A stretch of 64,000 nucleotides of DNA from an uncultured archaeon (lineage in GTDB: Archaea; Thermoplasmatota; Penumbrarchaeia; JASLWR01), in the NCBI GenBank assembly GCA_964430885.1, contig CAYSHM010000012.1, positions 1-64,000 on the forward strand, given 5' to 3'. The notes below the pieces were generated by a model that did no database searches, was not told where the DNA came from, and was given only the letters and a program-made list of their open reading frames with translations. Of the stretch, positions 1 to 64,000 are shown piece after piece (the stretch's first letter is position 1; the number at the start of each line of letters is the position of its first letter). Position numbers and translations under genes: made by a program.

Positions 1-257
1 TTATTGTTATAATGAATATTTTGGTTACTGGAGGTTAATTCTCGGGCGGGCTCTATAACTGGATATTTAATAAACCGATATCATAAAAACGAGGGGTCCA
101 AATAATACCTAGAAATAGAATTAAAAACCGGACTATTCTATGTTTCTTAATTTTCCTTAGCATTGTTAATCCGTTTCAGTTTGCTCTTCTTACAGACCAT
201 ACCAATGCTAACACCACTTTCCCGATATTCAGTGTTACCGGACAAAACAATGACACA

Positions 258-3200
258 ATGTTCGGATGGAACATCTCAAGATTGGGAGATATGAACGGGG
301 ACGGTTATGATGATTTCATTGTTGGTGCGCCGGGAAACAACAGCGGTACTGGAGCAGCGTACATTTTCTATGGCGGTCCCGAATTCGATTACAATATGAA
401 TACTTCACATGCCAATGTTACCTTAGTTGGCTATTCCAAAGGGGACCTTTTCGGTTGGGATGTTGCCAGTGCGGGAGATGTGAACAATGATGGATATGAT
501 GATATCATAATTGGAGCCCCCGGCGCAGGGAAGTCCTACTTCTACTATGGAAATGGGACCAATCTATTGAACTACTCTAACAAGTGTATTTCTCCCACAT
601 CGATAGGTGGTGGTGATCCTCTTCATATGGGCGGATGGACTGCAGGTGCAGGTAGTTTTTTGGAGGGGATACTTGAGGATGACGGAACCTATTCCTTCCA
701 TGGTGCTTTGGATGGAGGTGATTCGGTTGGTTCCAAGAAGATCGAATATAATCTTTCAGCAGATGGACTGGCACCTAATCTTACCCACAAGATTGACTGG
801 ATCGAACTTGGCATCAATTTCGGATACAGCGGTGACGACAACATGCAGGAGGTGGATGACATGGACGGTTCAAATCCCGCTGAAGGTGTTGCCAACGATC
901 CTCAGAGGATAGGTCTCTATAACATATCATCCACTGAAGTAGATTGGTTATCCAATCTTACATATCTGAATGATAATTTTGAACATACCGATATTATTAC
1001 CTTCCAGCCGCCCTTCGACAATTATATCGACAACTCAACTGGTATCATAGAGGTTTACTTCGAGTTCAATTTCACCTTGGGTCCCACTGATGACGCTATA
1101 ATGGCCATTGATTACACATGGATCGATTTCTATATTGTGAATGATGAAGCTGACGTCGTTCTGAACGGTTCAAAAGCAGATAAATTTGGGTTTTCCGTTT
1201 CGGGAGTTGGAGATCTGAACAATGACGGATATGATGATGTTCTCATAGGAGCACCGTACTATGATCTTAGCGATATGGAGAACTGGTGGAATGAAGCTTG
1301 GGCCTGCAGAATGAAACTGGTTTTCGACAATACACAGCAGATGGAAACGTTGAACAATTTCCCGGTTCTTGTTACTCTAAATGAAACGAACTTCGATTAT
1401 TCCAATGCGAAAGCAGGCGGTATCGATATCAGGTTTATTGATGAGGATAATTCCACGGAATTGAAGTACCATATTGAAGATTGGAATACCAATGGCGACA
1501 GTTATATCTGGGTCAATGTTTCCCAAATAGACGGCAATTCCAATACTGATCATATTTGGATGTATTACAATAATCCTTTAGCTACCGATGTTCAAGATCC
1601 AGCAGGTACCTACGAGTCTAGTTTCAGAGGGGTCTGGCATTTAAATGAGACAGTCATTGATGAAATCGACTCAGGTATTCATTATGATTCAACCTCCAAT
1701 AATTTTGATGGAAGTCAGAACGACAATGATGAGGCTAGCGGTCAAATATCTCAATGTCAGAACTTTGATCAGGGAAACGATTATATCGAATTTGATAACA
1801 CCAATACAATGCTACCAGATGATAATTCCTGGACCTTTGATCTTTGGTTCAGAAATACCGGTTCTGTTGATATTACTGGAAATGAACGAATTTTTTATCT
1901 TTCACGCCCTGGAGGAGGTAGTGCAATCATTTTTGAACTTGAAGCCGACGCTCCTGACACCCTCAATATGGTTTATCATGATGGTGGGGGTTTCAATCAA
2001 CTTAATGTGGAAACCCTTGCGAACTTAATGAACAACTGGCACTACTTTGCCGGCACATATGATGGTATAACTTTCAAAACATACCTTAATGGAAATCTTG
2101 TTTTACAAGCATCCGACACTTTCAGCGGTTTTGGTAATGATAAAGCCGGTTTAGGAATAAATATAGCATTACTCAATCAAGATTTAGGTGGGATGGTAGA
2201 TGAAGTTCGCATTTCCAATATTGCAAGATCTCCAGACTGGATCACCGCGCAATATCTATCCATGAACAACAGCTTTGTATCATACGGTGGTGATGAAATT
2301 ACAGGCTGGTGGGCGGCTGGTTGGTCGTACCGTAAACAATTGACATTCGATAACAGCGGCCAATCGGAACATTTGGAGAATTTTCCAGTTCTGGTTACCC
2401 TCAATGATACAAACTTCAATTATTCCAACTCGAAAGCAGGCGGTGTAGATATCAGATTCGTTGATGCGGATGATTCTACGGAATTAAAATATCATATTGA
2501 GGATTGGAATTCGTCAGGGGATTCATATATCTGGGTCAATGTCACCCAAATAGATGGCAATTCCAATGCTGACCATATTTGGATGTACTACGATAATCCA
2601 AGCGCCGGGAATGTCCAGGATGCTTTCGGAACCTATGATTCCAATTATGTTGGTATTTGGCATCTTGATGAGGACGATACAGGTACGCGGAAAGACATTT
2701 TTGGAAACTATGACGGAAGTGCCATGCACTATGATGGTGATGAGGCCGTTGCAGGGATGATCGCCGGAGCGGATTTACTGGATCGTTCAAGCAATGATTA
2801 TATTGATATTGGCGGTGATGGAGGTGCACTAGATATCACAGGTGATATCACCGTGACAGCCTGGGCAAATGTTACGGGATATGCAGGAAACCACAGGCCG
2901 ATCATAGGAAAGGGAGATACACAATATATGCTGAGAGCCGACGACTCCAACTCATTTGTTTTCTTTACTCACGACGGTAACTTTCGTGAATGTCAGGCAA
3001 ATGCTGATTTTAACCAAAATAGCTGGTACTATGTAGTGGGTAGGGTTGAAGGGAACGAGGTATCCATTTGGGTGGATGGTGTAAAGCAGGCTGATACTGA
3101 AGTTGGAGGAATAACGTCCAATGCCTATGATGTTGAGATCGGCCGTAACTCCAAATATGCCGGGAGGAGATTTGAGGGTTCAATAGATGAGGTCCGCATA

Positions 3201-6200
3201 TCAAATGTCGCTAGAAGTTCGGATTGGATAAAAGCCCAGTATCTATCGATGACAAATAATTTCATATCCTTTTCAGAAGAAATGGCCCCTTTGGCGAAAT
3301 CCAACACCGGAGTGGTTTATCTCTATCTAGGGGGTGAGGAGATGGATAATTTTGCAAGCTCGGGTTTTTTCGGCAATCGTAGCAATGATTTTTTCGGCTT
3401 CTGCATGGAGGGCAATATGAATCTTAATGATGATGAGTTCGATGATATTGTCATATGCGCGCCCGGTGGAGATGTTGGTTATGCCTTTTTTGGCAAGTCA
3501 AATATGGCTGTCAAGGCAATGGCCTCAAATGCCAACCTTACCATCGCGGGCAGTATGGCCGAATCGTTTGGAAAAAGCATTTCTAGTGCCAAGGACTTGG
3601 ATTCTGATGGATTGGATGAAGTGATCATAGGAGCGCCAGGTAATAATTCCAAAACAGGTGTAGCTTACCTATTCAAAGGCTCCTATATTCATTCGCAAAG
3701 TCAGGGTGATAGGATTATTAATCTTTCAGCCGGTGATCTGGCAAATGTAACATTCATGGGTAGTTACCAGGGTGATAGATTCGGATCTATGGTTGAAGGC
3801 GGTGCAGATACAAACAATGACGGTTTGCCGGATATACTGATAAGCGCACCTAGTAATAATACTCTGAATCAGGGTGCGGTCTATCTTTTCTTTGGTGATG
3901 GGAATATGGATGCGGTTATCACAGCTGAAAATTCTGATTTCAGTTGGTTTGGAGATGTTGCAGGGGATGAATTTGGTTTTGCTATTGCTCTAGGGGGGAA
4001 TCTAGATGGAGATTCCTACAATAACCAGGAGATAATAATTGCGACACCTTTCTTTGATTCAGTAAATGGTGCGAATGCAGGAAAATTGTTCGTTTTCACC
4101 TTACCCTCTGAGCCGCTGTTCAGCAACGTTACAGCTTCCCCTGATCCCCAGGAGTACGGAGGTTATGTCAATATCAGTGCGGATGTCTATGATAACCTGA
4201 AATTATTCGGGGTTTGGGTGAATATCACGGATGTGGGCAACTTCACCATGGATTACCATCAGATCTCGGATAAATACTATTATAATGCCAGTTATACCGA
4301 TCTGGGCACTTTTACCTATGTAATTTGGGCAAATGATACCTATAATGCGTGGAACAGTTCCGGTGAACATACATTCACCATTGAGGATACAACCTTGCCT
4401 TCCATAAGCAATGTTCAGGATGAACCCGACCCCCAGGTGTACGGAGGATTTGTGAATTTTTCTGCAGCTGTCAAGGACAATGTCAACCTTTCAGGTGTCT
4501 GGATAGATTTCTCCACCATGGGGAATTATTCAATGAAATATGATGAAACATCTGAAAGGTATTTTTTCAATGAGTCTATAACATATCAAGGTAAGCACTA
4601 CTATACCATCCGCGCAAACGATACTTCAAATAACTGGAACAGCTCAGTAGAGTTCAATTTCACCATTATTGATACAATAGCCCCTGTATTATCAGATGTC
4701 CAGGCAGTCCCTGACCCACTGGAGTTCGGAGGGTCAGTGAATATCTCTGCTTCCGTGGTTGACAACGTAAATGTATCCACAGTCTGGGTGAATCTTACTG
4801 GAATTGGTAATTATTCCATGAACTATGATCCCATCTCCTTGAAATACTATTTAATAGCTCCTTTCTACATTATAGATACAATAGAATTTTCCATATGGGC
4901 CAATGATACATCTGATAACTGGAACGGTTCAGCGGACCATAATTTCTCGATGATCGATACTGGACTGCCGGTGATATCGGACCTATCTGCAACCCCTGAT
5001 CCTCAGGAAATGGAAGGTTATGTGAATATCACCGCCATTGTGAACGACAATGAGAACATATCCGGGGTTTGGATCAACATAACAGGTTTTGGTAACTTCA
5101 GCATGGAATATGATCTATTATCAGGCAGATATTACTTCAACCGAACCTATTCAATTCTTGGGATTCACGAATTCAGGATATGGGCCAATGATACCTCAAA
5201 TAACTGGAACTCCTCGCCACTGGACAGCTTTCAAATAATCGATTCGACCCCGCCTGAGATCACACAGGTATCAGCTTCACCCAATCCCCAGGAATTGGGA
5301 GGATATGTGAATATTACTGCTCTTTTGAGTGATAATGAGAACATATCAACTGTTTGGGTCAATATAACGGGATTTGGTAATTATTCAATGGAATATGATC
5401 AATTATCCAGCAGTTATTACTTCAACCGAACATATTCCATTTTGGGTGAACATGAATTCAGGATATGGGCCAATGATACCTCTGACAACTGGAACTCTTC
5501 TATCCTGGTGACCTTCCAGATAATTGATACCGCGCTGCCTGAGATCATACAGGTCTCGGCAGTCCCCGACCCACAGGAATTCGGGGGATATGTGAATATC
5601 ACAGCCATTGTGAACGACAATGAGAACATATCCGGTGTTTGGGTAGAGATAAATGGCTTTGGGAACTTCACCATGGAGTATGACCAATTATCTGGCAGAT
5701 ATTATTTTAACAGGACCTATTCAATCCTTGGAGAACACCAATTTGTCATATCCGCGAACGATACCTCTGACAACTGGAATTCCTCATTACAGGAGAACTT
5801 TCAAATTATTGATACTACCCTCCCTCTCATTATGCAGATCTCCGCGGCTCCCGATCCCCAAGAGTACGGGGGGCATGTAAATATCACAGGTACCATAATC
5901 GATAATGTCAATATATCCGAGGTTTGGGTGAACATAATCGGAATTGGTAATTATTCAATGGTTTTCCATCCCGCATCCGGTAGTTATTATTTTAACCAAA
6001 GCTATTTTCAATTGGGAAATCATGAATTCTCTGTCTTGGCCCGGGACAGTTCCGGCAACTGGAATGATTCAGGCCCATATGTATTCACCATTCGGGATAC
6101 GATCAACCCGCTTGTGTCCAATCTATTGGTATCCCCCAATCCACAGGTTGCCGGGGAGCCTATCAATATATCTATAGAAGCTGTAGATCTTGTGGGAGTG

Positions 6201-9200
6201 TCCCAAGCATGGATCTGGATCGATACCCCAGATAGGGTAATGCTTAACCAAAGCATGAGTAATTCAGGGCCCTCCACTTGGTTCTATGAAGCGATATTTA
6301 CAACCTCAGGTGATTATACATTCCAGATAAGCGTAGCTGACGGTTCGGATAACTGGATGAGCTCACAAGAGTCAGATTTCACAATAATCCCATCCGATCC
6401 CTACAATGTGACAAAAGTGTCCGGTGACGGTCAGACGGGTATTGTGGGCACCGAGTTGGCTCAGATGTTTGAGATCAGGGTAACTGACAGATATGAAAAT
6501 GCAGTACCGGGTGCAAGGGTATGGTATGATATTGTATCTGGCGGAGGGACCCTGGATGGGTCGCCGCCTCTTGTCACGGACTCACAGGGTTCGGTTATGG
6601 CGGGATATAAACTGGGGGTCAAAGCTGGTGTCAATACCGTATCCATGAACATCACGGGAGAGGGTACCGATACCGTGATATTTGATGCATTTGGAGAACC
6701 AGGCCAGCTATATGGACTGGCCGTTATTGCGGAGAACAACCAGAGCAGTATCAGCTTGAAGGTGAATTCCACATCGGTCTTTAGAATAAATGCTTGGGAT
6801 AGGTACTATAATCCCATATCTCCTGAAGGGGTAAATTGGTCCACGGACGCTGGTTTGATAATTGGATCCAATGAAACACACTGTACCTTCAGAGCAGATA
6901 CAATACCCTTGGAGAATGGTTATGTCAGGGCCAGCATAGGTTTGATCCAGAATCAGAGTCTGGTAAATATTATACCTGGGGATCTGGCGTTGATCGTGAT
7001 CGAACCGTCCGAAACGGTTATTGAGGTGGGGGAAGAAATTGAATTTACTGCCGAAGGTTTTGATGCTTTCAACAATTCACTGGATATTTTGGTGGATGAA
7101 TGGGCCAGTGATATAGGTATAATCAGATCTTTCAGTGATACCGCTGCAGTTCTTAAGGTTCAGGGAAATCCTGGGGAGGGCTTTATCACCGCAAGAACAG
7201 GTGAAATAATTGGTGTTTCTTCAATAACCGTTATCGGTAAGATATATCCTCCCATAATAAACGGCATAGTGCCCGATATCCAATTGATAGAGGATCAATC
7301 CCGGCATATACTCATACTTTCACCCTATGAGTTCGATTTTGATGACCCCCCTGAAGACCTCAGATGGTATATTACGGATATCGACGAGTCCAAATTCAGT
7401 GTCAGCGGCCAGGGTTCAGATGATGACAGGATGATAATCACTGTAGTTCCAAATGCATTTGGTGATACCCTGACTAAACTTTGGCTCTTCGACGCAAAGG
7501 GTTATAATGTGACCCAGGAACTGTGGATCAATATAACGCCGGTGAATGATAAACCAGTGATCGCTGATTGTCCAGATCTTATAGTCCATTATGATGACCC
7601 TCTGACCTTTGATTACACTCCTTATGTCAGCGATATTGAGACTCCTGTGGATAAACTGAATATGTCGGTTGCCGAGAACCAGCTAGAAGAGGACCATGTG
7701 GAGGTGAATGGTCTGAAGGTCACTTATCTCTATCCGGAGGCAATGCTCGGTGAATCGGTGATAATTACTTTGACAGTTGACGATGGAGAGGATTTCTATT
7801 CAGACAGCATCATTGTCCGAATTACCGAGGATTATGTTCCTGAACTTGTTGAGGACATACCGGATGTTATCCTTTATGAGGGTGAGACAAAGACCAATGT
7901 ATTCAATCTTGATGATTTCTTCATAGATCCAGACGAGGACGACATCTATTATTCTTACGGACAGTCGATGATAACGGTGAAGATCCATGAGAACAATTCG
8001 GTGGATATTGCATCTTTGGGAGATTGGTATGGGACTGATACTGTTACATTCAGAGCCGAAGACCCCATCGGAGCTATTGCTGAAGATACCATAACCATAA
8101 CCGTTCTGCCTGTTAACGATCCTCCTGTTATAGCTGGAGTTCCAGACCTTTGGGTTCACTATGACGCGGATTATTATTTTGACCTGTCACCCTATATAGA
8201 AGATATTGACAACAATAGGACAGACCTATACCTTACCTTCTCAGATGCATTAACGGATGATCCAGAATATCACATATTGATCCATGAAAATACTCAATTC
8301 ATAATGAAATTGAACTATCCCATGTCAATGCTGGGTGAGACGAAACAGGTCAAGATAATGGTTCATGACGGATCGGATTTTTCATATCAGAAAATAAATG
8401 TCACAGTAACGGATGATTGGCCCCCGATTGTCCGCAGACAGCTCCCGGATGTTGATTTCGATGAGGACACCTATATCGAAAATGTATTTAGTCTGAATTA
8501 TTTCTTCCATGACCGTGATGATGATCTCCTTTATTATACCTACGGCAATGAAAATATACTGGTTAATATCAGTTCCAACTCCTCGGTCAATTTCACCGCA
8601 CCGGAGAACTGGTTCGGTTCCGAATACGTACTGTTCAGGGCCACGGATCCCACAGGGGCCCTTGTGGAAACGGGTATAAATGTTACAGTGCACCCGGTAA
8701 ATGATCTGCCTGAGATATTCAATCTGTTCGATCAAAACCATGAAGTCGGGTTTTGGACAATTTCTCTTGGAGATAAACTGAGAGATGTAGATGACCCGCT
8801 CCACACTCTGGAGTTGACGGTGACCAGCAAGAATGAGAATCTAAAAATATTGGTGAATGGTCTAGACATTACCCTCTTGGCCGATGAACCCCTGGAGACT
8901 AAACTGATAATCAATGTGTCAGATGGTGAAGGTCAGATAAGCAGAGAATTGGCTGTTACGGTAACACCAGCTAGGGATGATGGAACATCGAGTTCAGCCA
9001 ATCTGCCCTTATTCCTGCTCCTCCTTTTAATCGTTCTCATACTGGTGCTGTTCTTTTTCCTCCAGTCATATTATGGACATTATAAGGTGGACAATCTCTA
9101 TCTAATCCATAAAAATGGAATACTTATAAAGAACTTGATACGAAAAGAAAGGACCCACTTGGATGCGGATATCATATCTAGCATGTTCACGGCAGTACAG

Positions 9201-10490
9201 GATTTCATTGATGATTCTCTTTCGGATATTAATGATCCAGATAAGGCTCCGATAAAAAAACTTGAGTTCGGGAACCGGAACATCATTCTGGAGAGAGGGA
9301 ACGATGTGTATTTGGTTCTGATTGTAAAAGGAAAACCAGGAACTGCACTCCAGACTAAAATGAGCTGGGTGTTATCCCAGGTTGAAAGTGATTATGAAAG
9401 CTTGAGTGAATGGGATGGAGATGTTGAAAAATTGGAAGGTATAGAGGACCATCTGAGAGCTTTGATAAAAGATGGTCATTCTGCAGAGGACCTGATATTA
9501 GGGAAAGATGGATATCTGAAAAAGGAAGAAGAAGAAGACCTTGGGAGCAAGGTTGCTGCTGTTGCTGCTGTTTCGAATAGGGGAAAAGACCTCGAAATGG
9601 ATATTGATGCTGATGATGACGATGTGATCCATGAGTGGGCAGAAGCTGAAACTGATGATGACGATATTGTTGACGATCAATTTGATGGTTATAGTGAGAT
9701 TTCTTCTTCTGAGATAGACGAAGATGGGGGGGATGAATCAGATGTGAATGGAGCATTAACAGACAATATTTCTTTAGATGATATGCTGATAACCACTGAT
9801 GATGATGCGATAGATATTGAAGAAGCGGATTCTTCGGTTGCTGATGAAAATGATTTGGAAAAGATGGAGTCAGATGATTCAGGATCTCCGGAAGATGAGT
9901 TCCATGAAGAAGAAATTGATGAAAAAGTAGTTCATGACGAAGAATTGAATGAATTCGATGAATATGATGAAGTAGAAACTGAATATGCAGAAGATGCGGA
10001 TGTAGCTAGTTATACTAGGGATGAGACTGAACCTTATGAAGAGGAACTTGATGATCACGATGATGAAGAATCGGAACATATGGAATCTGAAACTGACGAT
10101 GACGATAGTGATTATAGTGACCAATATGATCAGGATGATATTGAAGAAGAAATACATGGGACGGATGCTGAAGATGATTTTGAGGAGGACCTTGAGGGTA
10201 TAGAACAATGGGATAATGATGAAGAAGAAGATGTTGAAGTTTGGGGAGTTGGTTCTGAAGAGGACGATGACCGACAGGAAGAGGAAGAGTCTGAACTAGA
10301 TGATCCTTCAGAAAATCCTGAGGAAAATGATAATACCGTTTTGGATGATGAACACGATGAACATGATGAATCAGTTAAGGAAAATGAGATTATATTTGAA
10401 ATAATTGAAGAAGGTGCCGGAGATTCTGAAGATTCCGAGGAATCTCAAACAACTCCGGAGGAAAATAAAGAATTGGAGTTCTGGAATTAA
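258..10490 (+). CDS. Giant single-pass surface protein: 7 FG-GAP repeats, 2x (DUF2341 + LamG-like), Ig-like and cadherin-like repeats, TM, cytoplasmic longin-like domain, acidic tail
   Basis: 3410-aa ORF with repeated FGxxxxxxGDxNxDGYDDxIxGAP motifs, duplicated WWxxxW.R..L.FDN...NFPVLV (DUF2341-like) and G.IDEVRIS...RS.DWI (LamG-like) blocks, TM LPLFLLLLLIVLILVLFFFL and a D/E-rich C-terminus. The frame is open upstream to 87 and encodes a signal peptide, so the true start is probably near 102-105. Confidence 0.85.
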   Translation: MFGWNISRLGDMNGDGYDDFIVGAPGNNSGTGAAYIFYGGPEFDYNMNTSHANVTLVGYSKGDLFGWDVASAGDVNNDGYDDIIIGAPGAGKSYFYYGNGTNLLNYSNKCISPTSIGGGDPLHMGGWTAGAGSFLEGILEDDGTYSFHGALDGGDSVGSKKIEYNLSADGLAPNLTHKIDWIELGINFGYSGDDNMQEVDDMDGSNPAEGVANDPQRIGLYNISSTEVDWLSNLTYLNDNFEHTDIITFQPPFDNYIDNSTGIIEVYFEFNFTLGPTDDAIMAIDYTWIDFYIVNDEADVVLNGSKADKFGFSVSGVGDLNNDGYDDVLIGAPYYDLSDMENWWNEAWACRMKLVFDNTQQMETLNNFPVLVTLNETNFDYSNAKAGGIDIRFIDEDNSTELKYHIEDWNTNGDSYIWVNVSQIDGNSNTDHIWMYYNNPLATDVQDPAGTYESSFRGVWHLNETVIDEIDSGIHYDSTSNNFDGSQNDNDEASGQISQCQNFDQGNDYIEFDNTNTMLPDDNSWTFDLWFRNTGSVDITGNERIFYLSRPGGGSAIIFELEADAPDTLNMVYHDGGGFNQLNVETLANLMNNWHYFAGTYDGITFKTYLNGNLVLQASDTFSGFGNDKAGLGINIALLNQDLGGMVDEVRISNIARSPDWITAQYLSMNNSFVSYGGDEITGWWAAGWSYRKQLTFDNSGQSEHLENFPVLVTLNDTNFNYSNSKAGGVDIRFVDADDSTELKYHIEDWNSSGDSYIWVNVTQIDGNSNADHIWMYYDNPSAGNVQDAFGTYDSNYVGIWHLDEDDTGTRKDIFGNYDGSAMHYDGDEAVAGMIAGADLLDRSSNDYIDIGGDGGALDITGDITVTAWANVTGYAGNHRPIIGKGDTQYMLRADDSNSFVFFTHDGNFRECQANADFNQNSWYYVVGRVEGNEVSIWVDGVKQADTEVGGITSNAYDVEIGRNSKYAGRRFEGSIDEVRISNVARSSDWIKAQYLSMTNNFISFSEEMAPLAKSNTGVVYLYLGGEEMDNFASSGFFGNRSNDFFGFCMEGNMNLNDDEFDDIVICAPGGDVGYAFFGKSNMAVKAMASNANLTIAGSMAESFGKSISSAKDLDSDGLDEVIIGAPGNNSKTGVAYLFKGSYIHSQSQGDRIINLSAGDLANVTFMGSYQGDRFGSMVEGGADTNNDGLPDILISAPSNNTLNQGAVYLFFGDGNMDAVITAENSDFSWFGDVAGDEFGFAIALGGNLDGDSYNNQEIIIATPFFDSVNGANAGKLFVFTLPSEPLFSNVTASPDPQEYGGYVNISADVYDNLKLFGVWVNITDVGNFTMDYHQISDKYYYNASYTDLGTFTYVIWANDTYNAWNSSGEHTFTIEDTTLPSISNVQDEPDPQVYGGFVNFSAAVKDNVNLSGVWIDFSTMGNYSMKYDETSERYFFNESITYQGKHYYTIRANDTSNNWNSSVEFNFTIIDTIAPVLSDVQAVPDPLEFGGSVNISASVVDNVNVSTVWVNLTGIGNYSMNYDPISLKYYLIAPFYIIDTIEFSIWANDTSDNWNGSADHNFSMIDTGLPVISDLSATPDPQEMEGYVNITAIVNDNENISGVWINITGFGNFSMEYDLLSGRYYFNRTYSILGIHEFRIWANDTSNNWNSSPLDSFQIIDSTPPEITQVSASPNPQELGGYVNITALLSDNENISTVWVNITGFGNYSMEYDQLSSSYYFNRTYSILGEHEFRIWANDTSDNWNSSILVTFQIIDTALPEIIQVSAVPDPQEFGGYVNITAIVNDNENISGVWVEINGFGNFTMEYDQLSGRYYFNRTYSILGEHQFVISANDTSDNWNSSLQENFQIIDTTLPLIMQISAAPDPQEYGGHVNITGTIIDNVNISEVWVNIIGIGNYSMVFHPASGSYYFNQSYFQLGNHEFSVLARDSSGNWNDSGPYVFTIRDTINPLVSNLLVSPNPQVAGEPINISIEAVDLVGVSQAWIWIDTPDRVMLNQSMSNSGPSTWFYEAIFTTSGDYTFQISVADGSDNWMSSQESDFTIIPSDPYNVTKVSGDGQTGIVGTELAQMFEIRVTDRYENAVPGARVWYDIVSGGGTLDGSPPLVTDSQGSVMAGYKLGVKAGVNTVSMNITGEGTDTVIFDAFGEPGQLYGLAVIAENNQSSISLKVNSTSVFRINAWDRYYNPISPEGVNWSTDAGLIIGSNETHCTFRADTIPLENGYVRASIGLIQNQSLVNIIPGDLALIVIEPSETVIEVGEEIEFTAEGFDAFNNSLDILVDEWASDIGIIRSFSDTAAVLKVQGNPGEGFITARTGEIIGVSSITVIGKIYPPIINGIVPDIQLIEDQSRHILILSPYEFDFDDPPEDLRWYITDIDESKFSVSGQGSDDDRMIITVVPNAFGDTLTKLWLFDAKGYNVTQELWINITPVNDKPVIADCPDLIVHYDDPLTFDYTPYVSDIETPVDKLNMSVAENQLEEDHVEVNGLKVTYLYPEAMLGESVIITLTVDDGEDFYSDSIIVRITEDYVPELVEDIPDVILYEGETKTNVFNLDDFFIDPDEDDIYYSYGQSMITVKIHENNSVDIASLGDWYGTDTVTFRAEDPIGAIAEDTITITVLPVNDPPVIAGVPDLWVHYDADYYFDLSPYIEDIDNNRTDLYLTFSDALTDDPEYHILIHENTQFIMKLNYPMSMLGETKQVKIMVHDGSDFSYQKINVTVTDDWPPIVRRQLPDVDFDEDTYIENVFSLNYFFHDRDDDLLYYTYGNENILVNISSNSSVNFTAPENWFGSEYVLFRATDPTGALVETGINVTVHPVNDLPEIFNLFDQNHEVGFWTISLGDKLRDVDDPLHTLELTVTSKNENLKILVNGLDITLLADEPLETKLIINVSDGEGQISRELAVTVTPARDDGTSSSANLPLFLLLLLIVLILVLFFFLQSYYGHYKVDNLYLIHKNGILIKNLIRKERTHLDADIISSMFTAVQDFIDDSLSDINDPDKAPIKKLEFGNRNIILERGNDVYLVLIVKGKPGTALQTKMSWVLSQVESDYESLSEWDGDVEKLEGIEDHLRALIKDGHSAEDLILGKDGYLKKEEEEDLGSKVAAVAAVSNRGKDLEMDIDADDDDVIHEWAEAETDDDDIVDDQFDGYSEISSSEIDEDGGDESDVNGALTDNISLDDMLITTDDDAIDIEEADSSVADENDLEKMESDDSGSPEDEFHEEEIDEKVVHDEELNEFDEYDEVETEYAEDADVASYTRDETEPYEEELDDHDDEESEHMESETDDDDSDYSDQYDQDDIEEEIHGTDAEDDFEEDLEGIEQWDNDEEEDVEVWGVGSEEDDDRQEEEESELDDPSENPEENDNTVLDDEHDEHDESVKENEIIFEIIEEGAGDSEDSEESQTTPEENKELEFWN
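4110..6395 (+). repeat. Intragenic tandem repeat, 8 units with exact 285-nt (95-aa) period, Ig-like stalk
   Basis: The (D/N)P(Q/L) codons recur at 4143, 4428, 4713, 4998, 5283, 5568, 5853 and 6138. Units 4-6 share long near-identical DNA stretches. Confidence 0.9.
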
Positions 10491-10512
10491 AATTTAAACA
10501 AACAAGGTGAAA

Positions 10513-11877
10513 CTACTTCATGTACCTATAGCTCCTTTCCATTTCCTTGATGGAGAAAAGCAATGGGGCATCCTTGATCTTCTCATAAATGTATTTCATG
10601 GACAGTACATCATCCATACCGTATAGTTTGAAATCCTCCCAGGGTACCTCAACGGTTCTATCATACATGTACTCGGTATATTTTGTACCCACCTCTTTCC
10701 CGTCCAATCCTCTCACCTGCCACTTATAGCCCAGTTTTGAGGCCACATCGTCCAGTTTTGAGCTTCTGGAAGTCAGACCAGCAAAACTCTTGACCCATTT
10801 CATAAGGTCTATCTTCTCCACCGATTCCCATAGATCGAAATATTCCAGCGCGTATCTTTTGATGAAGTTGCCTAGGTGAGGGTAATCGAATCCGCTCCCG
10901 TACCAGGCTAGTAAACACGAGTTAGGTTTGATCCGCTTTTCCAGCAGTTCAGCGAATTGTTTGATTATACTTCCAGCCTTATCAGGGTCTTCTTCGAGCA
11001 GGCCAAAATACTCGTCGGTTTCATCGTCTAGTACACCTATGTGCCAGATTATGGATGGGTTAAGATCGTCGGTCTCGATATCCACATAAATACGATGCCG
11101 GTGAGCTAGGTCGTCCTCGTTTATCCTGTAGATCTTGTTCTCCTCCATGGATTTTGCCGAGGCTATCCATTTACAGCTTCGGTAGGGACCGATCCCTTCA
11201 ATATCCATAAGTTCTGACGGATGAAGACCAGCCAGTTTCTTCCGCTCGTCAATGCCCATTGCCTCAAGCTGATTGCACAGAGTACCTCCGAGCCCAGGTA
11301 TGGCCATCATCCCCACACGGTCCGCCGACATCATTTCAAGAAAGGGCATTTCACCAGTAACTGCCAATGGTATTTTTGTAGATTGAAAATCAAAATGAGT
11401 ACCGATACCAGTTACCACAGTATCGCCTTGGTGATGTTTCTTGCCAGCCATGATCTCGGTTGAAAACAGTAAAGGGCGGTCAAGGTTTTTATTCAGGATT
11501 GGTAGCATTGAATCATTGCTCAATGAGTAATCGAATGTATCAGTGTCAATTACGCTTTTAAAAAGGTTCGTGATCACTGAGAATCTTTTTATTTCCTTGT
11601 CTTTGATATTTTTAAAGAAATCCTTTGTCAGAACATAGGGCTGGGTGATAATAATTAGGCATTCATTGTCAACCACTTTGGTCCTGAATCTCTCGATCTC
11701 GTCCATATGGAAAGCAATTTGCGAAGAAGCCTCTATCTTCTTCTTCTCACCCCTGTAAAGATGATCCGTAACCGTTATATCCGGTGCCATATAGCAGATG
11801 ATGTCTTCTATTGCCCCGGAGGAATATCCCGCTATGGAGAACCGGTCCAAATAAAGGATCCTCATGTATCTCAGCAT
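10513..11877 (-). CDS. YprB/MrfB-like RNase H-fold (DEDD) exonuclease with helix-hairpin-helix motifs
   Basis: IYVDIETD motif I, WYGSGFDYP motif II, KLDDVA..LGY and YGMDDV motif III. HhH motifs AIPGLGG and DIEGIGP lie upstream. Confidence 0.8.
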   Translation of the reverse strand: MLRYMRILYLDRFSIAGYSSGAIEDIICYMAPDITVTDHLYRGEKKKIEASSQIAFHMDEIERFRTKVVDNECLIIITQPYVLTKDFFKNIKDKEIKRFSVITNLFKSVIDTDTFDYSLSNDSMLPILNKNLDRPLLFSTEIMAGKKHHQGDTVVTGIGTHFDFQSTKIPLAVTGEMPFLEMMSADRVGMMAIPGLGGTLCNQLEAMGIDERKKLAGLHPSELMDIEGIGPYRSCKWIASAKSMEENKIYRINEDDLAHRHRIYVDIETDDLNPSIIWHIGVLDDETDEYFGLLEEDPDKAGSIIKQFAELLEKRIKPNSCLLAWYGSGFDYPHLGNFIKRYALEYFDLWESVEKIDLMKWVKSFAGLTSRSSKLDDVASKLGYKWQVRGLDGKEVGTKYTEYMYDRTVEVPWEDFKLYGMDDVLSMKYIYEKIKDAPLLFSIKEMERSYRYMK

Positions 11878-11884
11878 AGGTATT

Positions 11885-11920
11885 CAGACCATAAAAACCT
11901 TATTGGTAAAAACCTTTCTT
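11885..11920. promoter_or_regulatory. Compact divergent promoter region with a TAAAAACCTT direct repeat
   Basis: The gap between the divergent starts is 51 bp. TAAAAACCTT occurs at 11892-11901 and 11907-11916, and reads AAGGTTTTTA (BRE/TATA-like) on the minus strand. Confidence 0.45.
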
Positions 11921-11928
11921 GACGGAAC

Positions 11929-14262
11929 ATGAACGTTGACCATATCTTCGCCCATTACCCTGATTACAATGGTCAGATAGTTTTTTCCAAGGTTTTGCCC
12001 GGAAAGGACCCTATTCATAAAAGCTCTCTAAACCTTCATCCCGATATCAGCAGAAAACTCCAAGAAAGGAGCATAGACCTCTATGTGCATCAGGCAGAGG
12101 TCATAGACCGCTATGTAGAGGGCCGCGACGTATGCGTCACAACCGGAACCGCCAGCGGGAAGACCTTGGCCTATGCCTTATGTACCGCCCATCAGCTCTA
12201 TGAATATCCTGGTTCAACGGTTCTGCTTGTTTTTCCAACCAAGGCTCTTGCCCGGGACCAGAAGGAGGAGCTCGATTCCGTTTTTGATCTTTTGGATATA
12301 GATGTGAAAATTGGAATATATGACGGTGATACAACTGCCGCCAGCAAGGTTGCCGTCCGCGAAGAAGCAGACATGATTATAACCAATTTCACAGGTTTGA
12401 ATCTCTATCTAGCCTATCACAGCAAATGGAGCAGGTTCTACAGCAATCTGCGAACTGTGGTCATTGATGAGGCTCATCACTATTCTGGTCTTCTAGGTAT
12501 GCATATCGCTTGGATAATAAGACGATTGCGCAGGGTGATCAGGTACTATGGAGCCGAGGTGAATTTCATACTGTCCAGCGCAACCCTGGGCAACCCTGGT
12601 GAACATTCTCGTAATCTAATAGGGAAGCCAGTATCAGTAGTTGATAATGACGGTGCAGGTCACGGACAGCGGACACTTCTTTTCTGGAATCCGCCCTTGA
12701 TCCATGATAAGTTATTTGAAAGGAAGAGCACTCACAGGGAGTCCAGCCAGTTATTTGCCTATCTTGTGGATTACGGAATGCAGAGCCTTATGTTCGTACC
12801 ATCCCGAAAAATGAGCGAACTGGACTGTCTCTGGGCCCGTGAGTTTATGTCCAATTCCCTGGGCGGAATTAAATCTGTTATTAAACCTTATAATGCCGGC
12901 CTCCCAAAGGAAGTCCGAAGGAAAATAGAGGGTGAATTGAGGGATGGAAGTCTGGCAGGTGTCGTAAGTACAACCGCTTTGGAGCTCGGGATCAATATTG
13001 GTAGCATGGATGCAACCTTGCTTTCAGGATATCCTGGTTCCAGGATAGGTTTTTGGCAGCAGATAGGGCGTTCAGGGAGGGGTAATGACGAGGCCTTATC
13101 GGTACTGGTGCCATTCGGTTCTGCCCTGGACCAGTACATGGCTACCCATCCCTATCATCTTATTGGCGGTGAAGTGGAGGACGCAGTAATTGACCTATCA
13201 AACAATCATGTTTTTTCAAACCACCTTCTCTCAGCAGCAGCGGAGCTTCCTTTGACGAATGATGACCGCGGTTTATTCGGGCCCCGTATACTGCCTGCTG
13301 TAAATATGTGGAAGAAAGAGGGAAGTCTAATCGGTGATCTGAACGGAGGATGCAGATATTCCGGCCCAGAAGGACCTCAGCAGAGGATCAATTTATATTC
13401 CGTCGGCAGGGTGGATTTCGAGGTAATGATAAGAAACGAGGACGGGACTACTGTCTCCCACCCTCCTGTGGCGAAGCCTCGTGCCTACAGGGATTTTCAT
13501 CTCAATGCTATCTACCTATTCCAGGGTGAATACTATCAGGTAACAGATTTCTCGGAGGGTTCACGGCCTAGGGTGACCCTTTCTCCCACCCTGGCGGATT
13601 ATTACACCCAGACCATGAGGGGCACTGAGATCACCAATGTCAAGGAGGAGAGCCGTAAGACTCTAGGTCAATATGACATATGCAGGGGCAGATCCAGGGT
13701 CAGAGTGCATTATCATGCTTACAAAAAGCAGAAACTGTCCAATGATTCGGTTATATCCATAGAGGAAACCGGGCTGCCTCCCCTGACCATGGACACCTCG
13801 GTAATGTGGATAGAGATACCGGATAGTGAAAGGGATCGGCTGCTCTCATTGGTTGATAGCGGTATAATGAGGGGAATGGGTTGGGAAGGAAAGGGAAGAC
13901 TGTACCATTATGCGGGTGCCCTTCATGCCGCGGAACATACCTTGATCCACATGCTGCCTCTGGCAATGCTTATCGACCACAGGGATGTAGGCGGGTTATC
14001 CACTGATTACCACCCGGAAATTGACAGGGGATGTATCTTTATCTATGATGGTATGGAAGGCGGTGTAGGCTTTGCACATAGTGCATATGCCCGTTTGGAG
14101 GAGGTGGCTGAAAGATCCAGGGAAAAGCTATTGACCTGTTCCTGTAGGAGAATTGCTGGATGCCCGTCCTGCACGTATTCCCCTGCATGCGGAACCGACA
14201 ATCGACCCCTTAACAGACCCCTTGCAGCCGAACTTTTAGGTGGATTTATTAAAATTTTTTAA
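11929..14262 (+). CDS. SF2 DEAH-box helicase, MrfA/YprA/SftH/Hrq1 family with C-terminal DUF1998 Zn domain
   Basis: TGTASGKT (Walker A), PTKALARDQ, DEAH, SAT, TALELGINIG, QQIGRSGR, ALHAAEH and a C-terminal CSC...GCPSCTYSPAC. Confidence 0.92.
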   Translation: MNVDHIFAHYPDYNGQIVFSKVLPGKDPIHKSSLNLHPDISRKLQERSIDLYVHQAEVIDRYVEGRDVCVTTGTASGKTLAYALCTAHQLYEYPGSTVLLVFPTKALARDQKEELDSVFDLLDIDVKIGIYDGDTTAASKVAVREEADMIITNFTGLNLYLAYHSKWSRFYSNLRTVVIDEAHHYSGLLGMHIAWIIRRLRRVIRYYGAEVNFILSSATLGNPGEHSRNLIGKPVSVVDNDGAGHGQRTLLFWNPPLIHDKLFERKSTHRESSQLFAYLVDYGMQSLMFVPSRKMSELDCLWAREFMSNSLGGIKSVIKPYNAGLPKEVRRKIEGELRDGSLAGVVSTTALELGINIGSMDATLLSGYPGSRIGFWQQIGRSGRGNDEALSVLVPFGSALDQYMATHPYHLIGGEVEDAVIDLSNNHVFSNHLLSAAAELPLTNDDRGLFGPRILPAVNMWKKEGSLIGDLNGGCRYSGPEGPQQRINLYSVGRVDFEVMIRNEDGTTVSHPPVAKPRAYRDFHLNAIYLFQGEYYQVTDFSEGSRPRVTLSPTLADYYTQTMRGTEITNVKEESRKTLGQYDICRGRSRVRVHYHAYKKQKLSNDSVISIEETGLPPLTMDTSVMWIEIPDSERDRLLSLVDSGIMRGMGWEGKGRLYHYAGALHAAEHTLIHMLPLAMLIDHRDVGGLSTDYHPEIDRGCIFIYDGMEGGVGFAHSAYARLEEVAERSREKLLTCSCRRIAGCPSCTYSPACGTDNRPLNRPLAAELLGGFIKIF

Positions 14263-14423
14263 AACCTGATTTTATACTAATTTCACATTCACAACCTTAA
14301 AGGAGTGGGCTATAGTGTAGAAGACTTAACTAAAATCTTGTCCTACAAATTATTTATAATACCTTGCCGAAATCTTGATCATTTTATTATCTAACACACA
14401 TCTCATATATCAACGGTGATATA

Positions 14424-14789
14424 ATGCATGGAAATCCGATTGGTCCTTATAATAATTCTGCTAGATTAATGATCATAGTTTCAATTTTGGTTCTTATGAT
14501 TGGTGGCCTGCCTTCTACATTGTTCCTGTTTGCCCAAGCCCAGGAAGAAAACGGGGAGGCAGAGACCGTTCTTTATATACTTGATTACAACATTGAGGAT
14601 TACGGAACCGGAAAATGGAGATACGGGACCACAACAAATGATTACGAGGTCTGCTTTGCCAAGAACAGCGAAAAAAGAACTGCCAAGATCCAAACTTTAA
14701 ACAACTCCTACAAATTTACTTTGAAGCCTAGAGATGTATATGTACAATCAAATTCCACCAATGCCACTATACCTGGAATAAATAAATAA
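14424..14789 (+). CDS. N-terminal, signal-peptide-bearing fragment of the downstream giant protein (frameshifted)
   Basis: SD GGTGAT at 14415-14420. Hydrophobic signal LMIIVSILVLMIGGL...AQA. The stop falls inside an (AATA)3 tract, and the +1 frame from 14782 runs without a stop into the 14896 ORF. Confidence 0.7.
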   Translation: MHGNPIGPYNNSARLMIIVSILVLMIGGLPSTLFLFAQAQEENGEAETVLYILDYNIEDYGTGKWRYGTTTNDYEVCFAKNSEKRTAKIQTLNNSYKFTLKPRDVYVQSNSTNATIPGINK

Positions 14790-14791
14790 AT
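14777..14791 (+). repeat. (AATA)3-AAT tetranucleotide tract at the frameshift site
   Basis: Sequence ggAATAAATAAATAAATtattt. Removing one 4-nt unit fuses the two ORFs. Confidence 0.8.
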
Positions 14792-14895
14792 TATTTACGA
14801 AACAAAATGTACAGCCTATACTAAATGGTACTAGGATCATCTACGAAGGGATCTACAGCGATATTGATCTGGAATATCAGGTTTGTCTGGGAGAG

Positions 14896-17800
14896 GTGAA
14901 GGAAACATTTCTGATCAACACCCTATCGGATGATATTGAAGGAGATATGGTTTTTAGAACCACTGTGAATTATGATAATGCCTCTCTGGATGTATTTACT
15001 CGGACCAAACAGGTATGCAACACTACTTACTCCAAGGGAGATATCGAATTCAGGGATGCCCAAGGAAACATGGTTTTCATGATACCTAGACCGGTGATAT
15101 TTGATACGCCTGATAAGATTTTCGATAGACATTTAGGATCATGGGTCACCGATCCATCTTCAGTTGAAACTGCAGAGCTGAATTATATTCTGAAAATGGT
15201 CAACGGTCATTTGGATATCTATTATTTCGTCCCTCTCAATTACCTCAAATCAAATACTACCAACTATCCGGTTCACGTGGATCCGAGTATTAGTTCCAAT
15301 TCCATAATCGAGAGCATAAGGTATACTGGATTGGGAAACGGCAGCATAATGAAGGAGGATTCAAGCGGTATTTCCTTCATTTCCGGTTCTGAGATGGTTC
15401 TCTGCTCTGATCTCTCAATCATAAAGGGTGGGGTCCTTACATTGGACAATGTATCTCTGACCGTGGACAGTCCAGAGGAATGGGAATTCAATATATATGT
15501 TGAAACGGGCGGCACTCTGAACATTGTAAATGGAAGCCGGATCACCAAGGGGAACAATCAAAGCTGTTACGGGATAAGTTATTATCCAGGATCAAAAGGA
15601 TTTATTGAATCATCAAGTATTGAAAATATATCCAATAACGGTGCCGGGCTTCTCTTGATGTCAGACATTACAGTGATGAACTCCACAATAATGAACGGGT
15701 CAGGGAACGGTATCTGCGTACTGCGGAGCAGTCCATTCATCTCAAATAATAAAATATATTCAAACTCGAATTCGGGAATAATAGTTGGCTGCGGAGGCGC
15801 ACCGGAAATAATAAACAATAAGATATTCGGCAACACCTTCGGTATCAGATGGGATGGCGATTACATACACGATGATCTTTCCACCTTGGATATGATAGAG
15901 TATTGTGATTATGTCTATTCAAGTCAGGGTAGGATTTATCCTATGGATCTGGGAATGGAGAGCACTTTTACTACTGTAGAGCTCACGCTATGCACGGGTT
16001 CTCTCTATGACGCAGTGGTCATGGAAATCAAAAACAAGGATGATTGTATCTTCCAGTATGATATCCTTGACGGAAGGAGCAGTGGTGTGATCAAGGGACT
16101 TGAAAACTTAACCTCAGAGGTCACTGATATTTCGGGCATCAATCCATTTGAACATCCTACCATAAGATTGAGAGGAAAATTTCTCGGTAACCGAACACTC
16201 CAGCCATATCTAAATTCATGGAGGGTGCGTTTCAGACCTGTAAAATCGTCAGGTTGCGAGGGCGAGACCGGGAGTTACGATCTATCCCTCTCCGATGAGT
16301 TCGGGGGTTATTCATTGAATCCCCGATGGGATGAATCTGGTTTTCAGACACAGGATTCAGATATGGATGTGGACGGATGGGGATATTTGACACCCGTGGA
16401 TTACGGTTCGAATGGCTCTGGCTGGCACGGACCTCTTATCGAATCAAAAGTGCCGCTTTCTTGTGCATCTTTTATCTTGGAATCCCGACTCGATATTCGG
16501 AACTCATATTTTGGAATGGGCAGCACTAGGATTGAGCTATTAGACCGGAATGATGAAGTGATGTTCCGTCTGGTTTGGAGCGACAGCTGGAATTACCAAT
16601 ATACCTCCCGATTGACACTCTCTGATTCTGAAAAACAACTCTACGACAGCGGTGTGGGAACTGAATATAACGATTTCAGCGGAAAGCTGAAGCTTGAAAG
16701 ATCCAATTCAACAGATGTTGAGTTTTATATTGATACCGGTTCGGGATATCAGGAACTGGACCTTTCACAGGTCCCTGCACCAATCAGCCTTGCTTCTGCA
16801 ATTGCATCTGTAAGAATTTCTATGGCTGCTCATCAATATCACTCGTTACTGCCGGTCCAAAGGATTGATTGGTTCAATTTCAAAAGCATAGAGTATTATA
16901 AAACCGGAGCTGACAGCCCTATTCTTGATAATGTGAAATCTATTGAAGGAACCGTTTCACTTGGATCCAAAGGATTCGAGGACGGTAGTTCCAAGGATGA
17001 GTTCACAGGAAATGGGCTGGATGAAAGGTGGACCCGCTGGAATTTCGGTACCAATTATTCTGATATGGATGTTGACGGCAGTGGGTTTCTGGAACCCCTG
17101 GATTACGGAATAAATGATAGCAATTGGCACGGCCCGAATATCACCACGGAACTGGAAACTGCAGATAAGGGATTCATTTTGGAATGCGGATTTGATATAG
17201 AGAATGACCATATCAGTATGGGTAAGAGCGTTATTGAGCTGAGAAATTTCTCTGAAACTCTTTTCACTTGTACATGGTCTGATGTTTGGGCCGGAGCAGA
17301 TTGTTCCCGGATAATCTTAAGGGATAATGAAAAGGTTCTGTTCAACAGTGGAACTGGACTGGTGTTCAATGATTTCAAGGGAAGAATAAAACTTCAGAGA
17401 ATCAGCAATAATGAGATCCGGTTATTCATAGATTCTGGTTATGGGTACTGGGAATATTCCCTTCAGACCCAGCCAAGTCAGGTTTCATTGTCCTCTGCGG
17501 TTGAGAACTTAACTGTATCAATGCAGTCTTTTAGCACTTATCGGCCGCTGCCCAATAACAAGCTGGATTTCATATCATTTTCCAGCAGTTATCAGAAGAA
17601 GGGGAGTTATTTGACAGGCATGATCAGGACCTTGGATTGCACAATATTAGACACTCTTTCACTGGACATTCATGAGCCCGATGCTGAACATTTCATATAC
17701 GCTAGCTTAGTAGACAGTGTTTCTCTGGAACCAATTAAGGGATATGAGGGTGTAAGAGGAGATCTAATTGATCTGAGTGCGGCAGATGAATTAAAAGGGT

Positions 17801-20800
17801 CGGGAATACGGCTTTTATTCGAACTAAGGGGCAACGGGACCTCGACACCGTTTATCAAAGGATGGCGCCTCTACAATTCACCAATGGTTATGGGCAATGA
17901 AATATACAATAATTCTGAAGCAGGAATATTCTGCAATGAATCAGCCCCAACAATAACCGGAAACGTGATAAATTATAACAAGGAAGGGATTCGCCTTTTC
18001 AGAAGTTCCGCTGGAATGAGGTCAGGAGTTTCACCCCTCTGTTCATTCCAAACCCTCTTCAGGGATCCCTTCCTATCTGTGGACAAGATCCATTCGATGG
18101 AGAATTTATCTCAAGCCCATGGGGCGATCAGATTGAAAGACAATTCATCTGAGGGTCATTTGATATCTTCTATAATAGAGGCCAGGAAGGGGCAGGCCTG
18201 GGGTCATGTTCAGATCTTGAATTCACTTTACACCAATTCAACTCTGAACCTATCCATTCTGGATGCGGAGACTGGCGAGATGATCCCGAATTTTATGAAT
18301 CTAACAGGGGAATTTATTTCCCTAAATGAATTGGATCCTATGGTTTATCCCAAGATCAGGCTAAGAGCAGACCTCACGGGAAACGGTTCAAATTCGCCTG
18401 CACTGATTGAATGGCAGGTGACAGGTGGATCATATCAGGGATATGTTGAGACCTTCGAGGAGGGATATGGGGGAATATCAGTTATTGATAACTTAACGAT
18501 AGATGACGGAAAAGTCTCTTTTGAACAAAGGGATTGGTGGAATATGGATTATGTCTATCGGAGGGAACTGGTCATAACAGAGGAACTGGGGATCCAGAGG
18601 AACAATGAATCACATGACCTCAGTGTGGATTTGTCGTCATGGGAACACCAGCCCGTATCACAAAATGGAATTAGGCTTGTATCAAGTAATAATTCCGAAA
18701 TGGATAGGACGATCACCGCTTTCGTTCCAGGTGAATATCTGAATCTGTCCTTCAATGTTTCGGAGCTGTCTGCAAATGGTACTGTGACTTTCTATATCTA
18801 TTATGGATGTGAACAGCCGGATATCCCAGTATCTGCCAACATAAGCACTACGAAAATAATTATGGATGATGACCAATCGCTGTCCGACCTCGGAGGCGGT
18901 ACTGGGCCGGAGCATATTGAGAACCGATATGTCAATATGGATTTTATGCCGGATGCACCTGTTGGGGAAAAAGTGGTAAGGTTCAGCGGCAATGATATCA
19001 ATCAGACGACACCCTCTTATTGGTATCCCGAGATAAACTCCGCTGAATTGGAGATCCCCCAAGGTTATTTTTTTGGTTACTTTATGTATTGGGATAATTC
19101 AACAGAGGGGCCATCAGGTACAAAAGTAAGTCATCTAACTGCGGGTGTGGATGCCAATTTTTCAAATGGGGATTCCATGGGTACTCTGGATCCCTTTATC
19201 ACTGACCAGAATGGAATCCCCATAACTCCTGTCCAGCAGGTAACTAATAAATGCAGGGATAATTGGTATTACAGATATACCTCGCAACTTGAAGGTAAAA
19301 CCATTGATTCTTTTTTCCTTGCATATGATGACGGCGGTGTTAACGGCACCCTTCACGGGAATTTCACTGTATATTTTGATTATATATTCATAGGGCCCAA
19401 CCGGGGACCGGTGGAAAAGCTTATTGGAGATGAAGAAACCATCTATCCAGTATGCGGTCTAGTGGTCAGTGAAGAGATATGTCCTGACAGTATTTCCGGA
19501 AACAGATGGGGAGAGTTCAGAGCTGCAGATCATATCCCCGAAAATACGAGTATAACATATCAGGTTCTCCAAGGACAATTGGGATCGGAAGGGGCTCTGC
19601 AACCCGTGCCGGCGTATGAAAGTTTGACCTGCCCGATAATTGACCTAAATCCGATAGATACATCAATATATCCCTCTCTAAGGATTGGAGCTCTCTTTGA
19701 AGGTGATGGCAATCAAACACCTGAAATTGATCATTGGTCCCTGTCGATGAGTCCGATGATCAGCTGCGGTTCAATATCAGATAATGATATGAACTTCAAC
19801 GATATAGGAATATGGAGCAGTGAATCCATATCAGTCATACACGGCAACCGTATTCATGACAGCAGCATTTCAGGAGTCCTTTTGGATCAGTGCACCCGGA
19901 CCAATATTACTACAACCCATTTTGAATCCGGTTTGGAACAGGATATGGTGTTCGAAAGTTCGGGCCGTAAAATTATAGACATTCCAAGTACTCCCGGTTA
20001 TTTCTCAATGGATGGAATGTCTTTAATGGTAAACGCTTCAGGCTATAAATCCCTCCATGATAATGAAGGCATGATGGAGTTCAGTGCTTATATTGAGAAT
20101 TCATCCATGGATGCAGTTCTCAATTCTTCTCTTTCCTTGGATGTCCCAGATGAATGGTGCTTAGAATCACTCAGTGCATCTTTTGGCAGCCTCACAAGTA
20201 ACGGAACCGCGGTTTATCCGGAAGAAGTCGGGCTAAGATCAGAAATTAGCGGTCATGAAAAAGCATTCCTCGATCATTGGGAGTCAGTTCTATTCAACTC
20301 AACTGTTCTAATGGAAACCGCCAATCCAGTAAAAGTTAATTTCAGTAGTTCAGCAGATAATGTGAAAGCAAATATTTCGTGCAGAACCGATATCTGTACG
20401 GGTTCCAAGGTCCAGTGGAAGGAAGAGGAATGGGGTCTTTCAGCGCTTATAGAATTAAGTCCTCCCGAAAGTCCTGTGAAAGATCCGATTCTACGCATAT
20501 TCCTTCCTTCCGCTGGATCGTCAGGTCTCAATGGTTCTATAATTGATAACGGCCGTGATATTTCGGAATACCTGTATACGATCCAGGGTGTTAATGGAGA
20601 ACCCAGCTACATTCAGCTGCTGCTGTCGGATCTTCAGGAAATTGGCGATTCCTGGGAGCTGGCTGACGGTTCATGGCAGCTCAAGATTAATTTGATCTAT
20701 TCAGTTATTGATATTTCCATTGATGTTCATGATGATGGAATTGCCGATTGGGTTTCCGAGGGGGTTTTCAAGGGGCCCGATCAGATGATAGTTCAGCTTT

Positions 20801-23800
20801 CAAGTGATGGTTCATCTCGTTCATCTACCTCACAAAAATCGGCCCTTATAGCCGGACTAAATTCAGGATCAGCTTCGGCAATAACCCTTTCGTGCCTCAG
20901 ATTGAATGGATACTCAATCCCGCGTCTGACCGATAATGAGTTCAGGGATTGCAGTGTAGGTGTAATGATAAAGAACACACCTGAAGCAGTTATTTCATCC
21001 AATACTTTTATCTCCAATGGGATTGGATTGAAAGTGGAAGAACAAAAGGTTCCAAAGGATAGTTTCAACAGATTTCACGAAGAAGCAGATGAACTGAACA
21101 TTCTTTTGGATGATGAGGGCGGCAGGGCGGATCTGGTCAGAATACCCGCTGGCAGCTATATTGAGGATATGAATATGTATATATCGGGTGAAAGGATATT
21201 GCCCCAAGAGGTGTTTGGTCAAAAGAACCTCACTGTGGAAGGTCGTTCCATCAATAACACTCAATTGGCCCTTAATAGTAGTTTTTGGGTGAATGCACCC
21301 GCAGAATGGAATATATCAGAGGTAAAGGTTATTCCTTATAATGTCCATGGAGAAATGGGGGAGACGATGGCATTTTGGTCTCATGAACAAATTGAGCAGG
21401 CAGGGGTAAAATCGTCATCATGGACCAACGGTGATCGGTACTGCAATATGACCGCAGAACCTGAGGAATTTGAAGGGGAAGTGGCATGGATGAAATCCTT
21501 TGCTGGATCAGGAACATATGAAAGCTTTCTTTTGACATTGGAAGAAGGCGGTGCACTCAAGGCCTTCACAGGATCAGACCAGGATGTTCTTCAGGATGGC
21601 GTTGTTCTGTCCCAGCATGCGGGAAACGGGAGCACACCCTGCTTTGAAGGGCTTATAGAGTCGGGTTCGGGTACACCATTGGTGATATATTCCAGCGGAG
21701 AGGAAACGGGGGGCGGTGTTTTCCAATATGACAAACTGGTTTTCAGGAAATTTATTAAATCTGAATGGGGTCAGAGGGTAGAATATGATATTGAGGGTAT
21801 TACCAGCTTGAAGGCGATCTCGGTTCCCGGGACCGATAAGGCAGTGATACTAGCGGGAAGCAGAATAGATGCCAGGCTGTATGCTCTGCTTTGGAACGGA
21901 TATAAAATATCCGACCAATGGACCCTCAGTGAGAACCATTCGGGAGAACAGGACGAATATGACATGTCCTATGGTGTGGACGGATATTCTCTAGGATCGG
22001 TCTTCCAGGAGGGTGAGGATGAAATATGCTTCTCAAGTTATGATGGCTTATCCTGGAGTGAAAAAATCAGCTATCTGATTGAAACTGGCGGCCAGAGCTT
22101 ATCGTCGGTGAAAATGACCGAAATGACATTGAACGATGAGGTATTGTTACTGACAGCAGGGGATGGCGGTTCCCTTTGGGGATTAAACTGGAATGTAGGA
22201 GAGAATATTACTGACCTTGCACTGCTTACGGATTCGCTGTCAGGAAATTCCCCTCATGCCTATGATTTGCTCCAGCCTGATCCTTGGTCTGATTTGATCG
22301 CTCTATGGTCCAATGGGTCTAATGATGTGGAATGGAGAAGATTCAATGGAACTCTTTGGAGCGGAAAGAGCAACATCACAGGGATGATAGTCAATGATAC
22401 ATACAATATGTCACATGCAGAAGGTATTGAATGGCTCTCAGCTATCGGAGGTTCTTCAGCATTCAGTAATGAAATTATCGCACTCAGTTCCACCGGGAAT
22501 CTTGTTTCATTCCAGTGGAACGGCACATCCCTCAATTCAAGTAGATTGCTTGCCGAAAATGTATCTTTGAAGGGAATGGGTTCCTTTTCTTCAGCCATTC
22601 TCAAACCCGATATTTCTTCACTCCCACTATACGGTATATCTGTTCAGCACAATACAGGCGTCACCATGATCCAAAGGAACTTACTCCATGAAGGCGAAGT
22701 GGCAGTATTCAACTCCGAGGAATTGGCCGGAGGGTCGGATCACCTATTCTCTGTAAATAAAACATCAAAGCGGAATGCCAGTGTAGCAATAACCGCAGAA
22801 GCGGAAATTTTCAATAGAACGAATTTGGAATGGAATGAGTTCGATTCAGGTTATTATGCAAATATAGCCTTATGGGGTCCAGATATCAATATATCATCCG
22901 CCGTATTGAGATTGGACCTTCCTCACTATTTCTATTCTGATATCAAAGTAAATGCGACCAGCCTCAACATCACTCTTCCAAGGAGCTCAATATTAGATGG
23001 AACAAGGCAATTGGGTTTCATAACAATAGACCTGGCTTCTTCGGGCATCATAGGCGAAAAGTGGAATAGTGACGATGGTCTCATCGATCTCAATATCACA
23101 CTCTACTATACTGCTCAAAAACTGGACATTCAATTTGGATATGATGACAAAGCCCCCTTATTTACATTAAATAATTGGTCTGGTGAACGAACTGAGCTGA
23201 ATCTTACCGGAAAATACATCATCCAGGAACTGAACCGTTTATCATCACTCTGTGGAGTGGATAAGGGCTATGTCCAGATCCCATTGGTTCTGATGTCCGA
23301 TTCATTCTGGAATATAACCATTGATGGATTGGATGTGAATATTTCGAATCCCGTAGTTCTTCAGGAAAACCTCCTATATGATAATGTGGAAGGAATGAAT
23401 CTGGAAGCAGACTGCATTGTATCATGCAATACGATCTCCAACTGTTCAGGGTCCGGAATTACATGTTCGGATGTTGGGGGATATGTACAGGGGAACACTT
23501 TTTCCCAAAATCATATTGGAATTGAGATGGAAGATTCCCGGACCCTATTGTACGGAAATGATATCAATAACTCATATGGTATCCTGGCAAATACTATTGG
23601 AATTTATTCAAAGAACTCGGGTGCCCGCATATCGCAGAACCTTATTACTGGAGCCCAAAAGGGAATAGTCCTTAAAGGTAATGATAACAGCTCAGAGGTT
23701 ATTTGGAATGAAATTGTGAACAATGATATAGGGCTCTTCTCAAACAGCTCAGGCGGTTTGATCGATTCCAACCTTATTCAAGGGCTCAGTGGTCTAGGCC

Positions 23801-26800
23801 AGTGCGGCATCTTGACCGTCAATTCAAGTATGACGGTTCAGGACAATATCATCCAGGATAACCCGATTGGCATCAACTGCACGGGCACCGGGGTTCCCCT
23901 GTTTGATCATGCCGTCGTTTTGAACTTGAAAGGCAACCGTATAGCTGGCAACAGCATAGGGCTTTTCACAGGTCTAAATGCAAGCCTGAGAAGTGAGGGA
24001 TCATTTTTCATGAGCAACGCAGAAGCGGTGAGGATCGAACAGGCAGAGGATAATTTTTTCAATGATTCTTCATTCATTCAGAACGGTAAAGCACTCACCG
24101 TGATAAACGGAAAGGGCTCAATATACAGAAGCTCATTCCGCGGAGATGGGCCCTCATTTTCCACGGGGACTGGCGGATATATCTTTCTCAGCGATGTTTC
24201 TTTCCAGGGGGGATCAATGTCCGAACTCTCCAATATGGCGGTCAATGCCAGCCTGTACAGGACAGTTGAGGTCCGGATTTTGGATGATAATAATCAGCCC
24301 ATTTCAGAGGCGGAAGTTGAAATTTGCGATGGGAGCGGTGAATCCGTATTCAATATAGATACGGATCAATATGGTTCCGCGGGGGAGTTATCTCTTCTAT
24401 TGGGAAGCTGGGATAACAGCGGAAACGGTACCCCTGTATTCAGTTCCTTTACTCCCCATGGGATCAAGACAGGCTATTACCACCAGGGTCTTTGGACCAA
24501 TGCAACGGATATGCTTCTTCCGGACAATGGACCCGGTTTATTTGTATGGGAATCATATTTGGGTCAGGATACCGATAACGATGGAATAATCGATGGGAAG
24601 GAGATATATGTTATCGGATCGGACGAGAATGATCCGGATTCTGACGATGATGGACTAATGGACGGTACGGAAATTGGAATAAACGACACGACGAAGCCAT
24701 CCTCAACCGGGGCGGGTTTCATACCCGACATGGATCCTGGTAATGTGACCCATCCCCTTATCAATGATACAGACGGCGACGGTCTCTCGGATGGGGTTGA
24801 GGATAATGACTGCAACGGTAGATTGGACGATCTGGAGACCGACCCTTCCATGTGGGACACTGACGGTGATAGAATTCCTGACGGCTGGATCGACTGGAAC
24901 CTGAATGGAAATCCCGACCCTGGTGAATATGAGGATTTGGACCTCGATGGGGTATTGAATAAATTACCATGGAGCGAAGGGGGTGAGACCGATCCGCTTA
25001 GTTGGGACACCGATGGAGGCGGAATTGATGATCTTACAGAATTGGAAACCGGTCAGGATCCCTTAGCTGCACAGAACGAATGGAATGATGCAGACGCAGA
25101 TTGTGATGGATTAGCCGATAGCTATGAGAACTTCCTCGGAACCCATTCTGATAACCCGGATTCCGACGGCGACGGCGTGGATGACGGCCGGGAAATGATC
25201 ACAGGTCTAGACCCGTTATCCCAGGACAGTGATAACGATGGCTTAGGTGATGGTACCGAATTATGGGATAATGAAATCGCCTGCCGCACCGTTGATTGGT
25301 ATGAGGCGGAGTATCATATAGCTAGCGATCTTGCATCTATCAATGAGGATTTTGCAGCTTCAGTCAATCCTAAAACAGGTCGGCCCTATGCGGCAGTCCA
25401 CCAGCATGATGATGTAGGATTCCAGGATCAGGAGATAGGTCCCTTGATCAGATATGTGGTTGATGGCAGGACCCATGAACCCGGAGAATATAAGTTGATC
25501 CTTAAGATAAGGACAGACGGATCCTGCAAAGGAATAATCAGATACAAGACCCAAAATGTGGAACCGGAGGAGAAAAGATTTGAACTTCATGGTCCGTGTG
25601 AATATAAGTTCATAACTTTTGGATTCAGGGTTCCAGAAACACCCGGGAACTCGGGAGTTGGTTTTGTTTATACAATAGAACTGTATCTAGAGTATCCTGC
25701 AGATGAAGCAATCATAGACAAGTTTGCGGTCATAGAACTGAATAGCAGTGCGGATCATTTTACCAAACTTATCACCGATCCCTTGGACCATGATATTGAC
25801 GGCGACGGATTGTATGACGGGGTGGAACTCAGATCCAATATTCACGATGATATTGATGATGTCGTCAGCGGGGAGATGGAAAACGATCAAAAAATAAAAG
25901 ATTACTTTAACAACATCATCATTCTGGAGGCTGAAGAGCTGTCGCAGCTGCAAAACTGCACGCTTGCGGACGATGGAGAAGCCAGCGGTGCCAAGGTTCT
26001 TTCCGGATACTATTGTGATAATCTGAATGGAAACAACCAGCTGACCCCTGGACGTTTGGACCCCGATCAGCCTTACATTTATGACCATGTCTGCTTGGAT
26101 ACTTGGTATACCGTTCCTCTGCCTGAAGGTGAATACAGGGTTTTTATCCGCTATCGAAGCGTCATAAGTCAGGTGCAGGAGGATATTGGTTTTCATTCTC
26201 TCCTAGGATCCAGCAATGAATATGGGGGCCTAACTTCCTTTACCAATAACTATATTATTTCGGAAATCGGGGGTTTTGTAATGGTCCATAGCGATATACA
26301 GATGATAGCGGATCCACCTGTAAGGATCTTCTTGGCCTCAGAGGAAATCCTGTTTATCGACCAGCTGTATATTGTGAGGATATCCAATGAATCCGGAGAG
26401 AAATTATTGGATAACAAAGGAATATCCGACGTATTACTGGGTGATACCGACGGGGACGGACTTTCCGACGGAATGGAGGCCAGGGTTGTTATGAGAACCT
26501 CCTTCGAGTCCAATATTGAACTGGGTGATTGGGTGGTGGCGGACCTTGATCAGGACGGCATGATGGATTGGTATGAGGATTCGGTTACGGATCTGATGCA
26601 GCGAAAATATTCCTGCCAGCATATCAGTGATGAACTGCAGGATTCCTATGTGAATATTAGCACCCTTCAGGAGATTAGGATCAGGAATCCGGTTTCACAG
26701 GGAATTGAAGATAGAGCTTTCTTTGCTTACAGGATGTCTCCGGGAGGTCCAGATATACCCGTAATAGTGATCAGGGACAGCCAGGACAAATGGTGTTTCT

Positions 26801-28290
26801 TCACCCGTTCTCTGAAATCCTTTGCAAATGCCAGTGAACTGTCAATTCAGCCTGTCAATTCCCATTTAGGTGAAGTATGGTGGATGGACCCCTTTGACAG
26901 CGATACCGATGATGATCTCCTTCTTGATTCCCTGGAAGTGGAGGTGTCTGTGAGAAGTAATTTCTGGTTTGATGAACATTTCCTTTCAAATTCTGTGGGC
27001 CAGGGCAGCGCGCTTTTCATTTCAGGGGCTGGAGGAACTTTGGCAGAACTCAGAATTCCGGTGGAGATGATCAATTCAACAACAAAGGAATGGGTTCGTA
27101 TTACAGGCAGGGCCCCGTGGGGTAATTATCTCTCCCGCGGCAGGTCCCAGTTCGGTTTGGAGATTCCCGGTGATTTTGTAGATATATTGCCGTTCCAGAC
27201 CGATGGGACGCTTAGCGGAAGCTGGAGCACCAGATGCGCAGCCGATGGGGAGATAGCAATGTTCAGGAATAAATTGAATATCAATGACCTTGGTCCTTCA
27301 GTTCTTTTCTCCATGAACGAATTGCTCCAGTCTAAGTACGACCCATTATCTCCTGATATTGACGGGGATGGTCTGCCTGACGGCGAAGAGCTATACTTCT
27401 ACGGGACCGATCCCCACCGATTTGATACTGATGGAGATGGAATGTCGGATTACTGGAATGTTCATTACGGGAATCCTGAAGATGATCCGGACGGCGATGG
27501 TTTTACAAATCTCGAGGAATACAACGGATTTCTGGCAACAGGTTGGAATTCAACAGATCCAATGAGGCCGACCATTCTCATAGAATTGGACTATGTGAAA
27601 GACTGTTCGGATAACGTATGGAAGCCTTCAAATGATGTAATTGAACAGGTTGAAAATGCTCTGAGGAATAAGGGTATAGAACTGAGAATCCTATTGGATG
27701 ATGAGATCGATGCCGAAACAGATTGGAGATTCTCCGGAAGCTATCTGGCCATTGGAAGCTGCGACAGCGTTCTGGAGGCTTACAGGGGCAAGGAGAAATA
27801 TCTGCATATGATAACGTCATACAAAACAGATATGGATTGGCTCGGGTATGTGTTCGGTTCTACAATTACGGACCCGGCATCCCAGATATTGGAGAGAACC
27901 GGGAGCTTTGTATGGATGGGTGAGATTGAGGATTATCATGGAGCTTATGATATTTTTGAGAATAACCAGATCACAGTTGAGCACATGTATGCAAAGAAGA
28001 TCCTCCATCAAATAGGCCATATGCTTCAAGCCAGTCACGAAGGGGGAATTGGTAGATGGAATTATTATAACTCTATGTTATCCGAATCGGAAATGATCTT
28101 TCCTGAAGCCCAGAACAACATTGATAAATGGAAAATGGCCCTATTGGGTTGGAACAACCAGGATCCGGATATGGGTGCTTTGGAAGAAGTAGGCTGGGCC
28201 GGACTCTCCAGAGAAAGTGTAAATCAGTTCGAGCTGTTAAATAAATTGTCGGTGGATACAGCGGAGATAAGGGAAAAACCGGAGGTTTAA
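14896..28290 (+). CDS. Giant secreted protein: right-handed beta-helix (PbH1/NosD-like) segments, repeated beta-sandwich modules, DxDxDG Ca-binding repeats, C-terminal metzincin-like domain
   Basis: 4464-aa ORF with many I.NN.I..N..GI rungs, many D(T/S)DGDG..DG.E repeats and HQIGHMLQASH...NSML near the C-terminus. No C-terminal TM. Confidence 0.8.
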   Translation: MKETFLINTLSDDIEGDMVFRTTVNYDNASLDVFTRTKQVCNTTYSKGDIEFRDAQGNMVFMIPRPVIFDTPDKIFDRHLGSWVTDPSSVETAELNYILKMVNGHLDIYYFVPLNYLKSNTTNYPVHVDPSISSNSIIESIRYTGLGNGSIMKEDSSGISFISGSEMVLCSDLSIIKGGVLTLDNVSLTVDSPEEWEFNIYVETGGTLNIVNGSRITKGNNQSCYGISYYPGSKGFIESSSIENISNNGAGLLLMSDITVMNSTIMNGSGNGICVLRSSPFISNNKIYSNSNSGIIVGCGGAPEIINNKIFGNTFGIRWDGDYIHDDLSTLDMIEYCDYVYSSQGRIYPMDLGMESTFTTVELTLCTGSLYDAVVMEIKNKDDCIFQYDILDGRSSGVIKGLENLTSEVTDISGINPFEHPTIRLRGKFLGNRTLQPYLNSWRVRFRPVKSSGCEGETGSYDLSLSDEFGGYSLNPRWDESGFQTQDSDMDVDGWGYLTPVDYGSNGSGWHGPLIESKVPLSCASFILESRLDIRNSYFGMGSTRIELLDRNDEVMFRLVWSDSWNYQYTSRLTLSDSEKQLYDSGVGTEYNDFSGKLKLERSNSTDVEFYIDTGSGYQELDLSQVPAPISLASAIASVRISMAAHQYHSLLPVQRIDWFNFKSIEYYKTGADSPILDNVKSIEGTVSLGSKGFEDGSSKDEFTGNGLDERWTRWNFGTNYSDMDVDGSGFLEPLDYGINDSNWHGPNITTELETADKGFILECGFDIENDHISMGKSVIELRNFSETLFTCTWSDVWAGADCSRIILRDNEKVLFNSGTGLVFNDFKGRIKLQRISNNEIRLFIDSGYGYWEYSLQTQPSQVSLSSAVENLTVSMQSFSTYRPLPNNKLDFISFSSSYQKKGSYLTGMIRTLDCTILDTLSLDIHEPDAEHFIYASLVDSVSLEPIKGYEGVRGDLIDLSAADELKGSGIRLLFELRGNGTSTPFIKGWRLYNSPMVMGNEIYNNSEAGIFCNESAPTITGNVINYNKEGIRLFRSSAGMRSGVSPLCSFQTLFRDPFLSVDKIHSMENLSQAHGAIRLKDNSSEGHLISSIIEARKGQAWGHVQILNSLYTNSTLNLSILDAETGEMIPNFMNLTGEFISLNELDPMVYPKIRLRADLTGNGSNSPALIEWQVTGGSYQGYVETFEEGYGGISVIDNLTIDDGKVSFEQRDWWNMDYVYRRELVITEELGIQRNNESHDLSVDLSSWEHQPVSQNGIRLVSSNNSEMDRTITAFVPGEYLNLSFNVSELSANGTVTFYIYYGCEQPDIPVSANISTTKIIMDDDQSLSDLGGGTGPEHIENRYVNMDFMPDAPVGEKVVRFSGNDINQTTPSYWYPEINSAELEIPQGYFFGYFMYWDNSTEGPSGTKVSHLTAGVDANFSNGDSMGTLDPFITDQNGIPITPVQQVTNKCRDNWYYRYTSQLEGKTIDSFFLAYDDGGVNGTLHGNFTVYFDYIFIGPNRGPVEKLIGDEETIYPVCGLVVSEEICPDSISGNRWGEFRAADHIPENTSITYQVLQGQLGSEGALQPVPAYESLTCPIIDLNPIDTSIYPSLRIGALFEGDGNQTPEIDHWSLSMSPMISCGSISDNDMNFNDIGIWSSESISVIHGNRIHDSSISGVLLDQCTRTNITTTHFESGLEQDMVFESSGRKIIDIPSTPGYFSMDGMSLMVNASGYKSLHDNEGMMEFSAYIENSSMDAVLNSSLSLDVPDEWCLESLSASFGSLTSNGTAVYPEEVGLRSEISGHEKAFLDHWESVLFNSTVLMETANPVKVNFSSSADNVKANISCRTDICTGSKVQWKEEEWGLSALIELSPPESPVKDPILRIFLPSAGSSGLNGSIIDNGRDISEYLYTIQGVNGEPSYIQLLLSDLQEIGDSWELADGSWQLKINLIYSVIDISIDVHDDGIADWVSEGVFKGPDQMIVQLSSDGSSRSSTSQKSALIAGLNSGSASAITLSCLRLNGYSIPRLTDNEFRDCSVGVMIKNTPEAVISSNTFISNGIGLKVEEQKVPKDSFNRFHEEADELNILLDDEGGRADLVRIPAGSYIEDMNMYISGERILPQEVFGQKNLTVEGRSINNTQLALNSSFWVNAPAEWNISEVKVIPYNVHGEMGETMAFWSHEQIEQAGVKSSSWTNGDRYCNMTAEPEEFEGEVAWMKSFAGSGTYESFLLTLEEGGALKAFTGSDQDVLQDGVVLSQHAGNGSTPCFEGLIESGSGTPLVIYSSGEETGGGVFQYDKLVFRKFIKSEWGQRVEYDIEGITSLKAISVPGTDKAVILAGSRIDARLYALLWNGYKISDQWTLSENHSGEQDEYDMSYGVDGYSLGSVFQEGEDEICFSSYDGLSWSEKISYLIETGGQSLSSVKMTEMTLNDEVLLLTAGDGGSLWGLNWNVGENITDLALLTDSLSGNSPHAYDLLQPDPWSDLIALWSNGSNDVEWRRFNGTLWSGKSNITGMIVNDTYNMSHAEGIEWLSAIGGSSAFSNEIIALSSTGNLVSFQWNGTSLNSSRLLAENVSLKGMGSFSSAILKPDISSLPLYGISVQHNTGVTMIQRNLLHEGEVAVFNSEELAGGSDHLFSVNKTSKRNASVAITAEAEIFNRTNLEWNEFDSGYYANIALWGPDINISSAVLRLDLPHYFYSDIKVNATSLNITLPRSSILDGTRQLGFITIDLASSGIIGEKWNSDDGLIDLNITLYYTAQKLDIQFGYDDKAPLFTLNNWSGERTELNLTGKYIIQELNRLSSLCGVDKGYVQIPLVLMSDSFWNITIDGLDVNISNPVVLQENLLYDNVEGMNLEADCIVSCNTISNCSGSGITCSDVGGYVQGNTFSQNHIGIEMEDSRTLLYGNDINNSYGILANTIGIYSKNSGARISQNLITGAQKGIVLKGNDNSSEVIWNEIVNNDIGLFSNSSGGLIDSNLIQGLSGLGQCGILTVNSSMTVQDNIIQDNPIGINCTGTGVPLFDHAVVLNLKGNRIAGNSIGLFTGLNASLRSEGSFFMSNAEAVRIEQAEDNFFNDSSFIQNGKALTVINGKGSIYRSSFRGDGPSFSTGTGGYIFLSDVSFQGGSMSELSNMAVNASLYRTVEVRILDDNNQPISEAEVEICDGSGESVFNIDTDQYGSAGELSLLLGSWDNSGNGTPVFSSFTPHGIKTGYYHQGLWTNATDMLLPDNGPGLFVWESYLGQDTDNDGIIDGKEIYVIGSDENDPDSDDDGLMDGTEIGINDTTKPSSTGAGFIPDMDPGNVTHPLINDTDGDGLSDGVEDNDCNGRLDDLETDPSMWDTDGDRIPDGWIDWNLNGNPDPGEYEDLDLDGVLNKLPWSEGGETDPLSWDTDGGGIDDLTELETGQDPLAAQNEWNDADADCDGLADSYENFLGTHSDNPDSDGDGVDDGREMITGLDPLSQDSDNDGLGDGTELWDNEIACRTVDWYEAEYHIASDLASINEDFAASVNPKTGRPYAAVHQHDDVGFQDQEIGPLIRYVVDGRTHEPGEYKLILKIRTDGSCKGIIRYKTQNVEPEEKRFELHGPCEYKFITFGFRVPETPGNSGVGFVYTIELYLEYPADEAIIDKFAVIELNSSADHFTKLITDPLDHDIDGDGLYDGVELRSNIHDDIDDVVSGEMENDQKIKDYFNNIIILEAEELSQLQNCTLADDGEASGAKVLSGYYCDNLNGNNQLTPGRLDPDQPYIYDHVCLDTWYTVPLPEGEYRVFIRYRSVISQVQEDIGFHSLLGSSNEYGGLTSFTNNYIISEIGGFVMVHSDIQMIADPPVRIFLASEEILFIDQLYIVRISNESGEKLLDNKGISDVLLGDTDGDGLSDGMEARVVMRTSFESNIELGDWVVADLDQDGMMDWYEDSVTDLMQRKYSCQHISDELQDSYVNISTLQEIRIRNPVSQGIEDRAFFAYRMSPGGPDIPVIVIRDSQDKWCFFTRSLKSFANASELSIQPVNSHLGEVWWMDPFDSDTDDDLLLDSLEVEVSVRSNFWFDEHFLSNSVGQGSALFISGAGGTLAELRIPVEMINSTTKEWVRITGRAPWGNYLSRGRSQFGLEIPGDFVDILPFQTDGTLSGSWSTRCAADGEIAMFRNKLNINDLGPSVLFSMNELLQSKYDPLSPDIDGDGLPDGEELYFYGTDPHRFDTDGDGMSDYWNVHYGNPEDDPDGDGFTNLEEYNGFLATGWNSTDPMRPTILIELDYVKDCSDNVWKPSNDVIEQVENALRNKGIELRILLDDEIDAETDWRFSGSYLAIGSCDSVLEAYRGKEKYLHMITSYKTDMDWLGYVFGSTITDPASQILERTGSFVWMGEIEDYHGAYDIFENNQITVEHMYAKKILHQIGHMLQASHEGGIGRWNYYNSMLSESEMIFPEAQNNIDKWKMALLGWNNQDPDMGALEEVGWAGLSRESVNQFELLNKLSVDTAEIREKPEV

Positions 28291-28292
28291 AA

Positions 28293-31200
28293 ATGGGCAG
28301 AATAATTATAAATGCGGAAAAAATCCTTGCTGTCACGATAATTGTAGTTATGATTATTTCTGGACTACTGGCAATTCTTCTCTATGAGGAAACCGTTATT
28401 GAAGCATGCCCCAAACAAAATCCTTCCTTTAGTGTTTCACAATCCACGGAACGATATTCAAGGGCTTCCGGTCCGGCCAACCCTTTTCTCACCTGTGATG
28501 ACGACCACAACATATACATGGCATGGGAGGAACGGGGTAATTCCAGCGATATAGTAGTGCTGGGGAAATATGATCAATCAGGCTCATTATTGTCGGACAT
28601 GATTCTGGGGATGATCGAAAAAAACAATCCTGCCTCAAGTCATCCGCCAGAGATGGTTGTTGATGACAACCAGGTAGTTCATTTATTCACCAAGGGCATG
28701 AACGGATTGAATTACTTCAGGTATGATCCCCTGGATGGGTCAGTTCTTCATAAGCTGATAAATATTTCCAGTGAATCCCGTTATTATCATCATCCTGAAA
28801 TGATCTTAGATGAGAACAATAATATTCATTTGCTGTTCACGGTATCCCACGAGGATGTAAGAGGTCTTTTGAATGATGGTCTTTACTATATAATGATGGA
28901 TGATGAAGGGAGAAAGATCAAATCAGGAACTCAAATCGCTAACGGTTCTGTTTCACCCTATACCGATCCCCGTATCTATATTGACCGGAAAGGTTCACTG
29001 CATGTTTCCTGGAAATCGGAAGGTTTGCTGCCTGGAGTTGAACATATCTCTTACAGCACCCTCAATAACGAATGTTCAATGATCTCTCAACCTATTGTTA
29101 TAAACAATACCTCCGTAAACAATGACAGCCTGAACATCAAAAATCTAGGTGTATTTCCTGATGATAAGGGCCAGGTTTGTTTTGTCTATTTCCTTTCGCA
29201 TCATAGAACAATAAACGGATTCAAGGATACGGATGTGCTCAAGGGGAGGTTTATCTTAGTGAAAAGGGATCTTCTATATGGTAATGCAACCTCAAAGGAG
29301 ATTCTTTTGAATAGAACCCAGGATCACTATCTGGAATGTATGGATCTCGTTGATAACGGTCACGGACGATTTGATCTAGCTTGGTCTGATAACAGAAGCG
29401 GAAATTGGGATATTTACCGCCAGTCCTTCAATTCTACTTCCGCGCCGATTTCTCCTGAATCAAAAGTCTCCGGTACCCAAGGGAATTCAACCGGGCCTGC
29501 TATGACAATGCTCTCGAACAATATGGTAGCAATATCTTTCATCAACGATGCTGGCGGGAAAAACAATCTCATCGGTCCGGCAATAGACGCTACCTACCTT
29601 CCTACCTTCCTTTGGGATGACGATTTTTCCGAGATACCAATAGAGCCGGGTGAGGAGAAAACTCTTCGACCGTTCATTTCTAATCAGGGTAGTGTCAGCG
29701 ATACATATCACCTTGAACTCCTTGATCTGCCCTCTGAATGGACTCACGAATTCCTATCAAACGATTTTACATTGAACCCGGGGAAGAACCGCAGTTTTGA
29801 TCTGAATGTTGCCGCTCCTTCATTAGTGCCAGAAGATATGTGGGTGAACGTGACCATCAAGTGTTTTTCAGAAGGACTTCAATCTGTGGTTGAACATATG
29901 CACATCAATCTGTTCCTCAATATCACTTTAGGATGTGAGATAACAGAGTATAATGTCAGTGATAGGGTCTATCCTGGATTGAATTACACTGTAGAACTGC
30001 GTGTGGAAAATACCGGGAACATTCCCGAAACTTTGCACTTAGGTTATTCATCTCCCTTGGAATTATTGGAAATCGAGTTTGATAAAAATGATATCCTCCT
30101 CTTACCTGGACAAAGAGATATGGTGAAGTGCACAATGCTGGTAAAAACAACCAATCCCGATGATAAGTTCAATATCACTTTCAATGCAAGTGTTGTAGGA
30201 CAAGCGGGTTATTATAATTCAGTGGTTCTCGAATTCACTGTTCTGGACCGCAGTGTTGTCATTGCATCTTCAAGCGGTGAAGAAACCATTTATCCTACAC
30301 CTGGTGCGGAGTACTCTCACAGATTAAGGATCAGAAATCCTGCTTCTATCGGCCAAAATGTGAACCTCAATGTCAGCCAATACCCTATCAACTGGACCTG
30401 TAGATTAGAAAATAAATCGTTGTTCCTGGAGGCGGGAGGTGAGCAGGAAGTAGTTCTATTGGTCAATCCTGATTCTGATGTGAGATTAAATTCAGTCCAT
30501 ACAATTTTAATATCCGTTGTTTTAAGAGAGGGTGAAATTTCATTGGAAACCTATGATATCACCGCCGTCCCAAAGGATTATTCCTTGGAATTGGGACCTG
30601 ATCATTTTTCAGGTGCAGTACAATCTGGACAGAACTATGCTGTCAGGTTGACGATCCGGAATACCGGCTGGAATAACAACTATTCTTTTTCAATGTCCGA
30701 TCTCCCGCTGGGCTGGGGTGCAGTGGGTTTGGATCGTCCTTTTTCACTGATCAAAGGTGAGGGAATTCAGAAAGATATGATACTGCTTCTTCCTGAGGAT
30801 GCTGAACCCGGAGATTACAACCTTTCTCTTCTGGTGGAATGCTATCCTGAATCCATGACTGTTTTCATTCAGCTCATTGTATCTGACAGTAAAGCTTCAG
30901 ATAATACAACAGAAGAAAAAGATTCCGACGGGGACGGTTATAACGATACATATGAACTATCCGAAGGAAGTGATCCCTTTAACAAGGCTTCTACGCCCCT
31001 GGACTGGGATGGAGATGGGGTGATCAATGAAAAGGACCATTATCCACGGGATCCCAAGAGATGGGCCAAAGAAGAGGACAATCGATTACTGGTTGTTATT
31101 GTTATCACCATTATGTTGCTGGTTCTGCTGTTTGCCGGGGCCATTGCCTATTCAAAGCTGAAAAATGTTATGAACCATGAAACCAGACAATCCATCTATG

Positions 31201-31598
31201 GATATATTGAGGATCATCCGGGTAAACATTACAGAGCTATGGCCAGAGACCTTGACCTTCCTAGGGGCACACTTTCCCATCATCTGAAAGTTCTAGTAAG
31301 AGAGGATAAGGTGAAATGGACGAAGGAATCGGGTTACAAACACTATTATCCCCGTGATCAAACACCCAGAGTAACAAATAAGACAATCTTAACCCCAATG
31401 CAGGAGCAGATATTCAAGATAATCAAAAGAAAACCCGCACGGACCTATAGAGATTTGGCAAGAATTGTCGGATGCACCCCTGAGAATACCATTTATCATG
31501 TTAACAATCTCAGAGATAAGGGTTTGGTTTATGGTGAAAAGGAAGGAAGGGAATACCATTGGTATCCACAGGAGGAACGGGCTGTGGGCAAGGTCTGA
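28293..31598 (+). CDS. Single-pass membrane protein with large ectodomain (propeller-like, NEW3/CARDB-like Ig repeats, DxDGDG repeats) and cytoplasmic tandem winged helix-turn-helix
   Basis: N-terminal signal/TM, repeated V.N.G....Y.L Ig units, TM LLVVIVITIMLLVLLFAGAIAY, then RQSIYGYIEDHPGKHY...TLSHHLKVL and LTPMQEQIFKII...NTIYHVNNLRDKGLV. Confidence 0.85.
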   Translation: MGRIIINAEKILAVTIIVVMIISGLLAILLYEETVIEACPKQNPSFSVSQSTERYSRASGPANPFLTCDDDHNIYMAWEERGNSSDIVVLGKYDQSGSLLSDMILGMIEKNNPASSHPPEMVVDDNQVVHLFTKGMNGLNYFRYDPLDGSVLHKLINISSESRYYHHPEMILDENNNIHLLFTVSHEDVRGLLNDGLYYIMMDDEGRKIKSGTQIANGSVSPYTDPRIYIDRKGSLHVSWKSEGLLPGVEHISYSTLNNECSMISQPIVINNTSVNNDSLNIKNLGVFPDDKGQVCFVYFLSHHRTINGFKDTDVLKGRFILVKRDLLYGNATSKEILLNRTQDHYLECMDLVDNGHGRFDLAWSDNRSGNWDIYRQSFNSTSAPISPESKVSGTQGNSTGPAMTMLSNNMVAISFINDAGGKNNLIGPAIDATYLPTFLWDDDFSEIPIEPGEEKTLRPFISNQGSVSDTYHLELLDLPSEWTHEFLSNDFTLNPGKNRSFDLNVAAPSLVPEDMWVNVTIKCFSEGLQSVVEHMHINLFLNITLGCEITEYNVSDRVYPGLNYTVELRVENTGNIPETLHLGYSSPLELLEIEFDKNDILLLPGQRDMVKCTMLVKTTNPDDKFNITFNASVVGQAGYYNSVVLEFTVLDRSVVIASSSGEETIYPTPGAEYSHRLRIRNPASIGQNVNLNVSQYPINWTCRLENKSLFLEAGGEQEVVLLVNPDSDVRLNSVHTILISVVLREGEISLETYDITAVPKDYSLELGPDHFSGAVQSGQNYAVRLTIRNTGWNNNYSFSMSDLPLGWGAVGLDRPFSLIKGEGIQKDMILLLPEDAEPGDYNLSLLVECYPESMTVFIQLIVSDSKASDNTTEEKDSDGDGYNDTYELSEGSDPFNKASTPLDWDGDGVINEKDHYPRDPKRWAKEEDNRLLVVIVITIMLLVLLFAGAIAYSKLKNVMNHETRQSIYGYIEDHPGKHYRAMARDLDLPRGTLSHHLKVLVREDKVKWTKESGYKHYYPRDQTPRVTNKTILTPMQEQIFKIIKRKPARTYRDLARIVGCTPENTIYHVNNLRDKGLVYGEKEGREYHWYPQEERAVGKV

Positions 31599-31625
31599 GG
31601 TATAAGGGAATGGAAATAAAAGAAG

Positions 31626-32147
31626 GTGAAAATGATGAATGGGTCCGAAGCTGAAAATAACGAATATTCAAAACCACAGGAAACATATGAAGATAACAAA
31701 CCCCTGGATTTGGTACATAAACCGAAATATCACAGAAGGCCAGTTATGAAGAGGATCCGAATTCTGCGCTATCTCAAGAACAATCCGGGCAGTCATTATC
31801 GTAAGATATTCAGGGATCTCGACATATCAAGGGGCTGTCTTTCATACCATTTAAAAAATTTGGAGGAGGGGGGAAAAATATTTACCATCCGCACAGGCCC
31901 TTACAAGTTCTATTACACTGGAGAGGACCAGATTATGAGAGAACCATTCACACCCATGCAGAAAAGGATTATCCAGATCCTTGCCACCCGAAATTCCAAT
32001 ACCTACAAGAAATTGTCGGAAAGATTGGATAAAAGCCAGGAGAGCCTGATGTATCACATGAAGAGACTGAAGGAACGGGACATGGTTGTTCCGGTAAGAC
32101 ACGGAAACACGGTCCATTGGTTTCTGACCAAGAAAAATGACGTATGA
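31626..32147 (+). CDS. Soluble tandem winged helix-turn-helix transcriptional regulator (ArsR/MarR-like)
   Basis: RIRILRYLKNNPGSHY...LSYHLKNLEEGG and FTPMQKRIIQIL...SLMYHMKRLKERDMV. Clearly paralogous to the C-terminus of the upstream gene. Confidence 0.85.
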   Translation: MKMMNGSEAENNEYSKPQETYEDNKPLDLVHKPKYHRRPVMKRIRILRYLKNNPGSHYRKIFRDLDISRGCLSYHLKNLEEGGKIFTIRTGPYKFYYTGEDQIMREPFTPMQKRIIQILATRNSNTYKKLSERLDKSQESLMYHMKRLKERDMVVPVRHGNTVHWFLTKKNDV

Positions 32148-32331
32148 TCGATCTAAATCCCTATCTTCTCACTCCTTCGTTAGTTTGCTGGAAGTCCTTT
32201 TTATAAAATCCGGTAAGTTTTAATTAGTAGGTCATTCTTTATGGGTGAAGTGGTTGGAAGGTCAGTTCTCCACAGAAATATCGCTGACCGGCCCATCATT
32301 CGCTTTCGCTCACAAATGTTCGCTCATAAGT

Positions 32332-32406
32332 GGGCCCGTAGGGTAGCTTGGTTTATCCTCGTGGCTTTGGGAGCCATGGACTCCGGTTCAAATCCGGGCG
32401 GGCCCA
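32332..32406 (+). tRNA. tRNA-Pro (anticodon TGG)
   Basis: Acceptor GGGCCCG/CGGGCCC plus discriminator A, D-arm GGGT/ATCC, anticodon arm GTGGC-TTTGGGA-GCCAT, T-arm TCCGG-TTCAAAT-CCGGG. No encoded CCA, followed by a T-run. Confidence 0.95.
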
Positions 32407-32706
32407 TTTTTCGGTTGTTTCACTACTCAAAGTGGTCTCTCCCGGATTTTTCAAACCCAGTATGATTTCTCCAAAATTTCACTTACTCGTCCAGTCGGTC
32501 CCTAATTCATTTTTTAAATAATGACTCCCTCCCCTTGAATTTCTATCGAAATTCTCTAGCCTGCGTGATTCTTGATAAGGCGCTGGACTTTCCCTAGGTC
32601 TTACTGGAGAATGTCTTCGTAGTCCTTGAAAAGACATCAACTTTTTAAATATTGATAAATTTTAATATATTAACTCTTTATAATATTACACTGCTATATT
32701 ACCTCT

Positions 32707-35700
32707 ATGATACTGAAACGATCATGCCTATTTACTCTTATGGCTACAGTATTTCTCATGGCCGGATTCGTAAATGTAGTCAACCCTGTAAGACATAAGG
32801 TCGAAAGTGGTTTGTCTGCACTGGAATATACTCCGAATTCAGATATTGAAAGATATAAGACGAATTCCTGGTATATAGGTACCGTAGATGACCTCGGAGA
32901 TGTTGGAACTTATTCTTCCATAGCTGTAGATTCTCAAGATCGCCCGCATATCAGTTATCAGGATATTACCAACCGCCATCCCATATATGCAAGCTACGAT
33001 AATGGATCCTGGAGTAGAATCTTCGTCAGCCAAAATTCATTAGGCGCTCAGCACACCTCATTGGCATTAGATGGCAATGATAATCCGCATATATGCTATA
33101 AGGAAGATGCCTTTGTTCCCCAGCTAATGTATTCCTATCATGACGGTCAGGCCTGGACCCACAAACCGATCGGTTTCCAGCTTGGTCATTATCTGTCCAT
33201 TGCAGTTGACAACAATGATGATGCGCACATAACAAGCTATGAGTTCGGCGGATCTTTGATATATACCACTGACCTTCTAGACCATGATCCGATAATAGAA
33301 ACAGTGGATGATGAACAGAATGTCGGACGGGATACCTCCATCGAAATCGATGATGCCGATCATCCTCACATCAGTTACTTGGATGTGACAAACGGAAATC
33401 TCAAATATGCATATCACAATGGGACATCTTGGGTCAATGAGACCGTGGATTCTTCAGGAGACGTGGGTTATTATACCTCACTGGATCTGGATTCGAACAA
33501 TCACCCCCATATCAGCTATCTGGATCTTGGCAATGACAGACTTAAGTATGCTTATTTTGACGGTGCTCAATGGCACAATCAAACACTCGATCCCGCAGAT
33601 GGCCAGGCAACATCCATTGCACTTGACGGGGACGATCGCCCCCATATCAGCTACAAATCCAACGGTCTTATGTATGCCTATTTTGACGGGGCTGAATGGA
33701 ATCACGAGACTATAGAGCAAGGGCTAGACTTTGGTGATCACTCATCCATTGCCCTTGATAGCTATGATAATCCTCATATCAGCTACTATGATAACAACAA
33801 CAAAGATCTGAAATACGCTGTGATAGACGATATATTCCCCTCATTGGATGGCGATTCGAGCCCTTCCTTCGGTACTACAGGAGATCCATTCACTTTCAAT
33901 GTAGAGCTGAGCGATAATATAGCAGTAGATTCCGCAAGTGTGGAATGGGACCATGGCATATTGGGGAACAATGATTCATTGGTCAAAAACGGGAATGACT
34001 GGGAATATATTATTGAACTGGACCATGATCTGGATCATCTCAGCTATAGAATACACATGATGGATGCTGCGGGGAACTATAATTTTTCAGAAACATTCAA
34101 TGTGCCAGTAGTGGATAATGATCTTCCTGAACTTCAAAGTGATAATTCTGTCAATTTGGGTTTTACAGGAAATACCTTTGAGATCAATATCAGTGCATCT
34201 GACAATATTGGTGTTCAATGGGTTAGTGCGAATTGGTCTCACGATAATCGTGCGAATGAGATGAATTTGACCCTGACCGGTCAGTATTGGATTGGAGTTC
34301 TAGAACTGAACGATTCCACGGATGATCTGGTTTATTCCATACGGATAGCTGATACCAGCAGCAATATATTATCGGTAATTCCAGTTGAAATCACCATCGG
34401 GGACGATGATCCGCCTGCAGTATATCAGGACATGACTGTGGGGAATCCCCGTACAGGTGAAGGTTTTGTTCTGTCCTTGAGAACCCGGGATAACATTGAA
34501 GTTGATTCCGTTTCGGTTGGATATTCTTTCAACGGCGAGATGGCTAAGAATGATTCCATGGTCCAGGGAAGTTCATCGATATGGAATGCAAGCATTGTTG
34601 TTCCTGTAAACGCTGAAATCTTAAGATGCAGCTATATAATCATGGACGTTGCAGGTAACATTAATCAAAAATACAATAGAACTCTCAATGTTACCGATAT
34701 CATATCTCCAGTTGCAGAGTTCGAGGGTGAGATTCACATTTCACAAAACCAAACAGCCTATTTTGACGGGAGTTCAAGCAGTGATAACATTGGAATTGTT
34801 AACTATACATGGAATTTCACCTATATGGGATTTGACTACATATTATACGGCCTGGCACCCAATTTCACCTTTGATGAGGCTGGAGTCTATACTGTCCAGT
34901 TAATGGTGCGGGATAAATACGAAAATACGGATAGTGAAAACTTTTCGGTTTACTGCAGTGACATCACTCCTCCTGTAGCTGAGGCAGGTTCGGACTGGGA
35001 GATATCCCAGTCTCATCTGTTGATTCTGAATGCAAGTGCCAGCACTGATAATGCCGAAATTGTTGATTTTGCCTGGGCATTCCAGTATAACAGAACAAAT
35101 TACAATATAAGCGGTAAGATTATTGAATTCAGATTCGACATCCCCGGGATATATATTATTACATTGACTGTGAAGGATTCAGCAGGACTGACAGATGAAG
35201 ATAATTTGCTTGTTGTTGTCCTGGATGTGACTTTTCCTCTGGCGAATTTCACAGTGAATGGTAATTTATCATCCAGCGATACTCTCATTCTTAATTTGAA
35301 CCGCCCGGTTGAATTGGATGCCGAAAAAAGTATCGACAACGTCGGCATAGAAAATTATTCATGGATCATATCCGGTAATGATCTATTGTGGTACGGTTTC
35401 GGTATTGAGATGGAATATCAATTCGATACAGCAGGAAATTATACAATTGAACTAATAGTGACTGATGCAGCAGGGAACACAAACAGTAGAGAAATTGAAG
35501 TTAAGATAGAGGAACAAAAGGAAGAGGATCCCGACGGAGTGAGTCCTGATGATAAGGAGGAAAAATCCAATTATAACAGTTTATTATTGATCATTGCAGC
35601 CTTGGTGGTTTTAATTGTAATTATTGGAGTGTTATTCATCCTTTTTAGACGACTTAAAGGGCCTGATGAAAACAGGGATGATGAAACAACTGATAATACT

Positions 35701-35892
35701 TCTGATCAATATGATGACGGTAATCCTGATATTGAAAATATTTCTTTGGATGAACCGTCAGTTAATGGAGAGTACGATTCCAGAAAATATAATGATTTTA
35801 CAATGGAATCTGATTTACCATCAGATGAATTTTTTGAGCCGGGATCGGTTCCAGGTGATCTGCCACCTCCTCCGCCTTTACCTCCCCTTTAA
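32707..35892 (+). CDS. Single-pass surface protein with beta-propeller repeats and three PKD domains, Pro-rich tail
   Basis: Repeated SIA(L/V)D....PHISY blades, PKD motifs FDGSSSSDNIGIVNYTWNF / GxYxxxLxVxD, TM LLLIIAALVVLIVIIGVLFILF, ending PPPPPLPPL. Confidence 0.85.
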   Translation: MILKRSCLFTLMATVFLMAGFVNVVNPVRHKVESGLSALEYTPNSDIERYKTNSWYIGTVDDLGDVGTYSSIAVDSQDRPHISYQDITNRHPIYASYDNGSWSRIFVSQNSLGAQHTSLALDGNDNPHICYKEDAFVPQLMYSYHDGQAWTHKPIGFQLGHYLSIAVDNNDDAHITSYEFGGSLIYTTDLLDHDPIIETVDDEQNVGRDTSIEIDDADHPHISYLDVTNGNLKYAYHNGTSWVNETVDSSGDVGYYTSLDLDSNNHPHISYLDLGNDRLKYAYFDGAQWHNQTLDPADGQATSIALDGDDRPHISYKSNGLMYAYFDGAEWNHETIEQGLDFGDHSSIALDSYDNPHISYYDNNNKDLKYAVIDDIFPSLDGDSSPSFGTTGDPFTFNVELSDNIAVDSASVEWDHGILGNNDSLVKNGNDWEYIIELDHDLDHLSYRIHMMDAAGNYNFSETFNVPVVDNDLPELQSDNSVNLGFTGNTFEINISASDNIGVQWVSANWSHDNRANEMNLTLTGQYWIGVLELNDSTDDLVYSIRIADTSSNILSVIPVEITIGDDDPPAVYQDMTVGNPRTGEGFVLSLRTRDNIEVDSVSVGYSFNGEMAKNDSMVQGSSSIWNASIVVPVNAEILRCSYIIMDVAGNINQKYNRTLNVTDIISPVAEFEGEIHISQNQTAYFDGSSSSDNIGIVNYTWNFTYMGFDYILYGLAPNFTFDEAGVYTVQLMVRDKYENTDSENFSVYCSDITPPVAEAGSDWEISQSHLLILNASASTDNAEIVDFAWAFQYNRTNYNISGKIIEFRFDIPGIYIITLTVKDSAGLTDEDNLLVVVLDVTFPLANFTVNGNLSSSDTLILNLNRPVELDAEKSIDNVGIENYSWIISGNDLLWYGFGIEMEYQFDTAGNYTIELIVTDAAGNTNSREIEVKIEEQKEEDPDGVSPDDKEEKSNYNSLLLIIAALVVLIVIIGVLFILFRRLKGPDENRDDETTDNTSDQYDDGNPDIENISLDEPSVNGEYDSRKYNDFTMESDLPSDEFFEPGSVPGDLPPPPPLPPL

Positions 35893-35909
35893 AATTAACC
35901 TAAGAATGC

Positions 35910-36425
35910 TCACACCACATCACCAGACACACTCTTGAGCATTTTTCTTATCTCTCGATTCAGGATATCTTCCTCGTAGACCTTTCCGCGTTTTCGTCCT
36001 TTTTCCATCCTATCTGATTTGGAGATATGTTCCATTTTCATTATCCGCGCCCTCCGTGTTATCATCTCCATCATTCTCTTGGCCAGGCCTTTTTTCTCTT
36101 CAGCCGGAGTATCAAGTATTCCCTTCAGTTCCTGAACCTCGCCGCCGTCGAACCATATTCCGCGGCACTCCGGGCATGTGTCCAATACCAATTCGTGGAT
36201 GTGTACCTCCTTCATTCTAATACTGCATTGCGGGCATGACAGAATACCCCCAGATACAGTCCTATTGCGGATTAGGTGTTCCGGGCTGTCGTTTTCTGAA
36301 AAGTACTGGTCGGTCTCGTCAATGTCGAACCATAGACCCCCGCACATCTGGCAGTGGTCCAGTACCACACCTCGATCGTGTATTTGCTGCATATCCCTTC
36401 TGCATCTAGGGCATAGTTTCGTCAA
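35910..36425 (-). CDS. Tandem zf-TFIIB-like zinc-ribbon protein
   Basis: Two copies of CPxC...LDxCxxCxG(L/I)WFDxxE. Confidence 0.8.
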   Translation of the reverse strand: MTKLCPRCRRDMQQIHDRGVVLDHCQMCGGLWFDIDETDQYFSENDSPEHLIRNRTVSGGILSCPQCSIRMKEVHIHELVLDTCPECRGIWFDGGEVQELKGILDTPAEEKKGLAKRMMEMITRRARIMKMEHISKSDRMEKGRKRGKVYEEDILNREIRKMLKSVSGDVV

Positions 36426-36540
36426 AATGAGGCCTCCGAATATTTTCAGAACATTCTCCTGTTAATAAAGTTATCTGTTTTTTTCAAGTCCAGACAATTT
36501 GATATTTTCATAAAAATTTTTCATTCATCTACTTTTTTCT

Positions 36541-38049
36541 TCAAATCCGTCCCCAGAACCAGTATATTTGGGTCCAGCTGTAATATATGACGAATGTTAA
36601 AAGGAATAGAAAGATGATGGATATCAATATCTTTATCCATTTCTTGCTATCAAAGAGAAGTGAAACAACCCCTAAGGGTGTGAACAGAATAATAATACTA
36701 CCGCTGAAGAAACCCATTACCCACATGAAGGAAACTGAAGCGGCGGTTGAGATCTCGTGGCTTGAAAGGAGTGTAATGGAAGGAATGATCGCAGGTATTG
36801 AGCATGAACTGTCAAGTAGGCCAAATACTAATCCGCTCCCCAATGCCATGATCCAAATGTTCTTTCCCTCCAGTTTTTCTTGAAAGTAATCGGATATCTT
36901 ATCCTTCAGGGAACTTTTCTCATGTGCACAGTGTTCGCCATTTCCTGCATCATGGCAGCTGCATGAGTTGTGTTCAGTATCCTTGTTCCTGATCCCCCGG
37001 TAAAGCCCAATGCATGTTTTAACAAGGAAATACAGAAGCAAAATTATCAGAACCCCATAAATAACTATACCATTCACGGAGCCATATTTGGAAAGCTTGA
37101 AAACCCCTACAAGTCCTCCGTAAACCGAGAACACCAATCCATTGCCTATTGCGAATGGAATGGAGAGTTTCATTAACATGGATATTCGCTTATTTCGCTT
37201 AGGGTTGCCTTTTTCTGATTTTTTATTTCCATCGCTTCCATCCAATTTAAGAAATAAAACCGAACTGGCATATAGCAACATTAAGCAGCCCGGGCACAGA
37301 AGGGATGATAGCATACCTAAAACCATCATCTCCAGGAGGATCACTACAGGATTTCCCGAATAAGCCAGACTACTTGGATTCAAGAGGTCAGAGAATTTGA
37401 ACTTTTCGTTCTTGTATACTGTCTCAGGCCTGATATCAGGATCCACAAAACCGGTCTCCAGAAGTGAATCCACCATTTTTGTTATATTATCTGCCTTTAT
37501 AGGCCCTGTCAATGAGACAACATTGAAATCCTCGTCAATTATTATAAGAGTAGGATCATCCGGCATCACGTCCATGTAGTAGCTGAAAACCTCATATTCC
37601 ATATCGATCGCCATGGTCCAGGTGACATCGTTCATATCGTATTCATCACCGAACAGCCTATCTGGAGCGGGCATACAGCAGGAAGGGATAATAACTGTAA
37701 GAAAGGTAACTTCTGAATTATTATAATCCTTATTCAGGTCCTTGAAGATGTCGAAGATATTATAGTTTTTCTCATCACAGTATATGCGGTAGCCCATATG
37801 ATCGCCCCACATGAGCTGTAAAACATAAACTGGAGAATCCTCAGTCTCCCTTAGGTGAAATACCTTGTTGTTTCTTACATTATGAAGAGGCATATCCGTA
37901 GCATTCATAATGATACTTGCTGAGGTGTCAATTTCAACTTTCTCTCCTTTTTCATATCCCCAGGTAAGCCAGATGGGCAGGCTCAGCATCACAACTGCGA
38001 TAATAGCGAAAAGAAAGAATAATTTCCAGCTGAGTTTTGAATTCTGCAT
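36541..38049 (-). CDS. Thioredoxin-like domain fused to a CcdA/DsbD-like multi-pass membrane domain
   Basis: N-terminal TM and a redoxin-like region (V.FLTV...WTMAID...PTLIIIDEDF), followed by about 6 TMs with membrane Cys motifs LLCPGCL and DSSCSIP. Confidence 0.55.
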   Translation of the reverse strand: MQNSKLSWKLFFLFAIIAVVMLSLPIWLTWGYEKGEKVEIDTSASIIMNATDMPLHNVRNNKVFHLRETEDSPVYVLQLMWGDHMGYRIYCDEKNYNIFDIFKDLNKDYNNSEVTFLTVIIPSCCMPAPDRLFGDEYDMNDVTWTMAIDMEYEVFSYYMDVMPDDPTLIIIDEDFNVVSLTGPIKADNITKMVDSLLETGFVDPDIRPETVYKNEKFKFSDLLNPSSLAYSGNPVVILLEMMVLGMLSSLLCPGCLMLLYASSVLFLKLDGSDGNKKSEKGNPKRNKRISMLMKLSIPFAIGNGLVFSVYGGLVGVFKLSKYGSVNGIVIYGVLIILLLYFLVKTCIGLYRGIRNKDTEHNSCSCHDAGNGEHCAHEKSSLKDKISDYFQEKLEGKNIWIMALGSGLVFGLLDSSCSIPAIIPSITLLSSHEISTAASVSFMWVMGFFSGSIIILFTPLGVVSLLFDSKKWIKILISIIFLFLLTFVIYYSWTQIYWFWGRI

Positions 38050-38157
38050 TGTCCACTTCCGAATTTGATGACCCTCAATATGTTTGGTAATGATCCATTA
38101 CAATTTAATTAAATATGTTGTTGAATCCGATTGATTATTTTCATGATGAAGCCATCT

Positions 38158-38178
38158 TTATTATTATTATTATTATTA
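38158..38178. repeat. (TTA)7 microsatellite just downstream of the glutaminyl cyclase stop codon
   Basis: Seven consecutive TTA units, seen directly. Confidence 0.8.
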
Positions 38179-38179
38179 T

Positions 38180-39034
38180 TTATTTTTCTATTTTCAGTTC
38201 GTATATGATGGGCCATAATTTCCCAGTAATTAGGATAGTACCTGTATCATCCCTGTAAGCTATACCGTTTAGTACGTCACTTCCGGGATAATCAATACCA
38301 ATCGAGTCAGTTATATTCGATAGGTCCATTTCACCAATTACTTCTCCAGTGGTGGGTGAGATCTGAATTATTCTGCTGCTCTTCCAAATGTTTGCAAATA
38401 TTGTGCCATTAATAAATTCCATTTCATTTATACGATCCACAGGCCGTCCCTCTTCGGTTACATTGATGGCATCGATTATCGTGAAGTTGTTTGTGTCCAA
38501 TCGGTACAATGTATCGGATCCATCGCTCATGATCAGATTCTCACCATCAAAACAGAGCCCCCAGCCTTCAGCAGAATAATTGAAATTTCCTACAGGTAGA
38601 AGGGTATCAATATCATACATTAAACCCCTTCCGGATTTCCAGGTCAGCTGATAAATTGTATCTCCTACAAGTGTCAAACCCTCCCCGAAAAGCTCATCAG
38701 GGAGTTTTTTCAATAATATGTCGTTTCCGGATCCTATTTCCGTTATCCTCACAGTAGATTGGGAGTAGAGTCCTGTGCTTTCATAAATATACCCGTCCCG
38801 ATATTCCAGTCCCTGGGTAAAAGATGTGCTGTTGTGGGGGTAGGTATTGAGAATCATATAGGAAAATTCTGCAATGCTGATGGAGTGATCATCGGTATTG
38901 TCAAGATCTTTGCTCTTTGAAGTTTCATTTATTGGTTTGCTATTTAAAAATAATACCGATATGATCCCAATTAAAAATATTATTGAAATGACCGCTATTA
39001 TTTTGATTAAGGATCTCATAACCTGGCCCTTCAT
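38180..39034 (-). CDS. Glutaminyl-peptide cyclotransferase (type I, plant/bacterial type), membrane-anchored
   Basis: YPH...FTQGLEY, YESTGLY, FGEGLT, QLTWK, EGWGL, SDGS, INEME, VLNGIAY, TGKLWP and an N-terminal TM. Confidence 0.92.
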   Translation of the reverse strand: MKGQVMRSLIKIIAVISIIFLIGIISVLFLNSKPINETSKSKDLDNTDDHSISIAEFSYMILNTYPHNSTSFTQGLEYRDGYIYESTGLYSQSTVRITEIGSGNDILLKKLPDELFGEGLTLVGDTIYQLTWKSGRGLMYDIDTLLPVGNFNYSAEGWGLCFDGENLIMSDGSDTLYRLDTNNFTIIDAINVTEEGRPVDRINEMEFINGTIFANIWKSSRIIQISPTTGEVIGEMDLSNITDSIGIDYPGSDVLNGIAYRDDTGTILITGKLWPIIYELKIEK

Positions 39035-39037
39035 TTT

Positions 39038-39565
39038 TTAATTAATTTGCACCTTTCTTTCGAGCATATATTTTTTGTAAGTATTCAATTCAGCGAATCG
39101 GTAATCTTTTCTGCATTTCTCCAGATCGTCTTCCCTGAAACCCGCAAAACCGCAGAAGACTGGAGTTGGGATCTTCGCTTCTGCCCCCAAGGGTGGAGGG
39201 GCAGGGTCTATCAAGATCAATCTGGAACAGCTGAAAATAATGCTGTATTCTCTCCAAATAAGCTCGTATCTTGTTCCGCATATGGAGCATTTATAGAAAT
39301 ATCGGATATCTCCTACAGCGGACTCATCTATAATGGTGAGTTCATCATCTCTTTTGAATACCGCCTCATCACCTTCAAGAACCTTTTTAATGAGATATTC
39401 ACTCTCGAGACAAAGAACTGGCCCCGCTCCATAATTCACGTGGTCAAAATCGATTAGAGACCGGAACCGGGGGTACAGGCATGGGCAGCCGCCCTTTAAA
39501 TAAGCACTTATTATCTGATCGGTGGTTCCCATGAGTTCTTGAGCCTTTTCATCAGCATTTTCCAT
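39038..39565 (-). CDS. Hypothetical Cys-rich protein (possible Zn ribbon)
   Basis: 175-aa ORF with SD GGAG, CPC and CSICG motifs, and a 3-nt gap to the glutaminyl cyclase gene. Confidence 0.65.
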   Translation of the reverse strand: MENADEKAQELMGTTDQIISAYLKGGCPCLYPRFRSLIDFDHVNYGAGPVLCLESEYLIKKVLEGDEAVFKRDDELTIIDESAVGDIRYFYKCSICGTRYELIWREYSIIFSCSRLILIDPAPPPLGAEAKIPTPVFCGFAGFREDDLEKCRKDYRFAELNTYKKYMLERKVQIN

Positions 39566-39610
39566 GGTTATCGCTCCATAGTACCAATGTATATGTCATT
39601 TTCGTAAATG

Positions 39611-40384
39611 TCACATTGACAAAGTCAATCCAACCGGGCAATGGTCCGATCCCTCCACTTCAGATAGGATGAACGAATCCTCCATCCGCTCCATTAAATC
39701 CGGAGTGACAAAGAAATAATCAAGACGCCACCCAACATTTCTAGCTCTAGCTCCTGACCTGTAGCTCCACCAGGTGTAATTGTCAGGCTCGGGGTGATGT
39801 TCCCTGAATGAATCAATATAACCTGTATCAACAAACATGTCCATCCAGGCTCTTTCTACCGGCAGAAAACCCGATACCTTCTCATTGGCCTTTGGTCTGG
39901 CAAGGTCAATCTCATTGTGGGCGGTATTGAAATCTCCTGTTATCACCAAGGGTTTTCCCCTTTTCCTCTCCTCTTCGGCAAAGTCCAGGAAAGCATCATA
40001 GAAATCCAGCTTGTATTTCAGTCTATCAGCATCCTTCTTACCATTGGGATAGTAGATATTGAAAAGTGTGAAATCGTCATATCTAAGAATTAGGGTTCTA
40101 CCTTCCCTGTCGAATTGCTCGATCCCGAAACCGTTCAAAACCACCTTAGGTTCCATCTTGGAAAAAACAGCCACGCCACTGTATCCTTTCCTGTAGCATC
40201 TTGACCAGTATGAGAAGTATCCGGGGGGAGTATTTCGGTCATCCGGCAGCTGTTCCTTCCAGGCTTTTGTCTCCTGTATGCAGATAATATCAGGGTCCCT
40301 TTTTGCCAACCAGTCAATAAATCCCTTCTTGATAACCGCCCGTATCCCGTTGACGTTCCACGATAGTATTTCGATCTTCTTCAA
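39611..40384 (-). CDS. xth: Exodeoxyribonuclease III / AP endonuclease
   Basis: [47 protein letters not shown] and GSDHCPV. TTG start with SD GGTGA. Confidence 0.95.
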
Positions 40385-40624
40385 TTACTTCACCTAATTA
40401 CAGCTTCTATTTGGTTCATAGGAACTTATTGGAGATTGTTTTAATAAATATTTATCAGGATTAAGCTATAAATGGTTCATGGGATAAAAATGTATAATTT
40501 GGAACTCACTGAATCCCTACGGAATATGGAAAATTGATTGGACCATATGTTATTCAGATAAGGTAAAATATTGTTAATGCAGATATAGATTATAACGATT
40601 CTTTTGGATTTTGAGGGGCCTATA

Positions 40625-42595
40625 ATGAAAGGTGAAGACGGGTTAGACCTGGACCGGCGCATCATCGAGCTGGAAGAGCAGATAAGGCATCATAATTATC
40701 TGTATTATACACAGGGGTCTGAAAGAGTCTCCGATGCTGAATATGATGCCTTAAAGGAAGAATTGGAGATGCTCGATCCGGACAATCCGGTTCTGCAGAT
40801 GGTTGGCTGGGAGCCACGATTCGGAACTAGCAAGATACGGCACAAGGTAGAGATGCGCTCCCTTGATAAAGCCTATAACTATGAGGATATTATATCCTGG
40901 GCAGGCGATGAGGCCGAATTTGTCACACAGCCGAAACTCGATGGATTAGCTGTTTCCATTTATTACGAGAAGGGAGTGTTTCGTTATGCGGCCACCAGGG
41001 GAGATGGGAAAGTTGGAGAGGATATCACTGAGAATGCTCGCTATATTGAAGATATACCCAAACATCTCTGTAAGGATGTTACCTGTCATATCCGTGGCGA
41101 GATATTCATGACCCTTTCTGTGTTCAAATCCCATGCAGGTGTCTTTTCCAATCCTAGGAATGCTGCGGCGGGCTCTGTGAAGCAGAAGGACCCGGAAGTG
41201 ACCGGTGAAAGACAGCTTAATTTCAGGGCCTATACCATGGAGATCGAACCGATGGAGCGATCTAGTTTGATCGGAGAATTGAAATTTGAATCCCAGCTAA
41301 TGAGGCTGGTTGATAAGTTGGGCTGTAAACCTGTTGATTATCAAAAGTGCAGCCTCCAGGACCTTGAAGCGATTTTCACATGCTGGGATGACGGAAGAGG
41401 CGAATTGGATTATGAGATCGATGGTATGGTCATCAAGTTCAATTCTTTACATAGACAGAAAGAGATTGGTGCTACCTCCCACCATCCTCGCTGGGCTATC
41501 GCCTGGAAGTTCAGAGCCCAGCAGGCCGAGACCACGGTTGAGGACATAAGGTGGCAGATCAGCAGAAGAGGATATCTCACTCCTGTTGCGGATCTTGAAA
41601 CAGTTAGACTTGCAGGTGCGAATATTTCTCATTCAACTCTTCACAATGTGGAGGAACTAGATAGATTGGGTCTGAATATAGGAGATAGAGTACTTATCGA
41701 AAGAAGAGGGGATGTAATACCCAAGATAATCAGGGTGATAGGCAAGGGTGAACGGAAAGGCGTGGTTCCAGCTCCGGAGGAATGCCCTAGGTGTCATTCT
41801 CCCGTTGTCCGTGAGAATATGTTTCTGAAATGCACCAATCCCAATTGCTCTCAGAGGATTCTCCGTCAGTTGACACACTTCGCAGAGGTTGCGGATATAG
41901 ATTCACTGGGCCCGAAGATGATCAAGAAACTATATGACCGAGGTATGGTTGCTTCACCTTCCGATCTGTATAAGCTTCGTTCACCTGATCTGTTGACCCT
42001 GGATAAGGTTGGGGATGTACTAGCTGGAAAGATCATTGATAATATACGGTCCAGTAGAAGATTTTCCCTAACGCGTTTTCTTACTGCATTGGGCATTACA
42101 CATCTGGGCGGGGTGATATCTGAGCTTCTTGCAGAGAAATTCCGGGATATGGAGTCCATAAGGGAAGCTACCATGGAGGAACTTCAGTCCATAGATGGTG
42201 TAGGTGAAAAGATTGCGGAATCCGTGAAGAAGGAACTGGAGGAGATGTGGCCGGTAATTGAAGAACTCAAGGATGCAGGTGTTGAGATATTCCCGGACGA
42301 GAAATCGCAGACTGGAAAAGATGATTACCCCTTGGAAGGAATGACCTTCTGTATTACCGGTACCCTGAGCAGACCCCGGAAGGAGATTGCCGATGATATT
42401 AAAAGAGCCGGAGGTTATGTCAAGGGGATGTCCAAATCCATAGATTATCTGGTAGCGGGTGATCATGCAGGTACAAAGATTGATAAGGCAAAGAATTGGG
42501 ATGTCAAGATAATAGATGAGTATGAACTGGATGAGATGCTGTCTAAGAATTGGAATAATGTCAAGACCAACTACCAGACTAAATTGTTCCAATAG
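40625..42595 (+). CDS. ligA: NAD-dependent DNA ligase
   Basis: SDAEYD, MRSLDK, KLDG adenylation motif, TRGDG..GEDIT, NPRNAAAGS, EIDGMVIK, PRWAIAWKF, OB fold, C4 Zn finger, HhH and BRCT. The ATG at 40625 follows SD GAGGGG (the ORF track starts at TTG 40604). Confidence 0.95.
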   Translation: MKGEDGLDLDRRIIELEEQIRHHNYLYYTQGSERVSDAEYDALKEELEMLDPDNPVLQMVGWEPRFGTSKIRHKVEMRSLDKAYNYEDIISWAGDEAEFVTQPKLDGLAVSIYYEKGVFRYAATRGDGKVGEDITENARYIEDIPKHLCKDVTCHIRGEIFMTLSVFKSHAGVFSNPRNAAAGSVKQKDPEVTGERQLNFRAYTMEIEPMERSSLIGELKFESQLMRLVDKLGCKPVDYQKCSLQDLEAIFTCWDDGRGELDYEIDGMVIKFNSLHRQKEIGATSHHPRWAIAWKFRAQQAETTVEDIRWQISRRGYLTPVADLETVRLAGANISHSTLHNVEELDRLGLNIGDRVLIERRGDVIPKIIRVIGKGERKGVVPAPEECPRCHSPVVRENMFLKCTNPNCSQRILRQLTHFAEVADIDSLGPKMIKKLYDRGMVASPSDLYKLRSPDLLTLDKVGDVLAGKIIDNIRSSRRFSLTRFLTALGITHLGGVISELLAEKFRDMESIREATMEELQSIDGVGEKIAESVKKELEEMWPVIEELKDAGVEIFPDEKSQTGKDDYPLEGMTFCITGTLSRPRKEIADDIKRAGGYVKGMSKSIDYLVAGDHAGTKIDKAKNWDVKIIDEYELDEMLSKNWNNVKTNYQTKLFQ

Positions 42596-42607
42596 TAGGT
42601 TTTTTTT
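42596..42607 (+). terminator. Oligo-T archaeal terminator after ligA
   Basis: A T-run follows the tandem stops TAG TAG. Confidence 0.45.
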
Positions 42608-42801
42608 CAGAATAATTAAGTCATTATTGTTTTTCTATTTTCACTCTCTGGTTCGTTCTGTTATAATCATTATGCAATTAGGTAAGGAAAATTATAAATA
42701 ATTTTAGGTGTAATGGAGGGAATTGCCGGGATGTTGAGAGTGGAATCACGGGTCATTTAGATAATGTTCAGATTCCCTTTCTCCCCTGTAAAAATATCAG
42801 A

Positions 42802-43542
42802 TTGCGGTTGATCATTATGACCGGAGACGAATATGAAGAATTGGATTGGTATAGCAGACTTAAGAAGTGGTTCATGAATAATAACGAAGAATCCGACATG
42901 GTCATAGATGCCGAATGGAAGATACTGGATGTTAACGATAATGCCCAGAAGATGATGGTGGTTCAGCCGAATATACCATTTCCAATTGGAGTTCATGTTA
43001 CTGACCCGGTGATCCATATTTCCATATTCACTACTGTGGAAACCTATGACTGGGAAAAACCCAAGAAGGCTGATAATTTCAGGGCTCTGCTTGTTCAGAA
43101 TGACGAGAGCCATTTCATAAAGTTTGTTCTAATGGGTAGGAATGATGAGATAGTACTTCGGGTTGATCTCGATACCCAGTATCTGAATAAAAAGGAATTC
43201 AATACCGCCTTAAGCTCCCTTATTCACGGAGGAAACTGGTGCCTTACCAAGCTGGAGGGATTGTATTACGGAATGGATGAGATGGAGGGTGAGGGAGTGA
43301 TGAATGAGGAAAAGGCCCTGGAGACCCTTAAATTGGGAATTCAGATCGATCTAAACAGAGGCCGAAAGACAAAAGATATTATTAGGGACCTCGTTACTGC
43401 CGGTATGGAGCAGGATCTAGCGGCCCAGATAGTAATGGAAGTTGTTGAGAATCCCATAACAGTGAACAAATGCAACGATCAAGGGGAGTACCCCATCAGC
43501 AAAGAGGAAGAGGAAAGCAAGACCGATGCTTATATCCACTGA
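42802..43542 (+). CDS. Hypothetical protein, YbjN/DUF2299-like (type III chaperone-like fold) N-terminal domain
   Basis: Pattern ALLVQND...IKFVL...EIVLRVDL...LNKKEF. Probable start is ATG 42817. Confidence 0.55.
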   Translation: MRLIIMTGDEYEELDWYSRLKKWFMNNNEESDMVIDAEWKILDVNDNAQKMMVVQPNIPFPIGVHVTDPVIHISIFTTVETYDWEKPKKADNFRALLVQNDESHFIKFVLMGRNDEIVLRVDLDTQYLNKKEFNTALSSLIHGGNWCLTKLEGLYYGMDEMEGEGVMNEEKALETLKLGIQIDLNRGRKTKDIIRDLVTAGMEQDLAAQIVMEVVENPITVNKCNDQGEYPISKEEEESKTDAYIH

Positions 43543-43640
43543 GCATCAGTAATTCTTTTTATTCAAATTATCAAATGCCAAATCCTTTTAAAAGGATCCA
43601 TTTTTCGGGATAAGATTCATCTATCTATAGGGGGGAATTT

Positions 43641-44654
43641 TTAGAGATGAAGATTCCAATATTTGTTCTGGACCTCTACTACTGCTTTCAGAGCTTCAAT
43701 CCCCAATCCAGTCGCGTCCCTTTTCTTGTCATATTTCAGCTCTATTGACCTATCCCTAGTTTGAGCATATGCGCCAGCGACCACCTCACCCTGAGCTTCC
43801 AGATGATATCCGCCCTCAAGAAAAACTGACATTTTCCCATCACACACATCCGATGCAGCAGAGCTTAAGACCTCCATTGCATTTAGATAACCCGAACTTG
43901 ATAGAGACAATCCCGCAAGGGGGTCCATATAGTGTGAATCACCGCCTAATGAGACCAGCAGCAAATCCGGGTCATATTCTCTTAGAACGGGATCGATTAT
44001 TTTCTTCATAGCATGATCAAAGGTGGCATCACCAGACATTTTTGAGAAAGGTATATTCACAGTGTATCCCTGTCCCTTACCCTGTCCCACCTCATTCCTT
44101 TGACCTGTTCCAGGATATATTCCGCTCTGATGAGTTGAGATATACAGCACGTCATCCTCCTGATAGAAGGAGTCTTGGGTTCCGTTGCCGTGATGAACGT
44201 CTATATCCACAATAGCGATGCGTTTGCACCTGTCCTTCATCTTCCTTGCTGCAATGGCTATATTGTTGAAATAACAGAAGCCCATGGCCCTGTTCTTCAC
44301 AGCATGGTGACCAGGAGGGCGGAAAAGGGCAAAGGTTATCTCCTTATCCTCATAGGCCTTCTCCGCAGCCAATATTCCCCCGCCGGCGGCCAGTAGAGCT
44401 ATACCATAGGTTTCCTCTCTGATATAGGTGTCCGGATCCAGGTAACCCTCTTTTGCGTTCATTATCTCGTTATGATATCCCAGGCTGTGATTCAGGAGAA
44501 TATCCTCCTTGGATGCGGGTCCTGGTGTGATTATATCCTCCCATACTCCTTCTTTTTCCATACGTTTTCTTATGGCAGTGAGCCTTTCAGGACACTCTGG
44601 GTGCATGTAGCTCTGCTGGTGTTTTATATATTCATCGTGGTAGATTATACTCAA
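43641..44654 (-). CDS. Histone deacetylase family (AcuC/AphA-like) Zn-dependent amidohydrolase
   Basis: HPECPERL, RPPGHHA, GFCYFNN, DIDVHHGNGTQ, DPLAGL and LEGGY. Confidence 0.93.
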   Translation of the reverse strand: MSIIYHDEYIKHQQSYMHPECPERLTAIRKRMEKEGVWEDIITPGPASKEDILLNHSLGYHNEIMNAKEGYLDPDTYIREETYGIALLAAGGGILAAEKAYEDKEITFALFRPPGHHAVKNRAMGFCYFNNIAIAARKMKDRCKRIAIVDIDVHHGNGTQDSFYQEDDVLYISTHQSGIYPGTGQRNEVGQGKGQGYTVNIPFSKMSGDATFDHAMKKIIDPVLREYDPDLLLVSLGGDSHYMDPLAGLSLSSSGYLNAMEVLSSAASDVCDGKMSVFLEGGYHLEAQGEVVAGAYAQTRDRSIELKYDKKRDATGLGIEALKAVVEVQNKYWNLHL

Positions 44655-45038
44655 TAAATCACGCTCCGGGTGAGATAGAATTGGAACTGCACACCAGAAT
44701 TGAATTTTTCATTATTTATAGCTGATGTTCATGTTGTTCGATTAGAGGTTAATGGTTTGAAATTCATAATGTCTGGATTACAGATGTTCGTGCAGGTATT
44801 TTTACTCTTCGAATTGGTAATATATATCCTAGGTATAGATCGATCCTAACACTTTTGTATTATCCAATAATGATAATTCTGAAAAGATAGAAAATTATAA
44901 TATTCATACCCGATATATGTTTCAGGACAAATATAAATAGTCATATATAACTAATCCCTAGAGCATTGTTCGATAAAAAGTCATGTTTTTAGATTTAATG
45001 AGATTCCATTCAAACAAAAGACAACCGCAAGTGATAAT

Positions 45039-48000
45039 ATGATCGACGTAAAAGTTATTTCAGTAACTATAATATTGATGTTTTCCTCCTTTTTGATCGG
45101 GGGTTTGGACCAAAAAGTGAAGTTCATAGGGCCTACACAAATAACAGGTACACAATCCAGGGGATCCAATGTGGATGGCCATGATCATAATACTAGAGAT
45201 AATAGAGCTTTGGACTGTACAAATTGGCTTCGGACACCTATAACAGTGGACGGAAACGCCAGTGATTGGACATCCAACTATACTGGGCATAACGTAGGAC
45301 GAGCCGGTAAGAATGTCATGCTCTACATGGCCAATGATGATGAGTATCTTTACGTCTGCATTGATGTCATCAGTGACCAGACCAATGAGGAGAGTGTCAA
45401 CGACCATATCAGATTGTGGTTCGACGGGGACAATGACAACAGCGTTGTATCACCCATAGGTTCTACTACAAACGAGAGCACAACCGACAATTGGATCATT
45501 CTTAACGGCAATGAGTCTGCCCGCAGTGATACAAATGGAATAGCCAATGATGCAGGGTGGCTGAACACTGGAGGGGGAATTTATGGAGATCCCGGTGTCT
45601 ATGTTTCAATGTGGTATGATGCCTATGCCCCCTATCTTCAGAATCGATTTGTTGATTACATGTACAAGGTAGGATTCAACGGCACTCCTGCCCATATGGT
45701 GTATGAGATCGGTTTTCCCATGGAGAGATGGAACTGGTCCGGAGGGGATCAGATAGGATCCTGTCTACTGGTCTGGGAGCACGGTGATAATAATGCAATC
45801 GGGATATGGCCAGCAGGTTTAAACCCGTCCAATGTGGCAGGCTGGAAAGATATTTTTCTGGCCACTCCAAATGACCTTCCTTTTTATTCAAATCCTACGA
45901 TAATACCAAACACAATCCTGAATGACAACCAGAACACCTCATTGATCGCCATTGAGGCCGGAGATCCTGACGGGCATATAATTGATTTCACCATGGATCT
46001 GTCCCAGATCGGAGGTGCCAGTCAAACTCAGCTTCTTGATGACGGAACCCATGGCGATGTTAATGCTGATGATGGGATTTTCTCCTATGAGTTCAGTGTT
46101 CCGACCATAATCGATCCTGGAGAATATACTCTTCCCTTCACTCTTACTGACAACCATACACCCAACACCGGCATGATAACCGGAGAGGTCAATGTTACGG
46201 TTGCCCAATATAACCGGAATCCCATTATTGATGATCCTTCCTTTAATGTTATAAACATGAATGAGGACCAGAGGATAGCCTACTTCAACATCACACCAAT
46301 ATTCAGCGACCCGGACCCCGAAGACAATCTAACATACTTCATCAGGAACGGGACCCTGTGGGATCACAGCAACCGATCCCTGTTGGCCGATTACCAGGTG
46401 CATATGAATGGGACACTCAGCATAGTGCCCTTACCTGACAGGTTTGGAGTTGAACATATTGAACTTACCGCCCAGGATCCTCATGGTCTTATGCTTTCAA
46501 ACCCGCATTCCATTGCCGTATCGATACAGAGGGTCAACGACCTGCCGTTCATTCTGAATGTTAACGGAACCTATATTCCCGGACGGAACATTTCTCTGGA
46601 TATTTGGGAGGATAGATGGTCTGAGTTCAATTTCACCGCTGATGACATTGACAATGATCCCCTGACCTGGGAGATCAATATATCGGATGAGATTCCAGGT
46701 ATGAAAAAGGATAAGGATTACGAGTTCCAAGCGGAGAATGGCTCCCTGAGAATAAAAGGAGCCAATCATCATGTAGGCAACTACAGTCTCAATCTTACTG
46801 TGGAGGACGGTAATGACGGGATGGATTTCATCAACATTTACCTCAATATATCAAATACAAATGATCCTCCTCATCTGCGCGATATCGATGATGATGACGT
46901 ATTTCAGGATGAATGGATGATGGTACTGCCCCAGGCTTCGGATGATGATCTTATTCATGGTGATAAGCTCAGATTCAGTACAAATTTTTCAAAGGATTTT
47001 CCGGGGGTTCTCACACTGGATAACTTCATGTTCAACAATACAACGGGTGAATTCCGGTTCAGGCCTGACAAAACCATGGTCGGAACCTATGCTACCCATA
47101 TCATGGTCAGGGATCGAAATCTGAATTACAGCAGAAAGGATTTCAGCATCAGGGTGGTCAACAGGAATGATCCGCCTACCGAACCTATTTTCGAATACAG
47201 CGTTGACCATCTGAATATGACTGTAAATTTTACAATAATTGGCAGTATTGATCCAGATGGAGATGAGCTCAGTTATCAACTGGATTTCGGGGACCAATCA
47301 CCGGGCGATTATTTGAAGACTTTTTATCCTGGCTGCTATGTGGAACACCAGTACAGGAAACCTGGAAATTATTCGGTACGCTTATGGGTGTCGGATGGTA
47401 CATCCACAGGGGTCAACACAAGCACTTTGATAGTATCCATAAAGGATTTTGGACAGGATAAGGATGATCCGGTTAATCCGAATATCATACCTGCAGGTGA
47501 TTATGAATTGGCGGGAACTGTGATCGATGCTGATGGAGCTCCCCTATCTGATGTTTCAGTCAATATCAGCTATGCAGATGATCAGACCAAATGGAACTTG
47601 ACAAGCACAGACCAGTTCGGCAGTTTTCAGCTGTTCCTGCCTTCTGGTGTTTATTCCATTGAGCTTTCAAAAGAAGGATATATTAACAGAACCGCCACTC
47701 TTGATATTAACGATAGGGATAAAACAATGGAGTTCATCCTGTTGAAGGTGGGTCAGACCGAGGATGATATCAACAAGGATAACGCTGATACGGAATCTTC
47801 ATTCGATTACTGGCTGGTCCTTATTGTTCTAGCTATGATGATAATACTGGTTCTTATTCTTATTCTTCTTGTGGTTTTCAAGAAGAGAGGCAAAGATGAA
47901 GTGCATCCCGAGAAAGAAGAAATTATTGCTCCTGATGCTGTTCCGCCGGTTTCTTCCGATCTGACAACATCAGGGCAAGATTCAGAGATAATTGAAGAAG

Positions 48001-48656
48001 ACATATATACCGCAGATAATGAGCAGGAATTTTATTCACACACCGAAGGTTCAGGGGATCTTTATGGGAAGATACCCCTGGATGAAACCGAATCTGCTTC
48101 GGCAGAGTTCTTTGCCGATCTGCAGGTTGAGGAATCCGATATTGACGGTAATTATGAAGAACCGGAATATTACGATGAAACACAGTTCCAGCCTATTGAA
48201 GGAAAAACCCCCCAAGAAGATGCTGAAGTGCTAACCGATTTAATACTTGATAATCCTAATGAGGGTGTTTCTACGCCCTCCAAGGACGAACAATCCTCAT
48301 CTGGCACATACCCTGCTCCCGAACCATTCGGCGAATCGGAGCTGACTGGTGATCGTTCAGACCAAGGAAGTATTGAAACGAAGGAAGATGTCCAGGAAGT
48401 GGGTGCCGTTCAAGGAAAATCTGAAGGGTCTGCAGCGAAGGTTGAGAATACATCAGAAGGTGGCGAGGATGAGTTACTATATCCCCCTCCTTTATTACCT
48501 CAGTCTGGGCAAAAAGCACCCCCTGCACCTCTCCGTGCCCCCAGAGCATTACCCCCTCCGCCCGGGGAGAGTCAGCCCTCTTCCGATTCAGCGCATCAAG
48601 CGGACCTGGCTGAAGTTCAGGATATACTGAAGTCTATCGTGCAGAGAGGAGAATAG
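45039..48656 (+). CDS. Single-pass surface protein: CBM9/DOMON-like N-terminus, cadherin/Ig-like repeats, PKD, carboxypeptidase-regulatory-like domain, TM, acidic Pro-rich tail
   Basis: ITVDG..SDW...YMANDDEYLYV, LLDDGTHGD, repeated NDPP...EDQ...DPD.D.L, PKD DFGD...HQY..PGNYSVRL and TM WLVLIVLAMMIILVLILILLVVF. Confidence 0.8.
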   Translation: MIDVKVISVTIILMFSSFLIGGLDQKVKFIGPTQITGTQSRGSNVDGHDHNTRDNRALDCTNWLRTPITVDGNASDWTSNYTGHNVGRAGKNVMLYMANDDEYLYVCIDVISDQTNEESVNDHIRLWFDGDNDNSVVSPIGSTTNESTTDNWIILNGNESARSDTNGIANDAGWLNTGGGIYGDPGVYVSMWYDAYAPYLQNRFVDYMYKVGFNGTPAHMVYEIGFPMERWNWSGGDQIGSCLLVWEHGDNNAIGIWPAGLNPSNVAGWKDIFLATPNDLPFYSNPTIIPNTILNDNQNTSLIAIEAGDPDGHIIDFTMDLSQIGGASQTQLLDDGTHGDVNADDGIFSYEFSVPTIIDPGEYTLPFTLTDNHTPNTGMITGEVNVTVAQYNRNPIIDDPSFNVINMNEDQRIAYFNITPIFSDPDPEDNLTYFIRNGTLWDHSNRSLLADYQVHMNGTLSIVPLPDRFGVEHIELTAQDPHGLMLSNPHSIAVSIQRVNDLPFILNVNGTYIPGRNISLDIWEDRWSEFNFTADDIDNDPLTWEINISDEIPGMKKDKDYEFQAENGSLRIKGANHHVGNYSLNLTVEDGNDGMDFINIYLNISNTNDPPHLRDIDDDDVFQDEWMMVLPQASDDDLIHGDKLRFSTNFSKDFPGVLTLDNFMFNNTTGEFRFRPDKTMVGTYATHIMVRDRNLNYSRKDFSIRVVNRNDPPTEPIFEYSVDHLNMTVNFTIIGSIDPDGDELSYQLDFGDQSPGDYLKTFYPGCYVEHQYRKPGNYSVRLWVSDGTSTGVNTSTLIVSIKDFGQDKDDPVNPNIIPAGDYELAGTVIDADGAPLSDVSVNISYADDQTKWNLTSTDQFGSFQLFLPSGVYSIELSKEGYINRTATLDINDRDKTMEFILLKVGQTEDDINKDNADTESSFDYWLVLIVLAMMIILVLILILLVVFKKRGKDEVHPEKEEIIAPDAVPPVSSDLTTSGQDSEIIEEDIYTADNEQEFYSHTEGSGDLYGKIPLDETESASAEFFADLQVEESDIDGNYEEPEYYDETQFQPIEGKTPQEDAEVLTDLILDNPNEGVSTPSKDEQSSSGTYPAPEPFGESELTGDRSDQGSIETKEDVQEVGAVQGKSEGSAAKVENTSEGGEDELLYPPPLLPQSGQKAPPAPLRAPRALPPPPGESQPSSDSAHQADLAEVQDILKSIVQRGE

Positions 48657-48694
48657 AGAGAAATAGACCTTGGAAGTGGCCGATTGGTTCATTG

Positions 48695-49378
48695 TTACAG
48701 TGCAGGTATGCAGAGGCGACCGAAATATTCCAGGATTCCATTGTTCATAACTTCCGGGTGGAAGAGAACCCCGTAAACCTTTTTTGTAGTATGTTTGATT
48801 AGCGCAGGTCTTTTTTCTCCAATATCAGAGGGTCTATAATCAGCTATTATGTGGAATTCCTTAGGACAGGTTGCAGAAAGCGTGTGCAAATGATAGGCTT
48901 TGCAGTATTTCTCTTTCCCGAATATTTCAAATAAACCAGGATCTTTATTGTAATTTTCCATAATTTCTTCACATGGATATTTTTCAGAAATTGGTCTGAA
49001 GGCCTGTACACCAATTGCCAACTCATCAATGATCTTGCCTCCCCATAGTACGGACAGGATCTGCATGCCGGCGCATATCCCCAGAATTGGATAATTGAGA
49101 TATTTGAGCAGTTCGAATAATTCCAAATGCTCCAAATATTCTTTGTCCATAAGTGCGGTACCGCAGAGAACAATCCCCATTACGTCAGTAGGTCTTTCGG
49201 AAGTGGCCCCTTCCCCCTTCGTTTGTATTTCATGAGAACCAAGTAACGCTGGTAGCTGACTGAAATGCATTGGATAAGTCGGGATATCCATTCTTTTGAA
49301 CACTCTTTTAACCGGAAGGACGAACTCATCATTATGAAGAGAGCCCGGTTGTCTGCAGAGATCCACAAGAATGATCAT
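48695..49378 (-). CDS. Class I glutamine amidotransferase (GuaA-glutaminase-like, stand-alone)
   Basis: Nucleophile elbow PILGICAGMQ and YGVLFHPEV give a complete Cys-His-Glu triad. The start overlaps the upstream stop (ATGA). Confidence 0.85.
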   Translation of the reverse strand: MIILVDLCRQPGSLHNDEFVLPVKRVFKRMDIPTYPMHFSQLPALLGSHEIQTKGEGATSERPTDVMGIVLCGTALMDKEYLEHLELFELLKYLNYPILGICAGMQILSVLWGGKIIDELAIGVQAFRPISEKYPCEEIMENYNKDPGLFEIFGKEKYCKAYHLHTLSATCPKEFHIIADYRPSDIGEKRPALIKHTTKKVYGVLFHPEVMNNGILEYFGRLCIPAL

Positions 49379-50064
49379 TTTTCTATCAACTCCACTTCCG
49401 GTATTTCCATGACCCCTGAATAGTTATGATAATGTTTTTCATATCTCAAGACCTTAAGACGGGATCTGAACATTGGTCCGTCAATCACAAGTGTCTCTAT
49501 CTCTCCTCCCTCGCCCGATGGATTGATGCTGTACCGGTCTTCCATTTCCATAAGCTCGGATAAAAGTTCATGATCAATTGCTCGGCCAAGAAGATTTTCC
49601 TTCAATGGATAGGCATAAATGCCAACAATAATTACTTCGAGTCCTATATCCAGGGCAGTTCTAAGGTTTTCCAAAGGATCCTTCATCCATAAAGGATTGA
49701 AACACCATAATCCCTGGTCCCTGCAGATACTCTGAACCCTTGTGGATTGATAGGTGGAAGCAAGGGTCCCTGTGATTATTCCTTCAATCAAGTATTCCTC
49801 TTTTGCTCTTTTAAATGCAGTCTCCAGATCTTTAAGCTCTTTTTCCTTGTTTCCTTCTGTCCTCTGGGTCACTAAGGGAATATCTACAGCCTGGGATAGA
49901 TAGTGCGTCAAATGAATATTGGGGGTATGGAACATGTAGCTCTCTAGGTTCTGAGATTTCAAGGTTATAAGACACCTTATATCGTTATCCTGCATGCCTC
50001 TATGTAAAGCCAGAAATGAATCCTTCCCTCCCGAAAATAGAACACCCAGTTTCATACCTTTCAC
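49375..50064 (-). CDS. dph6: Diphthine--ammonia ligase family (Dph6/DUF71, PP-loop ATP pyrophosphatase)
   Basis: LFSGGKDS PP-loop, SYMFH, YQSTRV, NPLW and NPSGEGGEIETLVIDGPMF. Confidence 0.88.
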   Translation of the reverse strand: MKGMKLGVLFSGGKDSFLALHRGMQDNDIRCLITLKSQNLESYMFHTPNIHLTHYLSQAVDIPLVTQRTEGNKEKELKDLETAFKRAKEEYLIEGIITGTLASTYQSTRVQSICRDQGLWCFNPLWMKDPLENLRTALDIGLEVIIVGIYAYPLKENLLGRAIDHELLSELMEMEDRYSINPSGEGGEIETLVIDGPMFRSRLKVLRYEKHYHNYSGVMEIPEVELIEK

Positions 50065-50171
50065 TTCTGGTAAGATTTGATCAAAATAAGATTGGAAATT
50101 GGATAGACTGCGCTTAATTATGAAGGTAGGGGTTTTAAGCCTATTGGATGAATATAATATATTTCAATATA

Positions 50172-53100
50172 TCAAGGTGGCGGAGGCGGGCTTTTCTTTT
50201 CCACTCCCGGTGGCGGTGAATCAGGAGGTATTTCCGGTGGTGCAGGTACAGGTTCAGGATCGATTATTTCCACAGCTTCAACCATGGGTATTTCCTCCTC
50301 CTTATTGTCCTTGGGCAGTTCAACTTCAACCTTCACCTCTAAATCCATCTTCTTCTCTTTCTTCTGCGGCTCCTGATCTTTCTCCAGTATCTCGAAGAAT
50401 TCCTTGGTGGATTTTGCACCATCGTCCTTTGTAATGTCGCCCGGCATACTGATCGGGCTCCTCAGATCGATATTCCTCACCGAGGACTGCTGGGGCAGTG
50501 CCTTGATCTGTCTTGCACCTTTGGACATCCCGTACCCAACTGTCTTTCCGGGAATATGAATTTCAGGCAGGTTCTGGGTTGAAGCAGGCAATGCCATGAG
50601 ATCGGGTTTACTGGATGACGGCAACTGGGCCCTCTCCGCATTGTAGATCGCCATGGAGACCCTTTTGGCCTTGGGATCCATCAGAGGAGTGTCCGAAATT
50701 CGAGTGACACCCTCAGGTCTTCTCCTTTTCCTGCCTCTTGAAGCCAAGCCGTCTACGGCTACAGTGTCTGTGTAGTCAACACCACCGTCCTCCCAGCGGT
50801 TTCTCCTCCTGACAATTACAATTAGCAGGATCAGGAGTAGAAGTAAAATTACTAGTATTATCCAGAACCAGTTATTCTGATGCAGGGCTTGAGAATCAGT
50901 TTCCTTTTTCTCCTTTACCAAGGGTAGAATAGACCTTGAAGTATCACCGCTAACTGAGGTAAGAGTTACATCCAGCTGGTTGCCGGCTGCTTTATGGTCG
51001 AAGGTTTCCATTATAGTAATGGTCATTTCTAGTGAAAGTCCCTGTCCGGGTTCCAAGGTGTAATTCATCTTGCCTTTCAGCGAGATCTGAACGTTATCTA
51101 TGTCTTTCAAATTCAGCGTCAATTGATCCTGGATAGTACCTCGATTTGATATATTGAGCATTACCTTGTACTGCCCGCCCTTCACAACCTCGAGCTGCTC
51201 ATCCATGAATTCTACAAAGGGTTCAAGTTTTCCGACATATAATTTATGATAATATGTGGAGGAGTTCTTTATTCCGTCAGAGGTCCTTATCTGGACATAA
51301 TAAATCCCGTCGGGAAGATAGCTTGTCACATTGTAAGAGTTGGTCATCGTCACCTGCCAAGATAGATATTGATTGCCTTCGGGTTCCGAGCCTATTTGGA
51401 TGAAGTAGAAAAGATTATTAACATCCTTTGGATTTTCATCTGTAGCGCCGCTCCAGCTGAGGGACGGATACCTTTCAGGTGTGAATGTCGGTTCCACCTG
51501 GGTCGGAGCCGTGGGAGGTATGTTTCCTTCTACGGTTATTGTAATTATACCTGTCAGGATCTCTGATACAAGACCGTCTGGATCTTCGCATCTTATGCTT
51601 ACATAGTATGTCCTGTAGGATAGATTCTGGACCACCTGGAAGTAGGTGGACTCACCCGTAGGTGTCCAGTCTATAATATTACCATTTCCTTCTTCGGTCC
51701 CTATACGTATATAATAGGAAAGGGTATCTTCGTCCTCGTCATATCCCTCGGTCCAAAATATAAGCGGGGTGGGATCTCCGGTCTTCTTGGGCTCTAGAGA
51801 AGTTGGGGGGTAGGGCCGGTGGTTGCTTTGGGTAAGGACTCGGAACATATGGTCACTGGGGTAGGATTCCAGGACCCCATCGTGGGACCATAAACGGATA
51901 TAGTAATCATTCCCTCTGACCAGCGGTTTTTCCATCTGATAACGAGCTTCCTCTCCCGTTGTTCTCTTGTTGAGAACATCGTCCTTTCCCGGTCCTGTGC
52001 CTATTTGGATGAAATATGTGAGATTGTCCCCGTCGATATCGTAGGCTCCGGACCATTGTATGTTGGGAAGCGTTTCCTTGGTGTGTTTTGGATCTATGGA
52101 AGTGGGAGGTGAAGGAGGTGAATTAATATCCTCCATAATGCTTAGTACTTCCTCGTGAACAATGGAGAAAAAATCCATATCCTTGGACCATACCTGAATG
52201 TAATAGTTGCCATGAGGGAGGGGTTTTGTGATGTCGTAGAAGTTATTTGTTCCTGTGGATTTCATCAGAAGTATATCATTGCCTGTGGAAAAACTCCCTA
52301 TCTGGATATAGTAGGTCAGGGGATCCTCATCCAGGTCTACCGCAGTGTCCCAAACGATTCTCGGAGTCTGCTCGGCTGTTTGATCAGGCAATATCCAGGT
52401 GGGAGGTGAAGGAGGGTTGTTGTTTCTCAAGTTAAGAATAACATCCGACATGTCCGGATCAATAATGCTTTCCACGCCATGGTCGTCCGCGACCTTGATA
52501 TACATGCCATATTCACCCGGTTCCACAAGGTCGTTGGGATCAAATTCATATGATATCAGGTATCCTGCCCGGGTGTTTTCTATCGATAGCTCTTCAACAT
52601 TTCCTGGCTTCTCCTGGTTAATAAGGAAATATTCCGCCGACCCGTTGACCATCTTTATCTTCAGGGTAAATGTGAAGTTGTTAGGAGGATACGGGTCCTG
52701 GTCCTCTAATTGGAAGGATATGTCCGTTGAGTGCGCACCCGGGATAGGTATGATACTGCTGCTCAGCGATAGGGAATCAGGGTCAATGAAAGGGCTGTAA
52801 TTTGTTGTAATATCCAATTGATAGAGACCGCTGGTATCATCAATGATCAGCTTATCCGTGTTCCCGTCATAAACCTCGAAATAGAACTGCCAAATTCCGT
52901 CCATTATATATGGTTCCGGTGAAAGATGGAAACTAAGTCGGTACTGACCCGGACTAACGATTTTGAAATCAGCGTTATCCTCATTCATTATGCTGCCGTT
53001 CAAAAGGACCTTTTCCTCACCGCTGAAGGTTTCCTTCAGTACCATCTTTCCTTGGAAGACCGACAGGGGATGGAGATCGTCATCTTGAAATGTGAATGCA

Positions 53101-54710
53101 TATTCTGTGGTTTCATCAATAGCAGGATTCAGGGTTTGATTTGTTATCTCCGCCATGAGTCCGAACGTAGCCTCATGTAAATGATATTCAATCTTTATAT
53201 TTTTCAGGATGGGAGTTGTATGCAGGTCTAGCCCAGTGTTCACCAGATCCACCTTGAACCTAATCCACCTTTTATTCTCGGATGTTATCTGTTCTGGTGA
53301 TCCAGCATAGGCCTCTGACCAGTTCCCCCATTGTCCCGGTTCGTCTGGGTCATCATTGCTGGATGAAGCCGTTTGGGTGTATATTAGGACCTCAGTTCCC
53401 AGGGGAGTTTCAGTTTCGAAGCTTATGGAATCATAATGAGGAGAGGTATTGTTGGTATCGAAGGGCTTGGACAAGTAGGAGCCTGTGGGTAAATACTCCA
53501 AAGGAAAATCGAATTCTTGGTTCAGGCTTTCATAGGTTCCTACTGCACCGTCATCTCCCTTTTCACCTACTCGGCTGGGTTGTGTAGCTGTCCCAGGGAT
53601 ACCTCCTGCCCCACCGGAAACATTCACTCCGTCCAGGGAATCATCAACAGCACTATCCTCAAAGAATACCTTGACCCTACCGCCTGATCCGCCGCCTCCG
53701 CCACCTCCGCTTTCACCCCAATTGACAAATGTGTTTCCTGAATTCCCTCCGTTACCGCCTCTAGCGTCAATTATACACCCGGATCCCAACAACACATCGT
53801 TTCCCACCAGCATTATTCCTCCACCTGATCCGCCACCTCCTCCCCCGCCGACATCGCCGTTATCCCCTGAATTTCCGCCCTTTATACCATTTGCCTCTAT
53901 TGTACCGTTGATATATATGTTCTCAGCATGGATCAAGATGTTACCGCCGCCGTTACCGCCTGATCCGCCGTCCGTATCGGCGTCCCCTCCATTCCCGCCT
54001 TTGCTGCCTATGCTGATCTGGAATCCGTTGCCGGAACCATGTTGATCGCCTCCTTCACCACCATCACCTCCGCCCCATCGTGGACCGTCACCGCCGTCTC
54101 CACCGGTATTACCGTAGCTGCCTCCGCCGCCACCGCCACCACCGGACCAATCAGCATTTTCACCATCCTCCCCCTTTCCGACAACTTCAAGACCCAATCC
54201 GGATAGTACAATGGTGCTTCCATCATGCATAATGAAATTTCTAGCGTAAACCTCAAGACTGTCCGAGCTTTGGGGTTTTAGGATCGAACCGCTGTTAAGG
54301 GTGAAGGTCTCCACGTAGATGGGAAGGTCGGTTGTATGTATGCCGAAAATATCCAGATCTGCCTCATCAGTGACCAGTCTCAAACCGCCGTCGTCATTGT
54401 GAAATATGAATACCTGATCGCTTTCTTCCTCGAATATTTCAAATTCGCTCTGGTCGTTCACCGTGAAATTGAGTATTTTCGGGGTATATCTGACAGTGGA
54501 TATGTCCTGTTGATCTTTACCTGTTAGCCTGTCTACTTCGATCTCACCATTTAATATTTCAATTCTGCCTTGCGGTAATACCAAAAGGTTTGTTCCGAGC
54601 AATAGGATCACTATTGTTAGCGATAATATCATAGTTCTATCTGACATCTTACAACCCCTAACTGAAATGCGGTCAATAGCATATATTAAATATTTTAGAG
54701 AAAACACCAT
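50172..54710 (-). CDS. Single-pass surface protein with glycine-rich domain, four ~100-aa FN3/Ig-like repeats, TM and polyproline C-terminus
   Basis: Several GGGGGGGSGG runs, 4x NxPP.PPT...P.I.W..A.D.D...L.Y.IQIG, TM WFWIILVILLLLLILLIVIVRRR, ending SPPPPP. Probable start is ATG 54647 (SD AGGGG). Confidence 0.82.
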   Translation of the reverse strand: MVFSLKYLIYAIDRISVRGCKMSDRTMILSLTIVILLLGTNLLVLPQGRIEILNGEIEVDRLTGKDQQDISTVRYTPKILNFTVNDQSEFEIFEEESDQVFIFHNDDGGLRLVTDEADLDIFGIHTTDLPIYVETFTLNSGSILKPQSSDSLEVYARNFIMHDGSTIVLSGLGLEVVGKGEDGENADWSGGGGGGGGSYGNTGGDGGDGPRWGGGDGGEGGDQHGSGNGFQISIGSKGGNGGDADTDGGSGGNGGGNILIHAENIYINGTIEANGIKGGNSGDNGDVGGGGGGGSGGGIMLVGNDVLLGSGCIIDARGGNGGNSGNTFVNWGESGGGGGGGSGGRVKVFFEDSAVDDSLDGVNVSGGAGGIPGTATQPSRVGEKGDDGAVGTYESLNQEFDFPLEYLPTGSYLSKPFDTNNTSPHYDSISFETETPLGTEVLIYTQTASSSNDDPDEPGQWGNWSEAYAGSPEQITSENKRWIRFKVDLVNTGLDLHTTPILKNIKIEYHLHEATFGLMAEITNQTLNPAIDETTEYAFTFQDDDLHPLSVFQGKMVLKETFSGEEKVLLNGSIMNEDNADFKIVSPGQYRLSFHLSPEPYIMDGIWQFYFEVYDGNTDKLIIDDTSGLYQLDITTNYSPFIDPDSLSLSSSIIPIPGAHSTDISFQLEDQDPYPPNNFTFTLKIKMVNGSAEYFLINQEKPGNVEELSIENTRAGYLISYEFDPNDLVEPGEYGMYIKVADDHGVESIIDPDMSDVILNLRNNNPPSPPTWILPDQTAEQTPRIVWDTAVDLDEDPLTYYIQIGSFSTGNDILLMKSTGTNNFYDITKPLPHGNYYIQVWSKDMDFFSIVHEEVLSIMEDINSPPSPPTSIDPKHTKETLPNIQWSGAYDIDGDNLTYFIQIGTGPGKDDVLNKRTTGEEARYQMEKPLVRGNDYYIRLWSHDGVLESYPSDHMFRVLTQSNHRPYPPTSLEPKKTGDPTPLIFWTEGYDEDEDTLSYYIRIGTEEGNGNIIDWTPTGESTYFQVVQNLSYRTYYVSIRCEDPDGLVSEILTGIITITVEGNIPPTAPTQVEPTFTPERYPSLSWSGATDENPKDVNNLFYFIQIGSEPEGNQYLSWQVTMTNSYNVTSYLPDGIYYVQIRTSDGIKNSSTYYHKLYVGKLEPFVEFMDEQLEVVKGGQYKVMLNISNRGTIQDQLTLNLKDIDNVQISLKGKMNYTLEPGQGLSLEMTITIMETFDHKAAGNQLDVTLTSVSGDTSRSILPLVKEKKETDSQALHQNNWFWIILVILLLLLILLIVIVRRRNRWEDGGVDYTDTVAVDGLASRGRKRRRPEGVTRISDTPLMDPKAKRVSMAIYNAERAQLPSSSKPDLMALPASTQNLPEIHIPGKTVGYGMSKGARQIKALPQQSSVRNIDLRSPISMPGDITKDDGAKSTKEFFEILEKDQEPQKKEKKMDLEVKVEVELPKDNKEEEIPMVEAVEIIDPEPVPAPPEIPPDSPPPGVEKKSPPPPP

Positions 54711-55020
54711 TTATGGCTTCTAAACCAATAGAATCGATGATAGAAAAACTTTTCTCCGTAATATATTTAAATGTCCCTTGTGTGTCTTCTTCATTACCAA
54801 ACACCTATAAATTACTACTAATTGTATATGATGTATAATGGAACGATACATCTATATATAATGATTTTTCATTAATTGATTAATTGGCCTACTGTGAATC
54901 AAATGATTGGTGGTTATGTAAAAAGGTGAGCTTTAGGTCTAGGGAATTACAGGTAAGATTTATGATCAGATTTGCAGATTTTCAACTAATTACAGTCTTT
55001 ACAGTTGAATTGTATGTATA

Positions 55021-55422
55021 ATGAGTGAGGGTTTTTTAATGGATACATTGACGGTAGAGAGTCTAGGGAAGGCGATCATGAAGAGTATCGGGGAGTTTGA
55101 GATGTCCGAGATTGAGGCCAAAGGGATGGCTACTCATATTCTCAATTTTTTCGGTTATAGTGAAAGGATAATCGATAATGTTCTTCATCCGGATGACCGG
55201 GATCTGTTCTATATGATGGAGGATAATGGTCTAATGGTCACTTCAAGGGAAGAGACCGCGCTTTTTGACGGCAGGGACTGGCGGATCCATTACTGGTTGT
55301 TCAAGAAGGACAGGATACTGGAATTGGCCCGTATGGATGACAACAGGGCCGTGAATGATGACGATAATGAAATGTCGGAGCTTTACAACAGTATACCTGA
55401 GGATGCCTGGTCTAGGATGTAG
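55021..55422 (+). CDS. DUF6015-like winged-helix protein (Thermoplasmata type)
   Basis: ILNFFGYSERIIDNVL...RDLFYMMED.GL...REE...DGRDWRIHYW. Probable start is ATG 55039. Confidence 0.75.
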   Translation: MSEGFLMDTLTVESLGKAIMKSIGEFEMSEIEAKGMATHILNFFGYSERIIDNVLHPDDRDLFYMMEDNGLMVTSREETALFDGRDWRIHYWLFKKDRILELARMDDNRAVNDDDNEMSELYNSIPEDAWSRM

Positions 55423-55426
55423 TTAG

Positions 55427-56575
55427 ATGGATTCTGCTGGTTCCCACCTGGTTTTTCTGGCCAAGTACCCATTTCTTTCAGCAACCAGGGAATATCTCAA
55501 AGAGAGCGGCCCATCTCTGGAAACAATTTTGGCTTCACCCACTTACAGCGAGGTCCGACAGCGTGCGTTCTTGCGTGTAAGGGAAGCTTTGAATGCCGGG
55601 CTGGTTCCAAGACCTGTGCTTCTGGATGAGGTGGGTGTGGAAAATGAGATACTATCCTATCCTCTTGCCCGTATGCTGGTTTCCGCTGTTGACGATCCAT
55701 TTCTCATTTCGCGCTATACCTTGGCAGAATCCAAGACCGCCTCCAAGGCCTTTGAGAAGGAGGATACGGAGAGCATTGTTGAAGTATCTCTTGATCAGGA
55801 ATTGGGGAAGGTGTACCTTACGAAACTACCTTCATACGAGATAGGAGACCTACTCAAGGATTTTCAGATACCATCAAGGTATGATGCCTTGATACATTTC
55901 TCAGATTTTCTTTCCGTTTCAATAAGCTTCAATGCCTCAAAATGGAAATTGGTCAACAGGGATATGTTTAGAGGTTATGTAGGGCTGACCAAAGAAGAAT
56001 TGGGTCGGCTTCTTGAGGAAAAGGTCAGAAAGAATATCCAAGAGGGACTTCCGGTTCCGGTAAACGATATGATAAAGGAAGCCTTTAAGGAACAGATTGG
56101 TGTTCTGCGGGGATTGGTTGCCGAACAGAAGGCGAAATTCAGGGAGAAGGACCTGGGAGAATATTCAACAGAACGTACGCCTCCCTGTGTGAAGAATATT
56201 ATGGAGATGCTCGCCTCCCATGAAAATCCCTCCCATGAGGCCCGTTTCTTTTTGGCAACATTTCTTGTCCATATTGGATTTGGAATAGATCGAATGATGG
56301 CTGTTTTCAGCAGAGCTCCTGATTTTAATGAGGATATTGCCCGCTATCAACTGGAGCAGATCAGCGGAGATATATCGGGTACCAAATATACCCCTCCGTC
56401 GTGCGGAACGCTTAAGACCAAGGGATTATGCCTTTTTCCTGACAGCCTGTGCGGCAGGGATTGGATGACCCATCCTCTCACCTATTATAAGATTAAAGGC
56501 AGAAGTTTGAAGGCCGGAAACCAGAAGTTCAGCAATGGGGAAAAGGCAGCAAATGGCGAGAACAATAAGGATTGA
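55427..56575 (+). CDS. priL: Archaeal DNA primase large subunit
   Basis: AKYPFL, EILSYPLARMLVS, WKLVNR...GYV, PPCVK...NPSHEARFFLATFL, DFNEDIARYQ, YTPPSC.TLKT.GLC...C and HPLTYY. Confidence 0.93.
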   Translation: MDSAGSHLVFLAKYPFLSATREYLKESGPSLETILASPTYSEVRQRAFLRVREALNAGLVPRPVLLDEVGVENEILSYPLARMLVSAVDDPFLISRYTLAESKTASKAFEKEDTESIVEVSLDQELGKVYLTKLPSYEIGDLLKDFQIPSRYDALIHFSDFLSVSISFNASKWKLVNRDMFRGYVGLTKEELGRLLEEKVRKNIQEGLPVPVNDMIKEAFKEQIGVLRGLVAEQKAKFREKDLGEYSTERTPPCVKNIMEMLASHENPSHEARFFLATFLVHIGFGIDRMMAVFSRAPDFNEDIARYQLEQISGDISGTKYTPPSCGTLKTKGLCLFPDSLCGRDWMTHPLTYYKIKGRSLKAGNQKFSNGEKAANGENNKD

Positions 56576-56645
56576 TAGGGCAATAATTTTAAAAAATATG
56601 AGATTATGCAATTTTCCATCATTTCAATTTATCATCAATGTAATA

Positions 56646-57485
56646 TCATCTTTTCTCAAGGCCGCCGCTTCTCACGATCTCATATCCATTGTCATTAAAA
56701 AGTTCCTCAAGATGTCGTCTTACCTTTCCCTTCATTGATTTTCGATGAATGTAGACCTTGGTTGCACCGGGAGTTTTTTTCAAAGCAGATAGTATAGCTC
56801 CATCGTCGGCGCCCTTCAAACCCCAATTGGGGATCATATGCCCGAAGGCCGCATTGAAATCTTTTACAATGTCAGTGAATCTGGGGCAGTAATGGCCCCC
56901 TCCTATTCCAGAGATAATTTCCCCGGAATCCGGACAATGCGGAATGTCTAAAATAGATTTGGCCACGGCCTTTCCTGCCTTTGGGTCGCGCCATTGTTGC
57001 TCTCCGCTGCCGATCTCGATGAACATGGTGGGAGTGTCCAAATATGGACCATGGTGAGTTGCCTCAAAACATATCTGGTAGTCCTTACTGCATCCTATGT
57101 CACTAGCATGTTTTTTTAGATTCAGAAGGGCTCCGCTCATTTCATGGGGCATTGATGGGACAAGTGTGGATTCTCTTCCGCCGTATCTGGCCTCTGAAAA
57201 ATTGCCTATTGGATGGACTGTTAAGGACGCAGTACCTGACTCAGCCTTATGACGGGATGCGAATATCATCTTAGAAAAATCTATGCTGGTGGAATTTCTT
57301 ATTTGAGCATCCAGTTCCTCTGATTCAATATGGTGGTCGGTATTTATGATCATGGTAAGTTGGTCAAAACGGAAAATGGGTTTTCCTCTGAACTCTCCCT
57401 CTCTTTTCCATGAGATGAGTTCTAATAGGTTGTTCATAATATTGACGGATGCTAGGTCCACCGAGGAGGTAACTACCAAATACAA
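56646..57485 (-). CDS. dtdA: D-aminoacyl-tRNA deacylase (archaeal DTD2)
   Basis: DLASVNI, FASRH, LTVHPIGN, FEATHHGP, FIEIGS and GIGGGHY. Confidence 0.92.
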   Translation of the reverse strand: MYLVVTSSVDLASVNIMNNLLELISWKREGEFRGKPIFRFDQLTMIINTDHHIESEELDAQIRNSTSIDFSKMIFASRHKAESGTASLTVHPIGNFSEARYGGRESTLVPSMPHEMSGALLNLKKHASDIGCSKDYQICFEATHHGPYLDTPTMFIEIGSGEQQWRDPKAGKAVAKSILDIPHCPDSGEIISGIGGGHYCPRFTDIVKDFNAAFGHMIPNWGLKGADDGAILSALKKTPGATKVYIHRKSMKGKVRRHLEELFNDNGYEIVRSGGLEKR

Positions 57486-57667
57486 ATGAAGACCAACTGA
57501 ACTTGTATTGGAATCAAAGCAATAATGGGTCTGTGATCACTATCAATTCTGATAATTTAAATTGGAAGTAAGCAGTCCAGAATACCCAATAACAATTCCT
57601 GAATCTGGAATAATAACAGTAATGAGCAAAGTAATAAGGCCTGCCCATCTCATTTTTGAATAACCGA

Positions 57668-58033
57668 TTACTTCTTGCTAGTACGATCTATTTTAATAGG
57701 TCCGGGGGTCACCATAACTATGCCCCTGTCGATCTGGGCCAGATCCCCGTTGACCTCAGTGGCGGCCCTTTTCAGCTCACTGGTTATTCTCTTCAATTCT
57801 ATGGAATCTCCTGTTAGAGCCTTTGTATCAAGGACCAGTATGTTCTTGTTGTATACCAGATCGGTCAATTCTCTTACGTCCTGAAAACTGTTGATGTGTA
57901 TCTTCTTGACCCATATGGTGTCCCTTTCAGGCGGATTCATTCCTGTGAAGTCCTTCTTTCCCAGATCAATATATTGTCTTGGTACCTCTGGCTCTTCTAT
58001 TATTTCCTTCTTACCTCTCTTAAAAAGTCCCAT
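57668..58033 (-). CDS. sepF: Cell division protein SepF
   Basis: N-terminal amphipathic MGLFKR, YIDLG, VYNKNILVLD, ELKR...VNGDLAQI and VMVTPGPIKIDR. Confidence 0.85.
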   Translation of the reverse strand: MGLFKRGKKEIIEEPEVPRQYIDLGKKDFTGMNPPERDTIWVKKIHINSFQDVRELTDLVYNKNILVLDTKALTGDSIELKRITSELKRAATEVNGDLAQIDRGIVMVTPGPIKIDRTSKK

Positions 58034-58328
58034 TCCAATTACCTCTTATTTGCCTTTTTGTTTTTCATGGATATATGCCCTAAACCCCCATGCAAACGAA
58101 TGCAAAGGACATACAAATACCCATCATTTTTTCCAACTATAAATATTTTATAAATGAAATATACTTAAAAAATAATTAAATCCCCGAAATATGGGAATAA
58201 TCACATCCAGATTGCAATGAGAACCAAGTAAGTGTAAGAAGGGAACCAATATTAACTTCAATTTCAAATCAAGGATATGAATTCCATTAAATAATATGCT
58301 ACATAATCAGCTCATTCACGTGGATTGA

Positions 58329-59702
58329 ATGACTGAAAAGATCATCAGAAAAAGGGTCTCGGTAATTGTAGTGGGCGGAAATGTCGCAGGTGCATCAACA
58401 GCATCAGCTTTGGCAGAAAGGGGGGTAGATGTAATGCTACTTGAGAGGCGGAAGATCAAACAGGTGGGATTCGGTCTGTTCGGTGATGCTCTGGCCTATC
58501 ATCAGTTCAGGTCAGTGGGTATGGAGATTCCGGAAGGTGATTTCATAACCCGCGATCTCACCAATGTCACGGTATATTCACCGGATGAGACCACATCACT
58601 TTCATTTGATAATGTAGGCAAGAGTATAAACAGATATGACTTCAACCAGCATCTGCTGGACCATGCCAGGGCCTCCGGTGTTAAGATAGTCGGGTCGACA
58701 GTAGGCATTTCACCAATATTGGAGGATGGGTTTGTTGTCGGGCTTGAAGTCAAGGATCCGATAAAGGAAGAAGAATGGATTGTCAGATCAGATATTCTGG
58801 TAGATGCAACAGGTGTTAAAGGCCACATCCGCCGTCAGCTTCCAGGTGCTTGCCCCATCTCGGAAACCGCACTTTTGAAGGAAACTGCAATATGCTATGT
58901 CGAGGTCAGGGAAAGGGGAAAGTATAAGGAAGAAAGAAAAATGGATGGGAAACCATTCCTTAATGGTTTTTTTTCCCAGGAATTAGCTCCAGGCGGACTG
59001 CATTGGATGGCATCGGATTTTCACAGCAGAGGAACTTATACACTTGGTGTAGGTGTGAGAAATATTGAAGGCCGCCCAAATCCCAAGGAGCAGTTCTACA
59101 AGAAACTGCTCCCCAGATATCCCTTTCTAAAAGGCCTATCCATAGTACAGTCCGGCGGAGGCCTCGTGGCTACAAGGGTGCCCTTATCCTCTTTGGTAGG
59201 TAATGGAATAGTGGCTGTTGGGGATTCGGGTTATCAGACCTGTCCCATGACGGGATGCGGAATTGCCACATCCATATTCGCCTCGGAGGTGGCTGCTGAT
59301 GTAATAACTGAAGCTTTATCAAAGGGAGATGTTTCTGAAACCGCCCTTTGGAGATATAATATTGAGTATTACAAGGGCTATGGCCACAGGCAGGCACTAA
59401 TGCAGGTGCTTTCCGATGGTGTAAGGGAAATGGGTGACCAGGGGTTGAAGGAATTGGCCAATAGCAATATAGTGAACCCTGATGAAATTAGCAGAGCGGT
59501 CAACGAGGGTAATGGCGAAATAGCCCTAATGAATAAACTTAAGGTGGGTCTTGGGCTTATGTCCCATCCAGGGGTGATATTCAAGTACCGATCTCTCCTT
59601 ATGAAAATGCGCAAGGCCAGAAAACATTTCATGAAATATCCGAAAGATCCCAGGAATCTCTCCAAATGGAAGAAAAAAGCATTGGAAATCCTGTACGGCT
59701 GA
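58329..59702 (+). CDS. Geranylgeranyl reductase family FAD-dependent oxidoreductase (DGGGPL reductase-like)
   Basis: VIVVGGNVAGA FAD-binding motif, INRYDFNQHL, VDATG and VGDSGYQTCPMTGCGI. Confidence 0.8.
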   Translation: MTEKIIRKRVSVIVVGGNVAGASTASALAERGVDVMLLERRKIKQVGFGLFGDALAYHQFRSVGMEIPEGDFITRDLTNVTVYSPDETTSLSFDNVGKSINRYDFNQHLLDHARASGVKIVGSTVGISPILEDGFVVGLEVKDPIKEEEWIVRSDILVDATGVKGHIRRQLPGACPISETALLKETAICYVEVRERGKYKEERKMDGKPFLNGFFSQELAPGGLHWMASDFHSRGTYTLGVGVRNIEGRPNPKEQFYKKLLPRYPFLKGLSIVQSGGGLVATRVPLSSLVGNGIVAVGDSGYQTCPMTGCGIATSIFASEVAADVITEALSKGDVSETALWRYNIEYYKGYGHRQALMQVLSDGVREMGDQGLKELANSNIVNPDEISRAVNEGNGEIALMNKLKVGLGLMSHPGVIFKYRSLLMKMRKARKHFMKYPKDPRNLSKWKKKALEILYG

Positions 59703-59730
59703 ATGCACCTCCAATCACTTTGTAATGGAT

Positions 59731-60978
59731 CTATAATACCTGCCAATTGTGGCGTATGTGGGTAAGGCCTTTTCCCTGAGCAGGGCTGTGGCCGATTATG
59801 AGTTTGACGGCACTCTTTTTGGAATCAAGTTTATCAGTATATCTCCCGCCCCACAGCTCAAGGTCCAATCTATAGGTCCCCTGCATCAAAGGGATTCTTT
59901 CGAGTCGCAAATTGATTTTTATCTTTCCGTCAATACCAGGAATATTAAATGAGTCCAAATGGGTATTGCTTTTGTATACGACCTTTTCCTTTTCATCGGT
60001 AATTATAAACGCAATATGCGGAGATTCGATGATATAATCATGTCTGGCTGACAGCTCCATCTCGATCTCAACATCATCCCCGGTCTTAACCTCTGCTCTT
60101 CGGGGCGCAATGTTTCCGATGGCCCCCAACACAAACCCATTATCGGTCTTACTTGCTTCTCGGGGTTCTGGAGTGCTGTTTTTATCGGATTTCTTCTTAT
60201 TCTTTTCATTATTGCTGTGATTGTCAATTCCGTAGGGTCCGAATGAACTCAGATATTTACCAGCCACCGAATCCGGTTCACCTTCATGCGTTATGGAACC
60301 TCTCTGTAAAAGCACAAGTCTGTCGCAAAGGAGCTTGATATCCCCCAGGCGGTGGGATACTATCACAATTGTTCGCCCTTCCCTTTTCATTTCCAATAGC
60401 TTCTCAATGCATTTATGTCTGAATGATTCATCGCCCACTGCGAAGATCTCATCAATTACAAGTATGTCTGGGTCCACGTGGATCATGCATGCGAAGGCCA
60501 GTCGGGCATACATTCCCGACGAGAAATTTTTGATCTTTACTTCGGGAAAATCCTGAAGTTCGGAGAAATCAAGAATACAATCATATGATCGGTTCCAAAC
60601 CTTCTTAGGGATTCCCATCAAGGCGCCGAAGATATAGATGTTCTCTCTAGCGGTCAATTCTCCTTGGAATCCAACGCCTAGTTCTAGAAATGGCGTCAAT
60701 TTACCACTGATCTCTACTCGGCCAGAATCGGGAACCAGTATCCTTGAAATGATCTTCAGCAGCGTGGATTTTCCAGAGCCGTTCTCCCCGATTATTCCGA
60801 CACACTGGCCTCGTGGGACCTTTATTGTTATGTCCCTGAGCACCTTTAGCTCCCGTTTTCCTGAAGTACCGGGGAAGAGATTTTCCCGTATGAATGTAGC
60901 TCTGCTCCTTTTCCGTTTATGCGGTATCTTGAATGATATGTTCACTGAGTCCAGTTCAATGGCATTATTTACATCCAT
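59731..60978 (-). CDS. wzt: Polysaccharide ABC exporter ATP-binding subunit with Wzt_C domain
   Basis: GENGSGKST, FSSGMYARLAF, IDEIFAVGD, VSH and a C-terminal Ig-like Wzt_C domain. Confidence 0.9.
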   Translation of the reverse strand: MDVNNAIELDSVNISFKIPHKRKRSRATFIRENLFPGTSGKRELKVLRDITIKVPRGQCVGIIGENGSGKSTLLKIISRILVPDSGRVEISGKLTPFLELGVGFQGELTARENIYIFGALMGIPKKVWNRSYDCILDFSELQDFPEVKIKNFSSGMYARLAFACMIHVDPDILVIDEIFAVGDESFRHKCIEKLLEMKREGRTIVIVSHRLGDIKLLCDRLVLLQRGSITHEGEPDSVAGKYLSSFGPYGIDNHSNNEKNKKKSDKNSTPEPREASKTDNGFVLGAIGNIAPRRAEVKTGDDVEIEMELSARHDYIIESPHIAFIITDEKEKVVYKSNTHLDSFNIPGIDGKIKINLRLERIPLMQGTYRLDLELWGGRYTDKLDSKKSAVKLIIGHSPAQGKGLTHIRHNWQVL

Positions 60979-60980
60979 TA

Positions 60981-61769
60981 TCAGACCACCTTACCAATTC
61001 TATTTTTCAGGCAATTGAAGATGATGACCCCCGAAAGCAGAATGAACAGACAGCTTGCTAGGGGATATATGAAAGTCTTTATTCCCGGAATGTTGCCGAA
61101 AATAAGAACCTCCCTTGAACCGGTTATAATATCCGAAAGCGGATTTATATGCATGAATCTCTCGTATCTATATGGAATTACTTTCATGGGATAGAAAATG
61201 GGCGTCGCAAAGAATCCTGCGAATATGACCACCTCCCATATATGAGAGATGTCTCTGAAGTATACATAAATGGGTGAAAGGGCCAAGGCCAATCCCAGTA
61301 TGAAAATGAACTCCAGCAGAAGGAAATAAGGAAAAATTAGTATGGTGGGAGTGATGCTAATTTCGAAAAAGAAGGATAGAATAATAATGAAAATGAAAAA
61401 AACACCTACTTCAAGTATTGTTTTGATCAGGGCGGTAAGAACGGCCGAGGCAGGAAGCAGCTCTCTGGGAAAGTAAACTTTTCGGACTATATAAGCATTA
61501 TCTCCTATGGCCCTCATTCCGTGTGTCGTACCGTAGGTGAAGCCTCTCCATAGCAGCACCCCTATGACAAGAAAAACCGAATATGGGGTATTTACCTCAA
61601 ATCTTCCAGGGAAAAAATAACTGAAAACAACGGTCAGTACAAGGATAGTAAAGGCGGGATTCAGAACCGACCAAAGAAATCCCAATGCCGAATTCCTGTA
61701 GTGAAGTTTCAGAGTTGTAAGGGCCAGTCTTTTGACCAGTTCCAACTTTTCCGCTGAGAGCTTGTACAT
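60981..61769 (-). CDS. wzm: Polysaccharide ABC-2 exporter permease
   Basis: YRNSALGFLWSVLNP, KVYFPRE, FRDISH, TPIFYP, NPL and 6 TMs. Confidence 0.9.
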   Translation of the reverse strand: MYKLSAEKLELVKRLALTTLKLHYRNSALGFLWSVLNPAFTILVLTVVFSYFFPGRFEVNTPYSVFLVIGVLLWRGFTYGTTHGMRAIGDNAYIVRKVYFPRELLPASAVLTALIKTILEVGVFFIFIIILSFFFEISITPTILIFPYFLLLEFIFILGLALALSPIYVYFRDISHIWEVVIFAGFFATPIFYPMKVIPYRYERFMHINPLSDIITGSREVLIFGNIPGIKTFIYPLASCLFILLSGVIIFNCLKNRIGKVV

Positions 61770-61904
61770 TTGAAGACCTTGAAATACCGATAAGTATTAT
61801 TGAATATGTAAATATTCCGGTATTGGAAAACTCCGCTGGTTTATGTTTCCCTGTTACGGGAGCCAGATAAAATGCGGTTTTTTGATATTAAAAGGCCAAG
61901 GCAG

Positions 61905-63530
61905 TTACCTGGAAACATGGAAATTATGTTGGAGAGCGGATCTTAGAAATTCCAAGAATATCGGAGCCGGTCTTTGTGGTTTGGATCGGAATTCAGGATG
62001 GAACTGACAGCCAAAGAAGAAGGGGTGGTCCTTGAGCTCCAATATCTCCATTCTCCTGCCATCTGGTGACTTGCCTGAGAAAATGAGATTTTCACCCTGT
62101 ATCCTTGAGATGTAATCCGGATTCACCTCATAGCGGTGCCTGTGTCTTTCCAGAATTTCTTCTGTCCCATAGATATCATAGGCTCTGCTGTCCTTGTTTA
62201 TCAATATCCTGTGGGCGCCTCTGCGCATTGTTGCCCCCATTCTATCCTCCTTCAACTGTTCTGGAAGCAGGTCTATAACAGGATGCGGAGTAGATTGGTC
62301 GAACTCAGTTCCATTTGCATCTTCAAGGCCAACTTGGTTCCTGGAATATTCTATTACTGCCATTTCAAATCCCAAACATATTCCCAGGAATGGAACTTTG
62401 TTATTCCTGGCATACTCTACAGCGGCGATTTTCCCCTCTATTCCCCTGATGCCGAAACCCCCTGGGATCAGGATGCCCTGAACGTTTTTGAGAATATTCC
62501 AAGCTTTTTCCCCCCTTTTGTCATCCCGTTCAAGATCTTCAGAACTCACCCATTTCATTATACAGTTAGTGTCAAGTTCGGAGCTTGAATGGGTCAATGC
62601 TTTGAGATGAGATATATAGGAATCCTTGAGCCCCGTATATTTACCGACCAAGGCTATCTTCACCTCTTTTTGCGGCTCGGTGAGCCTTCTAACATATACT
62701 TCCCATTCTGTTAGGTCAGGTGTTTGGGGATTGAGCTTTAATTTCTTCTGAATGATCGTCGATACGTTCTCTTCCTCAAACAGCAGGGGCACCTGGTGGA
62801 CCTGTTCCACATCATACACCGAAAAGACCTCTTCTTCCTTGATATTGCAGAAAAGAGATATTTTTCTTTTCACATTGTCCGAAAGGCGGTGTTTAGACCT
62901 GCACATGATGATATCGGGCTGTATTCCCACACGCATGAGTTCCTTCACGGAATGCTGGGTAGGCTTTGTCTTCTGTTCACCAACCACACCCAGTACCGGA
63001 ACCAATGTCGAATGGATCACTAGAACGTTTTTTTTACCATGCTTGTTTCTCAGTTCCCTTACAGCTTCCAGAAAAGGCATGGATTCGATATCGCCTACTG
63101 TCCCTCCGAGTTCGATAAGTGTGATCTCGGCTCCGGTATTTCGAGATACCTCTTCGAATCTGCTGATGATCTCATTCATTATGTGCGGGATGATCTGGAC
63201 GGTCTTGCCGAGATATTCACCCTTTCTTTCCTTCTGGATAACGGATTGGTACACCTTTCCAGTGGTAATATTGTGTTCAGAGGTCAGATTGATGTCCAGA
63301 AATCTTTCATAATTCCCTAGGTCTAGGTCAACTTCCGTTCCATCATCAAGTACAAAAACCTCTCCATGCTCAAAGGGATTCATTGTTCCTGCATCCACAT
63401 TGAGATATGGATCTACCTTTATAACGGTGATTTTATAACCGCATTCCTTCAGAAGAAGACCAATGGAAGAAGTGATCACGCCCTTGCCCAATCCGGACAG
63501 GACCCCGCCGGCAACTACTATGAACTTCAT
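61905..63530 (-). CDS. pyrG: CTP synthase
   Basis: [49 protein letters not shown] and QFHPEF. Confidence 0.97.
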
Positions 63531-63669
63531 AATATCAACGGGAACCTGAAAAAGTGTTTGAACAATATATAACTTCCCACCAAAGTAGGAGATGGTTGGA
63601 ATTTAAAGGATAATTCACAGAAAAAGAAATTCTTTTTTGATCTTAGACTTACTGAAAAAAGTAGCTAGA

Positions 63670-64000
63670 TCATCCCCAACCATTGGGTGAATCAAAGGTT
63701 GTTATATCAAAAACACCGCATGAATGAAGCAGATCCCCGCACTTCTGTTTCTCTGTATGGGTAGCCTCGATTTCCATGCCAAGCTCAACTTTCTGTGAGG
63801 CATCCCTCTGGTATTCCACCCCGAACACGATCTCGAAGCCCAGATCTCTGGACTTATTCTTCTCGGTGAAGTGATCATAGAAATTGATGTTTGCCATAAC
63901 CCCCGCGCTTTTCACATGATCAACCAGCTGTCTTACTTCCTGCCGTAGGTTCTTCTCGTACCCCACGGAACCCTTTCCCCTTCCCTTCTTGGAATAGAGA
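63670..64000 (-). CDS. C-terminal part of an unidentified protein truncated by the window edge
   Basis: The frame of the 63670..63966 ORF stays open to the window end (LYSKKGRGKGSVGYEK...). Confidence 0.55.
   Translation of the reverse strand, partial: LYSKKGRGKGSVGYEKNLRQEVRQLVDHVKSAGVMANINFYDHFTEKNKSRDLGFEIVFGVEYQRDASQKVELGMEIEATHTEKQKCGDLLHSCGVFDITTFDSPNGWG

Follow-up and report, generated by a model that had tools for sequence, protein, structure and literature searches.

Transmembrane transcription regulators (TTRs), which combine a predicted DNA-binding domain and at least one transmembrane (TM) region in a single protein, have been censused in archaea, with 1,384 TTRs counted in 367 of 404 species (Demey, Gumerov, Xing, Zhulin & DiRita 2023, PMC10269533). 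In the bacterial regulators ToxR, TcpP and CadC, an outside sensor is linked by one TM helix to an inside winged helix that acts from the membrane, and ToxR and TcpP have the operon-encoded co-components ToxS and TcpH (PMC11323476, PMC13042144). Archaeal membrane-bound transcription factors have been studied in Sulfolobus acidocaldarius, where ArnR and ArnR1 control surface structures (PMC13286277, citing Bischof et al. 2019). In both proteins the HTH is N-terminal, and neither is known to have a large ectodomain. Winged-helix repressors of the ArsR/SmtB type are soluble, single-domain homodimers. SdpR of Bacillus subtilis is an ArsR-type autorepressor that is captured by the membrane protein SdpI, encoded beside it; SdpI is not known to contain a winged helix.

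Here, we describe a tight gene row of an uncultured marine archaeon that encodes a huge secreted surface protein, a membrane-tethered regulator (P0001) and a soluble paralogue (P0002). The row lies in a window, i.e., the whole analysed stretch of DNA, of 64,000 nucleotides. The genome of the window (G000) was compared with related genomes, among them G001, G002, G003, G006, G009 and G012, of which G002 belongs to the same family but another genus. The features are as follows.

14333..14377, + strand: putative promoter for the row; a TATA-like TTTATAAT (14353-14360) sits between two direct repeats of AAATCTTG (14333-14340, 14370-14377)
14424..14789, + strand: ORF1, 121 aa, N-terminal piece of the giant, aligning to the G002 giant
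14779..14790, + strand: frameshift site in an AATA-repeat tract, giant frame +1 relative to ORF1
14782..28290, + strand: giant open frame, 4502 codons stop to stop, orthologue G002:C11 9023-22270
28293..31598, + strand: P0001, tethered regulator, 1101 aa, GGAGGT 7 nt before the ATG
28323..28385, + strand: P0001 N-terminal TM segment or signal anchor, residues 11-31
28386..31085, + strand: P0001 ectodomain, residues 32-931, all-beta
31086..31154, + strand: P0001 TM helix, residues 932-954
31155..31595, + strand: P0001 cytoplasmic tail, wHTH1 31179-31358, wHTH2 31401-31529
31626..32147, + strand: P0002, soluble tandem-wHTH paralogue, 173 aa, wHTH1 31749-31922, wHTH2 31947-32102
32196..32210, + strand: T-rich stretch past P0002, a possible end of the transcription unit
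32331..32407, + strand: tRNA-Pro (TGG), downstream bound of the gene row

The coordinates bear out the co-orientation and the gaps of 2 nt and 27 nt that a sequence-only reading of this DNA had pointed out. Both gaps are accompanied by Shine-Dalgarno-like motifs, of which the GGAGGT before the P0001 ATG sits within the 3' end of the giant gene; P0002 likely starts at ATG 31632, behind GAAGGTGA, which would widen the second gap to 33 nt. The three genes are as that reading had them, but the giant is not a single ORF. ORF1, which carries the only signal or TM segment of the giant protein, differs in frame from the 4502-codon frame, and the overlap falls in the AATA-repeat tract. In G002, the orthologue is one intact ORF of 4415 aa, which runs colinear with ORF1 and the giant frame joined; ORF1 matches its residues 13-103 (E 2.7e-4), and identity between the two giants is 40% within the first 700 aa and 28% across 2496 aa. 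With its reading frame broken in this assembly, the giant gene may be dead. A 293-nt contig (X3) from another sample, corresponding to 14507-14799, has identical letters and extends just 10-17 nt past the frameshift site. The giant open frame is without a TM anchor and contains NosD/right-handed beta-helix domains, with TSP3 repeats close to the C-terminus.

P0001 has the C-proximal TM helix that had been proposed for it, though not as its only one, as a second hydrophobic segment forms an N-terminal TM or signal anchor. Between them lies an ectodomain with Ig segments of the NEW3/CARDB-like kind and with a TSP3 repeat (30921-30983); it is acidic (pI 4.6) and holds 25 N-x-S/T sequons. This corresponds to 2.78 sequons per 100 aa, compared with 1.12 predicted from composition and 0.43 in four housekeeping proteins of the window, while the tail (pI 9.7) has 0.68. 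No homologue of the ectodomain was detectable beyond its stalk: 40 of 41 related genomes match P0001, at residues ~840-1100 only. A single-sequence AF2 model of the ectodomain was poor (pLDDT 45.9).

Past the TM helix, the tandem wHTH recognized by the earlier reading is confirmed, with both winged helices above Pfam cut-offs: wHTH1 matches PF24266 (residues 963-1022, 69.7 bits, cut-off 31) as well as HTH_20/HTH_5, and wHTH2 matches HTH_24 (residues 1037-1079, 44.1 bits, cut-off 21.9). NCBIfam ArsR/SmtB scores of 42.4 and 45.3 remain under the curated cut-off of 55. The best sequence-profile relatives of both domains are nevertheless ArsR/SmtB-type repressors; the top PDB match of the tail is 5duk_A ('putative DNA binding protein', 9e-19), followed by PH1932 (1uly), ArsR and SmtB. 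Unlike these single-domain repressors, P0001 holds two such domains per chain and is tethered to the membrane. An AF2 model of residues 955-1101 (pLDDT 87.6) comprises two helix-helix-helix-strand-strand units, and its wHTH1 helix starts directly after the TM helix. The first domain would therefore be pressed on the membrane, where its access to DNA may be hindered.

P0002 contains both winged-helix domains of the tail above Pfam cut-offs and no TM helix, and the motif pairs quoted in the sequence-only reading occur in both proteins. It is thus a free-standing version of the tail module, as had been claimed, but not a recent copy. The tail and P0002 share 35% identity (BLASTP, 128 aa, E 3e-25), about the same as the tail and other paralogues of this genome (23-34%), and P0002 is not sister to the P0001 tail in a quick tree.

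With a single helix separating sensor from DNA-binding part, P0001 has the architecture of TTRs (PMC10269533) and by their definition belongs to this class, already catalogued in archaea. Passages of the census text contain no mention of 'thermoplasm', 'winged helix', 'HTH_20' or 'HTH_24', although its lists may include such proteins (PMC10269533). In the P0001 family, the predicted DNA-binding part is a C-terminal ArsR-type winged-helix pair behind ectodomains of up to >1000 aa. The proposed ToxR- or CadC-like logic fits the domains present, the indicators of topology and the size of the family, and P0001, like ToxR and TcpP, is encoded beside a partner gene (PMC11323476, PMC13042144). The orientation, however, is opposite, with an N-terminal ectodomain and a C-terminal DNA-binding part; the fold is ArsR/PadR-like rather than the OmpR/PhoB Trans_reg_C of ToxR-like regulators, for which a Pfam scan of P0001 gave no match; there are two tandem winged helices; and the partner gene codes for a tail paralogue, not for a periplasmic co-sensor. 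The earlier statement that no characterised example exists was too strong. It fails for the class, given ArnR/ArnR1 (PMC13286277), which are not known to be relatives of the P0001 family, and the census (PMC10269533); of this family, literature searches retrieved no characterised member.

In a profile search, 13,622 cluster representatives scored E<=1e-3 or better, and 576 of them reached E<=1e-30; among the 150 matches listed, 123 have the module at most 40 aa from the C-terminus and at least 99 aa before it. Related genomes hold 19-33 copies each, and G000 has six genes with the module, four tethered and two soluble. The linkage predicted for other genomes was recovered in part. In G002, the next gene after the intact giant orthologue encodes a tethered family member of 1060 aa (ATG about 22 nt past the giant stop, behind GAGGTGA), with different flanking genes, yet the soluble gene is absent, and its place in a conserved unit is thus not supported. 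The ectodomain of this counterpart is completely different (NosD beta-helix plus PKD), so the idea of the giant as a specific ligand is not supported. In G006 and G009, the genes after the giant homologues encode small N-TM proteins that lack the module. Within G000, none of the remaining three tethered genes adjoins a giant or a soluble gene.

Upstream of the row, the first AAATCTTG copy aligns with a 15-mer upstream of the orthologous G002 operon, and a related AAATCTTGTCCTAC lies beside the TATA-like box. The 15-mer has exactly three copies in G002, which precede the giant operon, a soluble family member and a STAS operon, and a 13/15 copy is found just past the regulator gene; at three mismatches, counts in G002 equal the control (79 vs 69). 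In G000, the promoter 7-mer is enriched neither genome-wide (420 copies vs 438 on average among permuted 7-mers) nor upstream of large N-TM genes (2/210 vs 13/1152). We regard the shared element as a putative regulatory site of the row's promoter.

These observations can be accommodated in several ways. Functional coupling might be absent altogether, with the genes adjoining in a genome packed with giant surface-protein genes and tandemly duplicating family members. The density of such genes suits this view (214 of 1916 called ORFs are >= 1000 aa, and the window has five further large surface-protein genes besides the row), as do the swapped ectodomain and missing soluble gene in G002; TATA-like boxes in the 3' ends (TTAAATAA at 28237-28244, and TATAAG at 31601-31606, which leaves space for an own P0002 promoter) could moreover give separate transcripts. 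Against it stand the short gaps with their ribosome-binding motifs, the promoter element common to both operons, and the renewed adjacency of giant and tethered regulator in G002 despite differing flanks, with a chance of about 0.003 for 12 longer-frame family genes among an assumed number of roughly 4000. We consider this account unlikely. A non-DNA-binding role is improbable, in which the tail would be a tandem winged-helix adaptor akin to ScpB or ESCRT-II that connects proteins at the surface with machinery in the cytoplasm. Its membrane-flush position would suit an adaptor, and Foldseek matches to the two-domain model are led by protein-binding or mixed tandem winged helices, namely ScpB (4i98, 3w6j, 2z99, 6juv), RPC62 and ESCRT-II (2zme, 3cuq, 1u5t), while ArsR/SmtB/SlyA match single domains only. 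At a TM of about 0.35-0.40 and an rmsd of 10-18 A, however, the former matches reflect merely two winged helices in tandem; sequence profiles favour ArsR/SmtB/MarR/PadR-type DNA binders, both domains are basic (pI about 9.6), and free-standing forms of 145-190 aa are common in the family.

Two further alternatives retain DNA binding but relocate it. P0002 could be the real transcription factor and the tethered tail a decoy or docking site that frees or captures it on ectodomain engagement, reminiscent of SdpR and SdpI in that an ArsR-type factor is controlled by the membrane protein of an adjacent gene. P0002 matches the SdpR family weakly (38.6 bits, below the cut-off of 100), and a membrane-pressed wHTH1 would agree with docking. 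Tethered-then-soluble gene pairs recur at G001:C44 (1132 aa + 163 aa) and G003:C5 (1137 aa + 156 aa), which are one orthologous locus, and tethered and soluble genes occur in proximity at G002:C7 and G003:C5. There are also soluble pairs (G001:C79, G001:C12, G003:C7, G003:C16) and proteins with two complete modules (G001:C77, 365 aa; G003:C38, 371 aa). G001 and G003 have 3 or 4 adjacent family pairs each, where chance would give about 0.15 if ~25 genes were spread over a total of roughly 4000, a number assumed from genome size. Such arrangements lend circumstantial support to interplay between modules, but plain tandem duplication also yields clustering of paralogues. P0002, moreover, is not kept beside the orthologous pair in G002, the soluble partner in G001/G003 is not its nearest relative (26-29% vs 37-38% for others), soluble forms arose at least four times in the quick tree, and three of the four tethered genes of G000 lack a soluble neighbour; on balance, we doubt this explanation. 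Regulated proteolysis as in Notch, SREBP or CadC, with an ectodomain signal triggering cleavage and release of the tail as a soluble factor, seems quite unlikely. Release would be useful given the short distance from TM helix to wHTH1, and the bacterial TTR CadC is activated proteolytically (PMC11484849). G000 encodes one rhomboid and two site-2 proteases of family M50, and another tethered paralogue (C4:165518-166459) has one of the M50 genes (C4:167741-169336) two genes upstream in the same orientation. Yet M50 matches share no contig region with family matches in G001, G002, G003 and G012, and no protease family was found among the 28 window ORFs scanned, including the gene row. A zincin-like HQIGH...H at the giant C-terminus (28006-28038) has Gln in place of the catalytic Glu, is unsupported by Pfam or PDB and is unmatched in the G002 giant.

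We lean, at somewhat better than even, towards P0001 as a membrane-anchored one-component regulator with DNA binding, its own promoter as target and interplay with P0002. In this model, a fast-evolving, glycosylated ectodomain would lie outside the cell, one helix would span the membrane, and the ArsR-type winged-helix pair just beneath would bind DNA while staying anchored. P0001 would be translated from the same, presumably co-transcribed, gene row as the giant, un-anchored beta-helix surface protein, and its most likely target would be the row's own promoter, with the element conserved in the operon of another genus. P0002 would probably either work through operators identical or related to those of the tail or form a pair with it, and the three proteins may contact one another. 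The archaeal family to which P0001 belongs is uncharacterised but very large, and its members are probably Thermoplasmatota proteins.

The sequence-only reading had described a candidate signalling operon of three co-oriented genes, encoding a giant secreted protein, a receptor fused to a transcription factor and a soluble copy of the DNA-binding part. The gene row is real, with the reported gaps of 2 nt and 27 nt borne out by the coordinates, but the giant gene is not continuous. Reading frames and flanking features are arranged as follows:

14424-14789, plus strand: ORF1, 121 aa, the N-terminal piece of the giant
14779-14790: AATA-repeat tract with the +1 frameshift that splits the giant gene
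14782-28290, plus strand: giant frame, 4502 codons, open
28293-31598, plus strand: P0001, the tethered regulator, 1101 aa
31626-32147, plus strand: P0002, the soluble paralogue, 173 aa
32331-32407: tRNA-Pro (TGG), directly 3' of the gene row

The P0001 ATG is preceded at 7 nt by GGAGGT, an ATG of P0002 at 31632 is preceded by GAAGGTGA, and a T-rich stretch lies between the P0002 and tRNA-Pro genes.

The interruption had been overlooked when the giant was taken for an unbroken gene. ORF1, which carries the sole hydrophobic signal segment of the giant, terminates within the AATA-repeat tract; the giant frame begins there, at +1 relative to ORF1. A search of 12 relatives revealed, in a genome of the same family but another genus (G002), a 42%-identical match to the first 1000 residues of the giant frame. 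This orthologue is intact, a single 4415-aa ORF that has a hydrophobic segment at its N-terminus; ORF1 matches its residues 13-103 (E 2.7e-4), and the giant frame aligns from residue 125 on (40% identity over the first 700 aa, 28% over 2496 aa). Since ORF1 and the giant frame are colinear with the intact gene, what separates the window gene from an intact form is a frameshift. This may reflect a fresh mutation, which would make the gene a recent pseudogene, or else recoding or a fault in the assembly; that a 13.5-kb frame is still open speaks against old decay. A 293-nt contig from another sample (X3) is identical over 14507-14799, but extends fewer than 31 letters past the frameshift site.

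The giant is composed of NosD/beta-helix and TSP3 domains, and its C-terminal domain has no Pfam or PDB match. Within the C-terminal region (window 28006-28038) lies a His-x3-His-x5-His motif, with Gln at the would-be catalytic Glu position, which we take to resemble a zincin/metzincin zinc site; neither Pfam nor the PDB supports it, and the G002 giant has nothing equivalent. The giant is also without a TM anchor, and each of the other four large window proteins scanned has a C-proximal TM helix:

258-10490: large protein, C-proximal TM helix
32707-35892: large protein, C-proximal TM helix
45039-48656: large protein, C-proximal TM helix
50172-54710: large protein, C-proximal TM helix

Three of these four belong to FG-GAP/Laminin_G_3/DUF2341, PKD and PKD/CarboxypepD_reg families, and one has no Pfam family; the large PKD protein closes with a cytoplasmic tail that is acidic and rich in proline. 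In the source genome (G000), a simple ORF call yields 1916 ORFs of 100 aa or more, of which 214 reach at least 1000 aa and 34 at least 2000 aa, an unusually large share of giant proteins, mostly of surface type. Another window gene, at 40604-42595, encodes a BRCT-containing DNA ligase of the NAD-dependent, bacterial type, here in an archaeal genome. For the CTP synthase, best identities were 51-59%, to MAGs of Thermoplasmata, Methanomassiliicoccales and Hadarchaeota, and the phylum assignment is accordingly a likely one.

P0001 is divided by two hydropathy windows, at residues 1-31 and 927-954, which form the basis of the TM calls:

Residues 11-31: N-terminal TM segment
900 aa: ectodomain
Residues 932-954: TM helix, called by hydropathy
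147 aa (residues 955-1101): tail

The topology indicators agree in placing the tail, by prediction, inside the cell. The ectodomain has a pI of 4.6 and 2.78 sequons per 100 aa, against 1.12 predicted by composition, and the tail a pI of 9.7 and 0.68 sequons per 100 aa; four housekeeping proteins taken for comparison have 0.43. Two predicted DNA-binding domains are recognized in the tail, PF24266 at residues 963-1022 (69.7 bits, cut-off 31) and HTH_24 at residues 1037-1079 (44.1 bits, cut-off 21.9), together with HTH_20 (39.4 bits, cut-off 27) and HTH_5 (ArsR; 29.3 bits, cut-off 22). An AF2 model built from a 30-row alignment (pLDDT 87.6) shows two winged helices, the first helix beginning immediately behind the membrane helix, and a profile search of the PDB returned 5duk_A at 9e-19, followed by PH1932, ArsR and SmtB.

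The ectodomain is far more isolated. By tblastn it has no relative in 41 genomes, matches being confined to residues ~840-1100, and a word-index search gave 5-9% coverage at a TSP3 stalk and one weak CARDB/NEW3-type protein, and nothing else. With the tail, the word-index search returned only the self-match, and a related-locus search with the tail alone gave no match. A single-sequence AF2 model of residues 36-445 was unusable (pLDDT 45.9). For residues 40-440, Atlas features reached a best score of 0.89, and BNR/sialidase-like clusters at 0.84-0.86 provide a lead only.

Both P0001 and P0002 belong to the PF24266 (HTH_HVO_0163_N) tandem-wHTH family, as judged by a gathering score for this domain and a second wHTH. 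Exactly six G000 genes encode the full module, four tethered (contigs C12, C27, C4 and C1) and two soluble (C12 and C1). Located 22 nt 5' of the second soluble paralogue (G000:C1:121994-122876), in the same orientation, is a 105-aa ORF containing three hydrophobic segments; the two may together constitute a 'split' tethered form, and a gene for a 906-aa membrane protein lies downstream of the paralogue. Family matches occur in 40 of 41 related genomes, with 23, 19, 27 and 33 at E<=1e-8 in G001, G002, G003 and G012, respectively. A profile search against 1.84 billion representatives yielded 13,622 matches at E<=1e-3, and thresholds of 1e-10 and 1e-30 left 7,663 and 576, respectively. Of the 150 matches listed, 123 have the module at the extreme C-terminus after at least 99 residues, and in 40 of these 123 it follows more than 600.

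Excerpts of Demey et al. 2023 (PMC10269533) define transmembrane transcription regulators (TTRs) by a DNA-binding domain and a TM region, and count 1,384 in archaea. P0001 has a predicted DNA-binding domain and at least one predicted TM region, and by the definition in those excerpts the members of its family would be TTRs. The studied archaeal membrane regulators ArnR and ArnR1, as portrayed in parts of PMC13286277, have another architecture, and our literature searches found no study of the PF24266 tandem-wHTH family. P0001 lies outside the ToxR/CadC-like family, with no Trans_reg_C match at E<=0.01. ToxR and CadC carry an OmpR/PhoB-type winged helix at the cytoplasmic N-terminus, then a TM helix and a C-terminal periplasmic sensor, whereas the DNA-binding part of P0001 is C-terminal and ArsR-like. 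This ArsR/SmtB likeness holds at the domain level, where Pfam HTH_5 and HTH_20 exceed their cut-offs, but not for whole proteins, NCBIfam NF033788 scoring 42.4 bits for P0001 and 45.3 for P0002 (cut-off 55).

P0002 comprises both domains of the P0001 tail (PF24266 at 55.9 bits, cut-off 31), has no TM helix and has a pI of 9.9. With this tail it shares 35% identity over 128 aa (E 3e-25). The five G000 modules other than the tail itself are 23-35% identical to it, and a quick tree of 59 modules, a biased sample because its rows are best matches to P0001 or P0002, places P0002 in a clade of same-family sequences that excludes the P0001 tail. From this identity range and the tree position, P0002 is therefore a family paralogue and not a fresh copy of the adjoining tail. 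The same quick tree requires at least four origins of soluble forms.

Linkage in other genomes, named as a check in the sequence-only reading, was found in part. In G002, the next gene on the strand of the intact giant encodes a 1060-aa tethered member with a TM helix and the module; its ATG lies about 22 nt past the giant stop, behind GAGGTGA. The flanking genes differ, and a TPR gene follows the regulator in place of the soluble gene. The ectodomain of the G002 regulator consists of NosD beta-helix and PKD domains, unlike that of P0001, and therefore position and tail are conserved, not a receptor-ligand surface. As far as two genera can show, giant and regulator thus appear to form a unit. 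In G006 and G009, the gene after the giant homologue encodes a small N-TM protein that lacks the module. Regulator and soluble gene do not seem to constitute a conserved unit at the P0001/P0002 locus, to judge from the G002 arrangement. In a neighbour survey of family members in five genomes, a tethered gene followed by a soluble one was found at G001:C44 and G003:C5, which represent one orthologous locus without a giant upstream, and G002:C7 and G003:C5 each have a soluble gene close to a tethered one. None of the three other tethered genes in G000 has a neighbour of these kinds. There were also four soluble+soluble pairs, and two soluble chains contain two full modules, i.e., four winged helices:

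L088 (G001:C77), 1522-2619: double-module protein, 365 aa
L089 (G003:C38), 1635-2750: double-module protein, 371 aa, cut by the contig end

By chance, at an assumed gene number of ~4000, each genome should have ~0.15 adjacent pairs, and the clustering is well above this level. It would fit both tandem duplication and cooperating modules, and the double-module fusions favour cooperating modules over plain tandem duplication.

A candidate regulatory element accompanies the giant operon. In the 4.4 Mb of G002, a 15-mer has exactly three copies, each a few bases 5' of a TATA-like box; the copies precede the giant operon, a soluble family member (C66) and a PAS-STAS/STAS operon (C68). At the last locus (L087, G002:C68, 57-1514), the 15-mer precedes a PAS-like/STAS protein of 268 aa and then a small STAS protein of 126 aa, which from a reading of the translations would be an RsbR/RsbS-like pair. 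A 13/15 copy lies just past the G002 regulator gene; with three mismatches allowed, counts equal the control. The G000 promoter contains a related word, AAATCTTGTCCTAC (14333-14346), 6 nt 5' of TTTATAAT, and a second AAATCTTG at 14370. AATCTTG has no genome-wide enrichment in G000, a promoter pattern search in the window remained at chance level (6 matches, 7.4 expected), and an unbiased 7-mer comparison of upstream regions (210 large N-TM genes vs 1152 others) returned A/T-rich words only; G000 thus gave no wider regulon signal for the element. We consider it a reasonable operator candidate for the regulator encoded in the same operon, and go no further. A scan for sigma-70 promoters and intrinsic terminators, inapplicable to archaea, stayed at shuffle level and was discarded.

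On balance we favour, as the most likely reading, a membrane-resident one-component regulator: P0001 would stay in the membrane and control its own giant-protein operon, with P0002 acting as a related factor at the same sites or as a partner of the P0001 tail. That the tail instead captures and releases P0002 is unlikely in our judgment. Liberation of the tail by proteolysis, the Notch-like half of the earlier proposal, could draw on M50 and rhomboid protease genes that G000 carries outside the window, one M50 gene lying near another tethered paralogue. This neighbourhood was, however, not seen in four relatives (G001, G002, G003 and G012), and no protease family occurs among the 28 window ORFs scanned; we regard release as decidedly unlikely. 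The sequence evidence bears out the ToxR-like half of the proposal but not the Notch-like one. At G000:C4:165518-169336, the Peptidase_M50 gene (531 aa) and the gene of the small tethered paralogue (313 aa) share a strand; the protease gene lies two genes upstream, with a gene for a 280-aa membrane protein in between.

Foldseek aligned the winged-helix pair of the tail with ScpB, RPC62 and ESCRT-II at TM about 0.38 and high rmsd, and the single domains with SmtB, ArsR and SlyA; that the tandem winged helices serve as a protein adaptor strikes us as very improbable. We also doubt that the three genes are without any coupling. A further, speculative scheme, to which we grant a small chance, goes beyond the favoured one-component regulator: a split surface-sensing device in which the tethered regulator would keep the unanchored giant attached to the cell, and the giant's loss or engagement would be relayed inward through the tandem winged helices and P0002, by hetero-oligomer formation or capture and release, on the conserved promoter element.

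To our knowledge, coupling between surface and transcription is little known in archaea without two-component-rich genomes. The architecture as a class, that of the TTRs, is already known; new are the conserved giant-regulator linkage, the common promoter element and the pattern of module pairing and fusion. The tandem-wHTH family comprises thousands of sequence clusters, with 19-33 copies per genome in close relatives, and the locus offers a compact test case: beside a defined promoter fragment it has both a tethered tail and a free paralogue, and its giant surface-protein gene is regulator-linked in two genera. If the split sensing device were true, it would amount to an adhesin-regulator circuit that reports on itself, for which archaea offer no described counterpart.
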